From NCBI GenBank assembly GCA_030248215.1, contig JASANG010003930.1, positions 62,001-126,000 on the forward strand: 64,000 nt of DNA, written 5' to 3'. The stretch is from Enoplolaimus lenunculus. Lineage: Eukaryota. Below are positions 1 through 64,000 of the stretch, piece after piece; position 1 is the first letter of the stretch, and every line of letters starts with the position of its first letter. The notes beneath the pieces were generated by a model. It ran no database searches. It saw nothing but the letters and a program-made list of their open reading frames with translations, and had not been told where the DNA came from. The translations under genes were made by a program, and so were the position numbers.

Positions 1-201
1 AATTTTTACGCCGGCAGAACGAGTTGGCTGTGGCTCTGTCTAAACCAGTCTGCTCACTCCGTTACATAATGAAACGCCAAATGTTGTCATAAATTTTGAT
101 AAATCATCGTTTTGCTAACAGTTTTATTACGAACACATATCATTAGCAGATCAGAATTAACACAAATTTGAAAATGAATACAATTTTAGCGTACGCATGT
201 A

Positions 202-400
202 CGCTGTAAAAAATGGGGAGTCACATTGACTCTCTCGGAAAGAGGCTTTTCCTGACTACACAAACTGAGTCAAATTTGACTCCGCCAGAGTCAAATTCGA
301 TTCACTGTTGACTCTGGCGGAGTTAAATTTGACTCAGTTTGTGTAGTCAGGAAAAGCCTGTTTCCGAGAGAGTCAATTTGACTCCCCATTTTTTACAGTG
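202..400. mobile_element. Foldback MITE flanked by TA
   Basis: About 92-bp inverted arms C(G/A)CTGTAAAAAATGGGGAGTCA...TGACTCCCCATTTTTTACAGTG, with TA on both sides. Confidence 0.85.
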
Positions 401-3400
401 TATGACATTTGATGATATACCGGATTAAAAACTGACAAGTACAGCAGAGGGTCTTGTGACATTACAAGCTTGAGATTGGGTTGACAAAAATCAACCAGGC
501 TTAGGAACTTTGTGCGTCGCTTACAAAACCCTTTGCTATGCAGTAGGAAAGTGATAAAATAAACCCACGCTTCTTTTGAACGGTATTCAAGGTTATTTGA
601 GGCATATAATTTGTGCGTTTCGGGTTAACTCCAGAACTTTGTAGCATAGCGAGACAATTCCAATTATAATTAACGGTTAATTATTGTTTGACGCTGAATA
701 TTACGCCCGTCATCGAAACAGCTATAAGCGGCTGTGACTTCGAGACAAATATATCAAACTGTTTATTTATCACCAGTTTTCTGAATAGGGTCACAGCAAG
801 AGGAAGGGGGCAGGAGGTCGCATTCTAAATAGTCAAAATCAAAAATTTGTATTAAGACAGAATGCTAACTACCGCTGGTCTGCTCGCACGGTTCTCCAGA
901 GATATATTTTCACTAGGACTGGATTCGCTGTTGTGCCACTCTCGCGTGTTCTAGTAGGTTTCTTTAAAGCCAATTATAAGCTATCAATAACACCGAATCG
1001 TACTTATAGAGTCACTTTGTTGGAATCTTAATGAGTCACTCTGCGATTTTATATGGCATGCAACTTGAATTTACTTTGCGAATGTAACCAGAAAGGGTTG
1101 GAAAATCGTGTTCTTGCACAGTTTGCCCACATTTGCGTTTACGCTTACGTTAGATAGCAACTTTAGGCTTAAGATTTTGCCAGATATTCCTAAGCTTAAC
1201 GTTGAATGTGAGGGAAGTTAAAATGCACCAGTTTGAAAACCCGGCATCGGTAAAAAGGTCAAAAATTAGCTTGGCTTGAAATAAAATAACATAACATTGA
1301 AATCTTTGAAACATTAAGCTTTAACATTGTCAACTTTGCACATTTAGGATTCTTATTAAGTGTAGTATATAAAGCTGCAGAAAATTCAGTTTAAAACTGT
1401 AGCAGAAACGCTATATTACACTCACTTGCGCTACTGAGAAATAATGCAATATGTCCTGTAATTTTAGACGTAAAATTCACAACCGCAAGCGTGTCACTGA
1501 TGTTCATTTTATCAAATTTAACTTTAAAAAGCAAAATTATTAATACTTACGCCAATTTCAGAACAATTTTTGTTCGAATAAATATTTGGTCACATTTGGA
1601 AACCAGTACGTCTGTGTCATATAAATGAAAGGTTTACCAAACCTGTCTGCTTTCTCTCACGAAATGTCTCGTACTCCTAATGACTGGATTAATAATATAG
1701 ACAGAGGTTTAGGCTCTTTTTTAGGTTTAGTCTTAATAGGTTCAGTCGTTCTCCGATCCAATATAGTGGCACCTACGATTAGGCCATCAAACAGGGATTA
1801 AACAATAAATTTTGCGTTATACTTTATTACTAAATTTAGGTTTGGCTTCTCGCTCTTTTCACTCGCTAGGTTTCTTCGCTACTGTATCGCACGGTTTACC
1901 CCGTCGGAAATTTTTTGGATGTGCCACTAACCAGCACCTCAGCCTAAGCTGAGGTTAACTAACATAATAAACAGTTGGTGTCGAGGGGGAGGGTCTTCTG
2001 CTGAAACAAAAATTTACTGACACTAAAAATACCGCAAAATCCTGTGAAAAAAGTCGGAATTTATTTCAGAACCGGAGCTTAAAGATCCTGGATTTCTCAT
2101 CCAAAACTGAACATACATATGCATTCTGGTTCCAGCTTAATTAAACCACCACCACCACCACCATCGTCACCAACCTCAAAAGTCAATGCGATGCTGAACA
2201 ATAGCAGTTAATCTACGTAATAAATACGAGCTCAGTTTGCATATTTCTATCGAGGCGATTGCTAAATAATTGTTTGTTAATATCTGGTTTAACGTTGCAC
2301 AGTTTTAACTGTCGCCAAGTCGATAACAAAACAATTCATCAAGTTGAAAAAATGCTACTCCTCACTTTTATTTGCAAAGTTGCAACGTTTACCCATATCG
2401 TTTCCACCCATAGGGTTTTCGGGCAATATCAAGTTGCGAAACCGGTACAATTTAAGCGAAAACCCAGAAATTTTTTTATGCTATTTTGAGCGCAAATTTG
2501 CGGTAACCTGCAAATGTCAGAATAGATTTACACAACGCTACTAAATTTTAATTTTCTGAACTTAATCTCGTTTCTTAATACTTATGGCCAATGTTACTTT
2601 TAGGGGTGTAACATTAGATTAAACGTATTCCTAAGACTAAACCTACGCCTAAGCGTTGCAAATATGTGTTCCTGAGCCTAAGGCTAAAGCCTAAGCGAAA
2701 AAATGCAATTTAGAATCTAAACCTCCTCTTTTATAGACCCAAAAAACCTGGACGCGCCTTAAAGTAACAAAGACCAAACTTATTTCGGCCAACGATAAAC
2801 TAATTGCATTTACAGTCGCGCAGGAAGCTTAGCCCTGTGTTCAGGAACTGATAACCATTTCCCTCATAGAGAGTATACTATGAGCAACAAAATAGAAATT
2901 ATTTACGAGCAATACACACACAGTGCGCAGGATGTAACAATTTTTATGCGCGGTGTGAAATCTATACAAGACGCGAGAACTAACTCGCATGCCCGTCATG
3001 AAACATTTTTAGCCACTCATAACAAGGTGAGTTGGCTACTGGCCTGGACTGCATAAACATCATATGATTTTATTAAAATTGACAAATATACAGTCTACTT
3101 GCTAAAAGGTAGTGCGCCTTGGCTGTCTAACAGATTAACTGACACAAGTTAAAGACTTGACAGAGTTTTATGGTATTAATTTAAACAGATTGTTAAGGTT
3201 AAAGAAAAAATTGTTAAAACAGTAAAAAATGATGTTAGTCGCAATTAGATAAAGCTTATTTAAGCGTTATCATCTATACTCACTGTTGAGTATGAAACTT
3301 CAAAACATCTCTAGAGTGATCTGGCAACAAGGAACAGAGCGTTACAGAAACCAAACTTGATTTACTTTTACCGGCCAAAGCTCTGTCCATTGCAAAGCGA

Positions 3401-6400
3401 AACAAAAATACTATAATCGAATCGCCGTAGTATAACAGCAATTTGTCGCTGTATACTATCGTCTTTCGAACACTTTGAATTCAAAACGTATACAACATAA
3501 AAATCAGAATTAATTGCAGTTTCGAGCACAAACCGGGTTCTCGGAAATAGTTTGAACACAATATCTGATGAGAGAAACTGTATGAGCGCAAACAAACAAG
3601 TTCAACTACGGATGGTGTGCCAATTTTTTTGGACGATGTGACACAAATTTTAACGAACAGGTGTTTATGTTTCACAAAAATCGCGCTGCAGCCGAAAACA
3701 ATCAATAGTAAATGGTACAATTTAAAATCAAGCGACTTCCTCAACAAAATATCAATGAGATTGTAAATGCCGAAACTTCTTCAAAAGGTGCCGTCACATT
3801 ACGAGATAAGTTTGGCCAGCTGTTCAACAAACATTTCAAATAAATGCACCAGCGTAGCCAGGACAAACGTTTTGGTGTCTTCTAAACTTCACACTATTTA
3901 TGAAGCAAAAAAATTGTTTTGTTGCATTTTATGTAATTATCAATTGTTTTCAGCTCAAGTCCAGCAAGCAAATTTTCAGTTCGGAATCCAACTGTTTGCA
4001 TATTTTAAAAACACACCCAGGCGTTTGAACTAAATAAAACAGCGTACCGCTGATTGGAAACTTCAAACATTATCGTTCGCTAAACATAATTAAACGACGC
4101 AATTGCTCAATTATGCAAAAAACTGTACTGCTTGCGATAATTTTAACAAAATAATTTTTGTCGTTAAATTTGTTTCCGTAAATATTTATACAATAAACAG
4201 TCATTTTTTAGTTATTTTTGTCAGTAAAGGTTTGGTCGACTTCCTTGTTTAAACGGTTCGCTTAAATACTGTAGTGACCCGAACAGGACTGGGGACTGAT
4301 ATTTAATATTTTACCTCTCCACAGAGTACCATCCTGCAATTGAGTGACGGACAGTTAGTTATATTTGTAATTCATGCCATGTTTTGGTGACCCAACACCC
4401 TTGTTTTTTATATCTTTTCTTTTCACAAAAATGACTTGCTTAAATAATTTTTCTTGACTGCTATGTCCGTTAAAGTTTTTACTGCATTTAATACAGTGTA
4501 TACGGGTTGTTTGAGTGTCCAGTACTATATTTGAACAGTCGAGCCATTCTTGTGCTTTGGTTTCGTTTATGCACTCTTATTAGGACTATGTACTCTATAA
4601 ATTACCTTACTCTGATTAGAGATACATACTCCTATTGATCGAGACTCAAAATTAAAACCCCTGTTATTCCGTTGTAAATTCGAGAAACTATATTAGACTT
4701 TTTCAAAAACCTGAAATAAGCAAAACTGAAATTTACTCGAATAATGTTGCGGTAAGTTGAAATAGTTAAATTTTTTATTTGTAATGCTTTAAATGGACGA
4801 GAGAGAATTTTTTGAAATTATCAATTTGATTCAAAATATCTTTTAGAGCATCCAATCATTGCGCGAATTTTGATTGAAGCACAAAAAAATTCAACGGCTG
4901 TAGAACACTTTCTTACACAGGTTTTTCAAATTTTCAAATTTTGGCACAGCTTAGACTTGTACTTTAAGGACTGAAATTAGACTTTGGCGTAGGTTTTGCC
5001 CAATGGATTAGCCTCAGGAATCCGTTTAAAAAATTTTTCAACGATTAATGAGGAATCACTCATTTTCCAGTGACAATCTCAGATACAACTCTCGGTATGT
5101 GGAAATATTTATAACCCGCGAGTATTCAGCTATAATTGATCAACAGTGTTTGCTATAGTGTTATAAAATTTACCAAGCATTACTGACGTAGCGAAAACTT
5201 CCTTTTCTGTATGCTGCTCCAAACAGTTGTCTAATTCCGTTGTTTAGCATCGTAAAGATTAAAATGTACTTCAGTATATTTAAACAATATCCAACATGAA
5301 ATTCACCGTTAACTTTGAAGTCGCGTCTTTGGCAGCCCGTTTCCTCCGACACGATCGTAATCGTAAAATTTGCAATTAAAAAACAACATAGTCCAATACG
5401 TAACGTTTGGTCGTATAAACACGTATTTTTACAGGTTTTTGTTCAACCAGCTGTACAGATATCGACTTTATCCTAAAAATTTCGCCATAAAAGCCTCGAG
5501 AACGTCGAAACTGAAATTTTGATTTTGGCTTAAAAAGCCGCAGAGTTTCGTGTATTATTAAAATATATATATCTGTGAAATCTCAATGGACAGGTGTACA
5601 AAACTGCACTGTGATGTACAGGTAAGGGACGCGGTCAGGATTTTGATTCGGAAATAAACGACGGTATGAAATTATGTAAAAATAATCTTGTTTGACCTCA
5701 AAAGTACACAGGCTTATTCTAAGGGCAGTTGAAAGTGCTTTTTTCTGTCTCTCCAAAATCTTTGACAAGGGACATATCCTCCTCTATTCCACCCTTGTGT
5801 ATGCCATTGGAGCTGGCACCCGAAAGCAAGGGTTTCAAAGGTATCAGTCGATTCCCATTGAAAAAATGTATACCGTGTGATTCTGAAACAAGTTAGTTTA
5901 ATTTTCGCTTCCCAAACGTATTAAATAAACAAATTTGGTATCCCTATAAAACGCTGTTTCAGTGTCACTAACGATGTATGGCAAATGTGAACCTTAACTT
6001 CGGCAAAAACAAAAACATATTTGAAAAAAGTTTATTTCGCACGAATGATATACCGCATGCGGCAGCAGGAGATAAAATAACATCACTGCCTCAGTGCTGG
6101 CTTTGACGCCTGTGCCAATATATGTGTATCTTGTCGCAATTTCAATATTAATTTTATCCTCTGAAAACTGTGCTGTATTTTCTGCGACGCAAAAGAAACA
6201 TTCTTTTCATTCTTTGTGTCTGGTTTGACAAATACGTGCGCATAAATATTTGCAAATGTTTAGTAAAATACGAATACGGAAAAGTTCCTAAAATTGACAA
6301 AGCTTTGAGCGACTTTGTTGTCGTATAGTAGTGGAACAGTCGTAAATTATACATGCAACGGTTTTGTGTAATAAAAATTTTCAATTACTATCTTTAAGAA

Positions 6401-9191
6401 AGAATACTTTTCAACAATTAGTGATTGAAGTGATGACCTGCGAACATGACCAATTATCTGCATTATTCTTGAAGCTTCAGACAAGAAGTATACAAGGCAT
6501 GCGTTGCCCACTTCGACGGTTACACAATTTTAAAAACAATTTGTTTGCCAGTCCAGAACAAACTTGAATCAGGGACTTTCCGGTAGGAGAGGGCACGTTT
6601 GGTTTCATATCCCTGTTGTATTTTTCCTTTATCTGGTTAAATAAACACACTGTCAACTTGAGATACACCGATTGCGTAGCAAAATTTTTAGCACGGCACG
6701 ACTTGTGTTTTATAGAGATATTCCAATTCACTTGTTCTGCCCCGGCACCAGGGGTGTCCGCAAAAAACTATATTTGGGGCGCACCAAACAATTTTGAGGC
6801 CCCCTACAATTGTAATTTAAAATTGGTTGGGCACCAGCCAAATATGAGGGAGGCCGGCCCCGAACGCCCCTAATGGGGATGACCTTGCCCGTCATTATGG
6901 TGGAATGTGACCAAGTTTAGGCTGGTAACATTGTGAAATGCAGCAGTAAATAATGAATAGGAGCTGCTTACTAAATAAATGTTTTAGTTGGATTTTGGCG
7001 GCAGGCAACCCTACGTTAGGCACGTCCCTGTTTCACCGTAAGGTGATGTTGAAATATGTCAAAGTTTCAGTCGCTAACATTATAAATATATGAAGCGCAT
7101 TTGGTCTTGACAACGCAGTCCATATTTTGAATCACACACATTTGACATAAAACGCACAAGTAAAGCGTCATCCTTGACAGTTCAACGATGTGGATCCCCA
7201 AGCTAAAATCCTGGCTACGCCAATGGATGTTTGTTTTGAGTTTTTCAGTGAATTTTTCGTGAGCATAAATTACCTTCATCGTTCCGTTCCTCAAATTATG
7301 AGCGGTAAGAAAAGTTCGTTTAGTTTTGTTATCTAAATTTAGCGTTCGCTGTGCTTAAGAATATTAGCCAGCGGGAAATAAGTTCTGTGTAAAACTGATC
7401 AATGGTCTTTTTTAACGGGGGTCATTTTTTAATGCTTGGGGTCATTTTTTTGGGTGGGGGGTTGTGCGATAATTTTTTGTGTAATTTTGTACGTGTGTCG
7501 CGCTGATACCGTTGAAAATCTTGCCTGTGATTTGTTTAGATATATTTTAATTACTTAAATTCGCTTCACCTCCGGCACTTTCTACGGCTCCGGCAAATTT
7601 TGTCGACCTCCGGCTACGGTATTTTCCACCTCCGGTTGCACCCTGATATATACATATATATTTATATAAACACTAAAAAAATTGGTCCAGTTTTTTAATA
7701 GCCATATACGAGTCGTGTGGGAATCTGGCTAAAAATACACCAGCGATACACTGCATACAAACGACAACGCACTGAGGGTGTGGCGGTGTAAGTAATATTC
7801 ATCTGTAATCCATTCAAATGTATTTTACATTATAGCTATATATCCTTTTTGCGTCATAAATATGGTTCGCAATTTTTCACATTTTTCCAATAAATCTTTA
7901 AAACAGCAACCGCAGGCGTTGCTGCTCAGTGCAGCATGAGAAGAATAATTTGTAAACGTTCAAACTTTTAATACTATGGTTTCGCTTTTATAATGCATCA
8001 ATAGAGTGGAAATGCCGTTTTCGATTGAAATTTTGCAGCAATTATTTTATCCGTACTCAAGTACTGAATATCGATCAAATGGCGGTACGCTTTATTCAAT
8101 AACTTAAGTAAACATCCTTTTGCATTTGAACAGTGCTGCAGATTGTTTAGCAGATTACAGACAACAGTTATAATATTATTTTATGAAGTAAAATATATTT
8201 ATGTTATATTTTAATAAATAGACGCATTTAATGAAGGCAAATCTTGAACTTCTGATTATTAATACAGCTTTTACCGCAAGACACCTGGTCAACGTTTACC
8301 TTGAGAGCCGTATGTATTCTACAACCATATTCTAAGCCTACGCCTAATCTAAGCATTAAGGATAAGCCTATATAACTAATCCAACCTAAGCATAAGCCTA
8401 AACAAAAAATTAGCCTAAAACTTAACCATTAATTATAACAGCGTGAAAAATGAGTCCGCCATTGAAAGTAACATGGATCAACCACTATATTTTTTAGGAT
8501 ATGTTTTATGTCTTATTTTAAAATTTGACGATATCAGATAATGTAAACCATTCCAACAATTTTGAATAAAATATAGAACGAACGGCGATTGTCCAACTTT
8601 ACATTAATAATATTTAGTTCTCTGAAACTGAACAACACATAAGCGATCTGAAAACACGAATTTTATACCATGGGTCATTCAAAATTTTGCAGCAGTCATA
8701 ATTGGACTTCAACTAAAATCAATGATTGCACAACGTAAATAGTCTCATATCGCAAAGTTTAATGGTAAAACGAACAAATTAATTCTGAAAAATTGAAAAA
8801 ACCTTAAACTTCTTCATTCAGGTCATTGTTCAACTGCCTGCCCTCTTTCCGCATCAGGATTAGCCAATCATATTTCACCAAACAAATCACATTGCCTCGG
8901 TTTCTGAAATCGTACTTAAGTATCTATAAAGTTTTGCTTAATGTATTCACTTAAGTTGCCGAGTCAGTTTTGTGCCAGCGCGCGACAAACGAATATGTAA
9001 CTATTTTATATCAAAGTGGTGCGTAACTTTAATACGGTATTAGAAACACCGTATATGTTAAGTAATTGCTTAGCTAATTCTTAATTATAAAATTGTACTT
9101 AAGTAAAACATTTTAGAAACCCAGCCATTGTTTCTTAACACATCAAGTACAACTGGCACAATAGTCCTTGTTTCCTAAATTATAATTTCAA

Positions 9192-9401
9192 TCAATAAAG
9201 TCTCGTAAGAAGAATTCGTTTCGTTCGATTCCAGACATCGTAACCAATCACAGTTTCAAAACGTCGGCGTCGAGCGGAAATAAAGGCACGCTGCTCTTCA
9301 TGTTCCCACCATGGACTCGCCATTACAAACAGGACAGCAGCCAGGCCGAGACACAATATTACAACGACGACTAGATTAAGATAGGCAGCTAATTTTGCCA
9401 T
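9192..9401 (-). CDS. Candidate small secreted or membrane peptide precursor (69 aa)
   Basis: True ATG start, hydrophobic N-terminus (LNLVVVVILCLGLAAVLFVMA), RRRR and KR sites, higher GC than the flanks, and a TTTCAG acceptor at 9567-9572. Confidence 0.5.
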   Translation of the reverse strand: MAKLAAYLNLVVVVILCLGLAAVLFVMASPWWEHEEQRAFISARRRRFETVIGYDVWNRTKRILLTRLY

Positions 9402-9969
9402 TCATAGTCATCCGACTGGCTCAGACTTCAATGCACTACTAATATTTGAAAATACAGTTATTTCCTGGTATGGGATTAATCTTTAAATCTGCAGGAGCAG
9501 TAATAGCACAATAATGTTGCTTTAACGACTGAGAATAATTAGTAATTCTAGATTAGGTACTGTAACCTGAAATAGAATATTTTTACACTGTCTTGGGGGC
9601 TAGAATTTTCCGTTAAACACAGGAACGCTGGAAGAATTCTTTTCTAGTGGTGTCAAGCAGGGGCGCCATATCTAACACAAAGTGTACGTTCAAAGTTTTA
9701 ATTTTAAATGGACCCGGTAAAGAGTTTTTTCTTTAGTAGGAAATCAAGAGGCAAAATATAGAATGTAATTTAAAAAATCTCGACAGCAGAGCAAAGAGGG
9801 CAGAGGAATTTTTTTTGGCATTAAATGTTTAAATTTTGCAAAACACGCGTTAATACTAAAATATCACGTTTAGAGTCTCGCGCAATTAGTTCACCACATT
9901 TTTCTCAGTTTTACCTATGTAAAATTCATGGTGAAATTTTTTAAGTTTAGTTATTCGTACTTATTTTAA

Positions 9970-10233
9970 CCCTTACTCACATGAATATTTTCAATTTCAT
10001 ATGAGATGTAATTTCAAGGTAAGATTCGATCCCCAGTCTCACGGGTGGGAGGCGATTACGATGACCACTGCGCTATAGGAGCTTGACACTCGAGCCCGAG
10101 TAGGCTCTCACGTCTTGTGGAGATTTTACGCTGCGCATATATGTTATAAATTTTTGAACACTGCTCTTAGTGTGTGTATTGCTCGTACATTATTGTATTT
10201 AGTTGCTCATAGTATACTCTATAAGTGAAATGG
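9970..10233 (-). mobile_element. TTAA-flanked (piggyBac-like) MITE with a tRNA-like core, copy 1
   Basis: TTAA|CCCTTACTCACAT...AAGTGAAATGG|TTAA; internal A-box and B-box-like sequence on the - strand. Confidence 0.7.
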
Positions 10234-10964
10234 TTAATTTAATTAACATTTTCAGCGTCATTTTCGGGCTTAATACCATCTTTAACTACGCTATGATACT
10301 ATGCTCAGCTTTTGTGAATTTTTTCCTCAATGTGTCAAAAGCTAATTGGCACCTATGGTGCCGCATTGTAACAAATTCTCAACATATCAAAAAGCTAACT
10401 GTAACACGTCGATTGTAGAACAGAATATTTCGAGTTAAAACATAATATTTGGTTCAATTTCTCGACAACGATCTGGAAGGTGAATCATTGATTTTGTACA
10501 AATAAAACGTTTGTTTTGTCGGTTTATTGGCCAATCATGCGAATTTTATGCTAAGTATTTTAATAAATTGCTTGTTACCAATCGAAAATCAGTGTCATTG
10601 GTAACCGTAACCGTCATCTTCGGTGATGTATTTTAAAACATTTTACATGTCCAAGCCCGCGTTAGTCATTTCTTGATCCATCCATTAAAATGAAGCTGTC
10701 AATGCCAGTATTTGATGCTTCAAAAATGCTGTAATCATTTTTAACGCCGTTCTCTTTTTGGTTTGATGTTTTTGTTTTCAAACTACAATGCGATGCTTCT
10801 GGCATTAAAGAAATAGATTTCGACTAGTCTACACACAGCAGTACAAAAACGCTACCGCACCGCAATTATCGAACCAGTGAAGTCATGACGATAAATTCAA
10901 AGCTGTTCTTATACCACAGTATTCGTTATGATCTGTTATATCAAAGATTTACCAGACAGTTTAA

Positions 10965-11175
10965 CCCCTTCTCACATATATCGCAGTGTTTAACAATTGC
11001 ACACGTATACATAGTACTAAATCAGCACAAGACGTGAGTGCCCCCTCGGGCTCGAGCATCAAGATCCTATAGCTGAGTGGTGATGGTGTACGCCTCCCAC
11101 TCCAGTCACTTGGGTTCGAATCCTAGCATAAAAGTACGTCTCAGGGGAAATAGAAAATATTCATGTGACAAAGGG
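10965..11175 (+). mobile_element. TTAA-flanked MITE with a tRNA-like core, copy 2
   Basis: TTAA|CCCCTTCTCACAT...ATGTGACAAAGGG|TTAA; internal TAGCTGAGTGGT...GGTTCGAATCC. Confidence 0.75.
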
Positions 11176-11789
11176 TTAAAGGATAAAATTCATTCGCTTT
11201 TCTCCGGCAAGCCAGGCTTTTAGGCTTAGGTTGTGGTTTAGAAATAAGAATGACTAGGCCTAGGTTTAGACCTTTGCTAAGGCTGGCCAACCCAAATATT
11301 ATAGTCAGTATCGATCTTCTAGACAGAATACCCAGCACTATTGAAGCAGTTGCATAATAAATAACTACGTTTAGAATTGTATGTTTTAACCTCATAACAA
11401 TCAGGTTGTAGGTCAGGGTACTGCCTTGCCTTTAGAGCAAAAAGTTAAACTACGATATATATAAACTGAAATGAAATTCAATTCAATGAACACTACTACA
11501 CTAGCGTTTAATTACTTAACAGGCTATTGTTTTAACATGCGTGTTATGGGATTGAAATTTTATTAAATTCTTAGAAACGCTTTGAGTGAATTTTATTGAT
11601 TGAAAATTTAGTTCAATTCCAATACACGAAAATTTCACATGCCTAAATTTTGAATTTTTCCGGAATTGAAATTCAGTTTTTCATCAAGCCACAGTTTTAG
11701 TTGTGAGCATGCATGAGAAATGGAAATTGATGTTCGGGAACCAAAAAGTCACAAAAGCGAGTTTGTGATATCCAAAATAGAAAGTTGAA

Positions 11790-11901
11790 CTTCGGATATC
11801 CGGATATTCGGATATATCCAGATATCCGGCTATCCAGATAAATATCCGGCAAAAATTATTCTCGATATCCCAATATGAAAAATATCCGATGCCCAACACT
11901 A
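11790..11901. repeat. GATATCCG-rich short repeat, probable MITE end
   Basis: Multiple GGATATCCG/GATATTCG units ending in GCCCAACACTA. Confidence 0.55.
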
Positions 11902-14445
11902 CTCTTTAGTGGCCAGACCAGAAAAGAAAACGTATATCACATATCACAGAATATTAAAGAATATAATAAATAAGAAGTTATTTTTGCTTTACCCAAGTTT
12001 GAACAAAACAAATTCACTCGCAAATTATATACTCTATCTTAAAAGCCTATAATTTAAAGCTAAACTTGCGTTCACATTTATCCATATAGAACATCTGTGT
12101 ACAAAATAGTGTCTGCTAAGTACTGCTGCAGGCATACTTCACGATTTAAGCGGTTATATATTGTAGCGACCAGAATAAGACTGCGTCTTAATGAACGCAA
12201 ACACAGCAGGATAAGTCTATTTTCTTATTGAATACATCGTTAGTTTGGAGTAGAACTTTATACGTTACCGTTTTGGCTAATGTGTAAAAAATACACGGTT
12301 GAACTAAGCTTACAAGTATAAATTAATAAATAATAGTAATCATAAAAAATTAAATAATAATAATTAGAGTAATAATAATTAGAGTAATAATAATAATAAT
12401 GTAAAAACAGAAATGCGTGAATATATAGCACAACAGGGTGCATATTTCCGAAACTCAAGTATGTAAAAGTTTTGAGAAAACGGAAGTTTTCTGCAAAATG
12501 TACTCTGTTTAAAGATGACCTTTAAGTTTATAATTAAATAATTTTTTTAATCCTACATGTTACTTCCCACTTAAGTAAGCAAACCAGAAATTCCATGCTT
12601 ACCTACAGTTAACGTATAGTTTTGATACGAAAATACATTCCCTAGCTAACTGTTATCAATTTTTTTACACAAGTCAGAGTTTAGTGACTCCGATTTTCTA
12701 ACCAATTGTGTTTCCATAAAGTCTAGTGTCATCATAATGATAATTTAGATTAAGTGTTGTTGCTATTCCACTAAATAATTGCTGCGTCCGAAATTCTTGG
12801 AACCGTCGCCTTAAATAATGTTCAGCGCGTAGCAAAATTTATAATATATGTGTAGTCTTCTAAAACGAACTTAAAGACTCAGAACTGGATAAACATCAAA
12901 TTTCATAGTTTTTGATTGAAACACACGCTATAATGGCACAGTAAAATAGGAAAATCTATCCAGCTACTTACTACTCTATCGATCGCAAAGACAACGAAAA
13001 GTGCCACAACCTGGTTCTGTACAAAAATGTCAAAATACTATTTTAGCGTTTGCTGTTTAGTCAGTCTGGAGGACGTCTTTTATAATAGAATGAAACGTTT
13101 TAGGGTATAATATACAAATTTGACAATGATTGAAAAAAATTAGTATAACACTTATGTTGGACCTTGTAAAGACCAAGTGATGTAAAGCTTACGCTTTAGA
13201 TCAATTTTTTGCTTAGGCTTTGGTATAAGCTCATTCTTACGTTTCGGCTTAGTTTAGGTGTATGTTTATACTACTGTTACGGCTTTGTTGTACACATTGG
13301 ATCTTTGTTTCAAAGCATACATACAAGCTCTAATACAGAAGTCCGCAACTTCGTTACATCAATCGCAATACTGACAGATTTGGTCGTGGAGAAGCTGACT
13401 ACCTTTATAATTCTTAGCTCAGAACTGAAGGGGCGCATCTAATCGAATGGGTTGCCAGGGGAGGCTGTGCCCCACTGTCGCAAGCAGTTTTTTTGAGTCT
13501 GCCTTAATGATTCATCGTTGATGAGGTTCCGCATCCATTGTAAGAACCAATATATTAGTCGTTTTTTGGAATCGGTGTCGTATCACAATAAATGACCCCC
13601 GAAGAAAATGATCCAATTAAAATGAGACAAAGTTGCGGTACGAAGACTGGTTGCTATTTTCAACGCCGCTTTGAACCTGGGAAAAGGTATTTTCGGTTAG
13701 ATCGCTTTTGGAAACGAAAAAATATACAATTTGATTTTTCAACTTCAACGAATGTTAAAAATGCTAAAATTAGCATGAGGTTGTAAAAATTTACACTTAT
13801 TAATAAGCTGAAGGTTAAAAACTTGAAAAACCAACGTAAATAATCAACATTGCCGGGGAAATCAGATGTGAGAGCCTCGAAAAGATGTGAATTGTAAGAT
13901 AAGCAAAATTAGTTTATATATATATTTGTAGAAACAATACAAGTAAATTAAATTGTTTTAATTACGCCGACGAAACCATATATCAATAGTTGTAAAACCC
14001 AAAAATTACACATTGATTAAAAAATTCAAAGCGTACAATTCAATGTATATATTGTGAATAATGAGCACAGACGCGTAACCAGCTCAACATGCTAATCGGG
14101 ACTTAAACTGACCTCGCTTTGCTTCATGCCCTTAACACACCATACAATTGAGCGCTAGCTTGCAAAGGGCGTAGACATGATATAATTTCGGTATAGTATA
14201 ACCTTACATATAAAACTTTTTGCGCACAAGATTTTTTATCGCCAGCGTCCATCATGTTATTTTAAAGCGTGTCAAAGTTTCCCTTTCTCGTTTCGACAGA
14301 AATTTTCGGAAAATTTATCCATTCCTTAATTCACTCTTCCGGTATGCGTCTGTGTCACCTGGACAACTGCTTTAACTGCTTTTTAACTTCTTCCTCGACG
14401 GCCACATAGTTCTCTTTGTTTCAACTGACCCCTACAATAAGAATA

Positions 14446-14777
14446 TTAATAGGGCCGATAATAGCTTCCGCTCACAATGGACCCGTTTGCGGTATCTCGA
14501 TGCGGTTGTAAATGAGCCGAACCACTGTACAGACCATACGGATCGCTTGGTGGATAGCTGATATAAGGCGTCGTATATGCGTCCATTCTTGCGTTATCAG
14601 TTGTGCTCACCACATCTTGCCAGTCGCGCAACGACGTGCGATCCCCGGGTAATGTTTTATTGGAATCATCTTTGAGTAGTTTGGAAGAACTTGCAGTTTT
14701 TGGCGAACCTGAATTTGCGCTTAGTTGGCCTGGAGTATTCGATATTGTGCAACCGTTGCTAGCGGTAATCGCTTGGC
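14446..14777 (-). CDS. Exon 35 (terminal coding exon)
   Basis: Strong TCTTTTCCAG phase-1 acceptor; GQAITASNG...SLRDWQDVV...GSYYRPY then TAA. Confidence 0.72.
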
Positions 14778-17700
14778 CTGGAAAAGATAAAAGATTCGTC
14801 GCGTGCATATTTTCAAAATTATTACTATTTTTGGGTAAAGAACACTGTGATGTTGATCCATCGAGCACGATTTGCCAATTTCATTTTAAGAAATTATATT
14901 TTAGTCGTTTTTGCGTTCCAGTCCTCACGAATTCAAAATCTTCGGTACGAAACCTTTGCGTACTGGTTCATATATGCCACCCGTGCACTTTGTTTAAACA
15001 ACGCTTCTTACGTTTGACCCAAAAATTATGTTTTAATCTCATAACCTGCAGTTGTTGTGGATCCACAGGATGTGGAAGCCTCCAATAAGAAAATTTGTTG
15101 GTTAAGTTGGTAAGGTTCCTGCTGCATAAAATTTTACTTTATTGTTACAACTTTTTACTTTAATGTTACAACTTTTTACTTTAATGTTACAACTTTTTAC
15201 TTTAATGTTACAACTTTTTACTTTAATGTTACAACTTTTTACTTTAATGTTACAACTTTTTACTTTAATGTTACAACTTTTTACTTTAATGTTGCAACTT
15301 TTTACTTTAATCTTACAACTTTTTACTTTAATGTTACAACTTTTTACTTTAATGTTACAACTTTTTACTTTAATCTTACAACTTTTTACTTTAATGTTAC
15401 AACTTTTTACTTTAATGTTACAACTTTTTACTTTAATGTTACAACTTTTTACTTTAATTTTGCAACTTTTTACTTTAATGTTACAACTTTTTACTTTAAT
15501 GTTACAACTTTTTACTTTAATGTTACAACTTTTTACTTTAATGTTGCAACTTTTTACTTTAATGTTACAACTTTTTACTTCAATGTTACAACTTTTTTAC
15601 TTTAATGTTACAACTTTTTACTTTAATGTTACAACTTTTTACTTTAATGTTACAACTTTATACTTTAATGTTACAACTTTTTACTTTAATGTTACAACTT
15701 TTTTACTTTAATGTTACAACTTTTTACTTTAATGTTACAACTTTTTGTGCCGCTAAAATTCCGTTTGGCTTCTTATTCGCTTCGCTCGAGAGCATTTACT
15801 AATAAGCAGTTATTTAAATGGCCATTTGTTTGTATCAAATTAGTGTAGGTGCAATGTAAACAAGTACAACATTATAGACGTATGGTACATGAAACTGCAA
15901 TACATCCGCAAAACCAAAAATAGCCCTAGTCACAAAACGCAGTTGGAAATAAAAATAATCAAGGTTATAGATAGCGATCTTCTCTACAATTCGCCTTTAT
16001 ATTCTATAACACGATGTGCTGCCAAGATCACCCGAGTGATGGACAGGGTCAACTCTTCTTCTTTGCAATTTTTAGTAAACAGTTAGAAACCTCAGTCAGT
16101 ATCGCAAGAAAATATTCCCACTGAAAGTTTTATAAAACGCACCCCGCTACTTTGTAAAATTCTGAATATCTACACCCGTGTGCGCTACCTGCAAAAGAAT
16201 TCGAATACGGCTGATAAGACACGGTGCCCGGATAGCATCCATAAGTACTTGCGCTTGCGCTAGCAGTTTTATCATACGTCACCGCAGGATACGGATAAAT
16301 CATCGATGCACTTGTCACTCCAGCAGGAACATGTTTGTACGAACCAGTATGATACATAGAATAACCATCCTGACGTTTAAAATCAAAACATTTGAAAATA
16401 CAAACAATTAATAAATACAAGCAATGAATTAAAAAGATAAAATTAAGCCCTTTGATGAAGCTAAGTTTTACGCGAAAAAGTCGTAAAATTTAGCATTGTT
16501 ACGCGTTAAGCGAGTACTAGCGGTCAATATTTAACAAAACGTAAAGTTCAGCCCAAACATACAACTCGATAGAGGTATTGTCCCATGTTACTTATACAAA
16601 CATCTTGTTTTCCAGAGGGACTGCAACAGAGCATGTTTAGGCTTTAGACTTCATTTTTTGCTTATGCTTCAGTTTAAGGCTTAATACGTTACACTGATTA
16701 TAAGTTTGGACTTAAGCTTAGGCGTAAGCTCAGGAATATGCTAATGCTACTGTTGCAACCCTAAAAGTATATAACATGGTTCGAGTTATTCCAGATGTCT
16801 TTTAAATAAGTAGCATCACAGACACATCCAGGTGTAATCGCAGTTGCGTTTACATTTTTTGATAGGCTAGGTATCGCTTTTCACATAACATTGCGAAAAC
16901 CCTTCAACTAGAACCAAGTAAGGCTTAAGGACTATACACTGGAGGATTCAGAAGGTAGCGGGGGTTAAAGTCCCTACGTTATAATTTTCCCCTCAAAATT
17001 TTTTGGTGAAAAATTGCGTTTCATAACACCTATCATCGCGCACCCACTCCGTCAGGCATTTCTGGATCCGCAGCTGGGATCATAATAAACGAGCTTGAAG
17101 CTAAGTTGTAAACTTATGCATATGCAATTTAGTAATGTTTTAAGGTTTGCTACATGACATGCCTACCTGCAATAGATACGAATACGGTGAAAATGGTACA
17201 GACGAAGCGCTTTTGCTTGGGTCGTACTGAAATCATTTAACACAGACATAATAATGTTTATAATATACAGATTCGATGATGATACTTTGACAAGAGTATG
17301 CAACTGGGTATATACTTTTTTCCTGTGTATGAAAGAAAGTGCATGCCGCGGACAACATTTTGTTCTACGCAAAAAATGGTTAAGTTGCATAGACAAACAT
17401 AAATCGAATATAATACTAGTATAATTTTGGCCAAATTTGAAATTTTTCAATTATAGCTTAACTTTTGCCGACTCCAACTAAATTTTAAATGTTAAGGAAT
17501 ATATACAAATCAGTGGCATTTAAAGCCTGATAATGACTCTTAACCCCAAGTTGTACTGCAATTTAATTTTTGCGGTACTATAATAAAATGTAACGAGTTA
17601 TTTAGGAATCAGATAAGGTGACAAATTTTAACATTTTAAAGCCTTAATGCTGAGAAGTAAAAGACCTTAGAAATATGGACAGATCACTAAGCTAAAAATT

Positions 17701-20700
17701 ACTCGCTGTGGTCTTTTCCGCTAGAAACAGCTCCGTATATGTTACTGAATTTGAGTTTTTTAAATATCAAAAGGTTGTCAATTTGATTAAAACAAATAAT
17801 TGCGAATCTATATATAAATCTTTAGTTATAGGGAAAAATTGCACATAGTTTTTGTTGTAAACGTACGAAATATTCCTTCGACTTTGCTCTGCGCGTTCGA
17901 GTTATTAAACAGACGGCAAATATGACAGCCAAAAGTATGAGAAAACACGCGACCCCGATAATTATGTAGTTGCGTAGTTCCGTTGCTGTGTCTTCCCTGA
18001 CTAAAATTGTACTGACGTCTATTTTAGTTCTTCTTTAAACCTAATAATCGGTACTTGTTTATCTCATCCACACTAGTGTTAATTTAGTAGAAGGCGAAAG
18101 TTTATCCCTCACAATGTTTATATTGTTATATTATCACTTGCATAGGCTAAGGCTTCCTCTTAGAGTTAGGTTTAGGCTTAAGCTTAGGCTTAAACTAAGG
18201 CCCTTAGGCTAATGTTTGTTGTGCGATTGGCTATTTTGTGGAGAGAAATAAACATATAATATAAAACTTGAAATCGCTTAAATTTGAACCTAACGTTTCT
18301 AAATCACTTTGGTGCAAGCTATCGAACGATTTAATAACTTTCTGTTGTGTCAACGCGGTTTTCGAAATGCTACGCTATTTGATGCACATCATCGGTTTTA
18401 TTCTAAGGGCTGACTATTTTATAATACTAGTGAATATACCTTTAAGTTCCTGTTACTGATTGTTATTCTATGTTGATTACAACATTAATCTTATTAATTT
18501 CATTTGCACAATTTTTTCCTGAAACTTAAAGTTGCTTGATGTAAACTTTACTAGATTAGTTGTGTTAAACAAATTTTTAAAAATAACCAAACCAAGTGTT
18601 CAGTTTTGGTTAACCTTACTTGAAGTATGCAATGAGTTTATCGGTATAGTTGGTTTTTAGCTTAAGCTATAATATTTCACAACACAAAGTACACAGTTTT
18701 ACGGTATACTAAAATTCCTTATTTTGATTAACGAGGAACAAAATGGTTCGTAATTGTAACGTTTTAGAACGAAATGAGCCTGATTTCAAGCTTACCTTCT
18801 TGAACAAAAATTGATTGCGGATCAACGGTCATTGCGCCTATTCTGTTACCGGAACTTGCCAAGTATTCGAGTACTGATTGTTCTAACGCAAGCGGACGAA
18901 CTGGTTCACCACGAACTATCATTTCAATGATTGAAATCACACTGCCTTGTCTGAAAGTGCGACAAAATCTCACTAATTCAAACAGGACAAATTGGTATAG
19001 GTGATCAGATGAGTAGCTGACATTAACGCTAAGTTTTTAGGCCACTCATGCACCTTAAGATTAGGGGTCGTACGTCATATGTGTTTAGCATCTTCACCAG
19101 TTGGTGATACTGATAGGTCTGGTAAACTACGAACCAATAATCAATAAAGAATGTTATAATATGGCACATTTATAGGATTTGATTGATTTGCGAATTAAAG
19201 TTTCGCACGTAATAGCTGCGATAATTCGCTTGTATTTCTGGCTGGTGATGGGTTGTAAACAGATTTTACATTACAGGCCCAGTTCAACAGTTACAAATGA
19301 AAAAATTCCCGAGCGAAGCAAGCGAGAAGCCAAACCCAATTTTGGTACTCAGTCTTTATGCTAAATTTTGGATTTAGTCTGTGTAGGGGGGTGTGCCATT
19401 CTATACATCAATGCAGAGAAATGCGAAAACTTATGCACATCCCGTTGACGAGTGAACACTCTTTGCCATAAAGAATGATACAAAATATTAATACAATCCG
19501 GATATACGGTATAAACCAAATTGAGATCCACCTGGTAGGGGACAAAATAATTTAAGGAGGGGCGTGCTGTTGAAGTAATAACTTAAAAGCGGGGTTACAA
19601 AATTTTTGGTCCAAAATTTTTCTAGAGAGTGAGATACCTGCCCATCTGGCTATGGGTTATTGGTCGGCGAGTCGGCACTAATTTCACGAATTGGTTGAAG
19701 CAAGAAATCGTTGGCGGCTAATCAGTTGGCACGAATGTAATCTGAAAAATTTAAAACTTACCTGAAGTTAATTACTTGAATCTTTTCAAGTCGTTGAAAC
19801 CTTTGATCGAAAACTTCGGTTACCTGAAATATTTACCAAAAATAACTCTGTACGCTATAAAATCCTGAGGCTTAACTTAATTACGTCATCTTTCCAAACC
19901 AAAAATGTCGCTGCCTCATAATTAGAATGTTTGCATATTTTAGTCTTGTCATGGCTGCTGGATGGATTTTAAAGCTGAGAAAGTGAAAAAAGAATTTGAT
20001 GGTTTAACAATGGTTCATAAGAGCATAAATTGGATTTTCATTAGAACAAAAATGCTGGCATGAGTACACTGTCTTAATTACGCTATTAAACTGTCTATAA
20101 CTTTTCCTGTCCGATTTTTTAATATAGACTAATAACTGTAATCATTAGAAGCGACGTGCGAGCACTGTAAACACGACTAAACTAATCGTTTGAAACAAAA
20201 TTGGACAATCGTTCAAGATAATTCAGTTCACAGGCGTAGCCAGGATTTCATTTCGGGAAGAGATAATCTTACGTTAATGTTTCTTTTCGCTTCTAGAATC
20301 TATAAAAGGTTATTGTAATCCCTGTAAATAGTATTTATTTCAGAGCCCGTATTCTTAAAGGTGTGTAGCACGTATTACCAATTGGTGGTAGCTGTTGTAA
20401 CTTTCGAACCAGGGAATGGTGAGATTTAAAATTCAGCCCGTTTATTGTATTCGATTTAAACTACTTCTATGCAAATTTTGAAAGCTGCAATTGCAGCAGT
20501 TCGTCAGTTTGAAAACCTATTACTACCTAGTGATAGGTGACATATGCATTTGAGAATATTGGCTCTAGGCTTTGCAGGGATTTTAGAATGCATATATCAA
20601 CCTAATCCCTTTCATTGTGTACACACCTGCTTCGGTGAGGCAGGGTGCTCACTTAACAGAAATGAATTCAATTAAAAAGAGGGTGTCATCTTCAAGCCCC

Positions 20701-23700
20701 CAATTCGGTACTAATTATTTTGCATCAATTGTCACTCACCGCAAGGCCGACCCTTTGAGCCATAACTTGAAACGCTTGCGTTTTTCGGTCTCTGTAATCT
20801 TCGTTCCATTGTTCGTCGGGTAGTCGAATCCTCATGCGAAACCGTTGAGTTGCAATTTGTGGTGCGACTGTAAACAAATATAACAAAAAACAAAAGTACA
20901 ATAACACGACACATTGCTGTTATGATAAATTCATAATAGCGTTTGCAAGCTGACCACCAAATACAATTAATGCAATTAGCAATTTCCGAAAGTGTCACTG
21001 GTTGAACTATGCCCTACCATCGAAAACAGAAATAGTTCAGTGACACATGTTGGGGTATTGCATATGTTGTTTGTTTCAATTCACCAATTTTTTTCACTAA
21101 AGATTGAAATTTCGCTGTCTGAATTTAAGCTTTGACATTAAACTAAACTGAGGAGATTATAAACTGAAAAACTATATTTTTACCGTATTGACAACTAACT
21201 TTTATGGTCAAAAGCCGTACAGATACTCAGCTGTTATTATCAGTTATTAATAAGTTTTCAAACAAGCCAATTATGACAGCGGCAAAAGTCAAAATCATCG
21301 TAACAATAGCACAAATATCAAAACTCGCAAAATGTGCTTATTTTGAACTTTCCTACTTCCCGGCTTATAAGCTATAACATTTTTTCACAAACTAACGATA
21401 AAAACTATGCAACTGCCAGATTATCATGCGTACACGAGGTAACTTTTGAGAGGGCAGTGTCATGGAGAGTGAAGCCAATAAATCTTCAGTATCCAAGATA
21501 CTGAAGCCAAGAAATCTTCAGTGTCCACGACACTACCCCGTCAATAGTTAACTGTAGTATGTATAATATTGGTGAAGTTGCAATACACGCATGTCAGATT
21601 ACAGACAATGGTGTATAGAGTTATTCGTAGATTAACTTACACGTGCCAGGTTTTGCCACCTTGACATCTGGAGTTTTTGTTTCATAGTTTGCTGTCGAAA
21701 TTCCAATAGTGCGTGATGTAGTTTGTTTAGGTTCAGGTTTAGACTTATCGTACGAAGTGAATGTTGTTGTTCCGCTGGAAGTCGAAGACGAAATACTGGT
21801 GCTAGATGGAGTTTGCTCAGGATGCGGTTCCGGTTCCGCCTGGCTGCTGATTGGAAGATTCGATCGTAAAAATGTGTATCCTCCGTACTCTAACGGTTCT
21901 TTTGGTTCCGGTTTCAGAACAGGTTTAGCCTTCATTTCAACCGGCTGATAACCATGCAACTGTTCTTCTAACGTAGGAACGTATCGTTCATAGGCAACTG
22001 TAGACTCAGATTCAGGTACAGGCTCCGGAACTGCAGCAGTATTGACTGTTTCGGGTTCTACCTGGGGTACGACCGGTTCTCGTGATGGCTCACACTGAAG
22101 CAGACAAACCTTTGCCTCTGAGATTACCAAAGGTTTAGTCGAATCATGTCGTTGAATACCACCATCAATACCTGTAGTGCCACCCAGAACTGGATACACC
22201 ATGTAAACGCATTTGTTCAAGCTAAAATATTGTAAATTAAAGTTCGAGATCGTAGTGAGCGTGTAGCCACAAACGCAATTTTAGTACTCAATCTTAATGC
22301 AAAAATAGGTCATTTTAAGCCCTGATGTTGCGTCCGCAGCCTAGGTGGGGCGCGTTGAGATCCATCAGTGTTTATTTATAAACTGCAAATCAAATAAACC
22401 CGTCGTAGTGGGACTACATCTATTGAGCGAAGCTCGAACGCACGTAAGCAATTAAGGTAATATACAAATTAGTTATTAGCTAACTATTCATTTATCGGTT
22501 TTGAAGATTTTTAAGCAATTTCCTCAGATTCCTCGCACCCAAAAACCCTTCAGCCACCCTAATAATTATTGGAATAATTTTAAAAGTCCTAATTTTGTAT
22601 CGTCAATTAAGCAAATATACAAATTAGCTATTAGCAAACTATTCCATAATCGCTTTTAAAGGTTTGTAGACAATTTATTTAGATTCCTCGCTGCCGAAAA
22701 CCCATTATGGCTGAAATTATATTGCTTGTAACCCTAATAATTAGTGAAACATTGTAAAAACGCCTAATTTAGGCTTATCAATTATGCTTATATGCAAATT
22801 ATCTATTAGCTAACTACACAATTATCGGTTTTGAAGGTTTGCAAGCAATTTCCTCAGATTCCTCGCACCCAAAAACCCTTTAGCCACCCTAATAATTTTC
22901 GGAATAATTTAAAAAGTCCTAGATTTGTCTTGTCAATTAAGCTAATATGCAAATTAGCTATTAGCTAACTATTCAATTATCGGTTTTGGATGTTTGTAGA
23001 CAATTTATTCAAATTCTTCGCACCTAAAAACCCTTTGGTGCTGAAATTATATTGCTTTTAACCTTAATAATTAGTGAAATATTGTAAAAAGTCCTAATTT
23101 AGGCTTATAAACTATGCTAATATGCAAATTATGTATTAGCTAACTGGTAAGTATCGGTTTTGGCGGTTTGTAAACAGTCTACGCAAATTTCTCGCACCCA
23201 AAAACCCTTTAATGCTAAAATTAGATTGCTTCTAACTGTAATAATTAGTGAAATATTGTGGAAAGTAATAATTTAGGCTTAATTAATTATGCAAATTAGC
23301 CTGTAGCTAATAAACGGCTTAAAATTTTAAAACCCCAATGTGAGGTTAACACTCCAGGATAATTAGCTTTCAAACAAAAAAAAGTTTATCAAAATCGGTT
23401 CAGCCGTTCCTGAGATTCTTTTCGGACGGACGGACATCCACCTTTCGACCCCCAAGTACAAAACGTAAAACGCTTCGCGCGCTCAAAAACTGAAAATTGG
23501 TTATTGCTTTCTTCGTCAATTTTTCATTAATGTAAACATTATGGTAGTTGAATACTGTTTGAAATACAAAAAGGCAAAACCTTTTTTACTAAAGTTCATA
23601 AACCACAACCCATTTCTGAATGAATATTTTCTTCGATTGGTGCCCTGGTTTCCGAGTGAAAACCGTTTACCATCATTACTCTACGTATAGAAGATTGACC

Positions 23701-26700
23701 GCTTGGACTCGAGGGAACTCTCACGTCTTGACGAGATTTTCCATTACACAAACGCGTATTAATTGTTAAACGCAGTACAATGTGTATTTATTGCGTGTGC
23801 GCAGATTGCCCATAGTTGCTCAAAGTGTACTATTTGCGAGAAAAGGTAAGAAGTTAAATCTAACCTGCATTAAAAATATTGAGCAATTTTACCCTGAACT
23901 TTCGACACACCTTGTACAAATTTGAAGCCAATCATCTTTTGTAGACTCGTAGCTCTACAAAAACCGCTTAAAGTATATGCTTTCTCTTAGCTCTACGGAA
24001 ATCCCTTGAAGTATATCCTTTGACCTGGTTACTTACTCTATATCTTCAGAATCATCATTTGTTTGCAGCGGTCGGGTAAAAACAAAATGCAGTACACCAT
24101 CGTCACTATAGTGCCCCGTAATTCCATAAATGTTTTGTTGGTAATCAACTGCAGGTGCATCTTCGCCAATAGAATGTCTGAAATGTTCGCCAGCAATTAT
24201 TTAACGCGTCAGCCGTAGCTCCAAATTACTTTGCGTAAACTGTATTTTGCAAGCAATTTTGCAAAACGCATGCAGTCCCGCAGCAAACTCAACCTGCTAG
24301 AAGGGACCAAAATAATTTTAGGCGGATCATGCGGTTAAAACAATAAGGTAACAAGTGTGACTAAACCTTTTCCAGAGGGAAGATTTTACTAGGGGCTCTA
24401 CACATGGCCCGTCTATGGCTGAAGATTTTTTAATATTTGCCGGCGCCGTGCGTCGCTGTACGTGACCGTTCGTTAGCATGAATATCGCACTAGAATTACT
24501 TGCGTCTGTTATTGTACGGTGACGCACAGGGACGGACGTGGACGAACGACGCCGTACAAAATATCTAACAATCGCTTAGAGTATAAATTCGAAATAAGTT
24601 TACTAAAATGTCGCTTTCGCTAGCGTGGTGTGATTTCATACAAATATGTTTAACAGTGACTACGTCATCTTGCCAAATTTTGATAGTTGATAACTAATAA
24701 GAATTTGATTACATTATTTATTTACCTGTCGAATGCTTCGATTTCACCGGTTTCTGACATTCTAGCAATTACCCAATCAATTTGACTCTAAAACAAATTC
24801 ATTAAGATGAATCACAACAGAATGTACGTATTAAGCTTTGTAAGCAATTCGTTTCATATTCGGTCATTGATTTAAATTGATCGCCAATGTCGATGCAGGT
24901 ACGTCTCAAATTCAATTTTTTTCAATATTTCGATAGACCCGTTTATTACTAATAGCCGGAATGCCGGTCAGATTAAAGCTATTTTGAATTAAAAAGTTAC
25001 TGAAAAACTCTGAATAAGAATGATTTGCCCGACAAAACAAATATGGAATATTTAAATAGGTAGGAAACCGCAGATACCGTCACAGCTTGATAAGTTTATG
25101 GAAATAATTTTGCAGAAACGATGGTAACTTGGCGGCTAATCATCTCCGTCTCTCTCCCCGGACCCTTTGAAATGGCTGATTCTCTAGTTGACCTATGATC
25201 ACAATTAATATACGGACGACGCGCCCAGGTTAATTACAAGGACTGCCACTTGAAAGACAGTAGGACTGGGGAACTTTGATATTTAAAAGCATAGGCTAAA
25301 ACATAGACTAAGGCTTAGGATTAATGTGACGTTTAGGCTTGGTTAAGACTTAGGTTAAGGCTTAAAATTAGTAAGCAGTTCCTTATAGTTAACATGAGTC
25401 ATTATAATTATCATTATACAAACTGCACAAACATACCGTAGGGATTTGCTCGTTTACAAACCCAACGCCCGTCCAACTGTCCGCAGGCACACGAGCGTCC
25501 ACGGTAAATGTGACATCGGAATCGCGTCGAAACCACGAGACACGGTACTGCTGGTCTTCACCAAATTCGTAAACACCAGTACATTCAGTAGGAAGATCTC
25601 TGGTGGGTGGATCTGAAAACCAGCGCATATTGTCAAATTGTACACTTGTATGCCGTTTAAGATAACTCGGTATGTTTTACAATTGGTAAACCTAAGATTT
25701 AAACGACACCAAATTCAATATCGTGGGATCATTTGAGGATCCTGAGATTTCTGATGGAGGGTGCGCTTATAGAATTTCTGGAACTGAAGACGCCGCTAAG
25801 CTTTTGAGATATACAGAGAAATTTGTGGAAATGGGATGCCGAAGGTGCCAATCAGCGTTTGAAAAATAAAAAAAAATTTCGCAAAACAATGAAAATCGCT
25901 TCAAAACGTGATACAATTGAATTCTTGTTTGGAAAGAATTAGCTGGTGTAGGGCGTCTACTGACTCTTACGCGGACGGTGACTTTATGAATTATGTGCGA
26001 GGAATATGAATTGAAATGAAAGCTAATAAGATTAATTTTAATTTTTTCACTAAAACCTTTACGGGTGGAAAATTTTGCGAAATCCATGCAAGCAAAGTCA
26101 GAGAGAAGCTGAACAGTAATTAAATAACTTATAGCTGATTACTGTATTGACCCGAAAAAAAGGGGGATGCGTAATAAGAGGGGGTTGGGTAATAAGAGGG
26201 GGTCCCCATTTTGAGTCCGAATCAATTGGGGTCCGTATCCCTAATAAGAGTCCGTACGCGGATAGTCCCTAAACCCTAATTAGAGTTCAGAAATGTCAAA
26301 TGATCCTAATTGTAGCGCATAAAATTTTAAATCATTTAATCTGGTGGGCACTTTCTCTACGCGTACACAGGCGCAGAATAAGTAGGGCAATAAATGTATC
26401 AATATGGAATAATTAAAACTCAGATCGTTCTTAGAAGTAAAAAATTCGTTCGCGGTTTAGCCAGTCTAATCACAAACTGGTAGTCATTTTTGAGGGGTGC
26501 TCCATGTCATCCCAACTAAACTCAGGGGGACATGGAGCACCCCTCAAAAATGACTACAATACAGTGATCTTTAGCTACCTTTATAGTTATTAACAAATTC
26601 TAAGCACGCAAGTGAACCAACTACTCACCGTAAAAGTTCACATTGAACATGCCACGGTTTAATTTTCCATGATATTTGAGGACATCTAATTCGTAGAAAT

Positions 26701-29700
26701 CGCTGTTGTATTGCGTATTAGTTTGCTCTAATCCTGAAAATATAGAGTAACACAGAAGGATAAGAAAGCTCGCAGGCACTAAAGAATATTTTACAATGAG
26801 CTTATATCTTACCAAAAGAAATGTTGGTTACGTATTATAACTGTATGTTAAGGGTAGCGCTATACTTTTGATGACGTCCGGTGCCGACCATCATCGTTCG
26901 TCATTCGCACGGTACCGGCCGTCACCCTCACGTGCCGTCCGTCACCCGTTACGGCGCCGTCCGTCACCCGTTACGGCGCCGTCCGTCCACCCGTCACCGT
27001 CACGTACAATACTGTACCGTGATGCACGGCGCCGTACGGGTGACGGATGGTCCGTACGACAAGTATAGCGCAACCCTTACGCATCTTAAATGTGTAAGTT
27101 CATTCAGAATTATTTATTTTCGGTTATTAAACACAAGAGTATACAGAATTGCTTTGAAAATAATAATTTAGTGTTTATATTGTTTCCATATACGAAAATA
27201 GAAAAATATTGATTCAGCCTTATTGAATATGAGATTAAGCAAGTTCACTTCGATATGTCCATCCTTACCAGATGGCGGGTCATGATAATACAGCCCAGGT
27301 TGTTGACCTTTCGCCCAAATGACGTCCATGTTCTTGTCGACAATAACGTGATCAGCCTTGGAGTCATTCGCTGAAAAAATTTAATACGGTTCTTTGTAAG
27401 CAGGTAGCAAGTTCCTGATTGGTTAGCTTACATTCGTCAAAATCTTATAGATTCAAAAAACCAGAGATTTAAAAAAATTTGCTTTAAAAATTAAATATTC
27501 CATTTGAGTTCAAACTCACTTCGAAGTGGCCTTCTGAACAATATTGTGGTAATGCCATCTTGTTCGTAGCCCAGTGCTGTTGTAATACTATCGCTTCCGC
27601 CGTAGAAACTGTCTTCACGAGGCGTTGCGCGGCTAATCTGAAATTTAAATAAAAATTAAGTATTTGCACATAAACAGCAAAAAAGTCTTATTTATTATGT
27701 TTCGTATTTTAGTCAATTTATCTTATCTGTATTTAGCAAAGATCGCGCTATGCGCAGCCATTTATAGGTTTTCAAACAAATGAACTACAATACTTGGCAA
27801 TAGAAAATTTGGCACAGTTGTAGCTTGTGTTTGTCGTAGAAAGTATATTAAATGTATTGGCTGTCAAAAGTAATCGCTAAGTTTGGATATACGCTGTGTT
27901 ATTCACAGTAGGAAATAGTTTCGCTAACTGAAGGTACTCGAATACGGAAGCTTGAAATTTTAACAGATTGAACAAAATCAATGATCGGCAAAAAGGTTTG
28001 GTTACTTTCGGAAAGTTTTAACAATAAAAACATCGTATTCATTCGTTCCAAATCATAATTTTATTTCGTCGTAATTTTGTGCTTTATATAAACACACGCG
28101 GGGTCTGTAAAGAAGAATAGCTTAAAGCGCAACTTATCACCTCTCGTTTCCTAGGCCGAATTGCAACATGCTTTATAGGTTGCTAACAGTCACATTTACG
28201 TTCTGCCCATGATTATTATAGGAGCGTTCCCACTGGGGAACAGGGCGTCGCGGAGACTTGAACATTGGAAAGCTTAATCTTAAGCTTAGGATTAGGAATA
28301 GGATTATGTTTAGGCTGTGGCTTAGGATAAGAATTAGTGTTCGATTTTGGCTTGGTTTAGGCGAAGCAGGCAGGCCTCTATAGATACGACGAGCTTTATA
28401 TTCATTCAATTTACCGTATAGTAATCTGCAACACGGCTTACGTAGCCAACTGCACTTCCGACAACAATATCCATGCAATCCATCGGGTGCAAGTCTAATA
28501 ATAACAGAACCGAATTACCCGGTGTGTCTAGTGGCGCCGTTCTGTAATCCGACGTCGAGCAGGCATACAAAAACGAATAAAATATTAGCTTTTAAAAGAT
28601 AAAATAAACGACTAAACTATTCGCTCTTAAGATTAAATTTTTAAACAGTTTGTGATGGTTCGATAGGTTAATTCCCATACCTCACCGACCCAACCGCGTG
28701 CCCCATGTTAAAAATTGTTTTGTCGCTCAGCATGCGGATTTGGCTACGCTCTGCTATTCAAAACTATCAAAACAACTTTTGGGCGAAAAAACGTTTCGAA
28801 TATTCTGAAGCAACTCTTAACAGATCAGATACAAAATAGCACCAAACGTTGTCAAAAAGTCAGACCAAGTATCCAGAAGAAAAGGGGTTTCAGCCCCCAG
28901 AATAATTTTGGCCTGCTGGAAAAGTTTAGCTTCAACAGTAAGCTTTTTTAAACCGCAAGCCACTCCTAAAATTGTTTTGTACCCCAAGCAGGTAAACTGC
29001 CTTCAAGCCTGCAGAGCAAATCTCTTACGTGGTTGTGTTCTGCGAATAGACGATGTCTTTGGCTCCGCTTCGGGTTCAGAATATTGAACTTGTTTAAAGC
29101 CTGGTTCAGGCTCGGCATATGTAGCATCTGAAATTTTAATTTTTATAACACTTTAGGAAACGGAAAAATTCGACTTAGCCAGTGTAATAAAATTACGGTC
29201 AATATGAGACCCTGTGATCGGTAGACGTCCTGTAAACATCTGTTATTTTGAAAAAGAGCAATCAAACGATAATTTGTTTAGTCTGAAATTTCGACCATCT
29301 TACTTTTAGAAGCATCCTTCATTCTCGTGGAGCTGCATAAAGCAGGCTAACGAATACAGCTATTTTTGCATAGGCTCAGGCTTAGTGTTACACATACCCG
29401 TTATGCTGATGCTTTGCTTTAGGAATCACACTGTTGTGTTCCTAAACGTGCCATTGGCCAAAAATTATATTAATGTATTTATACGAAACTCGTCTTAGCA
29501 CTTGTAAAAACAGCCTACAATAGTTTAAATCTAGAACGGATTATCGGTTCACGATAGAGGCCTCAGCGAAACGTAACTTTTTAAAAATAGCGTTTCCTGT
29601 TACCTTTAGGATAATATTCAACTTGACGTTTTGCACGCAACAGCGGCTCTCCATCGTCTAAAGTAAATTAACAACGGTTACCAACTTCAATCATGTGTTA

Positions 29701-32700
29701 ACACGAATATTCAGTTGAACACAACAACCAAAACGTTCCAAACAAATGCTACCGCAAACTGCAAGTGTCATTGTCGTTAAGCGACCCAGCGGCGTTCATT
29801 TGCTTGTTTTACAAATGGACACCAGAAACTAAACGCCAGTTACAATTCAATGAACACATTAAATGGATCAGATACGGACGCATGGAATTTATTGAAGAAC
29901 CGTCTGCTATTGCAGAATGGAGGAATTGATCCCATAACGATGGGGTTGCATGCACGAGAGAAACCTCGACAGCGAATTTTTCTGGCATCAAATGGAAGGG
30001 ACAAACCCTTTGCCTAAACCGGCTGCTGCACCACTCCGTTATGTTGTGTTCATAATTCACTTGTGCTGACTGGCTTGTAGCCAGCTAACATTTCTAGAAG
30101 AGGCTAAACAAATTTTAGGCCTAGAATACATGGGTATTCGATGAACTTACAAGCGAAAAAGTTTTTGTCGTTCGAGGTTCGAGTCAAAATTTTTATCGGG
30201 GCTGAGTCCTCCCTGTGTCACCTTTGGCTTCGGTAAAGTGTACCAAGCCGATCCGAAGCGAAATAAAAATTTACCAGTGCAAATGCAAATTTTTTCTTCA
30301 GATGCGATTGGAATATAATAGTCGTGGTATCCAATCGCCGTTCGACTATCGCGATATTCGTCCGCAGTGCGTGCAATCACTCGGCCGCCTCCAATTGGAT
30401 ACAAAAAGTAAACACACTCAATCATTGCAAGATCTTCTCGACGGTCTGGCGTTATCAGACGTCTGAAAGAAAATGCAGAGTTCAAAATTGTACGACTCAC
30501 AACCTTGTGCCCTGCGGAAATGTTCAAAGCCAATGTTCAACTACGGTTCTCGGCTTTCAAAAATTGTAGCAACCGGAAATTCGATAGACTTAAGGAAATC
30601 AATTACATATTTCAAATACCAATTAACGATTATGGATTTTAAAAACGATGGGAGTAAAATTTTAAATTCTGCACCATCCAAGAGAAATGTTAATAAAACT
30701 TCGCTTTTTCCATTTAAAATCGAACATCAGCAGCATATCTGTACTGAAAAACTGACTGATTTGTAAGCGATTCACAAGTGGCTGCAAATAATAACGTTGG
30801 AATTTGGTTGCATTTGCATAACAAAACTTTTCATACTTATACATAACGGAAACGGCAACTGATTCAAAATTTTAATAGAGATAAATATTCGGCTACACTT
30901 CGGCGAGTAGAAAGAGAAAATTTATTCACTTACCTTTTAAACGATATCGTTTGATGATTTCCCTCAACGCTTCCAGATACAACTTTGATATCTTGGGTTT
31001 TGTCTACAGCAGGTTGATGTTTTCCGTACGTGTACCTAAATGGTGAATAAAAATCTTAAGAATTTTGTAATATATTATCTATAATTATTGTTAAAAGATT
31101 TAATTTTATATTTTAAAACTAGTTGATAAATCTAATATAGCTTAGGTGTAGGCCTTGTTAGCAGCTATACAACCGGGCCCATAGCCAGCTAACCTTGCTA
31201 GGGGGGACAAAAATTTTCATGAGGGGCATAGAAGTGTTGTCGACGATGCACAAGCAAGGTTGAAAATTTTCTAGGAGGAATTCTTGTAGAAGGCGACCGA
31301 GCCCCCTTGCACCCCACTGGCTATCGGTCCACATACAACTAGTACTATATTCTTCTGCGCCCCATACTTGAAGTGCATTGAAAAAGTGATGTAGTGATAA
31401 CAACCATAAGCTCCGCCCAGCCTTTGCAATATTCATATACTGTATCGACGGCCATTAGAAATTGTTTATCTTGTAAAATAGAACATGGATATTTAATTTA
31501 CCCATGAAACTGTATCACTTACCGATCGGTAATGTAAGGTCGATCGTCGTAAACCCATCCAACAATGACGTCGCTGTTGGTCTAAAATATAAAATTAAGG
31601 TTAGAACCACAAACTAAACACAGGGACGAATTTAGGGGCTCACGCGATCGATATCCGAACATACACAGAGAAAAACTAGCAACTTTTAAGGTTATTACAA
31701 ATTTTAACGTTTCGATAAAAACCTTTTCGTTGCCATATTAAGTTTTGCTCACCAGATAGAAATAATTGCACGCCTAACGTATTTTAGAATTAACATTTAA
31801 GCACAAAATTTAACTTGTGTACTCAAAATTGATAATGCTTAACGAAACTTACACTTTGGAACTTACCATATTCTTATCTTCAGACAATGCAATTCCAGTC
31901 CAACGCCCAAGACCAGACGCGCTTATTGTGAACAGAACTTCTTCCGATTCGGGCAACAGTTGCCATGACGCGTGATAATCGCAATCGTTCGCTTCTACAG
32001 AACAGCCAGGCGGATGCTTGAATTCTGTGGTACAGCGTTCGGATTTTCGTTTTAACTCTGAAATAAAAACTCATTTATTAAACACGAATAAATAATGTGC
32101 ACTAAATTGAATTCCGGCTTGTCGGTAGCTTTAAAAATGTTACACCATTATGGAATAACGTGTAAACTTTGCAACAAATAGTTATTGTTATCCTTTATCC
32201 TCTCGCGTGTCCTTTTTCAGTTTGCAAAATGTTAGTCGCCTCCTGAAAGCTATCTGTAAGAAATTTGGTTCCCAATATATGATACTACAAAAAGGTATAC
32301 CTACAACTGGTTGATGAAAAAATTTCAATTTTGCAACGGTCTGGTTGCCAGCAGTTTATTAACGCGATATGCGACTAATGAAATGTGAATATGTGGAATC
32401 TACGACAATTCGTCGCCGAACAACTTGTGGCTCGACAGTGTCCTAAGCTTAACCTAAAGCATAACCCTAAGCCGACCCTGTGTCTAATTATGCGCGGCAA
32501 AATGTCGACTGGACGAGACTTCTGATTACAATTTGTCGGGCGATGAACTATCATAATGCCAAATTTGTAAATTTGATAGATTAAGGTAGGTTCACATAGC
32601 AGGCAACGTGATTCAAAACCATTAGTAGAAGTTATATATATAAATTTCAATAAACCAAAACCGATATTGCTAACCGAACTATAAATTATACTTCTTTAAA

Positions 32701-35700
32701 ACAAGTGAAACAGATTGGCAACTATGATTAAAATAATTTGTTTCTACATACCTAATTCCGTTGGTGTCTTTTGTCCGCAGGACCGAATGCAAACTCGTTC
32801 ACTCGATACCATCGGCGCGTCTAAATGCTTCTGAATACGACCGTTTGTAAAGCGACCGCCAGTAACAGGAAACAAGAAATGTGTGCATGCGTTGTCAAAC
32901 TGAAACCATACATCATCTTGTGTATATGTCGTAGCACAAGCCGTAATTCAGCCCAATTCCGAATTGGGTTAGACCAAGCCGTAATACCGTTTTGGACTAG
33001 ACCAATTCGGAATTGGGCTGAATTACCACTTGGGCTAAGACATATACTTGCAATACACAATGTACAGTGTTAAACAATTATTACGCGTATACGCAGAAAC
33101 AATCTGCGGGACGTGAGGGCGCGCTCTCGGTTTAATAATTAAACAAAAACTAGTATCGTGATTACACCAAGCGCATAACTTTTTGTATCAGTAAGGCAAT
33201 ATTTTCAACGCGGTTTAGAAGCGAAATTTTTAGCTTGTTTACTAAATATCGTTATGTCTCTTAATAAATCTGTTGCTATTGAATTAGCTCAAATTTTAAT
33301 GCAAAAAACACTTCACTCGTTGGTAGCCATTGGTACGCAACGTATCGCACTACAAATTTCAACTTCTGCAATCGAAAAATAAAATATCCATATCCGTCCA
33401 GTTTTTAAATTGTTTTAAGTTATACAGAACTATGTAGAACCCTTAAAGAAACTTTTGCTGCTGGTACAATGCGGTTTCCATCGCTGCTGGTACAATGCGG
33501 TTTCCATCCACGACGTATGGAACCGCTGAACTACGTACCCATGCAAGCCTTTCTCTACAACGGCTCAATATACCGTACGTTGATGGCCGCAGTCAACTTC
33601 GTCTTACTTGAGTATCACGTCTGTCACCAGTATCACGACTTCGTCGAAATCGGGCGCGTATTACCCCTTTGGTATGAGAACTGTCCAACAGTGTTACGTT
33701 TTGTCGAGGATCCTTAAATGGTTTGTAGTATCCGGTGGAGTACCTAAAAATTTACATATGTTCAGATAATTATCAAATAAACGCTTCTAAGTGGTGAACA
33801 AATATTTACCTTTTTACTAATACAGTATACTATGAGCGACTATTTACATATAATACGCGAGCAATACAGATACTGTGAGCAGTTTTTAACAATTCTAACA
33901 TATATGTGCAGCGCAAAACTTCGGTCATCGTAAACGCCTCAAACCTGTGAGACTGAGGATCGAATCACACATTGAAACTAAATCTGATATGAAATTAGAA
34001 GGGGAAAAATAATGGAAAAATTCACTCTTAGTATTTTTTAAATTCAGCCGCAGACAGAAATTTTGTAAATGATGCAACACACTTTTCGATTCAGAGATTA
34101 CTTTTCCCAGGTTCAGGTTTAAACAATTTTCTAAATAGCAAATCCTCATATCCAGGTATAGGACAGCTGGGAACAGCTGACCAGAAAAACATTTTTGATT
34201 TTATAAAAAATTTTAGAGCCATTCACGATGCATGATAAATTCAAATTCGCATAGCCCCTGGAAATTTTTGCACCCCCTTTTTATGTTATAGGCTGGCTAT
34301 GAGTTATCAACAGAGCAATTATATATCGTCGAGTTTTTTTATAGCTTTTTATTCATATCTGTATTTACCATTTAGTAACTATATTTTCGCCCATGTTCGT
34401 AAGCCAAACCTTTACCTAAGCCTTCCAAGCTATGAGTCCACCGGTTTGCATGTTTCTTATTAGACAGGCCCTTATAACTAACATCATGGACCATTATTTT
34501 TATTGCATTTGACAACGTTTAAACCTAGATTATAACCACGAAAGAGGATGTCCTATATATCATTAATTTGTATTAATTAACGAATGACAATAATTCAAAT
34601 TTTGGTAGTTTAAACCAAATGCTGCCTTTGAAACCCTAAAAAGATTTTCAACATTCAGTATATTTCAATTTACGCAGAACCATATAGGTCTCTACACGAA
34701 AATTCTGCGGCGTATGCGATAGGGTTCGAGCCCACGTCACGCAATCCATTCTTCTGTTATAACCGCTGAGATACGCAGCCATATTGTAATGGTAGTAAAA
34801 ATAACGAAACTTACATATCGTTCAATTTAAGGCCATCATCCTTATCGCTAGTAATCATTATTATATCGGCATCGTGCTAAAACAGTGCAATATACATGCT
34901 GAAAGCGAATAAGATTCTTTAGAATATGGTTCACAACTAATACCAGGGATTTTGTTATGTTTATTAAATTACAACAACAAAAGTTTTCCGTGAAAAAATA
35001 ATGCACCTGCTTGTTTCCTTCCGTAAGCTTTTGGACAGGTCTATTCGTATGCCAAAACCTAATCCAATTCCTACCAAAACATGAAATTCTCGAAAACTGG
35101 ATAACAAAACGTAACACAACAGAAAATAAAATGTTAGCTTTAAAACTGTAGATTTATTCAATATTCGTTTACATTATCGCACTTAGCCGTCGTTTGCCTA
35201 AAAAAGTTCGATTTTAAAAATTTTGCCTTTTTCAGCTTCTCATGGCCTTCCCTGATCATTTCACTCTAAATATTAATAAATATTAATTTTTAAAATATTT
35301 CATTTTTTAAGATCGCAAGGTTTCCCCTTAGCAGTTGGAATAAAAAAATTGTCAAAGGGTTAATAAACCATTTGGTGCAGCTTGCTGAGCTGATGCGCAG
35401 ATAATCAGTTGATTAACGAGTTATTGTCATATAACTGACTTGGTGCGGTGCCAACGTTTTGGGATGGCGCGAAATAGTTATTTCACCACGGCTTATTATT
35501 CGATCGTATGATTGCGTAAAATTTAACACCATTCAACTGAGGTCCGCAAGCTGCATCAAGTGATACATACGTCGTGTAGTTTTTGACAGAAAGTTTTGGC
35601 CTGAAGGTAGGGAGAGACCTTCAGGATCTTTAACAAATTGTCCAAGTTAAAAATTTGGGCGTGTAATGATCAGGGGAGGTCATCAGAATCTCAAATGCAA

Positions 35701-38700
35701 ATATGAAAAAAATTTCTAACCCAACCATTATGGGCAAACGCCTACAAAACGGGATAAGGGAAAAGAGCCGTTCAAACTAAATTTCAACAAATTTTCTTTC
35801 TTTCTGTCCAATGAAATACACTAAATGACGTCGTCCAACAAACATACCATTGTACCACTGTCCGAAAACCCAACTCCAGTCCACCATCCACTAGGACTGC
35901 GCGCTTCGAGTGTGAATTCAATTTCGTCCGATGGTTGTTCGCTTTCGCTCGCTTCTCGATCGCCCAAATACGACCAGCTTAATCGATACTCGCACGGCTT
36001 TTCAAGATGTGCAGCGTCAACACAATCAGGCGGATATCGCCATTCACCAAAACAGTTTCCGGTTCCTGTTATTTCCGGACGTAACGCAGCGGTTGTTGTT
36101 TCGATTGTCACTTTTGTTACTGGGGTCACCTTTGTGTCGGTTTGATGTTCTGTGTTTTTCGGCGAATTAGCTGTGTTGGTAGAGCTTTCAACTGGTGTAG
36201 ATAGTTTTGTGGTAGTGCTGGATGAGTGAACTGTAGATGCTACTGATATGTTGGAACTTGAACTATTTTTCGAACTTGCTTTGTTCATTGATTCTGTGCC
36301 GGGAACTGAAGTTTCGGCGTTAAATCGTGTTGTACCTTGCGATTGATGGTGACCTTTACCAAGTTTTGTTGTAGGCCTGTTAGTATTAGCCAAAGACGTT
36401 AACACTGATTGAGATTCGAGCGGAATTGCCTGAAATTAACAAGATAAGTATTATTATTAATAATAACGTTGTTATTCAATTTGAGAACAATATATTGCTA
36501 AAAGTTTTGTGTAATAACAAATTAAATTGGTAATTCTAAACCGCATATAGTATTCATCAATTAATAATTTATCAATTAAAAAGCAAACGCTATCAAGCAA
36601 CTAAGTTTTTATTATTGAACATTGGAGCCTTTCTTTCGAAGAATTATTCTCTTAAAACCAACGAATACCACCTCAAACCGTTTTTTAATCAATTTACTAT
36701 CGATTGTGAGAAATAAATGTAAGCATGAACAAATTTAAATTTCGCCGTTAAAAACTTACCGAATTATAGATTTTGGCTGTTTCAAACTTTGATAAAACGG
36801 CAGCTTCTTGCGCATCAATCTCATGGGTTGTAGTAGCGACTTGGACGTTCGTAGGCGTAAACTGTTCACTGATTTCACCACTGATCAAATCAACTGTCGT
36901 TGATAACTAAAATGTAAAGTAACCGAATTTCATTCCGTTCAAAACCAATGAACGACTGATTTAGTATAAAAAATAACACAATCGCCGTGAGTTAAAAAAG
37001 CTGGGCTGACATAAAAAAATGAACTTTGGCATTTTGATATAAGGCGACCCACCTCTGCACAGTAATAAAACTATAAAACACAAACTCGACTTATTGTCAA
37101 AACCCTGGCTGCGAAAGCTAAGTAGTCAAGTTTTGTATCACCAGGGTGTATGCAAGAAACAATAAGGGTGAAATATTAATACCGTCCCCCGAAATTTTAA
37201 AGATGCGAAAGGAATAGACACCTTTACTGGTTTTAAAGTAACTTGCTAGATTCTAAAATAAAAAAGTTTTCTCGTGATAAAAACTTAAATAGACCTATTA
37301 TATTCCTCTTTGAAATGAAGTTCTGACTGCGCCCCTGGCATCATGTAAGATTTCTCACTTACACCTTCCTGTTGTAGCTCATTAACCGGAGCAAGATCCG
37401 GAGGTGAATACGTTTCTGGCCCTGCAACTTGTAAGTTTTGTTGATCCTGGTCATAAGACAGCACCGACGATTGATCTTTTCCTTGAACGCCGTCAAACTG
37501 TGAAATGTAGTAGTCAGGTTGCTGGGCTGGCTCACCAACAAGTAGTATTGGCGATTTTGCAGTGTCAATGGTTGCAGTATTTGGCGTACCAGGCTCATTG
37601 GATATGGGTTCTGGCAGTGCGAGGTCACCTGAACAATGTTTAGTAGAAAAAGTAAAAGTTAATTAAAAAATCAAAAATTCTGAAGTGTCTCGCTTTAATA
37701 ATGGAGTAGAATTTATAAGATGATAATATTTAGTAACATCGCTTTAATTGTAATGAAAAAAATATTTATAGATAATATGTGAAGTTCACTGTTTCCTGTG
37801 TCTTGTAACTGGTTTACCTAATATGCTCAGGTTTGTAGCCTGCTAAACATGCTGTGGGGGTGAAAACTCCGGGAGATCTATGCAATTGAACTTGAAATGG
37901 TCAAAACGTTTTAGCAGGACTGGGGGGAACACGCGCTGCTCTTTTTGGCTACAACCCCGTAATGCCTGTGGCAATTATTCAGATGGCTTGAAATAAATCA
38001 TAAAGTTGACAATTGCCCTCAATCACACACAAAATATATTTTTAAGTTTAGAAGAGTCTGCAAAGAAACATCTAGTGAAGCTATTTTTCGCTAAAATTAT
38101 ATTTATTAATGACTGTTGTCAATCAGTTCAACCAAGAGTGCATGATACAAGAGTATGCAACTCTTTGGATTCCGCATGATACAAAATATACCACCGGGCA
38201 TTGCGTTTTTGGTGGACCCCCCTTGTTTAGAGGGGGGTTGCTGTCACATGCAATATACCCTAAATTAAATTATAAGCGGAGCAATTTGTTACCTAATACA
38301 TAATGTGTCATGGTTCGCATAGATTGTACCCCCTCTAAATAAAGAAGGGTAAAGCAAAAATGCAACGCGTGCCGGATACATTCTTTCTACACAGAATGCA
38401 TCCAGTTGCATACTGTTGTTGGGTATGCATCATCCACTATTGGTTCAACACACTGCTAGATGGTGCCTGTTATGAATGACAACAAAAAAGGTGCAAATCT
38501 TTGCTTTTGCTGTTGTCACCAAAGAATTGTGATATTAAACTAAATGCAGCGTTCATGTTTTTAGTACTGAAGTTTAACACTTTCTCGCACAGAGTATACT
38601 ATGAACAACTAATTGCAAACTGTATACGATTAAATTCGTTATAATACCTTCCAACTCTGTTCTTTTTGTGACAATTGTTTTCGGTTGGCTGTCAATACGA

Positions 38701-41700
38701 AGCGAAATTTGCGGACCTCGTACATCATGACTTTGAAGCAGGGCAGAATACTGATCTGCTCCAAGCTGATCTAGCCAGATTTCCGGTTCAGACCGGCGTT
38801 CCGGTTCAGGTTTAGGCTCTCCTTCAGCGATTGGATAACTTGGAGAACTCAAGCGAGGTAGTGCTGCACAAGTAGTTGAAACGTCTTAAAACAGTTTATG
38901 AATAACTTGAATTTTGATGGCTTTTGTCAATATATTAAGCACAACTCTGTATATTTGCAGCAAATTAAAGTTTGTCATTTTTCGCAAGAAATTTTATTCA
39001 ATATAAACCAAGTGAGAGGTTAGGGTATATATGTAGAGCCTGTTGTATTACTCCAGTCGTTATGTTTTGGGGATCTTTTTTGTGAACTGTAAGTTCCAAT
39101 GAGTGTACTAATTAACGTATAGAGAACTAGTTATTTCTGTTTATTTCTGAGTTATTTATAACAGTAAATAATAACTCACTCTGAGCTGATCTACTTCCGA
39201 GAGATTTGATCAATTAACTTAGAATGATTTCAATAAATTTACAATTCTGAGTTCTGAGAGACCTAATTCAGCGCTCAAACTTTTGAGTGGATTCAACTCT
39301 TTCTGAGTTGAAATCAACGTATTTCTCATTTACAGTGCGGGAGGGAAGTATAAACAAGTAAACATAACTCACCTGAAGGTCTCCATCCGACGGCAATCCA
39401 AGATGTGCTCGGAAATTGAAGGACAAATTCGATTTCGTTTTCTTGCTGAAATATTGTGTTAACTAATTGAAGAGTTACCTCAGATATTACACAAAGCAAG
39501 TCAGTCTATAATACATATTTAGAATTAATCACATTTTTCACGGTTCAAAGTTAAAATCTTTTTCAAACTTTTAGCTGAGAAGGCAGTAAGCCTTTAGCAA
39601 ACTCAGCATGCTAGGCAGACGCAGACAAAACTATTTTATGTTTCTTAAAACGCTATAATGCGAGCACTCTGCACATTCAACGCGACAGCATAATTTTCTA
39701 CTAAAATTGTAAAATGTTTACCGTAGACGGATGTACGGACTGTGGGATGTACGATACATAGATAGTTTGCTTAAAAATTATTAAACTCGTAAAATTATAT
39801 TTCTCAAAATTAAAGTTTCATTCAATTTGTCAATTTTACTTTCAAAAACATAATAGTATTTGCCGTAAAAAATTCAATTTCTCCCAAATTTTTCGTATCG
39901 GCGCAAAAAATCAGAAGCAAACAAGGCTTTTGTTTTCAAATAAAAACACAGATGCATAGAGTAAAGAATGCTTGTCTGCAATTTACCGGCAAGATACGCC
40001 ACATTATTTTGTTTTGTTCCGGTCCAACAATTCGCTTCGTATATAAACTTTCGTCAATATCATCTTTATGGGATACCTTTGAGCCTAAAAACGAAAACAC
40101 ACCTGTTAGAAATAGATATTGCCTAAGTGTAAAAGTACATGGTTTTTCGGTTATCCGCAGAGCCATCGTTTACCGAACAATGGTAATATTTTGAAAATTT
40201 TTGCAGATTGTATCTTCTTGACGACTGCCTCCGATCATTTCCTGAGCCCGTAGCCAGAGGAGTTCAACACTTGCAGAAAAATTTCGGCCAAACTACAAAA
40301 GTTGTATAGTCCTGCTTGTGAGTCTTGCAAAATCAACGAAGTTTTGGCCCCACTGACATGTTATGCTGGCTACGGCCCTGTCGCTTACACAACTAAGTTT
40401 TAGTTCTTGCAATTTTAATATTTCGAGGTCACAAATTATTTGTACCATCCCAGATCGTTGGCAGTGCACCAAATCAGTTATTTAAACGTTACCTTGCAAA
40501 CATTTGGCCACATTGCAAAAGCAATCATTCAAGCGGTTTTAATTTCTAGTAGTTTTAGTGGATTTAGCTCTTTCTAACAGTAGTTATTAGTCAAACTAGC
40601 TCGTGTTTGCCGATAGGTGGTCTGGGCTCTTGTATACAATTCCAGCACATTATAAGATTAAGGCTTATGATACAAGTTTAACTTACGTTTATCGCACAGT
40701 TTTCCAAAATACCCCATTTTGCAGTAACATACTCGTCGAGGATATACTTCACTGTATCGAATTTGGCATAATCCATATTGACCACAGTCCGAGTCTTGCC
40801 AACATTCATCTGAAATTTTGTAAACAAGTTAAGCCTAATTTAGCTTTTGATTGATCATAACTTATATTTCTACGACTCGCAGGGTGTATTTATTTCAGGC
40901 CGACACGAGAAGTGAAACAAGACTGAATGCTTGGACCGAATGATTACATACTAAAATTGCGAATGAAAGATGACGCTTATAACAAAGGTAAGTCAAAAAT
41001 ACAATTCTTAATTACGGGGGATCATTGCGCTAAAAGCAGGGGATACCCTGAGAACTAAAAATGTGCGTTGTAATTTTTTAGCACAAGTTTAACAAACATA
41101 CTTCTATTCTAAATAGTTAAATTAGAGCACCAAACAAAGGCAATTAGGCTGGATATTAATAGAAACAAAATTCTGAAGTACTTATCTTGGGAGCAAAATA
41201 CTTTAAAAAGACTTTCAGGCCGTCTCAAAAATCCAGACCGTCTCAAAAATCCAGACCGTCTCAAAAATCCAGACCGTCTCAAAAATCCAGGCCGTCTCAA
41301 AAATCCAGACCGTCTCAAAAATCCAAGCCGTCTCAAAAATCCAGATCGTCTCAAAAATCCAGACCGTCTCAAAAATCCAGACCGTCTCAAAAATCCAGAC
41401 CGTCTCAAAAATTCTGACCGTCTCAAAAATCCAGACCGTCTCAAAAATCCAGACCGTCTCAAAAATCCAGACCGTCTCAAAAATCCAGACCGTCTCAAAA
41501 ATCCAGACCGTCTCAAAAATCCAGACCGTCTCAAAAATCCAAGCCGTCTCAAAAATCCAGACCGTCTCAAAAATCCAAGCCGTCTCAAAAATCCAGACCG
41601 TCTCAAAAATCCAAGCCCTCTCAAAAATCCAGACCGTCTCAAAAATCCAAGCCGTCTCAAAAATGCAGACTGTCTCAAAAATCCAGACCGTCTCAAAAAT

Positions 41701-44700
41701 CCAAGCCGTCTCAAAAATCCAGACTGTCTCAAAAATCCAGACCGTCTCAAAAATCCAGACCGTCTCAAAAATCCAAGCCGTCTCAAAAATACATTGGTTG
41801 CTTAAATTTTTTGTGCCGTAGTATACATCAACGTCCTTATGTGAAAAAAGTTGATAGTTATATTGTGCTTACCTTCATTTTGGCAGTAGGACCCTGAGTA
41901 AAATGTATCACATAGACATCCGGAGCCAGTCCACGTCCCGTGGCCAGAGCATAACGTTTCAGCAACAGGAACTAAAGTAAACGATCGACAAGCATAGCGT
42001 CACGAGTGCATAAATATGTACGCAAAATTTCAATACTTATATTTCGTATACCCAGGCCTGCAGCCAGCACACTTTGCTAGTTGGACTAAACATTTTTCAG
42101 AAGGGGCATTCAATGGGTTTGGATGACGTACAAGCAAGGCTGAAAATTTTTTGGGAAGGTGCGAAATTCTTCCAACAGGGCTGAGCCTCCCTTGGCCCCC
42201 ATATGACTACGTGCATGCATATACCGCACCTATCAGTGATTAGAGATCGTTGGCGAACCCAGGGTTTTGGTTTGGGAAGGGTAATACACAGGGCCGGTGT
42301 TAGGATAGTTGGGTCCCCCTGAAGGGAGGCTTCAATTAAATGTTTCACAACTCTTTCATTTCGTGGCCCACGAAAAGCTTTTAGTTTGCCAAGCTGTACT
42401 TCAGATATTGCCGGGTTCGAGGGGGGCGCTTCTTCCGCCACTGGTAACACCAAGTACTTTAGTGTATATGGTTTGTTTTAAGCCTATAGGTCTCAGCTAG
42501 TATTTTATTTACAAAATACACTAGTCAAATTCATAAGAGGGGTCATTGACTCATTTGTTCCCTCTGACTGCGTACTTGTATGAAACGCTATTTTTCGTCT
42601 AGAATCTTCGAAACATCTAAGCGATGCTTACCTTGAACTATTGACACGTCAGCGCAACTGAGGAAATTATACGTTGGGCCCCATTCAAGACCTTGCCGGG
42701 TCAAACGTATCGCACATTTTGGACACTCAAATCCTTCGGGCAAATTGACTAGGTAATGTGTCAGTCTGAAACAGTATTTTCACCCATTAGATAAAATTTC
42801 ATCATACCAGCCATGTATAGGCAGCGGCAATGATAACAGTTGCAAACAAGCACTCGAGTTGATGCTGGTTTTTTGAGCTCCAAGTTTGGTAAAAGGTAGA
42901 AGTTTACTTTCCCAAACTACTACTGCTTCATCATTCATTTTACTAAACCTATCTATCAGGTTGCAACCGAAGCTGAAAAACTGGAGACGATGCCGCAGGT
43001 AAATAACTTTAGCCGGAGCCGGAATTGGAGTTGGAAATAAAGCAAAAATAGGTTATAAAAATAAGGTTCAATTTACAACTTTTAACAATAATTTGCAAAG
43101 AATGGTCAGAAAACAGTTCATAAGCTTCCTTTTTAAGAACAAAGTTAAAATCAGCTCGATGTGAAAAGCACAACTGGGATAAACAAATGAAAAATTTCAT
43201 TACCGAAGTTACCGGAACTTCTGAAAAAACTCTGCACGAAGCCGGGACCGGAGGTCAATTTTTTGCCGGAGTCGGAGTCATACCTCTGGTTGTACCCTGA
43301 TAGTTGCATGTCACAACAAATAGGGTTTTATAGATGAGTTCCGCATTTGTGAAATTTAGTATGCAGGGCCAAAGTCAAGCCTCGCAATAGTCCTCCTGGT
43401 GACTGTCACCTTTCTGGTTCACCGAGGGACCACGGTGTTGGCTGATGTCCTGGTTATAAATGAAATAATTCGATGCGTAAGTTGAAGGAAAATTTCCTAC
43501 AGCTACGTATACGATGCTTTTAAGAGTATCGGAAAGCATATAAATCACTTTAATTTGAACTAAATTTTACGAGTGAATGAAAACAGCAGTAGAATGAATA
43601 TGAGTATGTGTAAAATCCCTTACGTGGGAGCCTTACAGGAATTAATGAGTGTTACCGTGGGCTTCGTCATATATGTAGTTTTATGAAAGGCTTACGCATA
43701 GAACGCTTAGACTTACGTTGGATGCGTTTTACCCGCATAGTCATCTTCTTCAAGTGTTAGCTCCATAAATGCGTTATCGAATTCGTCAAGTAGTTCTAAT
43801 CGAAAACCACCCTAAATCTTTACTAATACAATGTATAAAAGACATAAATTACTTGGCAAATTTTCGTTATGTTTCGGCTAAAAATTATAAATGCCTTCGC
43901 CAAATTTTCAGTTACTTTGCATATTATTTGCTTTTGAAATTTAAATAAATCACTCCGTAAAGAAGCATATACAGAGTCGAATCTAGAGGGCACCTTGGTG
44001 CAGTAGCTTTCACCAGAAATTGTTTCAGGAAAAATGGTAAGGGCATACTTCACTAAAATTAAATTACTATACTACTCTTCTAACCGCAACAACTGTGATT
44101 AGCTTTGCAACTCACAGAATGACTATTAGATTTTAGCGTAAAAATGCGTTAAATTAATATCAGAGACGCAAAAACGAGTTTTTCTAGGGTTCTCAGACGG
44201 CAGGACACCGGTTAACACAAAAACAAAACGTGCCATCAAATCCTCGATATCCCCCATTTGACGGGCTTCACCTCTAAAGGGGCCCCCGTGTTTAACCGGT
44301 TCAAACAAAAACCGCCGAAGTTTTAAAATACGTAACAGTCAAAGGACGAATTATTTAAGCAGAAATATTTAAACACAACTTTATATATAAGCGATACTAC
44401 AAATATAGAGATTTTATCGGCCACGCCACCACTTTTCGATGGACAAAGTTGTAGACATACCTGATGCGGATATGATAAAGTCCACGATACATTAAATTTT
44501 GAACCAGCTTGGATTGTAGTTCGAACTCCTGAAAAAAGATCGAAATAATCAGTTTAAAAGTTTAAAATACTACGCACGTCAAACATGGATATATACTGCA
44601 ATGGAACCGGACGCGGATATGTAGCCACAGCGACGTGCCTAAATGGAAGAACCTTCAGTGAGATTTATTAGTTAAATCGAGATTAAGAGACAAATTTTAT

Positions 44701-46016
44701 CACATTTTCACAGCAACAACATTTTTATATATTTAAAAGCCAACGTTCTCAAACGCAAGTATATATCATATTTTATATAATATTAAAATACATAGGGTTA
44801 GTTGTTATTCGCCAGAAATCGTCCGCCTCAGAACAAGACCACGAGCAGGAGTCAAAGCCAAGAATTTGCCTTAAGATTTAGCACTAAAATTGCGTTTTAT
44901 TTTTCACCCGAGAATTTTTTCACAATTACATATCGAGTGACCCTTTATCATCACAAAATTTGGCAGTGCGGATAAATCAAAAAGAAATGTCATTTGAAAT
45001 TCAACTAATTTAAACTTTAACTCACGAAGGTCAAGGTTGTGAATAATTTCCAATCATTCTGTATGTCAAACTCAAAATAATAAAATTGTCCATTAATTTT
45101 TTTCGTAATAAAAGAATTTGTTTTGAATCCATGTTCAAAAGTCAAAAATTTAATTTGTTTCGTTTGTCCAAAAACATTTTGACATGTGGGTTGAAGTGTG
45201 GTCGAATAAAATGATTTAAGTGTTGTTAAATTACACCGACCTTTAAAACGATTAATGTTACCGAAATCGTTAAAAACGAAACAATATTCGAGGCAAAGGT
45301 TTTTTAAAATGATTATATCTGTCGCCTAGCGCCACTGGGCTGGCTCGTAAACAGCTCATGTTGCTAGGGGGCGGAAAATTTTTCAGAAAAAACATACATG
45401 GGTTTTCGATGACTTACAAACAAGGTTGAAAATTTTCTAGAAGGAGGGCAGACAAAATTCTTTCTGGAGGAGGACTGAGCCTCACGGCCCCCACTGGCTA
45501 CGGGCCCGTTGATGAGTTAAAATATGTTTTTGTTTCCCTTATGCAAAGAACCTATAGTGGTCTGGTAGCCCTTGGTAGATCAAATATTTTTCGGTGGAAT
45601 GCGGTTGAATATTTTATGTATATTAACGGGATGCCGAAAGTTTCGCTGGGACCCTCCAAGGGGGTTTCGGTTAAATTCCTAGAAGGTATGGTGGATGGTA
45701 GTCGCAACATTGTGCTTGATGACATTATTTATTCCTCCATTCTCATGTTGTATATGTCGTTGATCCAGTGCCATGTATGCCAGCATGAAAACATACCTTC
45801 ACCATCGCGAGGAGCTGGTACGCCGCACGCGCCCGAATATCGATGATTATCCAAAAAATCCAAATCAGGATATCGCGCTTGTGGGAATGTAAGACGAACG
45901 TGCCCAACACAACGCCCGGGTACATTTAAAATTGCATAGATTACAAATATTATTCGCAGTTGGTGCAAAGTTGAACACTTCCACCGGAAGCGCTCGTTGT
46001 AACTTTGAGGTATCAT
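14446..46016 (-). CDS. 35-exon gene for a ~1847-aa type I membrane protein: signal peptide, His-brace LPMO-like domain, 2x EGF, 4x DOMON (two nested), SEA, TM, Tyr-rich tail
   Basis: Manual splice model with all introns GT-AG, matching phases at every junction and no in-frame stop. Exons: 46016-45797, 44528-44461, 43811-43717, 42765-42632, 41971-41873, 40809-40687, 40084-39987, 39445-39373, 38884-38648, 37628-37363, 36906-36760, 36429-35848, 34876-34815, 33743-33608, 32899-32752, 32057-31867, 31581-31523, 31035-30934, 30462-30275, 29127-29029, 28494-28415, 27637-27520, 27370-27269, 26733-26629, 25612-25437, 24787-24726, 24177-24037, 22221-21641, 20867-20740, 19823-19762, 18950-18796, 18000-17867, 17226-17167, 16369-16189, 14777-14446. 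From memory it resembles the Drosophila nahoda-type EGF/DOMON proteins; this was not verified by a search. Confidence 0.88.
15131..15746. repeat. 21-bp minisatellite, about 29 copies, in the last intron
   Basis: Unit TTTTTACTTTAATGTTACAAC, near-identical copies. Confidence 0.95.
16189..16369 (-). CDS. Exon 34 (cytoplasmic, Tyr-rich)
   Basis: DGYSMYHTGSYKHVPAG...YQPYSNSFA; both splice sites are weaker than elsewhere. Confidence 0.7.
17167..17226 (-). CDS. Exon 33 (cytoplasmic)
   Basis: TTTCAG acceptor; YDPSKSASSVPFSPYSYLLQ; phase 0-0. Confidence 0.75.
17867..18000 (-). CDS. Exon 32 (transmembrane helix)
   Basis: VREDTATELRNYIIIGVACFLILLAVIFAVCLITRTRRAKSKEYF: hydrophobic helix followed by basic stop-transfer residues. 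Confidence 0.88.
18796..18950 (-). CDS. Exon 31 (SEA, GSV motif)
   Basis: QGSVISIIEMIVRGEPVRPLALEQSVLEYLASSGNRIGAMTVDPQSIFVQE. Confidence 0.88.
19762..19823 (-). CDS. Exon 30 (SEA)
   Basis: VTEVFDQRFQRLEKIQVINFR. Confidence 0.85.
20740..20867 (-). CDS. Exon 29 (start of SEA domain)
   Basis: APQIATQRFRMRIRLPDEQWNEDYRDRKTQAFQVMAQRVGLA. Confidence 0.88.
21641..22221 (-). CDS. Exon 28 (end of DOMON-4 plus P/E/S/T-rich stalk)
   Basis: LNKCVYMVYPVLGG...IQRHDSTKPLVISEAKVCLLQC followed by EPE/ST-rich sequence. Confidence 0.9.
22421..23490 (+). mobile_element. Non-autonomous DINE/Helentron-like element with internal tandem repeats
   Basis: Imperfect inverted ends TTGAGCGAAGC...GCTTCGCGCGCTCAA; AAAATCGGTTCAGCCGTTCCTGAGA followed by GGACGGACGGACA; 155/175-bp internal repeats. 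Confidence 0.65.
24037..24177 (-). CDS. Exon 27 (DOMON-4)
   Basis: HSIGEDAPAVDYQQNIYGITGHYSDDGVLHFVFTRPLQTNDDSEDI. Confidence 0.9.
24726..24787 (-). CDS. Exon 26 (DOMON-4)
   Basis: SQIDWVIARMSETGEIEAFDR. Confidence 0.9.
25437..25612 (-). CDS. Exon 25 (DOMON-4 N-half)
   Basis: DPPTRDLPTECTGVYEFGEDQQYRVSWFRRDSDVTFTVDARVPADSWTGVGFVNEQIPT. Confidence 0.9.
26480..26557. repeat. Perfect 29-bp inverted repeat with a 20-nt loop
   Basis: GTAGTCATTTTTGAGGGGTGCTCCATGTC and its exact reverse complement. Confidence 0.95.
26629..26733 (-). CDS. Exon 24 (end of DOMON-1)
   Basis: GLEQTNTQYNSDFYELDVLKYHGKLNRGMFNVNFY, YHG-x-x-x-RG motif. Confidence 0.9.
26851..27077. mobile_element. GC-rich MITE (PIF/Harbinger-like ends)
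   Basis: TIRs AGGGTAGCGCTATACTT / AAGTATAGCGCAACCCT with TA/TWA flanks; internal CCGTCAC/GGCGCCGT repeats; a related degenerate copy lies near 24390-24560. Confidence 0.75.
27269..27370 (-). CDS. Exon 23 (DOMON-1 C-half)
   Basis: TNDSKADHVIVDKNMDVIWAKGQQPGLYYHDPPS. Confidence 0.9.
27520..27637 (-). CDS. Exon 22 (DOMON-1 C-half)
   Basis: ISRATPREDSFYGGSDSITTALGYEQDGITTILFRRPLR. Confidence 0.9.
28415..28494 (-). CDS. Exon 21 (DOMON-1 resumes)
   Basis: HLHPMDCMDIVVGSAVGYVSRVADYYT. Confidence 0.9.
29029..29127 (-). CDS. Exon 20 (EPE-rich linker)
   Basis: DATYAEPEPGFKQVQYSEPEAEPKTSSIRRTQP. Confidence 0.85.
30275..30462 (-). CDS. Exon 19 (end of DOMON-3)
   Basis: RLITPDRREDLAMIECVYFLYPIGGG...AIGYHDYYIPIASEEKICICT. 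Confidence 0.9.
30934..31035 (-). CDS. Exon 18 (DOMON-3)
   Basis: YTYGKHQPAVDKTQDIKVVSGSVEGNHQTISFKR. Confidence 0.9.
31523..31581 (-). CDS. Exon 17 (DOMON-3)
   Basis: TNSDVIVGWVYDDRPYITDR. Confidence 0.9.
31867..32057 (-). CDS. Exon 16 (DOMON-3 N-half)
   Basis: CTTEFKHPPGCSVEANDCDYHASWQLLPESEEVLFTISASGLGRWTGIALSEDKNM. Confidence 0.9.
32752..32899 (-). CDS. Exon 15 (end of DOMON-2)
   Basis: FDNACTHFLFPVTGGRFTNGRIQKHLDAPMVSSERVCIRSCGQKTPTEL. Confidence 0.9.
32922..33047. repeat. Palindromic mini-element
   Basis: GTATATGTC..GTAATTCAGCCCAATTCCGAATTGG / CCAATTCGGAATTGGGCTGAATTAC..GACATATAC. Confidence 0.85.
33608..33743 (-). CDS. Exon 14 (DOMON-2)
   Basis: YSTGYYKPFKDPRQNVTLLDSSHTKGVIRARFRRSRDTGDRRDTQ. 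Confidence 0.9.
34708..34780 (-). pseudogene. Degenerate tRNA-like or SINE remnant
   Basis: Minus strand TATCTCAGCGGTTA (A-box-like) and GGGCTCGAACCC (B-box-like), with no intact cloverleaf. Confidence 0.35.
34815..34876 (-). CDS. Exon 13 (DOMON-2)
   Basis: HDADIIMITSDKDDGLKLNDM. Confidence 0.85.
35848..36429 (-). CDS. Exon 12 (S/T-rich mucin-like stretch plus DOMON-2 N-half)
   Basis: Ends CFGEWRYPPDC...CEYRLSW...EIEFTLEARSPSGWWTGVGFSDSGTM. Confidence 0.9.
36760..36906 (-). CDS. Exon 11 (linker)
   Basis: LSTTVDLISGEISEQFTPTNVQVATTTHEIDAQEAAVLSKFETAKIYNS; phase 0-0. Confidence 0.8.
37363..37628 (-). CDS. Exon 10 (linker)
   Basis: Open frame GDLALPEPISNEPGTP...ELQQEG between a TTCAG acceptor and a GTAAGT donor. 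Confidence 0.8.
38648..38884 (-). CDS. Exon 9 (PEPE-rich linker)
   Basis: DVSTTCAALPRLSSPSYPIAEGEPKPEPERRSEPE...KRTELE; phase 1-1. Confidence 0.8.
39373..39445 (-). CDS. Exon 8 (DOMON-1 N-half)
   Basis: QENEIEFVLQFPSTSWIAVGWRPS, DOMON W-x-A-x-G-W strand. Confidence 0.9.
39987..40084 (-). CDS. Exon 7 (start of DOMON-1)
   Basis: RSKVSHKDDIDESLYTKRIVGPEQNKIMWRILP. Confidence 0.85.
40243..40380. mobile_element. Short GC-ended MITE family (CAGGGCCGTAGCCAG-type termini)
   Basis: GCCCGTAGCCAG...CTGGCTACGGCCCTG; related copies near 20230, 31172-31330, 42053-42215, 45330-45508 and 54550-54700. Confidence 0.6.
40687..40809 (-). CDS. Exon 6 (EGF-like 2)
   Basis: DECWQDSDCGQYGLCQIRYSEVYPRRVCYCKMGYFGKLCDK, six Cys in EGF spacing. 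Confidence 0.9.
41220..41789. repeat. 18-bp minisatellite, about 31 copies, in intron 5
   Basis: Unit CCGTCTCAAAAATCCAGA with AG/GA variants. Confidence 0.95.
41873..41971 (-). CDS. Exon 5 (EGF-like 1)
   Basis: VPVAETLCSGHGTWTGSGCLCDTFYSGSYCQNE. Confidence 0.9.
42632..42765 (-). CDS. Exon 4 (C-terminal strands of LPMO-like domain)
   Basis: LTHYLVNLPEGFECPKCAIRLTRQGLEWGPTYNFLSCADVSIVQ. Confidence 0.9.
42957..43299. mobile_element. MITE with CAGG(G)TGCAACC termini and CCGGAG repeats
   Basis: CAGGTTGCAACCG...CTGGTTGTACCCTG; related right ends near 7570-7645 and 52430-52524. Confidence 0.6.
43717..43811 (-). CDS. Exon 3 (LPMO-like domain)
   Basis: GGFRLELLDEFDNAFMELTLEEDDYAGKTHPT; GTAAGT donor. 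Confidence 0.9.
44461..44528 (-). CDS. Exon 2 (LPMO-like domain, second His)
   Basis: TTTCAG acceptor; GVRTTIQAGSKFNVSWTLSYPHQ; GTATGT donor. Confidence 0.9.
45797..46016 (-). CDS. Exon 1: start codon, signal peptide and N-terminal His
   Basis: MIPQ...RIIFVIYAILNVPGRCVG|HVRLTFPQARYPDLDFLDNHRYSGACGVPAPRDGE; donor G|GTATGT. Confidence 0.85.
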
Positions 46017-46203
46017 ATCTACTGGGCTAGCGCTGGTTTGGGCAGTGAATGGAACAAACTAAATTCGAAATTATAAGTTTTTCTTGGTAGTAAGTAAAGT
46101 GAGACGGTGGGAGATTAGGTATAAAGCTTCACTTGGGTTACAGCTACTGTTTGCAGTAACAACGTTACATGGCGTGGATGACTACATTAATTGTGTTAAT
46201 AGC

Positions 46204-46209
46204 CTGAAA
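46204..46209 (-). promoter_or_regulatory. TTTCAG acceptor about 190 nt upstream of the ATG; possible SL trans-splice site or 5' UTR intron acceptor
   Basis: ctgaaa on the + strand with an AT-rich upstream tract; its role is inferred. Confidence 0.45.
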
Positions 46210-48109
46210 TTAAAGATAACTGTAAACAGCAACCAACACGGATTATGACGTAAATTTTGCTATTTCAGTCTGAAAAAATTAAAGTTTTCGCGTTATATTC
46301 TAATTTATACATATGAAATTTATCATTTGATGCGTCAAACTTGAATTTTTTGGATCAAAGTTCGCTAATATTTGCGATAGAATAAGGATTCAGAGATGCA
46401 AACGAGTGCCGACGCCATGTTACTGCTAACATTAACACAAAACTTTGGTTTTGACCCCTGTTGGGGGGACCTGTCGCCTCTGCGGGTCTTTTACGTTATC
46501 CCCCAGCCCGCGTTTACTCAAAAATGGTTGGATTTTAAAAATTTTTGCATCTTTCAGCTTTTTATGACTTCACATGATCATTCCACGCCTATATTTGAAT
46601 TTTTGAAAAATTGGATTTTTACGATCCCAAGGTCTCCCTTGAGACCCCAAATTTTTTTGTCAAAAAGTTTAACTAATTATATTCCATTCAATGCAACTTG
46701 CGCAGCTGATTCCAAATTTGCGTCTTTCGCAATCAAACGATTGCTTAACGAATTATGGTCAAATAACTGTGTTGTCCGTAGGTTATCCTTGTTAAAAACA
46801 AAATATACGGTATGCATCTGTAATCCGTGGTTAACTTCCAGTTAATTCTCATTGAACCGCAAAACTTGTTGCCTAAACTGTAAGTCGTCCACTGCATTAA
46901 AATGTAAAAAAACAGTAAATACTGCTGTTCAATGATATCTTGCAAAAAATACAAAATTGAAAGAATTTATCAGAAAAAAAACTTGTGCACCTGAGATTGA
47001 CTTCGCAAACAAATATAATGAACTTAATATAATGAACATCGAAAAATCATGAAAAAATATGTTTTTTGCAGTTGTTTTCATGTACCCTGAGGTTGAAATT
47101 TTGTTGAATTTTTATTGCGAACTGGTAGAGATACAAATTTTTTTTAGCCGACACACAATACGGAGCAATTTTGAGACGACCTCACCTGGGTGTGTATATT
47201 TGAAACAAATATTTGATTGAAATTGACAATAAATAAAAAACACTTGTTCTTCGGAAAAAACATAACAATAAAATAACCGATCATTTACAGGCTTGCTTTG
47301 CAGACAGACAAGGGTGTAGACAACTGTGGTGGATCCAGAAATTTCCGATAGAAGGTACGCGTAATATAACTGTGGGAAAGTTTCGCACGGGAAGCGAACG
47401 AACAGGCATAGCTTTTGTGGCACAAAAGTTATAATGTATAATGTACGTCTCTTGCACTTTTTTTGTTGAAATATTCATGACAGGCGTGCATGCGTAAATT
47501 TATAAGCAAAGCAAAAGTAAAAATTTATAATTTATGGACTTTACATATTTTAACTCGGAGCTCGCAAAGTGGTTCAGTGGGACTCAAAATGATTGTTTAT
47601 GAGCGTAAAATAGTATTAAGACGGTTGTTTTCATACATTCTACTTCTTAGTGCTCGATTCAAAACAATGACATTAGCTGAATTCATTATATAAGAAGCTA
47701 ATTGATTCTTAAATAATAAATATTTGCGTTATCTTTATGAATGTGCGCTAGTCTGGTTCGTCTGCTTTGAGCTATTGCAACATAGAGACAGCTCAAGACA
47801 ACCCTGCCCCTGAACTTGTGAAAAAATACAGTTTTCCTAGTTTTAAAAGTTTAAAAATGTGACAAGGGGAAAATATTGCAAGCAGAAAAATATCTGGCGG
47901 ACGGAAGAATATGGCCGGGTGAAAAGTTGGCCGGGAAAAATATGTCAGAGGAAAATATGGCACGAAAAACACCGTCAAGTGTGTGCACAGAGCTGCAGCT
48001 ATGCACACTTCTAGATTCCTTAAAAGTTTTGGAACATCTAAAGATCAGGGGCGGAATGTTTTTATGTGGGACTAGAAAAGAGGAAACTTAAGCCTTAGAC
48101 TAATTTTTT

Positions 48110-48195
48110 GCTTGGCTTAGGCTTAGGTTTAAGCTTAGACTTACGAATATGCTCATTCTTACGCGTAGGCGTAGGCTTAGGCTTAGGCTTAGGAA
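48110..48195 (+). repeat. Interstitial telomere-like (TTAGGC)n tract
   Basis: GGCTTAGGCTTAGG...GGCGTAGGCTTAGGCTTAGGCTTAGG; many degenerate tracts occur elsewhere in the window. Confidence 0.75.
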
Positions 48196-51100
48196 TATGC
48201 TTATATATAATACTGTTCCGCTCCTGTTCTTTACAATGGCCAAAGTTTTTAACTAAGTTGGTCTGTATATAGAGGACGAACATTGAAATATGCATCTACA
48301 TCAGCTTGTGTATCAAATTTTTTCCACTTCAGTCCATTTGCACACCGTGAAACAAAAATCTAGCGAAACCAGAACTTCGATCGGGCAGGGCATATTTTCA
48401 TAAACAAAAATTTCTCGATTTCTGGATTCAGAAAATTATCAAAAATAGTGTGAAAGTGCATTTTCTTGTCTTTTTAGACATTCGGAGGAAGGAGATATAC
48501 CGTGCTATTTTTACTCGTGTATAGGAATCTGGCTTCCATATACATTTCATCGAGCGCGTAACCAATGAGGGGCGAGGGAAGCTCAGCTCCACCAGAAAGA
48601 ATTTTGGCTTCACTCTGGAAAATTGTCAACCTTGCTTGTAAGTCATCAGAAACCCTTGTATGCCATTCCCGAAAAATGTTTAACCTCCAAGCAAGGTGAG
48701 TTGGCCGCGGGTCTGCATTTGTTGGATGGAGTTAAAACAATTTCAACTTTACTTATGAGTGTATTTCGCAATTGTATAGCACTGATTGTTGCTAAAAACG
48801 CGTATACTCTTCAGTTTCGTACCAGTATCAGTACCACGCAACGAACTCAGTTGGTGGCCAAATTAACTTCTCAGTTTGCCTGTGAGCGTTTGTAATAGGC
48901 GAAAAAACGCAAATCTGTGCAGCAAATTGCACTTATGCAAATATTGCAGAAAAAACGTTAACATCAGAATACACATTAATTTTTTGATTTCGTTTTGTCA
49001 GCAGCAGAGGTTGCATCTTGAAATGCAACAGCAGAGAACGTAACAAATTACTGTGACTTAAACAGAATACTTGTGATTTCATTGACTCAAAAAAAAGTTA
49101 GTTATTATCACGAGTGATAATAAATGACCTCATTGCGTTTCTGCTTCCACACTTTGTCGGGGTCACACCTGCGGGTAAAATGACGGGTCGCTCGTTGCAT
49201 TCTCTGACATTAAATTCTTGTCGATAAGCTGGCGCAAGTCTTGAGTTTGTTCGTATAAATGTAAATAGTAACTTGAGAGACCACATGAAACAGAATTTGC
49301 ACTGAACTCGAATGAAACAGCAAGGCATCACTGTGGTTGAGGGCCATGTGGCTCTTAGAGGCGTTCCTATTTGCTTACGCTATAGGTATAGCCAGGATCT
49401 GCACAGGCGAGTCAAGTTATGTATAAATTTCGGTGCAGTTTCTTGTGAACGCAACAGAACAAGTTCCGGTCAATGTATAGATTAGCCCCGCAACAGTGTA
49501 TAAGCATGCTATTAAGCCCAGCATCAACGCCAAAGCCTCCACGCCAAAATAAACGTATTTCTTTAGCCTAAGTCTATGCCTAATCCCAAGCCTAAGCAAA
49601 AAATGTGCTATATGAGGATGACCCATAAACACTTTTGACTGCTGTCATGGTTTAGGGTTTGACTAGGCTCAGGCCTCGAAATATATGCAGGCCATTATTG
49701 CACCTTTAAAAATAACTATAGTCGCGGCTTGATTGTGCTGAAAACATTTAAAGATACTAACTGAGATTTTTTTAAATAAGCTATTTTTATATAGTAACGC
49801 AATATATAATGAAATTATGGCTTACATTTGCCACCACACTGTCACCTATTTACGTTTTGATCAAAAGCCGCATTTGCACGCTTCAATTAAGTATTCTGGT
49901 GGCGCCTATGCATGATTGAAGCCATTGCGTAATAGAAAACGTAAAAAAAGAAACACAACTTCTTCACAAATCATAACAGTTCAAAAAAATGAAAATAATG
50001 TATTCACCACAGGCACCAAAAAACTGTCCCATCTAACGATTTTCAGTAAAAGTTGAACACATAATTTCAGAGTATAATAGAAAGTTTTTTCTTTCGTACA
50101 CAAATCATCAAACGAAGACGTTATTACTGAGAAATATTGTATTAAACTGAAAAAAAGTATAATAACTATTATAAAATTTGCCAGTTAACAATCAACAGTA
50201 AGTATATGCGCAACAAATCATACTACGTGTCTCGCTCAGGTCAACAAATTGTGTAACAGTGAAAAAAACTCAATTTTTCAAATCAACGCAAAGCAGATCA
50301 AACCAGAATTGCATTATTGAACACAAAAACAATCAATTAAATGTTCATGCTGACGCCAGAAAAGTCATATATTTAGAAAATAGACAAATAATTACACTAC
50401 ATGGAGGATAATGAAAAAAGGTGAAGGTGAACTAAACTGTACTTAGACTATTTTTGGAAAATCGTAACACAAGACAGCTCTGCAAGATGATGGCATTCAA
50501 GTATTACGTTGATTAGTCTGAACTGAAAAAATTATCTGAGCTATAACTTAACATAGTTAATAAAAAAATTTAGATTTAAGATGAAATTCAAGTTCGTTTT
50601 CTTATATATACATAGCAAAGCGCACAAAAACTAGGCTCGTATCTAAAATATTTAATTGAATAGAGCATTTTTAAAAGTTTGCGGCCGAAGTGAGAGATAG
50701 TCTGTCTGAAAATATTGCCACTTTCCGTCATATATTATATAAATAGCAGGGTTCGACTGGAATTCCTGGTCCGGGAGGATATTCCTGCAAAAATTAAACT
50801 CCTGTTTCTGTTCCTGCATTCAAATATGGGATATTCCTGCAAAAATTAAACTCCTGTTTCTGTTCCTGCATTCAAATATGCAGAAACCGAAATTTTTACG
50901 GTTTTGCGGCAAATTATTCCTAATCATTGAAATACTGGAAACTTTGTCTTTGAAAAATTGCTATTTCGACATGAGTGTTTTTGCAATTACCCCAATTTTG
51001 TTAATATTCTGCTTCTGTTGAGTTTTCGCAAAACTTTATGATGAATTAGTTGAAACTTCGCTTAAGCCATTTTTTGGCAACTTTTCTAAACAGTCCAACA

Positions 51101-51483
51101 CCAATTCGGCGTTGAAATTTTTTAAATTCCGGTTCCTGTTCCTATTCCGATTCCTGCAAAGAAATTCAATTTCAATTCCTGTTCCTGTTATAAAGATCCT
51201 AAAATCAAAACGTTTGTGTACTGAACGATTATTTCAAAGAACCCGCAGTTATTGACAACTACGAAACATTTTATCTCCGGGTGATATAAACTTGAGTTTC
51301 AAATTAAGCGTAACAATCGTATTAAAAACCAAAAAGCGACGGACCAGCATGAAGGCTAAAAACTGCTACACCCAGTGCATTGGAAATAACAATTATTTGT
51401 GTACAGAAATAATTGCCGATTTCAGAATAGAGTTACACTATCAGTTTATAATCACGTAAAGTTAAATTGAAAATTTAAATGCT

Positions 51484-51858
51484 TACTGTACTGACACGAA
51501 TAAGAGGGGGACAGATTTCTGTTTGAGCTCTTCAGATATTTCCCCTTTGTTATTAGGTTACGGACTGTTATTTGTTTTTAACCCACGCTCCGCCTCTCTT
51601 CGTTACTGATATATATGGTACAGCGATTATCAGTTGAATTAAACGTTTATTTGTCTTGTACAAAAAGCTTGAGCGGTAATTCAAGGTTATATTTAGAAAT
51701 GTACCACAGTTCGGGATAATTGACATTTATGGACTATAATTAGGGTTTAGGGATTATCCGCTTGCAAGCTCTTATTAGGGATACGTACTCTTATTGATGG
51801 GGACTCAAAATAGGAACCCACCTCTTATTGCCCCCCTTTTATTCGGGTCACTACAATG
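51484..51858. mobile_element. MITE with TACTGTA-TGAC-CGAATAAGAGGGGG-type termini
   Basis: Inverted ends; the right half matches 26140-26285 in reverse complement; a degenerate copy lies at about 4267-4680. Confidence 0.6.
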
Positions 51859-54800
51859 CGGAATAGACCTGTGAGGCAATTTCAACGTAAAGTTTTTCTG
51901 AGCAACAACTTTAATACCGAAATTGGCAATGCATTTTTATTTCAACTTTGGCAATTTGGCTAATTTTGCCATGTGATTGGTTAAGCTTGAAAAACAACTG
52001 CGCACGAACGACCGAAAATTCAAAGAAGAAGCTGCTAAATATCACGAAAGTAAATTTTTAAATAATTGAAAATTATTTCTTGGTCTCTTATTCTCAAGCC
52101 ATAATTCTCATACGTACAAACTGATTTTATTGTGGCGAAGTGGCAATCTGCTTAATTTATAATTAAGTTTCAACAATTAAACATCGAAACTTATGAATAA
52201 ATGAATAACCCTATATTGTGCTAACGGCAGAAATCAACGTTTCTGTGTATTGCTTGTACTAAAACTTGTGTGTTCGTCTTGAAAATTAACTTCAGACTTA
52301 TTTGCAATAAAACGTTTGTAAACAGAAGTATTTAAGTGTAGAAAACTTAGCTGACCAATAACTTAAACCCAATAATTGTTAAAAATTACGTAGCTTATAA
52401 AACTGTGGAAAATTCCCCTGTCGAAATTACCGGAAACTCCGGCAAAAATTCTACCGGAGCCGGAAAGGAAGTAGATTTTTTTTACCGAAACCAGAGCCGA
52501 AGGCAGACTTCCGGGTGTATCCTGTTTCTATTATTTCCTATTCCAGCGATTGATATAGAGGTTAAAATACATCAAAATTTGAACTCAAATGTCTCTAAGC
52601 TACGTTAATGCGTTAATAAGTCTGTATATGGTAAATGAATTAAGGTTTCCGATACGCAGTGCGTTAATGCAGTGTGATTTAGTTTGAGCAAGAATGCATT
52701 TTCTAAAATGAAACATTTAAATTTCCATAAATATGTTTTCAAACTTGAAATAAAAATGCGAAGAAACTTTTCCCACCAAAGACTGACCCATTGGCGTCAA
52801 TGTTCACATCATATACAACGTACAAGGGCGTATGTCGGAAAACGGGGGCGAAAGATCTGTAAAGACTCGAAAAGGCACTACAATCTGTAGAAGAATAATG
52901 TGCACAAGACAAAAAATGTTCTCGCTCGCTACACTTGCTAGCAAAATAACATTTAGACAAAGTTATCCCCTCTCGGAATGAAATCTTGCCTATGCCACTG
53001 ACAACATACAGTGTACAGTGCACTTTTTTACTTTTGCAAAGCGGAAAATTAGCCTAGTTTCGCTGTATCTTTACGTTGTCCGGCCACATGTCACTCACCA
53101 AAAATCGCGGAGTTGCTACTGTTGTGGAAAAACGTACTTTCTTTTTTACTCGGAAAAAATTAGTACGTTTGGGGGTTGTTATTTTCAAAAAATTTATGCT
53201 GAGAGCATGAGAATTTAAGACAAAAAACACAACAATTCACAAAAATAATTCATGTTACTCAGGTGTGAAAATTTGCGTTTTATTCTGTAACGAAATTTAA
53301 TAATTTAATCGCGACTGAAACTCAAGGGAATAGTCAAGCGGATTTATACCGAAAGTAAATATTGCACCGGACGGCTGTCATATACTTAGGCATTTCTGTT
53401 TAATGCAAAGTTGGTCACAACGAGTTAAAGCTGGCGCAATGTTATACGGTACCTGAAAAATATCACAAAGTCGTCTCGGTAATACTGGCGAAGCGCAAAT
53501 GATTTAAGGATTTCTGTTCCTTCAACTATTAAAATTGCCTTCAAACTATAGTTAGTTTCACTACATTTAAAAGGACATTTATTAAATATTACACTTGAAT
53601 CCAGGGGGGGCTAGTTGTCACCCCTATGACCCTTTGCAATATCATAGGTTATGATCGTTTTCATACGGAAAATTGGGCCCAGTTTGCCCCATTGTTGTAT
53701 GTCACATTGACGCGTTCAATGACAATTTAACTTTACCGACTGTATAGCAATCACCGCCCGTGAATCTGATTAAATTCGATTTTAAAACTAAAATCCTTTC
53801 AAAACATGCGCCTCAGCTAACTTTTAGCTTAATTACACTATAGTCGAATACCATGCAGAGACACCGGAATGGTTTATTCTTGGAGCAGGGGCTTGGCAGT
53901 GACCCCAATAATGGAGGAGGCGCAAAGTTTCGGTTTTGGACCGGTTCGAACTTTGGTAGGCAATCAAGAGTCGAGTGGCATTCTAATTTAAACACTTTGC
54001 GAGTGAGGCAAGTAAAAATCCGCTGCATTTTTACATTAAATGAAATTCCTGCAACTTAATTCTGGTGTGTGTTTGGGTGTAGACTACCGCTCCAGATGCC
54101 GCTGTTCCCGCGTGCCTGATACCATAAGTTTCGCAATGGTGAAACGGTGTAGGTGACGATCAATTACGTAACTAATACGGCAATGTAAATTACTTGAATT
54201 TCGAGGAACATTGCACATTTCTGCAAAAACTATTGTAGACGTTTTGGTTATAACGGAACGGCAAAAGCAATCATGTTACTTACTTAAAGAACAAATTTAG
54301 TTCTAGGAAATTGTAATATAAACACCCGATAATTACACGGGCTTTCCCACTGAACGCCTGGGAGATTGGAAGACGGAGAGACTGGGAGGCTTAGTTTTAG
54401 ACTTTTAGTCTTAGGCTTAGGAGTTTTATTAGCCTATATTTAGAATTAAACTTAGGTCTAAAGTTTTGGTATTCAGGCGTTTATAGTTAACATGGGCCGC
54501 GAAATAAGTAAGACAGTGTAAAATCGAGGTATTAAATGACATTTGTGCCTATGGCCAGGGAACGTTAGGTGGGCTGCAGCTATCTAGAAATTTTTTGCTC
54601 CAAACGGAAAACATTTTACTTCGCTTATAAATATAGCGAAACTATTGTACGCGCTTTTCCTAACATTTTTGACTCCCCTTACACATTGAGCTGGCTACGA
54701 ATCTAACCTTGTTTTATGCGCTGTTGCTGTATAGTAAACAAACGATATCTGACAAACATTAATTGCTCGTCTCGTATAACTCAAAAAACCTGTAGTCGGA

Positions 54801-57800
54801 CATTACTACCAAATCTTAAGCAGTTCATCAATTTCAACACACACATGTAACAACTTAAAATGTGTACTCATAATATTTCATATTTAAACGAGTTTAAAAA
54901 TGCTAGAAAGAAAGTTTCGTTTTTTCAAACAATTTCTGGCCGTCTCCGTTAAATTATTCAAATTTAAATTTTATATCAAAACGTTTTCTAGCGAAAATAT
55001 ACATTTTCTCAATATGCTCAAATACGCCAAGCTACGATTGCACTCTGTCCATGTTGTGTCTCAGGCCAGCAATTAAGAATTATCAATAGAGGATGCAGAT
55101 ATGCTTATAGAGAAAGGAAGGCAAACTATTCTTATATGCGGAAATTTTTTTACTGTTATCGATAAATTGATCAGTTGGGGGGATGGTCTTAATTGGCGCG
55201 GCACCCCTTGGATTCCCAGTAGTTGATGTTTTGTTCAAGACTAGCCTCGTTTACGTATCATACCAGCTGTACAATTTTCACACTACGTCACTAGATTTTC
55301 TTTGCTGACATGTGAGTAAAACAATCTCGTGCGCGTTACGATGAAAAATAATGCGATTTTTGCAGTTGAAATTTCATTTCAAATTTTGAAACATGAAAAA
55401 TGTTTTACATTTTTACGACTTTTTTCTTTGGCTCTAAGGTATTAGTCATCGTCTAAACGCAGAGGATTTCCAAGTGTAGACAGTTCAAAAAGGATACTAA
55501 ATTTTAATTTGTAAAACTTAATAAGTTTCACTTCAAACTCTTAGGAAACACACGTGCTTTGCTGAATTTCTTTCTGCGAAATTAAACCTAAAGAGGGGTG
55601 ATATATTTTTTGACTATTAATTGGCGTTGTCCAGTGGTGCAAAACGTCATCTGGCGCCGTATGTTGCCGTACAACAAATATAGTCCCAGCCTTAATCTTT
55701 CAGTTTCACTTCCAGTGTTACATTGTTAGAGCGAGCAACGCGAACTCAAACTGTTTAGAAAGTTATCCGTGTCTACATAATTAAAGCTGGAACATCCTAC
55801 ATACGTATTCTGGGCAAATTTCCAGCATAACTACTTTGTTTACAATCCATATAATTAAAGCTGGAACAGCCCACATTTGTATTTTGGCCAAATTTCCAGC
55901 ATGCTTTGTTTACAATAGCTTCATAGCACACAGGCCGAATTGCAAATACGAATCTAGAGGGGATCCCGGGATCTCATCTCCTTATCAGACCCCAATGAAA
56001 TTGAAAAAAAAATTTCGCAATTGAGTACAAAAATAGCATCTGACTTTTCAATCGTGAGTTTTTAATGACTTTCACTATTTCTGACCCTTAATTGTCTAAA
56101 CATTTTGGGTACGTCTACCGTTCTGCTTGCTTCGCTCGCTAAACAATATTGCACGTAGGGCAGCTTGGGCCGACCGCTTCAGGCGTTGGACGACAAAAGC
56201 AACTTTAAAAACTCCACAGTAACCAAAAGGTAAGTTTTTAACAAGAAAACATTCCCTCATGTCTCGTAAGTGAATTTTTTCTTGGTACCACAGGAGCGTA
56301 TGGATGGACTAAATAAACACACATATGACACTACAAAACAAAGCTATTTTTAATCTAATGGTCCAGCATTTTGGTTTTCGGAGGAGGTCCAAAACCAATT
56401 TTGAAAACTTCATTTGATCCGGAAGGAAACTTTGTTCAAAATGTGTCCGGGGTTTCGCTCACTATTTCTTATTACACATGGGTTCAAAACAATTTTGCCG
56501 CTGTTAATAGTTCCCATGCTTATCGATAAGCCGAAATTTGCGCTTGCTGTGTCAAAGCAACTATTTTTAAGTTTATTTTCCACTTTTTTGGAAGATGACA
56601 AATATTTTACAATGGGGTTGCATCTCGCAGGTCCGAGGGTGGTTTCAGGTACCCAAGAGGCGGAACTGACATATATAGAAATTCCAATCTTGGATCCCTC
56701 TACCAGAAAATTCTAGATCCGTTGCTGCAGAATTGTTCTATAATTAGAAAAGTTGCATACATAATTTTATGCATTCACTAACACTTTTGTGCATTGTGCC
56801 AAGTTGAACGACTAGTATTGTTAGTTACTCAATAGTCAATACTACTTTTCACAGCTCCCGTTTTACACTTTCATTAGCCACCAAGGATATGATCGCTGCC
56901 GGAAGAATTAGTTAAAATGCTAATAAACAATTACTTAAAACGAACGCATTTAAATGAAAAACGTCAAATAATGTTACATATGGAAGCTGCTAAGCCCAAA
57001 TTCTTTAAGGACTCGGTTAAAATCATCAGTCGTGTTCTTGGGTATTATTCGGCAAAGTTTAACAGTTTACATAAATTGCGCGGTAGAAAAACTATCTGCC
57101 GCCGTAGCAACGCCTTCTGCATTTACCGCTGCCAATGTACATTGCATTTTATAAGGTACACGTTTACGTACTGTCTATTCGCTGAACACAGAGCGGTCAA
57201 ACTTAGGAAACAGAGTCTTATACCAACAGGTGAGAGACTATATATTTTCTATCGAAAGTTTCTGGAGAGACCAGACGAAGCACATTGAACAGGCTATGAA
57301 ATAACCTTCTGGGTCGTGAAAGACAAACATTTTAACGTTAGGCAAATAAATATCAACACTTCTGAATGACCTGTTTGGAAATTGGAAAATTCCTTGTTTA
57401 CCATTTTTGCACCTTAAAGTATATTCCTTTGAGCGTTCAGTATTGCAGAAAGCTGTTTTATTGCTTTTAAAATCGAACGCATTAGAAAATCTTTTTCTCA
57501 AATTGAGCAAAAACCAGCCCAGAAATCGTTTTTAAACGGTGTTCTCCTAACTGCACTGCTGCCAAATACAATAAATTTAGTTTTAATAGAAAAGAACTTT
57601 CTTAAAAAATTACATAAAAAATGATTGACATACAAATTAATGCATTGTGAGAAAAATGAAGACCATGATAACTACTGCTTTGAGTATATTGAACTTGAAA
57701 AATTTCACTCGAGTCACAACGGCAATGTATTGAACCGTGAAAAATTGTTTTCAGCCACAAAGCAAAATTTGTGCTTAAATTGTACATATGCATGAGAATA

Positions 57801-57928
57801 TGTTTTAAAAAATTATATCGTCAGCATGATTCTGACATTCCTTTTGCATGAGTGCTTGTTACTGAACATATTATATATACATATATATATGTATGTTTGT
57901 ATTTATCGGGGTTCAAACGGAATTCCTG

Positions 57929-58325
57929 TTCCGGCCGGAATTGCTGCAAAGATTCAACTCCTATTCCTGTTCCTGTTCCTGCATTCAAAGATGCAGGAAC
58001 CGTAATTTTTACGATTGTGGGGCAAAATGTTTGTAATCGTTTAAATACTAGAAACTTTGCCTTTGAAAATTGTTTTTTCGAAATGAGTGTTTTTCCAAAC
58101 AATTCAATTTTGTTAATAAACTATTTCTTTTCCGGCCGGAATTGCTGCAAAGATTCAATTCCTATTCCTGTTCCTGTTCCTGCATTCAAAGATGCAGGAA
58201 CCGTAATTTTTACGATTGTGGGGAAAATGTTTGTAATCGTTTAAATACTAGAAACTTTGCCTTTGAAAATTGTTTTTTCGAAATGAGTGTTTTTCCAAAC
58301 AATTCAATTTTGTTAATAAACTGTT
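57929..58325. repeat. Near-perfect tandem duplication of a ~201-bp unit within a repeat-family element
   Basis: TTCCGGCCGGAATTGCTGCAAAGATTCAA...TTGTTAATAAACT occurs twice; a diverged family member lies at about 50747-51190. Confidence 0.9.
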
Positions 58326-59588
58326 TCTGATTTTTTTGGCAAAATTTGATGATGAAATACCTGAAAATTCACATAAGCAGTTTCTTGGCAAGTTTTCTGC
58401 AAAATTCAATAGTAACTCAGTGGAGAAAAGGTGGATAAACGGAAAAAATGGAAAGGAAAAAACCTTTTTATTAATCTCAGTCAATGTACTCTCGAAACAG
58501 CGACAAAACATCACGAAGAACCGTAAAAAATGCAAGATTAACAAATGTATTTAAACGGTTTTCGATCTAGTGATAGCCGAATATTTAACCAAACAGTGTT
58601 TTATGTCATAAAGAAACTTTCCCTCGAAAACTCACACTAAAATATTAACCCCATCTCTTGATACTATATAACAAAATGTTATAGCAGATTAAAAAATTAA
58701 ACATTTGAACTGTGAAAAAAATAGTTCCGTTTAAAATGTCATAACCTCATTTTTTTAAAATTTAACGACACAGTAGTACTTCAAGAAAGACGAGTCTATT
58801 GAAGTTGCACGTTGAAATTGCAAAAAAATATTTCACGATATTTTAACTGTAATCTAGTATATATTATGTAAAATTTCACTCAAACTAAACTTGGCGATAC
58901 GACTTAAATGTCAGAGGATTTCGCAATGATAAAAATTTTCAACTCGTCTACTCTGTGCGAGAAGTTATCCAGCCAGTGTATAGAATAATACACAAAATCT
59001 GTAATATCTTTGATATAATACAACACAATTTCGCTTGTTTTCAATAAAATAGCTTGACTGCCCTGAAGCATGTCTTACTGTTTTTCATAACATTTGAAAT
59101 GGAAAAGAATGATTTGATATAAAAGACGCATAAGTATAACGTGACAAGTCCCAATTGTCGTAGAAGCTTGGGTTGTGAACTCAACAGCAATTTTTATTCT
59201 GCTTAGTTTTGTCGGCAGGAATAATATAGTCAAAAAGGTATCGCTGTTTGTTGCCCATAGATTATTACAATTTTAGCTTCGTGTGCTTGCAAATTGTAAA
59301 CGGTAGGTGGTCGGAAAACAACGGGATCAACGGTTTTTCCGTTTGATACGATTATAATAAGTTGAGTAAATAACTTGTGTGGCAGCGACAAAACATCGCG
59401 AAAACTGTAACAAATTGGCATGGTCACGCCTTTCATCCAGAAGGAGTTTCGCTTAAGTGTCAGGTTTGATTGAGTATAATGACAATCCGTCACATGGCAA
59501 CTCGTTCACCGATCACTTGTTGTTCGAAATGTTGTATGCTCGATAATTTGTAGCCCATCATTATGCTTAGGAATAGGCTTTAGATTAC

Positions 59589-59715
59589 GCTTAGAAATAT
59601 GTGTTAGGCTTTGGATTTAGCTTAGAAATATGTGTTAGGCTTTGGATTTGGCTTAGAAATATGTGTTAGGCTTTAGATTTAGCTTAGAAATATGTGTTAT
59701 GCTTCGGATTTAGTT
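59589..59715. repeat. 31-bp tandem repeat, 4 copies, containing TTAGGC-like words
   Basis: GCTTAGAAATATGTGTTAGGCTTTGGATTTA at 59589, 59620, 59651 and 59682. Confidence 0.9.
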
Positions 59716-62411
59716 TAGGACACAATCGGGCGACAAGTTGTCGGGAGCCGAATTGTTGTTGATTGACTTGATTGGTGTTAAAAGATGGATTTGCTGCTTT
59801 TGTTCGTTGTAGCCATTGAAAACAGATATAATTTCCGTTGATTCGACTGAAGCCTAATTTAACTCATAATTGTTTTGCTTATGAATCCTACTTGTTTGAT
59901 CTTAACTGACTGCTGTAGGTACATATTATATATTGGATTTTTTTGTAGTTATATAAGTGTGTAATCGTTTTGAACCAAACTTCTGATTAAAATTTATGTA
60001 CCAAATGAAACTGCAAATCCTATCAGCAGAGCTCATGCCGAACCCAAACACACAAAGCCAACTGATTATGATAGTTATATTTTGGCACTAATTTAGCGTT
60101 AATTAACGTGTTTACATTTGTTAAAGCACAAGCACATGTTTATGAATTTTTCGCTCTTTTTCCGGAAAGATGGAAAAAACCGTTTTTCCGGTCAATTCGG
60201 CCTTTTTGGTTACTTCTATTTTTTGGAAAAAACCAACCCTTGCGTGGAGCTCGAGATTTTCAGTTGCTTCAACTCTCTTGTAAACCTGTAACGTACTGAT
60301 GGTAGGTTCTGTACAGGCCTAAAAGTTTGCCTCAAAAATTTTATTCAGTCAAAGTGGTCACAATTTCTAGGATTCGACAATTCCAACTTTTACTATAGAA
60401 GCTACCAACACGAACCAAATAGTAGATAATGTTAAATAACAAACAACTGTTCACATTGACTTTGAAACACAACGGTAAAATGCTTAACGAAAATCTGTCA
60501 CACGAAATTCTAATTTGTTTTGTTTGCGCTTTGTCAAAAAAAGACAACCTACAGCGACGTGAGACAAACTACAGCTGAAATTTTGTTCCCTTTCAAAACT
60601 GTTGAAAACTTTTAAATTTCGATAAACATTAAACGTCGATGTCATCGTATACCCTTCTTCCGTTACCCTGCGCGTGAGACAATGCGACGAGCAATCATGC
60701 TTGGATTCACTCGAACGAAACGGTCGTCAAAATAAACAGTCCAAAAGAAAGAGAGAGATGAGAATTTATTAAGTGCGAAAAAATAAATATTCATTTTTTC
60801 AAAACAAATTCCCTCTATTGACATTGTTTTCAAACGGTAATGGTAGTGGTTGATCCAACGATTTGTGAAAGGGGCCCCGTACAAAATGTGGAAAAACCCA
60901 CGGGTGAACGAAGCGCGAAGCTAAACGCCATTTTAGTACTAAACCTTAATACAAAATCTTGTTTTTGATTTCTGTGGACGGACCTAGACCAAGGTGTCCG
61001 CCCATTGGATACGCCAGTTGGAAATGAAGAGAGCAAGAGCATAAGGTGGCAGAGGCGTCTCCACGGTTGGCAGCTGTCGAAACACGTGAACTTGTACTTT
61101 AATTTCGCGATCGACAACGTAAAAAAATATTTATGCAGACAAATAGAGAAACTATAGACAAAAATAACTGATGATATTGCAATTATATGAACTCATCTTT
61201 GAAATTTAATTTTGTTTTCTTGCACTAAATTTCTTGACAATTGTCAAAAAAATTTTGATACAATGTGATCATGTAAAATATGAAATCTATACCGTTCGTG
61301 TGCTCACTTTGCAGATATATGTCGCTGACCAATAATGTATTGTAATTGGGATAAACCTCTCAATATACTGTTTATGCCTAGGCTGAATGGCTATTTGCTC
61401 AAAATAGACAAACCCTGGCCGGCGCCACTACGAAATATGGACCACTTAGGAATTTAATGAAAATTGGCTGCTTTTACAGGTCTCTACGTGGTGAGTCCAA
61501 TGGTAAAATTTTCAGGTTTGCAAGGCCCTGGTTCAAAAGTTCGGACGTATATCCGCAAAAATGGTACCCATGAGCTAAGCTTGTCGAGATCTATAGGATA
61601 AATAACTTTTCATTAATTTCTAGGGATCTACATTCCGCACCTTCGCTAACTGACCTTGGTAGTCCAATTAGTATTGGCTGGGTTCCTAAAATCTTACTCA
61701 AGTATTTTTACTAACTGTTTTGCTTACGTGATTAATACTTGAGTCGCCGTCTTAGTAAATACTTAACTATTCGAGCACAAACAAATAAATGTCAATTTCT
61801 AGCCAGTATCATAAACATGGAAGTCGTTGTTTTGCTTTATATATAATAAAAATGCACCATGAGTGTACAATCTTGATAGGTTCAGGTATGATAAACTGAC
61901 TAAGTTATTAATTTAGTAGATACTTATCTCTGAAGACATACTTATGTAGGGTTTCAGAAACCTAGCCACTGTGGTCTTAATAACACTTTGGTCTACGACA
62001 TAGAACTGTGCCTGAGACAACATAAAACCTATTTTTCGTTAATGCATTTAAAACATTATGCGTATGCTTGAATATTAATAGCAGTGTGACATTTTTAGAA
62101 TCAAATAGCCGGCACTTTTAATCAAAGGATATATATTTCATTTTCAACTTGCAGGTATATTTATAAGGGCCGTATCAAACACTATGCACTTTCGCAAATT
62201 TGATACGCGGTTGTTTACCACAGGGCCATAGCTACGTGAAGGGGCCAAAAGGTTGATCGTCGCCTGCGTATATTTTCGATCCTGTGATCGAAATTTTTTT
62301 GACAGAATTAAAAAGATTCCATGCTAGGAAAGAAAATCCTAAACAACTTGATTTAAGCTTAAGCTAACCCAGCAGCATTAAACAAAGTTTCTAGATGACT
62401 AAACTAAAAGT

Positions 62412-63344
62412 AAACTAGGTAAAAGTGCCCCTAGAAGGGACAGATTGTGATGTTTCGCTTGAAGCATGTAAATGAGTTTAAACAAGGGTTAGTTAGACCA
62501 TAGATCAGTAGGTAATGCTTATAATATTAGCTCCATAACTTCTATGAAAATAGTTGTCATCTATATCTTTGACGGCTGTCTTTCAGTGTTAACACGCTTG
62601 CGGTCAGTGAAGCAAGAAACATATGGGCCCAGCGGACATCACCTATCAGCTTCATTTTAGCGTTTGTTGGGTTTTACAATGTTCAATTTATAAGTGATCT
62701 TATCTAGCATTCTTCATTGGAAGAGGATATTTTTTGAGTTTTAAACTATTATGTTTCTAAAACTGGATTAGTAAATATTTCAATATTGCAAGATTACAAA
62801 TTGCGTCTTTTGATTATCGAATAAAAAATGTCACGCATACGTGCTCGACTATTGTAGCTATCTTTACCATGACAATTTGATGATGTGAAGTCGAGAAACT
62901 TTTCCAAATTGTGTTCTGTGCCGTGACATATTAAAGCTATTCATCTAGAAAATACCATTCAAACGTTGCTAAATATTTCAAAGAACATATTCTGCTGGCG
63001 CTCAATTGAGATAACTTTTAAAAAGCAACTGACTGTTATACGAAATGAATGTTGAGAGTTGTACTTTAGAACGCCTTGAAAACCCATAGTGTCAATTTAT
63101 AACTTAACAGATGAAAGTTCGTTGGGCCCATATGTTTCTTGTTTCACTGACCGCAAGCGTGTTAACACTGAAAGACAGCCGTCAAAGATATAGATGACAA
63201 CTATTTTCATAGAAGTTATGGAGCTAATATTATAAGCATTACCTACTGATCTATGGTCTAACTAACCCTTGTTTAAACTCATTTACATGCTTCAAGCGAA
63301 ACATATCACAATCTGTCCCTTCTAGGGGCACTTTTACCTAGTTT
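62412..63344. mobile_element. Long-TIR foldback element (~930 bp, non-coding)
   Basis: About 220-bp nearly identical inverted arms (62412-62631 vs 63123-63344) starting AAACTAGGTAAAAGTGCCCCTAGAAGGGAC. Confidence 0.9.
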
Positions 63345-64000
63345 CTTTCTTTTACATGGGATACTGTGAGGTTTTATGCTAAGTGTACTCCTAAGCGTAC
63401 GCCTAAGCCTAAACAAAATATAAGTCTAAATCGTACACTTGCTCCATTGCAATCCATCAAAAAGCAGCCAGTTCTAAGCTATAATTCATGTGAGGTTATT
63501 ACAAAACATTACTGTCTTTGTTAGCAATTTCAGTAGAACAAACATCGCAAGGGACACGTAATCTATTACACGGTGTCATTAGCATTATAGAATAATATCG
63601 ACTAGCTATGGTAATTACATATTTGTAATACAATTTTTTCGAAAAATTACAAAAATCAAACTTTTAATAACAACTAACTTAAATGAGACGTTTAGGTGTC
63701 CAATTTGTGTATGGTGTCGAAGCGGCTAATTAGGATATTGTATACGTAAGTTACCTCATTCCAGCTCTGCTTTCCTGCAGAGAACATTCTGCAAAACTTT
63801 CAAAAAGCGTGCATTCTCGATGCTTGAAACATATATTGTAAACACTAACGTGTTTCAATGATTTACAATTAAGCTAATTTAAATTATGACATATTTTTAG
63901 TTTAAGCTAAACTTAATGAATTCTTACACACACACTATTTCTGAGCTGCACTTGTTACTTAATCCAAAAGCAAGTTTATGTTAATTTCGTGCTAAACTTT

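What the first reader, a model, noticed from the sequence alone, without database searches (positions are those of the whole stretch)
21641..46016. Possible self-contained redox system: His-brace domain fused to several Met/His heme-type DOMON domains
Seen: four DOMON domains. DOMON-1 (HPMDCMD...KYHG), DOMON-2 (GTMHDAD...IQKH) and DOMON-3 (KNMTNSD...IGYH) each keep a Met four residues before the conserved Asp and a His near the last strand. Known: these positions are the axial heme-b ligands of cytochrome-type DOMONs such as the cellobiose dehydrogenase cytochrome domain, which donates electrons to fungal LPMOs. Inference: this protein may join a copper monooxygenase-like head to a multi-heme electron relay on a membrane-tethered stalk, an animal analogue of the CDH-LPMO pair.
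Basis: partly seen in the sequence, partly recalled or inferred. Interest (0 to 1): 0.85.

Follow-up and report, generated by a model that had tools for sequence, protein, structure and literature searches.

The report
Nematode copper-head, multi-heme surface protein
This worm gene, the counterpart of the unstudied fly gene nahoda, encodes a predicted cell-surface protein whose tip resembles the copper enzymes that oxidise chitin and cellulose and whose body has three domains that likely bind heme and likely pass outside electrons to that copper; none of this has been tested in the lab.

Summary
Observation confirmed. The minus-strand gene (46016-14446, 35-exon model, about 1845 aa, no RNA support) is a nematode member of the nahoda family: signal peptide, His-brace head, two EGFs, four DOMONs, SEA, one membrane helix. 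DOMON-1, -2 and -3 keep the Met/His pair; DOMON-4 has Thr for Met. Both brace histidines are kept in 65 of 66 homologues, and DOMON-1 Met and His in 61 of 62. Homologue models match AA15 LPMO (Z 12.3) and CDH-type cytochrome domains.

Corrections: there is no dehydrogenase or membrane electron carrier, so the system is not self-contained. The head has Tyr where AA15 has Ala89 and the second-sphere Glu, so LPMO catalysis is uncertain.

Added here: DOMON-2 and -3 sit inside the Met loop of DOMON-1, as in other nematodes, an annelid and bivalves. That loop carries a furin-type site in 36 of 43 homologues (1.9 expected).

Best reading (0.5): externally fed hemes reduce a copper oxidase site acting on extracellular matrix. 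One paper noted a DOMON/EGF LPMO-like clade; my searches found no functional study. The scan reported this family before in at least four other genomes.

The parts
14446..46016 (-). Whole gene, nahoda family, 35 coding exons, about 1845 aa (1822 aa with the alternative exon-9 donor at 38717)
   Evidence: All introns GT-AG and in phase, single stop at the end; BLAST matches to homologues over head, EGFs and all DOMONs; no RNA evidence
45903..46016 (-). Predicted signal peptide, residues 1-38, ending C-V-G before His39
   Evidence: Hydrophobic stretch from residue 22; small residues at -1 and -3 across 66 homologues; no signal-peptide predictor was run
42636..45902 (-). LPMO-fold His-brace head, residues 39-171, exons 1-4: His39 (45902-45900), Tyr93, His95 (44466-44464), Glu155, Trp156, Tyr160, axial Phe162 (42665-42663)
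   Evidence: Conservation; HMM alignment to TdAA15A; homologue models match 5msz at Z 11.6 and 12.3
40688..41963 (-). Two EGF-like domains, residues about 176-246
   Evidence: Pfam EGF hits on single exons, below cut-off; cysteines nearly invariant
39374..40052 (-). DOMON-1 N-terminal half (first strands to W-x-A-V-G-W-R-P), residues about 258-303, followed by conserved Cys309
   Evidence: Profile match; Cys within 12 residues after the GWRP motif in 62 of 62 homologues where the motif matched
36055..38884 (-). Low-complexity S/T/P/E-rich linker inside the DOMON-1 loop (exons 9-12)
   Evidence: Translation; no Pfam match for two of its exons; least certain part of the model
32774..36054 (-). 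DOMON-2 (nested), residues about 646-822, Met714 and His805
   Evidence: Pfam DOMON hits on exons; alignment
30276..32034 (-). DOMON-3 (nested), residues about 838-1009, Met893 and His993
   Evidence: Pfam DOMON hits on exons; alignment
29604..29657 (-). 54-nt phase 1-1 exon carrying a furin-type site R-A-K-R (residues 1017-1020) right after DOMON-3
   Evidence: One of 11 in-frame cassette candidates by splice score; chosen because nematode P0085 and annelid P0136 have such a site at the same place; inferred
25611..28494 (-). DOMON-1 C-terminal half, residues about 1062-1196, Met1065, Cys1067, His1182
   Evidence: Profile match; Met and His 61 of 62; homologue model matches CDH cytochrome and 6jt6
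22092..25580 (-). DOMON-4, residues about 1207-1365; Thr1254 replaces the Met, His1347 kept
   Evidence: codon matches contigs of X1 and X2
20860..22091 (-). P/E/S/T-rich stalk
   Evidence: Translation
18797..20847 (-). SEA domain with a G-S-V-I motif at about residue 1581
   Evidence: Pfam SEA E 5.6e-4 on one exon, below cut-off; motif
17903..17965 (-). Single transmembrane helix
   Evidence: Hydropathy 3.27 over 19 residues
14446..17902 (-). Tyr/Ser/Pro-rich cytoplasmic tail to the stop codon
   Evidence: Translation; no Pfam match

Best explanation
The gene encodes a predicted single-pass cell-surface protein of the nahoda family whose N-terminal His-brace head likely binds copper and whose DOMON-1, -2 and -3 likely bind heme b and likely pass electrons from an outside donor to that copper, which would then use O2 or H2O2 to oxidise an extracellular-matrix substrate. 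Shown in the sequence: domain order, His39/His95/Phe162, the three Met/His pairs, nesting of DOMON-2 and -3 in the Met loop of DOMON-1, and the lack of any dehydrogenase domain. Predicted on homologues: the LPMO fold, the cytochrome-type DOMON fold, and a defined head-EGF-EGF-DOMON-1 unit. Inferred: signal cleavage frees His39; furin-type cleavage after DOMON-3 leaves two chains held by the split DOMON-1 sandwich and a Cys309-Cys1067 disulfide; DOMON-1 is the obligatory heme next to the head, while the extra DOMONs are optional entry points; the donor is ascorbate, a cytochrome b561 or a flavo-oxidoreductase; the substrate is chitin or a cuticle or matrix glycoconjugate.
For: His39 and His95 each in 65 of 66 dereplicated heads, Phe162 in 63 of 66. 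HMM alignment puts His95 on TdAA15A His91 and Phe162 on Tyr184 (roles in PMC5823890, passages). Head model of a sponge homologue (pLDDT 91.2): the top 22 matches among 48,161 chains are all LPMO or LPMO-like, best AA15 Z 12.3, rmsd 2.9 over 131 residues. Core model of P0036 (pLDDT 91.9, pTM 0.86): DOMON-1 matches EBDH gamma 2ivf_C (Z 10.3), PDH cytochrome b 6jt6 (10.1) and CDH cytochrome 1pl3/1d7c (9.8/9.6), and DBH 4zel (11.2). Met/His kept in 61 of 62 DOMON-1 and Met in 48 of 49 other DOMONs; heme-less DBH has Leu at that Met column, in line with PMC10691727 (passages). Head and DOMON-1 C-half occur together in 127 of 133 long homologues, the other 6 ending earlier, from hemichordates and tunicates to molluscs, annelids, nematodes and arthropods. 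Furin-type site in the DOMON-1 insertion in 36 of 43 versus 1.9 expected, and in 2 of 66 conserved cores.
Against: The usual second-sphere Glu/Gln position (TdAA15A Glu182 by alignment) is Tyr in 62 of 66 and the Ala89 position is Tyr in 61 of 66; a Glu/Gln headgroup is present in over 96% of AA9/10/11 LPMOs (PMC10472438, passages), though it can come from another backbone position and Glu155, Asp53 and Asp56 are conserved here. The head is short (about 133 aa against 195-201 for TdAA15A). LPMO-fold AA16 proteins can lack polysaccharide cleavage (PMC10088020, passages). No electron source lies in the chain. Both folds were predicted on homologues, not on this protein, and no coordinates were available to measure Met-His or heme-Cu distances. 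DOMON-4 here and DOMON-2 of Romanomermis have each lost one ligand, and two rhabditid orthologues have lost Tyr93 and part of the LDFLD motif.
Confidence: 0.5

Rival explanations
1. The cofactors are bound and coupled, but the head is not lytic: it works as an H2O2-producing or small-molecule oxidase, or as a copper-binding and copper-reducing site for metal handling, as described for AA16 or (recalled) X325/Bim1, with the hemes serving as in CYBDOM ferric reductases.
For: Tyr at both second-sphere positions; small head; AA16 is the second-best wide match (Z 10.9) and LaX325 matches at Z 9.5-10.5; Pfam BIM1-like hits at 21.5-26.1 bits in 4 of 14 homologues, cut-off 27; AA16s produce H2O2 without cleaving polysaccharides (PMC10088020, passages); no chitin-binding module in any of the 14 homologues scanned.
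Against: Closest structure and only significant sequence match is a true LPMO, AA15; a Tyr near the solvent-facing axial site is compatible with activity in C1-oxidising AA9s (PMC5987398, passage); surface Trp156 is kept in 60 of 66 and aligns near TdAA15A Tyr166.
Confidence: 0.3
2. The protein is mainly a matrix organiser or receptor; head and DOMONs bind ligands or metal independently and there is no heme-to-copper electron transfer.
For: Long mucin-like linkers, a SEA domain with a G-S-V-I motif, furin-type processing and a Tyr-rich tail resemble surface scaffolds; DOMON number varies from one to five; DBH joins a DOMON to a copper enzyme without heme (PMC10691727, passages).
Against: The specific Met/His pairs and both brace histidines are kept across phyla while linkers vary freely; the shortest members are just head, two EGFs and DOMON-1 with a 22-24 residue loop.
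Confidence: 0.15
3. The nested order or the fusion is an assembly or gene-model artefact, or several genes.
For: No RNA confirms the junctions; contigs laid on 21000-36500 leave small unbridged gaps among the listed pieces; linker exons are weakly constrained.
Against: One in-phase GT-AG model; the same nested order in P0085, P0136, P0236 and P0238 and the same start of it in P0137, P0038 and P0235; the protein groups with nematode long-form orthologues at 98/87 support.
Confidence: 0.03

Closest known systems
Drosophila nahoda and orthologues (NCBI name 'DOMON-like domain-containing protein nahoda'); early-branching DOMON/EGF LPMO-like clade of Voshol et al. 2019 (PMC6950343)
   Same: Head, two EGFs, split DOMON-1, further DOMON, SEA-like domain and membrane helix; 38-43% identity over head to DOMON-1 N-half.
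   Different: Insects have two DOMONs and a P/E-rich insertion; this nematode form has four, two nested in DOMON-1. The paper (Results section read) notes the clade and possible metal or sugar binding, not heme ligands, electron transfer or function.
AA15 LPMO TdAA15A (PDB 5msz)
   Same: Fold (Z 11.6-12.3, 22-24% identity), His1, second His, axial aromatic, CxxC...CAD pattern.
   Different: Shorter; Tyr for Ala89 and for Glu182; axial Phe; fused to EGFs, DOMONs and a membrane anchor; activity unknown.
Cellobiose dehydrogenase cytochrome domain (1d7b, 1d7c, 4qi3) and PDH cytochrome b (6jt6) with fungal LPMOs
   Same: DOMON fold (Z 9.3-10.1) with Met and His at the positions of the heme ligands.
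   Different: No flavin or PQQ dehydrogenase domain; cytochrome-like domain and copper site are in one chain, membrane-bound, up to several copies, and DOMON-1 is split by a large insertion.
CYBDOM proteins (SDR2/FRRS1, Drosophila CG8399)
   Same: Extracellular Met/His DOMON thought to take part in electron transfer (PMC10691727, passages).
   Different: They have a six-helix cytochrome b561 as electron source and no His-brace domain; this protein has the reverse.
Dopamine beta-hydroxylase (4zel)
   Same: DOMON fused to a copper oxygenase; best DOMON match (Z 11.2; E 3e-10).
   Different: Its DOMON lacks the Met/His pair (Leu at the Met column) and its copper domains are unrelated two-copper folds.
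AA16, X325/Bim1 and the bacterial SCE4755 family (NF043005)
   Same: Small LPMO-fold His-brace domains; structural Z 9.5-10.9; SCE4755 profile E down to 3.5e-13.
   Different: All profile scores stay below the curated cut-offs; none is known to carry EGF and DOMON domains.

Membership tests
nahoda family | Head + 2 EGF + split DOMON-1 + membrane anchor, homologous to proteins named nahoda | tested here: met
LPMO superfamily (fold and His brace) | His at residue 1 of the mature protein after a signal peptide | tested here: met
   His39 after C-V-G; His in 65 of 66, small residues at -1/-3; cleavage site inferred by rule, no predictor run
LPMO superfamily (fold and His brace) | Second brace His and axial Tyr/Phe | tested here: met
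   His95 65 of 66, Phe162 63 of 66, aligned to TdAA15A His91 and Tyr184
LPMO superfamily (fold and His brace) | LPMO beta-sandwich fold | tested here: met
   On homologue models P0141 and P0036: Z 12.3 and 11.6 to 5msz
Catalytic LPMO | Second-sphere Glu/Gln headgroup near the copper | tested here: inconclusive
   Usual position (two before the axial residue) is Tyr160, 62 of 66; Glu155 (64 of 66), Asp53 (66 of 66) or Asp56 (60 of 66) might substitute; no coordinates
Catalytic LPMO | Copper binding and oxidative cleavage of a polysaccharide | not testable with these tools
   Needs biochemistry
AA15 | Ala89 and Glu182 equivalents at the active site; domain of about 200 aa | tested here: not met
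   Tyr93 and Tyr160; head about 133 aa; 22-24% identity. Pfam LPMO_10 passed its cut-off in 1 of 14 homologues
X325/Bim1 | Pfam BIM1-like cut-off; Asp as extra copper ligand (recalled) | tested here: inconclusive
   21.5-26.1 bits against 27 in 4 of 14; Z 9.5-10.5; position of conserved Asp53/Asp56 not measurable
SCE4755 family (NF043005) | Curated score of 75 bits | tested here: not met
   23.1-49.8 bits in 8 of 8 homologues
Cytochrome-type (heme b) DOMON | Met in the loop before the conserved Asp strand and His before the last strand | tested here: met
   DOMON-1, -2, -3; DOMON-4 has His only
Cytochrome-type (heme b) DOMON | CDH-cytochrome fold | tested here: met
   DOMON-1 of P0036: Z 9.6-10.3 to 1d7c, 1pl3, 6jt6, 2ivf_C over about 150 residues; DOMON-2 to -4 were not folded
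Cytochrome-type (heme b) DOMON | Met and His converge on one pocket | tested here: inconclusive
   Aligned ranges span both residues (model 230-414 on 1pl3 8-175) but no residue-level mapping or coordinates were returned; the HMM search did not reach CDH sequences
Cytochrome-type (heme b) DOMON | Heme binding | not testable with these tools
   Needs spectroscopy
CDH-type self-sufficient donor | Flavin or PQQ dehydrogenase, or multi-helix cytochrome b561, in the same chain | tested here: not met
   No such region in the model; 0 of 126 homologues with more than two hydrophobic segments; none in Pfam scans of 14 homologues

The most novel reading that the evidence does not exclude
The nahoda family is an unrecognised class of animal cell-surface copper oxygenase that carries its own cytochrome: a tyrosine-flanked His-brace site fed by a furin-matured, split heme-b DOMON, with extra hemes plugged into the heme-ligand loop as a multi-heme antenna in nematodes, annelids and molluscs. 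It would oxidatively cut or cross-link cuticle or other matrix and be the LPMO-type enzyme of nematodes.
Probability: 0.3. Interest if true: 0.88.

Novelty: new variant of a known kind. Interest (0 to 1): 0.68.

Why it matters
How animal LPMO-type copper sites are reduced in vivo is open; the papers read use added small-molecule donors. A natural one-chain fusion of a His-brace site with CDH-like heme domains makes heme-to-copper transfer testable in a single construct of about 400 residues. The two tyrosines at second-sphere positions point to copper chemistry unlike that of described LPMO families. The family is present in nematodes, arthropods and molluscs and no vertebrate name appeared among the listed named hits (120 of 142 rows, 120 of 188), so it may matter for cuticle biology and for selective control of pests and parasites.

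Tried and rejected
No own genome was held. A word-based homologue search with one 44-aa exon found nothing; the HMMER search with the same exon found 166. The complex prediction of head against DOMON-1 with heme and Zn gave no answer (score 0.01, mark 0.34, alignments not used). No RNA holder was listed for 24000-33900, so splice junctions are unconfirmed; only 21000-36500 was compared with DNA contigs. A profile of ten non-core DOMONs matched only DBH and NxrC by sequence, not CDH. Literature: 'nahoda' 12 papers (11 listed; passages of 3 read, all passing mentions); 'DOMON'+'histidine brace' 7; 'LPMO'+'DOMON domain'+'fused'+'animal' 0; 'SCE4755' 0; the recalled identifiers C09F9.2 (1 unrelated listing) and CG12781 (2 unrelated listings); wider searches showed no study of this family in their listings. 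Rejected: sequencing error at the DOMON-4 Met position; the nested order as an artefact; AA15 membership; 'self-contained'. My first 34-exon model missed the furin-site exon (corrected); residue numbers above 1009 are 18 lower than in this report.
Full report
Gene model. The finding lies in a spliced gene on the minus strand. From the sequence I built 34 exons from 46016 to a stop at 14446, all GT-AG and in phase, giving 1827 aa. A splice-score scan of the introns gave 11 further in-frame candidates; one, 29657-29604, was added on homology grounds, giving 35 exons and 1845 aa. The exon-9 donor has two options. No RNA was available, so the model rests on splice signals and homology. The order is: signal peptide, head (39-171), two EGFs, DOMON-1 N-half, linker, DOMON-2, DOMON-3, linker, DOMON-1 C-half, DOMON-4, stalk, SEA, one membrane helix, tail. 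Pfam hits on single exons support DOMON, EGF and SEA, each below cut-off because exons are short.

Observation. DOMON-4 keeps His1347 but has Thr1254; contigs of two runs of one sample agree with the window at that codon. By composition the three pairs would arise at about 2e-11, but the domains are related, so conservation is the better test. Among 66 homologues dereplicated at 80% on the head (from 126 complete heads in 133 long proteins, window included), DOMON-1 has Met in 61 of 62 and His in 61 of 62. The other DOMONs have Met in 48 of 49 and His in 44 of 49; three misses are truncations, one is a one-column shift and one is a real loss in Romanomermis.

Identity. One head exon found 166 relatives. 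A head profile found 142 long proteins, 120 listed, several named nahoda; named rows are arthropods, nematodes, a nematomorph, molluscs, an annelid, a hemichordate and tunicates. Short hits add sponges and a green alga. In a 40-row tree of head to DOMON-1 N-half, the window protein joins the long nematode forms at 98/87 as their earliest branch. It is a nematode nahoda orthologue.

Nested architecture. Of 133 long proteins, 82 have head, split DOMON-1 and one further DOMON; 32 have DOMON-1 only; 5 (window, Angiostrongylus, Owenia, Ylistrum, Pecten) carry two or three DOMONs between the halves of DOMON-1, and 3 incomplete ones start the same way. The insertion runs from 22 to 743 residues. It sits between the W-x-A-x-G-W strand and the Met-bearing M-D-C-x-D motif, so it is in the loop that carries the presumed heme Met. 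It is bracketed by two conserved cysteines (62 of 62 and 61 of 62), which I infer form a disulfide clamp. An R-x-K/R-R site lies in the insertion in 36 of 43 homologues with insertions over 60 residues, against 1.9 expected from shuffles, in 2 of 19 short insertions, and in 2 of 66 conserved cores. The 34-exon window model counted as a miss in that test; the added exon supplies R-A-K-R right after DOMON-3, where P0085 and P0136 have theirs. Cleavage would leave the head chain attached to the membrane chain through the split DOMON-1. This is inference.

Head. His39 and His95 are each in 65 of 66, Phe162 in 63, Tyr93 in 61, Tyr160 in 62, Glu155 in 64, Asp53 in 66. The only significant sequence match of the head in the PDB is TdAA15A (E 1.3e-5). 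The alignment sets His95 on His91, Tyr93 on Ala89, Tyr160 on Glu182 and Phe162 on Tyr184; the roles of His1, His91, Ala89 and Tyr184 are in PMC5823890 (passages). A sponge head model matches LPMO or LPMO-like chains in its top 22 of 48,161, led by AA15 (Z 12.3), AA16 (10.9), AA10 (10.7) and AA11 (10.6) (Foldseek agrees on the fold). So it is built like an LPMO but is not an AA15. The Glu/Gln headgroup found in over 96% of AA9/10/11 enzymes can come from two backbone positions (PMC10472438, passages); here the usual one is Tyr, and whether Glu155 or an Asp fills in cannot be seen without coordinates. Profiles for BIM1-like and SCE4755 score below cut-off.

DOMONs. A compact homologue, P0036 (458 aa), folds with pLDDT 91.9 and pTM 0.86, which suggests a defined arrangement of head, EGFs and DOMON-1 but does not show which faces meet. 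Its DOMON-1 matches DBH (Z 11.2), EBDH gamma (10.3), PDH cytochrome b (10.1) and CDH cytochrome (9.3-9.8). PMC10691727 (passages) states that CDH binds heme b by Met and His, that insect CG8399 DOMONs keep both, and that sugar-binding DOMONs and DBH do not. In my alignment DBH has Leu at the Met column. Heme binding is therefore likely for DOMON-1 to -3 and doubtful for DOMON-4. Convergence of Met and His was not measured.

Mechanism. CDH is a flavin enzyme that reduces LPMOs (PMC5987398, passages). This protein has the cytochrome-like part and the copper-like part but no dehydrogenase, and no homologue with head and DOMON-1 had more than two hydrophobic segments (0 of 126). It would therefore need an outside donor. 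My best reading (0.5) is donor to DOMON heme to copper, then oxidation of a matrix substrate. A non-lytic oxidase or metal-handling role (0.3) fits the odd second sphere and the AA16 precedent (PMC10088020, passages). An uncoupled scaffold (0.15) and an artefact (0.03) fit worse.

What is known. Voshol et al. 2019 (PMC6950343; passages and the first part of Results) found an early-branching LPMO-like clade with DOMON/EGF domains and left its function open. Passages of three papers naming nahoda are passing mentions: a marker of accessory-gland secondary cells, a candidate under selection, and an abundant earthworm EST. A Trichinella DOMON protein rises at moulting (PMC6757440, passages); its orthology is untested. 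Passages of PMC4059243 and PMC10541181 were irrelevant. Supplements were not read; the table of Voshol et al. may list family members. Ten searches showed no study of copper, heme, nesting or cleavage in this family; subscription papers are not covered. Earlier notes of this scan describe the same family in other genomes; they are AI notes, not independent support, and the algal fusion they mention was not reproduced here.

Verdict. The feature is real. It is a new variant of known kinds: known parts in an uncharacterised, ancient combination, with an unusual copper second sphere and a nested, probably cleaved heme domain. Interest 0.68.

Noticed in passing
window 35848, 31867 and 25437 (minus strand): DOMON-2, -3 and -4 share a phase-0 intron right after the Met (or Thr) codon and a phase-2 intron about 20 codons later, which suggests duplication of one module; DOMON-4's ACG is one base from ATG.
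   Followed up: partly
window 18797-18950: SEA domain has a G-S-V-I motif like self-cleaving mucin SEA domains (recalled); a similar motif occurs in 4 of 11 homologues checked.
   Followed up: partly
homologues P0249, P0239, P0252, P0229, P0266, P0247, P0257: Nematodes have a second, short paralogue with DOMON-1 only, forming its own clade (100/100).
   Followed up: partly
homologues P0085, P0081: Rhabditid long-form orthologues keep both brace histidines but have lost Tyr93 and part of the LDFLD motif.
   Followed up: no
P0314, P0141, P0299: Fragments of the family are named from a green alga (Tetraselmis striata) and two sponges (Geodia, Sycon).
   Followed up: partly
window 41216-41790 and 15132-15746: Intronic tandem arrays: 18-bp unit x 32 and 21-bp unit x 29; they create long spurious repeat ORFs.
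   Followed up: no
window 22449-23296, 26170-26290: High-copy dispersed repeats in introns, with very high contig depth.
   Followed up: no
window 9195-9401 (minus): 69-codon ORF starting with a hydrophobic signal- or membrane-like stretch, possibly the first exon of a neighbouring gene; no Pfam match.
   Followed up: partly
whole window: 56 TTAGGC hexamers and mostly TTTCAG/TTTTAG acceptors, in keeping with a nematode.
   Followed up: partly

What the first reader, a model, noticed from the sequence alone, without database searches (positions are those of the whole stretch)
26629..40084. Nested domain architecture: DOMON-1 is split by a ~740-aa insertion containing two complete DOMONs
Seen: DOMON-1 starts in exons 7-8 and breaks off at SWIAVGWRP (about aa 303). 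Its continuation HPMDCMDIVVG...FRRPL...VIWAKG...YHG appears only at exon 21 (about aa 1043). Between them lie PEPE/ST-rich linkers and the intact DOMON-2 and DOMON-3. Neither half of DOMON-1 has another partner in the gene. Inference: whole domains were inserted into the loop just before the heme-ligand Met, so DOMON-1 must fold from segments about 740 residues apart. Profile searches would likely report it as two fragments.
Basis: partly seen in the sequence, partly recalled or inferred. Interest (0 to 1): 0.75.

Follow-up and report, generated by a model that had tools for sequence, protein, structure and literature searches.

The report
Heme domains nested inside a DOMON
In this worm cell-surface protein one heme-type (DOMON) domain is cut in two by a 744-residue insert holding two more whole DOMON domains; the halves are predicted to refold around it, the layout is shared by many nematodes, and the domains likely feed electrons to a predicted copper-enzyme head.

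Summary
Confirmed, but not peculiar to this genome. A 35-exon, 1,878-codon minus-strand model is open with AG/GT junctions throughout. DOMON-1 breaks after SWIAVGWRP (aa 302) and resumes at LHPMDC (Met1047), 744 residues on, with two whole DOMONs between. The joined halves score 195.6 bits as one domain on a profile from 10 natural short-loop orthologues; wrong pairings score 54-65. Among 56 proteins with both halves the loop runs from 23 to 949 aa; 32 hold two nested DOMONs: the window, 30 nematode-type proteins and the annelid Owenia. An AlphaFold model of the C. remanei orthologue joins the halves in one sandwich; as separate chains they score 0.64 against 0.00. Cys309 and Cys1049 likely staple the loop (51 of 53 keep both). 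So the DOMONs are likely heme-b relays to a copper site; this is untested. No RNA evidence was obtained for this species. Domain insertion itself is common; I found no paper on this case in 10 searches.

The parts
45797..46016 (-). Exon 1: likely signal peptide, then mature His39 (codon at 45902), first histidine of an LPMO-like brace
   Evidence: the signal peptide is inferred from hydrophobicity and from His at this place in 48 of 56 aligned N-termini with a letter there
42632..44528 (-). Exons 2-4 (44528-44461, 43811-43717, 42765-42632): rest of the AA15-like LPMO domain, His95 and Phe162
40687..41971 (-). Exons 5-6 (41971-41873, 40809-40687): two EGF-like repeats
39373..40084 (-). Exons 7-8 (40084-39987, 39445-39373): N-terminal half of DOMON-1, ending SWIAVGWRPS
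36760..38884 (-). Exons 9-11 (38884-38648, 37628-37363, 36906-36760): start of the insert; Cys309 (38870) then Pro/Glu/Ser/Thr-rich linker
32752..36429 (-). Exons 12-15: Ser/Thr-rich linker and nested DOMON-2 (aa about 646-824; Met714, His805)
30275..32057 (-). Exons 16-19: nested DOMON-3 (aa about 838-1008; Met893, His993)
29029..29127 (-). Exon 20: short PEPE linker closing the insert
26629..28494 (-). Exons 21-24 (28494-28415, 27637-27520, 27370-27269, 26733-26629): C-terminal half of DOMON-1; Met1047, Cys1049, His1164
21641..25612 (-). Exons 25-28: DOMON-4 (Thr1236 in place of the heme Met, His1329), then PEPE/ST stalk
18796..20867 (-). Exons 29-31 (20867-20740, 19823-19762, 18950-18796): SEA-like domain
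   Evidence: blastp to the SEA region of nematode orthologues, best E 2e-14; Pfam SEA on orthologues
14446..18000 (-). Exons 32-35: transmembrane segment and Tyr/Pro/Ser-rich cytoplasmic tail; boundaries of exons 33-35 are less sure

Best explanation
This gene encodes a single-pass animal surface protein whose first DOMON domain is interrupted by a 744-residue insert carrying two whole DOMON domains; the two halves are predicted to fold back into one beta-sandwich, likely stapled by a Cys309-Cys1049 disulfide, and the DOMONs likely act as heme-b electron relays for an N-terminal LPMO-like copper site. Shown: the order signal, LPMO-like, EGF, EGF, D1N, linker, D2, D3, D1C, D4, stalk, SEA, TM; the same order in nematode orthologues; a contiguous DOMON-1 in short-loop orthologues. 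Predicted: D1N supplies strands to the D1C sandwich. Inferred: D2 and D3 arose by duplication of the DOMON-4-type exon set into a loop that already tolerated long inserts, early in nematode evolution. D2, D3, D1C and D4 follow each other with short linkers (about 13, 38 and 15 aa), so up to three Met/His heme sites in this copy would sit in a compact chain that D1N ties to the copper head, as the cytochrome domain of cellobiose dehydrogenase serves fungal LPMOs. My odds: architecture 0.95, refolding of halves 0.9, disulfide 0.75, heme-to-copper relay 0.45.
For: Open 35-exon model. Joined halves: one continuous 195.6-bit hit over profile 9-175 of 177; D1N with D2C, D3C or D4C 59.2, 65.3, 53.8; D2N, D3N or D4N with D1C add nothing to D1C alone (143). 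32 of 56 proteins with both halves hold two nested DOMONs. Two Logan-derived orthologues of 1,585 and 1,658 aa lie on contigs of at most 5.5 and 6.0 kb, barely longer than their coding sequence, which fits one spliced transcript (P0185; P0244; layouts). AlphaFold of C. remanei P0200: D1N and D1C core blocks at pLDDT 82-94; 2 of 50 listed structural matches align one antibody domain across model residues 118-897 and 115-897 (106 and 114 residues, rmsd 3.7 and 3.9, Z 6.0). Halves as two chains: 0.64 against best control 0.00, runs agree in at least 81% of contacts, partner pLDDT at least 69; the mark was reached by 51 of 78 solved and 2 of 108 mismatched microbial pairs (eukaryotes 71 of 105 and 2 of 126); Cys154 and Cys773 of P0200 are both in the interface list. 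Both cysteines in 51 of 53 proteins; they are the only two cysteines of DOMON-1 in the window. D2, D3 and D4 share two intron positions and phases. Tree: window D2 with 12 other nematode first inner copies (100/97), D3 with 10 second inner copies (100/98). Met and His kept in 14 of 18 D2, 14 of 16 D3 (2 gaps) and 15 of 16 D4 nematode copies. N-terminal domain: family profile hits Thermobia AA15 at E 4.5e-5, with its brace His and axial Tyr aligned to His and Phe; model of P0036 residues 24-151 matches 5msz at Z 13.2, rmsd 2.4, 128 residues.
Against: No transcript evidence for this species. All folds are of orthologues, not of the window's protein. The nested model has pTM 0.38, so domain-to-domain placement is not determined. 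The two-chain pass may reflect likeness to solved DOMON folds, was run without the alignment, and chain 1 pLDDT was only 55-56; the Cys pair is not among the 25 listed closest pairs. The antibody matches at Z 6.0 are generic sandwich matches and show only that the halves are adjacent. 12 of 53 proteins lack the D1 Met, the D1 His or a Cys, and several plant-parasitic, free-living clade IV and filarial orthologues have lost a brace His while keeping the nest, so the layout persists without the redox residues. The window's DOMON-4 has Thr for Met. No reductant source is encoded in the protein. Heme, copper and activity are untested.
Confidence: 0.75

Rival explanations
1. The nested block is a facultative cassette: alternative splicing gives both a long nested form and a short form with a near-contiguous DOMON-1.
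For: Exons 9-20 total 2,217 nt; that block and exons 10-19, 10-20 and 16-19 are all multiples of three, with phase 1 at both ends. Priapulus isoforms differ by one trailing DOMON (P0194 and P0203).
Against: Every listed nematode orthologue of the long type with both halves has both inner DOMONs. The shorter C. briggsae records P0236 and P0237 are N-truncated, not cassette-skipped. Phase 1-1 is also what exon duplication leaves.
Confidence: 0.2
2. The architecture is real but the protein is a structural or metal-handling matrix component (like fungal X325/Bim1 or DOMON proteins that bind sugar), not an LPMO with an electron relay.
For: Pfam BIM1-like scored E 1e-5 to 3e-4 on 4 of 14 orthologues; LaX325 matches at Z 11.6. 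Redox ligands are lost in several nematode lineages while the nest stays. Mucin-like stalk and SEA domain.
Against: The best sequence and fold match is AA15. Brace histidines (48 of 56 and 46 of 59 rows with a letter) and Met/His pairs are kept across arthropods, an annelid, a sea cucumber and most nematodes.
Confidence: 0.4
3. The inner exons belong to a separate nested gene, or the model is an assembly or annotation artefact.
For: The model rests on genomic DNA alone; no RNA run was listed.
Against: Continuous frame and canonical junctions over 35 exons; the same order in 30 nematode-type proteins and Owenia; single short contigs encode whole nested orthologues.
Confidence: 0.03
4. The halves of DOMON-1 are orphan remnants that do not refold.
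For: Some clade IV and filarial D1C regions score only 15-47 or 77-94 bits and lack ligands.
Against: The window's D1C scores 133 bits and keeps Met, His and both Cys; models join the halves.
Confidence: 0.05

Closest known systems
Uncharacterised LPMO-like/EGF/DOMON/SEA proteins of invertebrates, e.g. C. briggsae CBG04265 (XP_002630336.1), Owenia CAH1775664.1, Neodiprion XP_046596731.1
   Same: Same domain order and same split DOMON-1; nematode members have the same two nested DOMONs.
   Different: Chromadorean members add TIL repeats to the insert (three in most), the window and Romanomermis have none; arthropods have a linker only; the window's DOMON-4 lacks Met.
Cellobiose dehydrogenase cytochrome domain and fungal LPMO redox pair
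   Same: DOMON fold (Z 13.6-13.8 for inner copies; Z 10.3 for DOMON-1); Met/His heme-b ligation pattern (PMC10691727, passages); an LPMO-fold partner.
   Different: Here the LPMO-like domain and four DOMONs are on one membrane-anchored chain and there is no flavin dehydrogenase; 12-19% identity; nothing tested. That CDH reduces LPMOs is recalled textbook knowledge.
AA15 LPMO of Thermobia domestica (5msz)
   Same: Fold, N-terminal His, second brace His (His1, His91, Tyr184 from PMC5823890, passages).
   Different: About 128 against 195 residues, Phe at the axial Tyr position, 22% identity; the AA15 fusions named in that paper are CBM1, CBM14, GH18 and GH19, not DOMON.
Domain-insertion (A1-B-A2) architectures in general
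   Same: A host domain interrupted by whole domains; 20.23% of multidomain proteins have insertions (PMC13114784, passages).
   Different: There inserts are smaller than hosts in 77% of events (median 115 against 199 aa). Here 744 aa with two copies of the host's own family sit in a host of about 170 aa. DOMON is not named in that paper's text or its 3 held supplements.
Early-branching 'DOMON/EGF and LPMO_10' cluster of Voshol et al. 2019 (PMC6950343)
   Same: [quoted passage not shown]
   Different: No mention in the passages seen of a split or nested DOMON, ligands or taxa; its Table S1 was not seen, so identity with this family is not checked.

Membership tests
DOMON (PF03351), heme-binding type | Profile match above the curated cut-off (32.7 bits) | tested here: inconclusive
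   Single window exons give 18-25 bits; the joined protein could not be sent to Pfam. 13 of 14 orthologues pass (34-305 bits).
DOMON (PF03351), heme-binding type | Beta-sandwich like DBH DOMON and the CDH cytochrome domain | tested here: met
   On orthologue models: contiguous DOMON-1 Z 11.7 to 4zel; inner copies Z 13-14.
DOMON (PF03351), heme-binding type | Axial Met and His in DOMON-1, -2 and -3 | tested here: met
   Met1047/His1164, Met714/His805, Met893/His993.
DOMON (PF03351), heme-binding type | Axial Met in DOMON-4 | tested here: not met
   Thr1236 (ACG at the end of exon 25, where exons 12 and 16 end in ATG); 15 of 15 other nematode copies keep Met.
DOMON (PF03351), heme-binding type | Binds heme b | not testable with these tools
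   Needs spectroscopy.
Discontinuous domain with inserted domains | Halves match one contiguous domain in homologues, and inserts are complete domains | tested here: met
Discontinuous domain with inserted domains | Halves form one structural unit | tested here: met
   By prediction on the C. remanei orthologue only.
Discontinuous domain with inserted domains | One transcript and one polypeptide in this species | tested here: inconclusive
   No RNA holder listed; orthologue contigs support it indirectly.
LPMO (AA15/AA10/AA11 fold) | Mature N-terminal His plus second brace His on an LPMO fold | tested here: met
   His39 and His95; fold Z 13.2 to 5msz on orthologue P0036. Signal cleavage before His39 is inferred.
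LPMO (AA15/AA10/AA11 fold) | Axial Tyr or Phe | tested here: met
   Phe162 aligns with the AA15 Tyr by profile alignment; Phe in 46 of 60 rows.
LPMO family AA15 proper | Family-level sequence match | tested here: inconclusive
   Profile E 4.5e-5, 22% identity; Pfam LPMO_10 reported for 3 of 14 orthologues, above its cut-off in 1. No CAZy profile on hand.
LPMO (AA15/AA10/AA11 fold) | Copper binding and oxidative glycan cleavage | not testable with these tools
   Needs assay.

The most novel reading that the evidence does not exclude
An undescribed animal family of self-wired, membrane-anchored LPMO-like copper enzymes that carry their own heme-b cytochrome chain, in which one cytochrome domain works as a stapled lasso whose loop has been loaded with extra heme domains twice independently, in nematodes and in annelids.
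Probability: 0.25. Interest if true: 0.85.

Novelty: new variant of a known kind. Interest (0 to 1): 0.55.

Why it matters
It gives a natural series for one loop, from 23 to 949 residues, with and without whole domains, in a beta-sandwich that apparently still folds: a ready test case for folding of discontinuous domains and for the claim that inserts are smaller than their hosts. It explains why automatic annotation miscounts DOMONs in this family. The same gene links an LPMO-like copper site to cytochrome-type DOMONs on one chain in nematodes, arthropods, an annelid, a priapulid and a sea cucumber, which makes the electron supply of animal LPMO-like proteins directly testable in Caenorhabditis.

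Tried and rejected
No genome was held for the window. The one search for RNA runs listed no RNA holder, so no reads could be laid; this is no evidence either way. Two word-index searches with single exons found nothing; the HMMER search with exon 4 gave 166 hits, 150 listed; its top row P0001 (11 short stretches) was not examined or used. The ESM Atlas search gave unnamed clusters and one with DOMON on 13% of members. phmmer of P0036 against the PDB found only E 0.5-1 matches. Pfam on the joined halves could not be run; profiles from orthologues were used instead. Independent origin in Owenia: its two inner copies group with each other (98/87) and with its own trailing copy (94/73, not starred); pairing Owenia's first inner copy with the nematode first copies is rejected (p-AU 0.008), but one clade of all 26 inner copies is not rejected (p-AU 0.265), so convergence is suggested, not shown; both groups were named after the tree was seen. 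The tree used 48 of 65 copies; seven taxa were left out for run time (C. brenneri, C. bovis, Angiostrongylus, Syphacia, Mesorhabditis, Anopheles, Dermacentor). Weak TIL-profile hits in the window (best E 0.028, outside the insert) were taken as chance. Earlier findings: none by place, sequence or words. Ten literature searches showed no paper on a split or nested DOMON; most listed papers were seen as listings only, and subscription journals are not covered. PMC6003135 passages were not relevant.
Full report
Gene model. The window is intron-rich animal DNA. On the minus strand I built a model by hand from splice sites: exons 1-25 give one open frame, and with ten further exons the model has 35 exons, 1,878 codons, AG/GT at every junction and one stop. 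The order is signal-like segment, His-initial domain, two EGF repeats, DOMON-1 N-half, linker, DOMON-2, DOMON-3, DOMON-1 C-half, DOMON-4, PEPE/ST stalk, SEA-like domain, transmembrane segment, tail. The best matches to the N-terminal part are Plectus and Romanomermis proteins (50-51% identity) and both inner DOMONs fall in nematode clades, so the source is most likely a nematode; that is inference.

The observation. Profiles made from orthologues place D1N at 271-302, whole DOMONs at 646-824 and 838-1008, D1C at 1044-1175 and DOMON-4 at 1194-1350. A scan of 3,509 six-frame pieces found no second D1N or D1C in the window.

Do the halves belong together? Ten natural orthologues have a loop of 23-43 aa at this place. 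On a profile of their contiguous DOMON-1, the window's halves score 34.7 and 143.3 bits alone and 195.6 joined, in one hit over profile positions 9-175 of 177. D1N with the C-half of DOMON-2, -3 or -4 scores 59.2, 65.3 and 53.8, and the N-halves of those domains add nothing to D1C. AlphaFold on the nested C. remanei orthologue P0200 gives pLDDT 82-94 over the core blocks of both halves, but pTM 0.38 overall. Of 50 listed structural matches, 2 align a single antibody domain across model residues 118-897 and 115-897, which means that both halves lie in one sandwich in the model; at Z 6.0 they say nothing about function. Folded as two chains the halves score 0.64 against a best control of 0.00; runs agree in at least 81% of contacts, partner pLDDT at least 69, other chain 55-56. 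The mark was reached by 51 of 78 solved and 2 of 108 mismatched microbial pairs, and halves of one domain tend to pass by likeness to solved folds. A Cys follows the break (Cys309) and another follows the Met (Cys1049); 51 of 53 proteins examined keep both, they are the only cysteines of DOMON-1 in the window, and both equivalents are listed in the modelled interface. I infer a disulfide that closes the loop; the bond itself was not shown.

Distribution. An exon-4 search and a profile search gave the family. Among 56 proteins with both halves (isoforms and near-copies included), 24 have no nested DOMON and loops of 23-499 aa: unnamed marine sequences, Priapulus, a tick, insects, Artemia, a sea cucumber and two short nematode paralogues. 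32 have two nested DOMONs and loops of 581-949 aa: Owenia, the window and 30 nematode-type proteins, which also carry TIL repeats in the loop (three in 29, two in the partial P0200). The window has no TIL, like the partial Romanomermis protein. In a tree of 48 of 65 DOMON copies the window's DOMON-2 sits with 12 other nematode first inner copies (100/97) and DOMON-3 with 10 second inner copies (100/98). DOMON-2, -3 and -4 of the window share two intron positions and phases, which fits duplication of one exon set. Owenia's inner copies group with each other; position-wise orthology of the first copy with nematodes is rejected (p-AU 0.008), yet a single clade of all inner copies is not (p-AU 0.265). 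Two origins are plausible, not shown.

Same transcript? No RNA run was listed. Exons 9-20, 10-19 and 16-19 could each be skipped in frame. Two Caenorhabditis-type orthologues of 1,585 and 1,658 aa come from Logan contigs of at most 5.5 and 6.0 kb, which fits spliced transcripts with the whole nest. A separate nested gene is unlikely; an optional short isoform is open.

What the protein may do. The family profile's best PDB sequence hit is the AA15 LPMO of Thermobia (E 4.5e-5), with the second brace His aligned to His and the axial Tyr to Phe (residue roles from PMC5823890, passages). The model of short-loop orthologue P0036 matches AA15 at Z 13.2, AA11 at 11.7, LaX325 at 11.6 and AA10 at 11.6 over residues from 24, and its DOMON-1 matches DBH and the CDH cytochrome domain. 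The window has His39, His95 and Phe162. DOMON-1, -2 and -3 keep the Met and His that ligate heme b in the CDH cytochrome domain (PMC10691727, passages); DOMON-4 has Thr for Met. By analogy with the fungal CDH-LPMO pair (recalled), the likeliest mechanism is a tethered heme relay that reduces a surface copper site acting on extracellular matrix. I put this at 0.45: nothing was assayed, no reductant source is evident, and several nematode lineages keep the nest after losing brace or heme ligands. I recall C. elegans C09F9.2 as the orthologue; this was not tested. One paper lists that gene in a cluster of matrix and cuticle genes (PMC9932997, passages).

Known and new. Domain insertion is common (20.23% of multidomain proteins; inserts smaller than hosts in 77% of events; PMC13114784, passages), and DOMON is not named in that paper or its three held supplements. 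A 2019 paper notes an early LPMO branch with DOMON/EGF sequences (PMC6950343, passages; its Table S1 not seen). Ten searches found no description of the split or nested DOMON, though the sequences have long been public. Verdict: real, old, family-wide in nematodes, an unusual variant of a known kind.

Noticed in passing
window 46016-42632 (-), exons 1-4: AA15-like LPMO domain with His39, His95 and Phe162 on the same chain as four DOMONs; possibly more important than the nesting.
   Followed up: yes
window 25439-25437 (-): DOMON-4 heme Met codon is ACG (Thr); 15 of 15 other nematode copies keep Met, and this copy has a long branch (1.77). Could be real decay, a variant or a base error.
   Followed up: partly
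P0147 (Bursaphelenchus), P0224 (Thelazia): Some nematodes have a second, short paralogue: LPMO-like, EGF, near-contiguous DOMON-1 (loops 37 and 76 aa), no further DOMONs.
   Followed up: partly
P0186-P0188, P0198, P0207, P0208, P0210, P0211, P0218, P0219, P0223, P0225: Filarial and clade IV orthologues lose brace histidines or DOMON-1 ligands while keeping the nested layout.
   Followed up: partly
P0136 (Owenia fusiformis) residues 286-864: An annelid also has two DOMONs inside DOMON-1, perhaps by independent insertion.
   Followed up: yes
P0172 (Mesorhabditis spiculigera, 2718 aa): Holds a second D3-D1C-D4 block without a second D1N; duplication or gene-model fusion.
   Followed up: no
window 41216-41790: 18-bp unit x 31.9 copies, 92% matches, in intron 5.
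   Followed up: no
window 15132-15746: 21-bp unit x 29.2 copies, 96% matches, in the last intron.
   Followed up: no
window 22449-23296: Repeat of about 155-175 bp units in intron 27.
   Followed up: no
window 32945-33040: Short palindromic element in intron 14, seen by eye in the sequence; several GCTTAG/TTAGG-like degenerate runs also occur in introns, e.g. 48110-48193.
   Followed up: no

Follow-up and report, generated by a model that had tools for sequence, protein, structure and literature searches.

A candidate histidine-brace domain of LPMO type joined to DOMON domains in a predicted membrane protein of Enoplolaimus lenunculus

The copper-binding histidine brace of lytic polysaccharide monooxygenases (LPMOs) requires the free amine that is left at the N-terminus after signal peptide cleavage, and AA15 is the only animal class of His-brace protein entered in Table 1 of the review describing this chemistry (PMC10952591). 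The brace of the AA15 enzyme TdAA15A is made of His1 and His91 with Tyr184 in the axial position, and an axial Phe is described for the chitin-active TdAA15B and for most chitin-active AA10 enzymes (PMC5823890). Bim1 and LaX325 combine the brace with an Asp ligand (PMC7529816, PMC7924993). On the side of electron supply, the cytochrome domain of cellobiose dehydrogenase (CDH) is a homologue of DOMON domains and holds heme b by a Met/His pair, which is retained in animal CYBDOM proteins and missing from sugar-binding DOMONs (PMC10691727); this AA8 domain of CDH passes electrons to LPMOs (PMC13575373).

Here we describe a predicted gene of Enoplolaimus lenunculus in which an LPMO-like domain is followed by EGF and DOMON domains. 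The window, by which we mean the whole stretch of DNA that was analysed, comprises 64,000 nucleotides (assembly GCA_030248215.1, contig JASANG010003930.1, positions 62,001 to 126,000 of the forward strand). Within it, 35 exons on the minus strand (14446..46016) are predicted to encode a type I membrane protein of 1838 aa. The exons were picked for their splice signals, their phases and the continuity of the domains; all 34 introns are GT-AG with phases in agreement, and a single open frame leads to the stop at 14446. The splice signals of exon 38863-38648 and of the joins 3' of 17867 are the least secure. Translation is taken to start with the ATG at 46016, where the first Met occurs in a frame open from 46058. 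In the predicted order of domains, the signal peptide is followed by the His domain (residues 39-172), two EGFs, four DOMONs, a P/S/T/E-rich stalk, an SEA-like domain, one helix and a C-terminal tail of about 180 residues; the gene model contains no flavin domain, cytochrome b561 domain or carbohydrate-binding module. The features are as follows.

14446..46016, minus strand: whole predicted gene (splice signals, phases, one frame)
45903..46016, minus strand: predicted signal peptide, residues 1-38 (sequence and hydropathy; cleavage inferred)
45797..45902, minus strand: LPMO-like domain, exon 1 part, with His39 (45902-45900) and Cys64 (45827-45825) (hhalign to bacterial alignment A6)
44461..44528, minus strand: LPMO-like domain, exon 2, the strand up to His95 (44466-44464), with Tyr93 and the sequon at Asn86 (alignments)
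43717..43811, minus strand: LPMO-like domain, exon 3, the strand past the second His and an acidic loop (alignment)
42632..42765, minus strand: LPMO-like domain, exon 4, with Cys142-x-x-Cys145, Phe162 (42665-42663) and Cys165 (NF043005, hhalign, bacterial profile)
41873..41971, minus strand: EGF-like domain 1 (Pfam EGF_Teneurin, E 2.9e-4, under the curated cut-off)
40687..40809, minus strand: EGF-like domain 2 (Pfam JAG1-like_EGF2, E 0.006, and EGF_2, E 0.011, under the cut-offs)
39373..40084, minus strand: N-terminal half of DOMON1, residues about 263-303, two exons (DOMON2-4 profile)
32752..36054, minus strand: DOMON2, residues 639-815, inside the DOMON1 insert, with Met707 and His798 (Pfam DOMON)
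30275..32057, minus strand: DOMON3, residues 831-1003, inside the DOMON1 insert, with Met886 (Pfam DOMON)
29604..29657, minus strand: exon with an R-A-K-R furin-like site, residues 1010-1013 (sequence; putative cleavage)
26629..28494, minus strand: C-terminal half of DOMON1, residues 1055-1188, four exons, with Met1058 (DOMON2-4 profile, Pfam)
22090..25612, minus strand: DOMON4, residues 1196-1359, with Thr1247 and His1340 (Pfam DOMON)
18796..20867, minus strand: SEA-like domain, residues about 1516-1623, three exons (Pfam SEA, under the cut-off)
17867..18000, minus strand: single transmembrane helix, residues about 1635-1657, then basic residues (hydropathy)

Two other gene models were rejected. 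The first added a 45-nt candidate exon at 44638-44594, which as drawn would lack a GT donor and disrupt the reading frame, and which the domain alignment does not need. A stand-alone small secreted protein was ruled out by the frame, which runs on via phase-compatible exons to the membrane helix. Among the 34 splice acceptors 16 read TTTCAG and eight TTTTAG, and a 9-mer based on TTAGGC is found 14 times where 0.8 occurrences are expected, with no enrichment of vertebrate- and insect-type words. Acceptors of the TTTCAG type and TTAGGC words are nematode features.

Residues 1-172 come from exons 46016-45797, 44528-44461, 43811-43717 and 42765-42632, which join at GT-AG borders in agreeing phases and without a stop. 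The spliced His domain is 134 aa long with 56 residues between His39 and His95, and the motif around the second His straddles the 44461/43811 junction. Translation of the four spliced exons puts His39, His95, Phe162 and the cysteines Cys64, Cys142, Cys145 and Cys165 exactly at the residues and coordinates named in the initial annotation. A signal peptide fitting the -3/-1 rule and exposing His39 as predicted residue 1, also proposed there, is supported by the hydropathy, by Cys36 and Gly38 and by the register of His39 with its relatives: a long and basic n-region is followed by a hydrophobic stretch, residues 22-32, whose hydropathy over 9 residues peaks at 3.26; Pro33, Cys36 and Gly38 stand at -6, -3 and -1 relative to His39; and in alignments with secreted bacterial relatives His39 lies on their first His. 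From the -3/-1 residues, the hydropathy and this position of His39 we infer cleavage at Gly38|His39, which would very probably free the amine of His39.

The bacterial family NF043005 provided the relatives for the homology analysis. Its members were gathered without the window sequence from one of 401 genomes, four of 200 genomes and 25 metagenome loci, and 15 of 29 loci, with near-duplicates and partial loci excluded, made up the first bacterial profile. On this 15-domain profile the spliced domain scored 14.4 bits, the best of 3001 decoys (3000 shuffles and the reversed sequence) reaching 7.3. Deep searches were run with a profile of three bacterial domains and the window's four exons, and the best 120 of 1077 proteins and the best 150 of 1943 representatives were taken from them. 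Against the resulting bacterial profiles, which are biased to the window since the retrieving profile contained its exons, the spliced domain scored 30.6 bits with 120 domains, P0044 having been left out, and 31.5 bits with 251 of 252 domains; the highest-scoring decoy reached 7.5 in the first case and 8.4, out of 3001, in the second. The 251-domain alignment covers domain residues 1-130 and sets His39, Cys64, His95, Cys142/145, Phe162 and Cys165 on conserved columns. Among the matches listed, 246 of the 251 bacterial domains have the His in first place, 239 of these with Ala before it; the axial column holds Tyr in 244 and His in one, the motif being absent from six; and the best pairs with the spliced domain show 33-35% identity over 124-130 aligned residues (z 13-15).

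This alignment supports what had been claimed from the letters of the window about an LPMO-like fold and about which residues make up the brace: His39, His95 and Phe162 lie on the first His, the second His and the axial Tyr of the 251 bacterial domains. Judged by sequence comparison, the spliced domain is homologous to LPMO-like proteins and likely binds copper via His39 and His95. We think it highly probable that the two histidines act as a brace above Phe162 and that disulfides link Cys64 to Cys165 and Cys142 to Cys145. Scores of 14-32 bits on our own profiles point to a distant relative of NF043005 and not to a member of that family.

Single exons gave a range of results. Exon 4 alone matched positions 112-145 of the 146 of NF043005 at E 0.17 and 12 bits (cut-off 75 bits) and PDB 5msz at E 1.5, neither being significant; in hhalign, exon 1 aligned to the bacterial alignment A6 at E 3e-5 (probability 73%) and exon 4 at E 3.6e-5, the single-exon probabilities being 71-73% overall. 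Of 2142 unspliced single frames none was significant, the best scoring 3.5 bits at E 6.6, and Pfam searches of single exons gave no match to BIM1-like (PF20238). A mixed profile matched 5msz, the structure of TdAA15A, at E 2.6e-5. In the 5msz alignment His95 corresponds to His91 and Phe162 to Tyr184, and Tyr93 and Tyr160 stand at Ala89 and Glu182, the latter being what we take to be the catalytic second-sphere residue of TdAA15A. Word-index searches returned no homologue of exon 1 or of a DOMON stretch, a metagenome scan with exon 1 returned no match, and tblastn against phage returned six rows, all with E of at least 1. Nine short genome matches to exon 4 around its C-x-x-C were taken as chance, NF043005 being found in none of the five genomes tested. 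No animal orthologue stood among the best 120 of 1077 proteins or the best 150 of 1943 representatives, where bacterial-type proteins crowded the rows and may have kept animal orthologues at lower ranks.

Folds were modelled for two bacterial relatives, L032 and P0166, so the geometry is borrowed from proteins about 33-35% identical to the window domain. The L032 model (15 sequences, pLDDT 71) matched TdAA15A at a VIA Z of 9.2; in Foldseek it gave no row with E<=0.001, yet its top eight rows were LPMOs. The P0166 model was built from 130 sequences, and 108 of its 200 residues reached a pLDDT of at least 90. Its best VIA matches were TdAA15A (Z 10.8, rmsd 3.3, 124 aligned residues) and, in a tie with it, LaX325 (Z 10.6, rmsd 3.4, 121 aligned), followed by AA10, AA13, AA11 and AA16 enzymes at Z 8-9.4 and by fibronectin-type domains at up to 8.8. 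LPMOs or LPMO-like proteins filled 15 of the 19 top VIA rows, most of the LPMO rows had His19 of the model aligned with residue 1 of the chain, and all six Foldseek rows with E<=0.001 were LPMO-type. By sequence, the bacterial alignment matched AoAA13 (E 5.6e-4), TdAA15A (0.008) and ScLPMO10C (0.028), and at E<=0.001 Pfam recognised BIM1-like in 120 and LPMO_10 in 92 of 130 bacterial relatives.

The main mechanistic clue is carried by the downstream DOMONs. Seven exons were matched individually by Pfam DOMON, with E values from 2.9e-6 to 0.013; all these matches lie under the cut-off because every exon holds just a fragment of the domain. DOMON2 was matched at E 8.8e-4 and 2.9e-6, DOMON3 at 1.6e-4 and 3.1e-4 and DOMON4 at 1.6e-3 and 1.6e-5. 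A profile made from DOMON2-4 found the N-terminal half of DOMON1 (profile positions 19-53 at residues 268-300, E 4e-4) and its C-terminal half (positions 58-126 at residues 1057-1128, E 3.8e-6), the latter also being matched by positions 69-100 of the 124 of Pfam DOMON (E 0.013). The distance between the two halves indicates that DOMON1 is split by a 750-residue insert that contains DOMON2, DOMON3 and long linkers; the R-A-K-R site lies in the linker preceding the second half of DOMON1. The Met of an M-x-x-x-D motif is present in three of the four DOMONs (Met1058 in DOMON1, Met707 in DOMON2 and Met886 in DOMON3), and DOMON4 has Thr1247 in its place. His798 of DOMON2, His1340 of DOMON4 and His1149 of DOMON1 share one column, which His986 of DOMON3 misses; the candidate His ligand of DOMON1 is His1149 or His1175. 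By these residues DOMON1 and DOMON2 look complete in heme ligands, DOMON3 is a doubtful case and DOMON4 probably carries no heme, and we consider it fairly probable that DOMON1 and DOMON2, and perhaps DOMON3, bind b-type heme by Met and His. Nearer the membrane, the P/S/T/E-rich stalk precedes an SEA-like domain whose first exon matches Pfam SEA at E 5.6e-4, and the transmembrane helix has a 19-residue hydropathy peak of 3.27.

Our best reading, which we put forward tentatively, is that of a membrane-tethered copper oxygenase drawing electrons from heme in its own DOMONs. Signal cleavage would leave the amine of His39 free, and one copper would be held between His39 and His95 over Phe162; DOMON heme would reduce Cu(II) to Cu(I), as the cytochrome domain of CDH does for fungal LPMOs; and the copper site would then oxidise a target beside the cell, either a glycoprotein or a glycan of the matrix, for example the chitin of eggshell or pharynx. 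Since the protein has neither a flavin nor a cytochrome b561 domain, its electrons would first have to come from outside, from a partner or a small reductant. It is conceivable, if doubtful, that the protein stands for a so far undescribed family of copper oxygenases in animals that are self-wired, in which a His-brace head of LPMO type and up to three heme-b DOMONs on one membrane-anchored chain remodel a chitin or glycoprotein matrix by oxidation at the cell surface, and just as doubtful that the two extra DOMONs nested in DOMON1 serve there to lengthen the wire. Several observations speak against an oxygenase fed by its own heme: Tyr93 and Tyr160 occupy the places of Ala89 and Glu182 in a small domain, the Met is missing from DOMON4, DOMON3 has its His outside the column, and between heme and copper there are about 90 residues of EGFs in sequence, or some 460 for DOMON2.

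The main rival to the oxygenase reading is copper handling of the X325/Bim1 type, in which the brace would capture Cu(II) at the surface of the cell and the heme DOMONs would reduce it to Cu(I) for a transporter or cuproenzyme, with no polysaccharide cut. That LaX325, a protein without lytic activity, ties with AA15 as best fold match of P0166, and that the relatives match BIM1-like oftener than LPMO_10, weighs for this rival and against the oxygenase; the small domain, the membrane tether and a gene model free of carbohydrate-binding modules also suit it. Bim1 is described as acting in copper uptake and as not cutting cellulose (PMC7924993, PMC7529816), and DOMON heme has been proposed to reduce metal ions in the insect protein CG8399 (PMC10691727). 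The fourth ligand of X325/Bim1 proteins is an Asp (PMC7529816), whereas in the window domain Tyr160 stands where the bacterial relatives have a consensus Asp ahead of the last strand, and the axial residue is still aromatic; Glu155 could stand in for the Asp ligand, and taking both sides we think copper handling rather unlikely.

Unlikely to a greater degree is a non-lytic surface redox enzyme, whose copper site would make or use H2O2 for cross-linking or signalling in the cuticle or eggshell matrix. Reduction of O2 when no substrate is bound is a characteristic LPMO reaction (PMC10952591), the missing LPMO-type Ala and Glu positions and the small surface fit a different substrate, and the body is receptor-like, with EGFs, SEA-like domain, stalk, helix and long tail, but the window contains no peroxidase or oxidase partner. 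The layout of EGF, SEA, stalk and helix is typical of mucin-like surface proteins, and this layout, together with the long low-complexity inserts and the loss of the Met in DOMON4, would suit a receptor for adhesion or matrix organisation, its LPMO-like and DOMON domains doing no more than bind glycans or proteins and its metal sites being vestigial. Some DOMONs do bind sugar (PMC10691727). Vestigial sites would, however, have no need of a His39 placed exactly where cleavage is predicted, nor of the His95, axial aromatic residue and four Cys kept along with it, and we rate this explanation as quite improbable.

Drosophila nahoda (CG12781) and its invertebrate family are built from a His-brace-like head, EGFs, DOMONs and a membrane anchor. 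The window protein, with four DOMONs, two of them nested in the first, and an axial Phe, is probably a roundworm member of this uncharacterised family, for which it is a candidate by architecture. The pairing of a His-brace domain with heme-type DOMONs would be a second animal His-brace class, one with a built-in donor, and a function open to testing would be at hand for a gene family annotated by its DOMON domains alone; we know of no established electron source for animal LPMOs. A search of largely open-access literature found no paper in which a His brace is connected with nahoda or with a protein that carries DOMON and EGF domains. The nahoda gene is listed in a DOMON-enriched gene set (PMC4316639), and a preprint mentions, without detail, DOMON signatures among 53 predicted LPMO candidates, which may bear on novelty (10.1101/2025.06.05.658061). 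A fungal LPMO-like protein that acts on nematodes is unrelated in origin (PMC12377627).

Among the matches listed, the closest sequences are those of the SCE4755 family (NF043005), which is bacterial and uncharacterised and on which our search found no literature. The window domain shares with it a signal peptide followed by His1, a C-G motif, the second His, a C-x-x-C, the aromatic-x-x-C-A-D end and the compact size. The SCE4755 relatives have an axial Tyr and a Q-x-x-Q-x-M strand, in which the glutamines are kept in 120 and 119 and the Met in 120 of 120 bacterial relatives, whereas the window domain has Phe162 and, in the strand, Arg148, Arg151 and Gly153. None of the 252 bacterial proteins among the matches listed matches the window protein beyond the LPMO-like domain, from which it follows that these relatives are without EGF or DOMON.

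The AA15 LPMOs, which are animal proteins, provide the top fold match of both modelled relatives (TdAA15A, PDB 5msz), and His95 of the window domain corresponds to His91 of TdAA15A. Its axial Phe162 is as in TdAA15B, in contrast to Tyr184 of TdAA15A. The domain is about 60 residues shorter, has 56 in place of 90 residues between the histidines, carries Tyr93 for Ala89 and Tyr160 for Glu182, and is predicted to be fused to EGF, DOMON and SEA domains and a membrane helix. Membership of AA15 was ruled out by the length (134 aa against about 195 aa), the His spacing and the Ala and Glu positions. The X325/Bim1 proteins (LaX325, PDB 6ibh; PF20238) resemble the window domain in the tied fold match of a relative and in being small, surface-tethered His-brace domains; they are fungal, single-domain and GPI-anchored, with an Asp on a Gly-rich loop as fourth ligand, whereas the window protein keeps the axial aromatic residue, has Tyr160 and not Asp in the column that precedes the last strand, and also contains DOMONs.

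The comparison with CDH and the fungal LPMOs concerns the electron supply. There the two are separate secreted partners and the electrons come from a flavin or PQQ dehydrogenase, whereas the window offers one predicted membrane protein and no dehydrogenase; the likeness lies in a DOMON-type domain with Met/His heme that would feed a His-brace copper, and this arrangement, known from the AA8 domain of CDH and fungal LPMOs, is the working model for the window protein.

In the 1838-aa predicted membrane protein, the two halves of DOMON1 lie about 750 residues apart, and the insert between them comprises two complete DOMON domains together with linkers rich in P/S/T/E. A furin-like R-A-K-R is read at residues 1010-1013, N-terminal to the second half of DOMON1, and given this placement, cleavage at the candidate site could yield two chains that stay joined through the reassembled domain.

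Features of the window (window coordinates)
40084-26629, minus strand: split DOMON1 with its insert, from the gene-model translation
41220-41790: intronic minisatellite, 18 bp x 31.7, 92% match
15132-15746: intronic minisatellite, 21 bp x 29.2, 96% match
22458-23281: tandem repeat, period 330/174 bp
57929-58328: tandem repeat, period 200 bp
59574-59718: tandem repeat, period 31 bp
48095-48200, 28300-28330 and 18130-18200, among other intronic and flanking sites scattered across the window: degenerate words of the TTAGGC type

One gene is apparently all that the window contains: a strict exon scan of 1-14400 and 46100-64000 returned three short exon candidates and no more, and no second gene was found there. 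Long repetitive open frames in the window are due to the two minisatellites. The TTAGGC-type 9-mer occurs 14 times in the window against 0.8 expected (word count); these words look like a dispersed element based on TTAGGC, the telomere unit of nematodes.

For the bacterial SCE4755-type relatives of the His domain (sequences L026, L028, L030-L035 and P0002-P0252), a paper search found none that names the family. Among the matches listed, the Q-x-x-Q-x-M strand is invariant. Two proteins (P0043 and P0059, about 610 aa) combine the SCE4755-type domain with PF04389, a peptidase M28 domain. Most of the bacterial proteins have a G/S/T-rich linker and a C-terminal Cys with a hydrophobic anchor, and at least two bear the name MYXO-CTERM protein; like the predicted animal protein, they are therefore surface-tethered.
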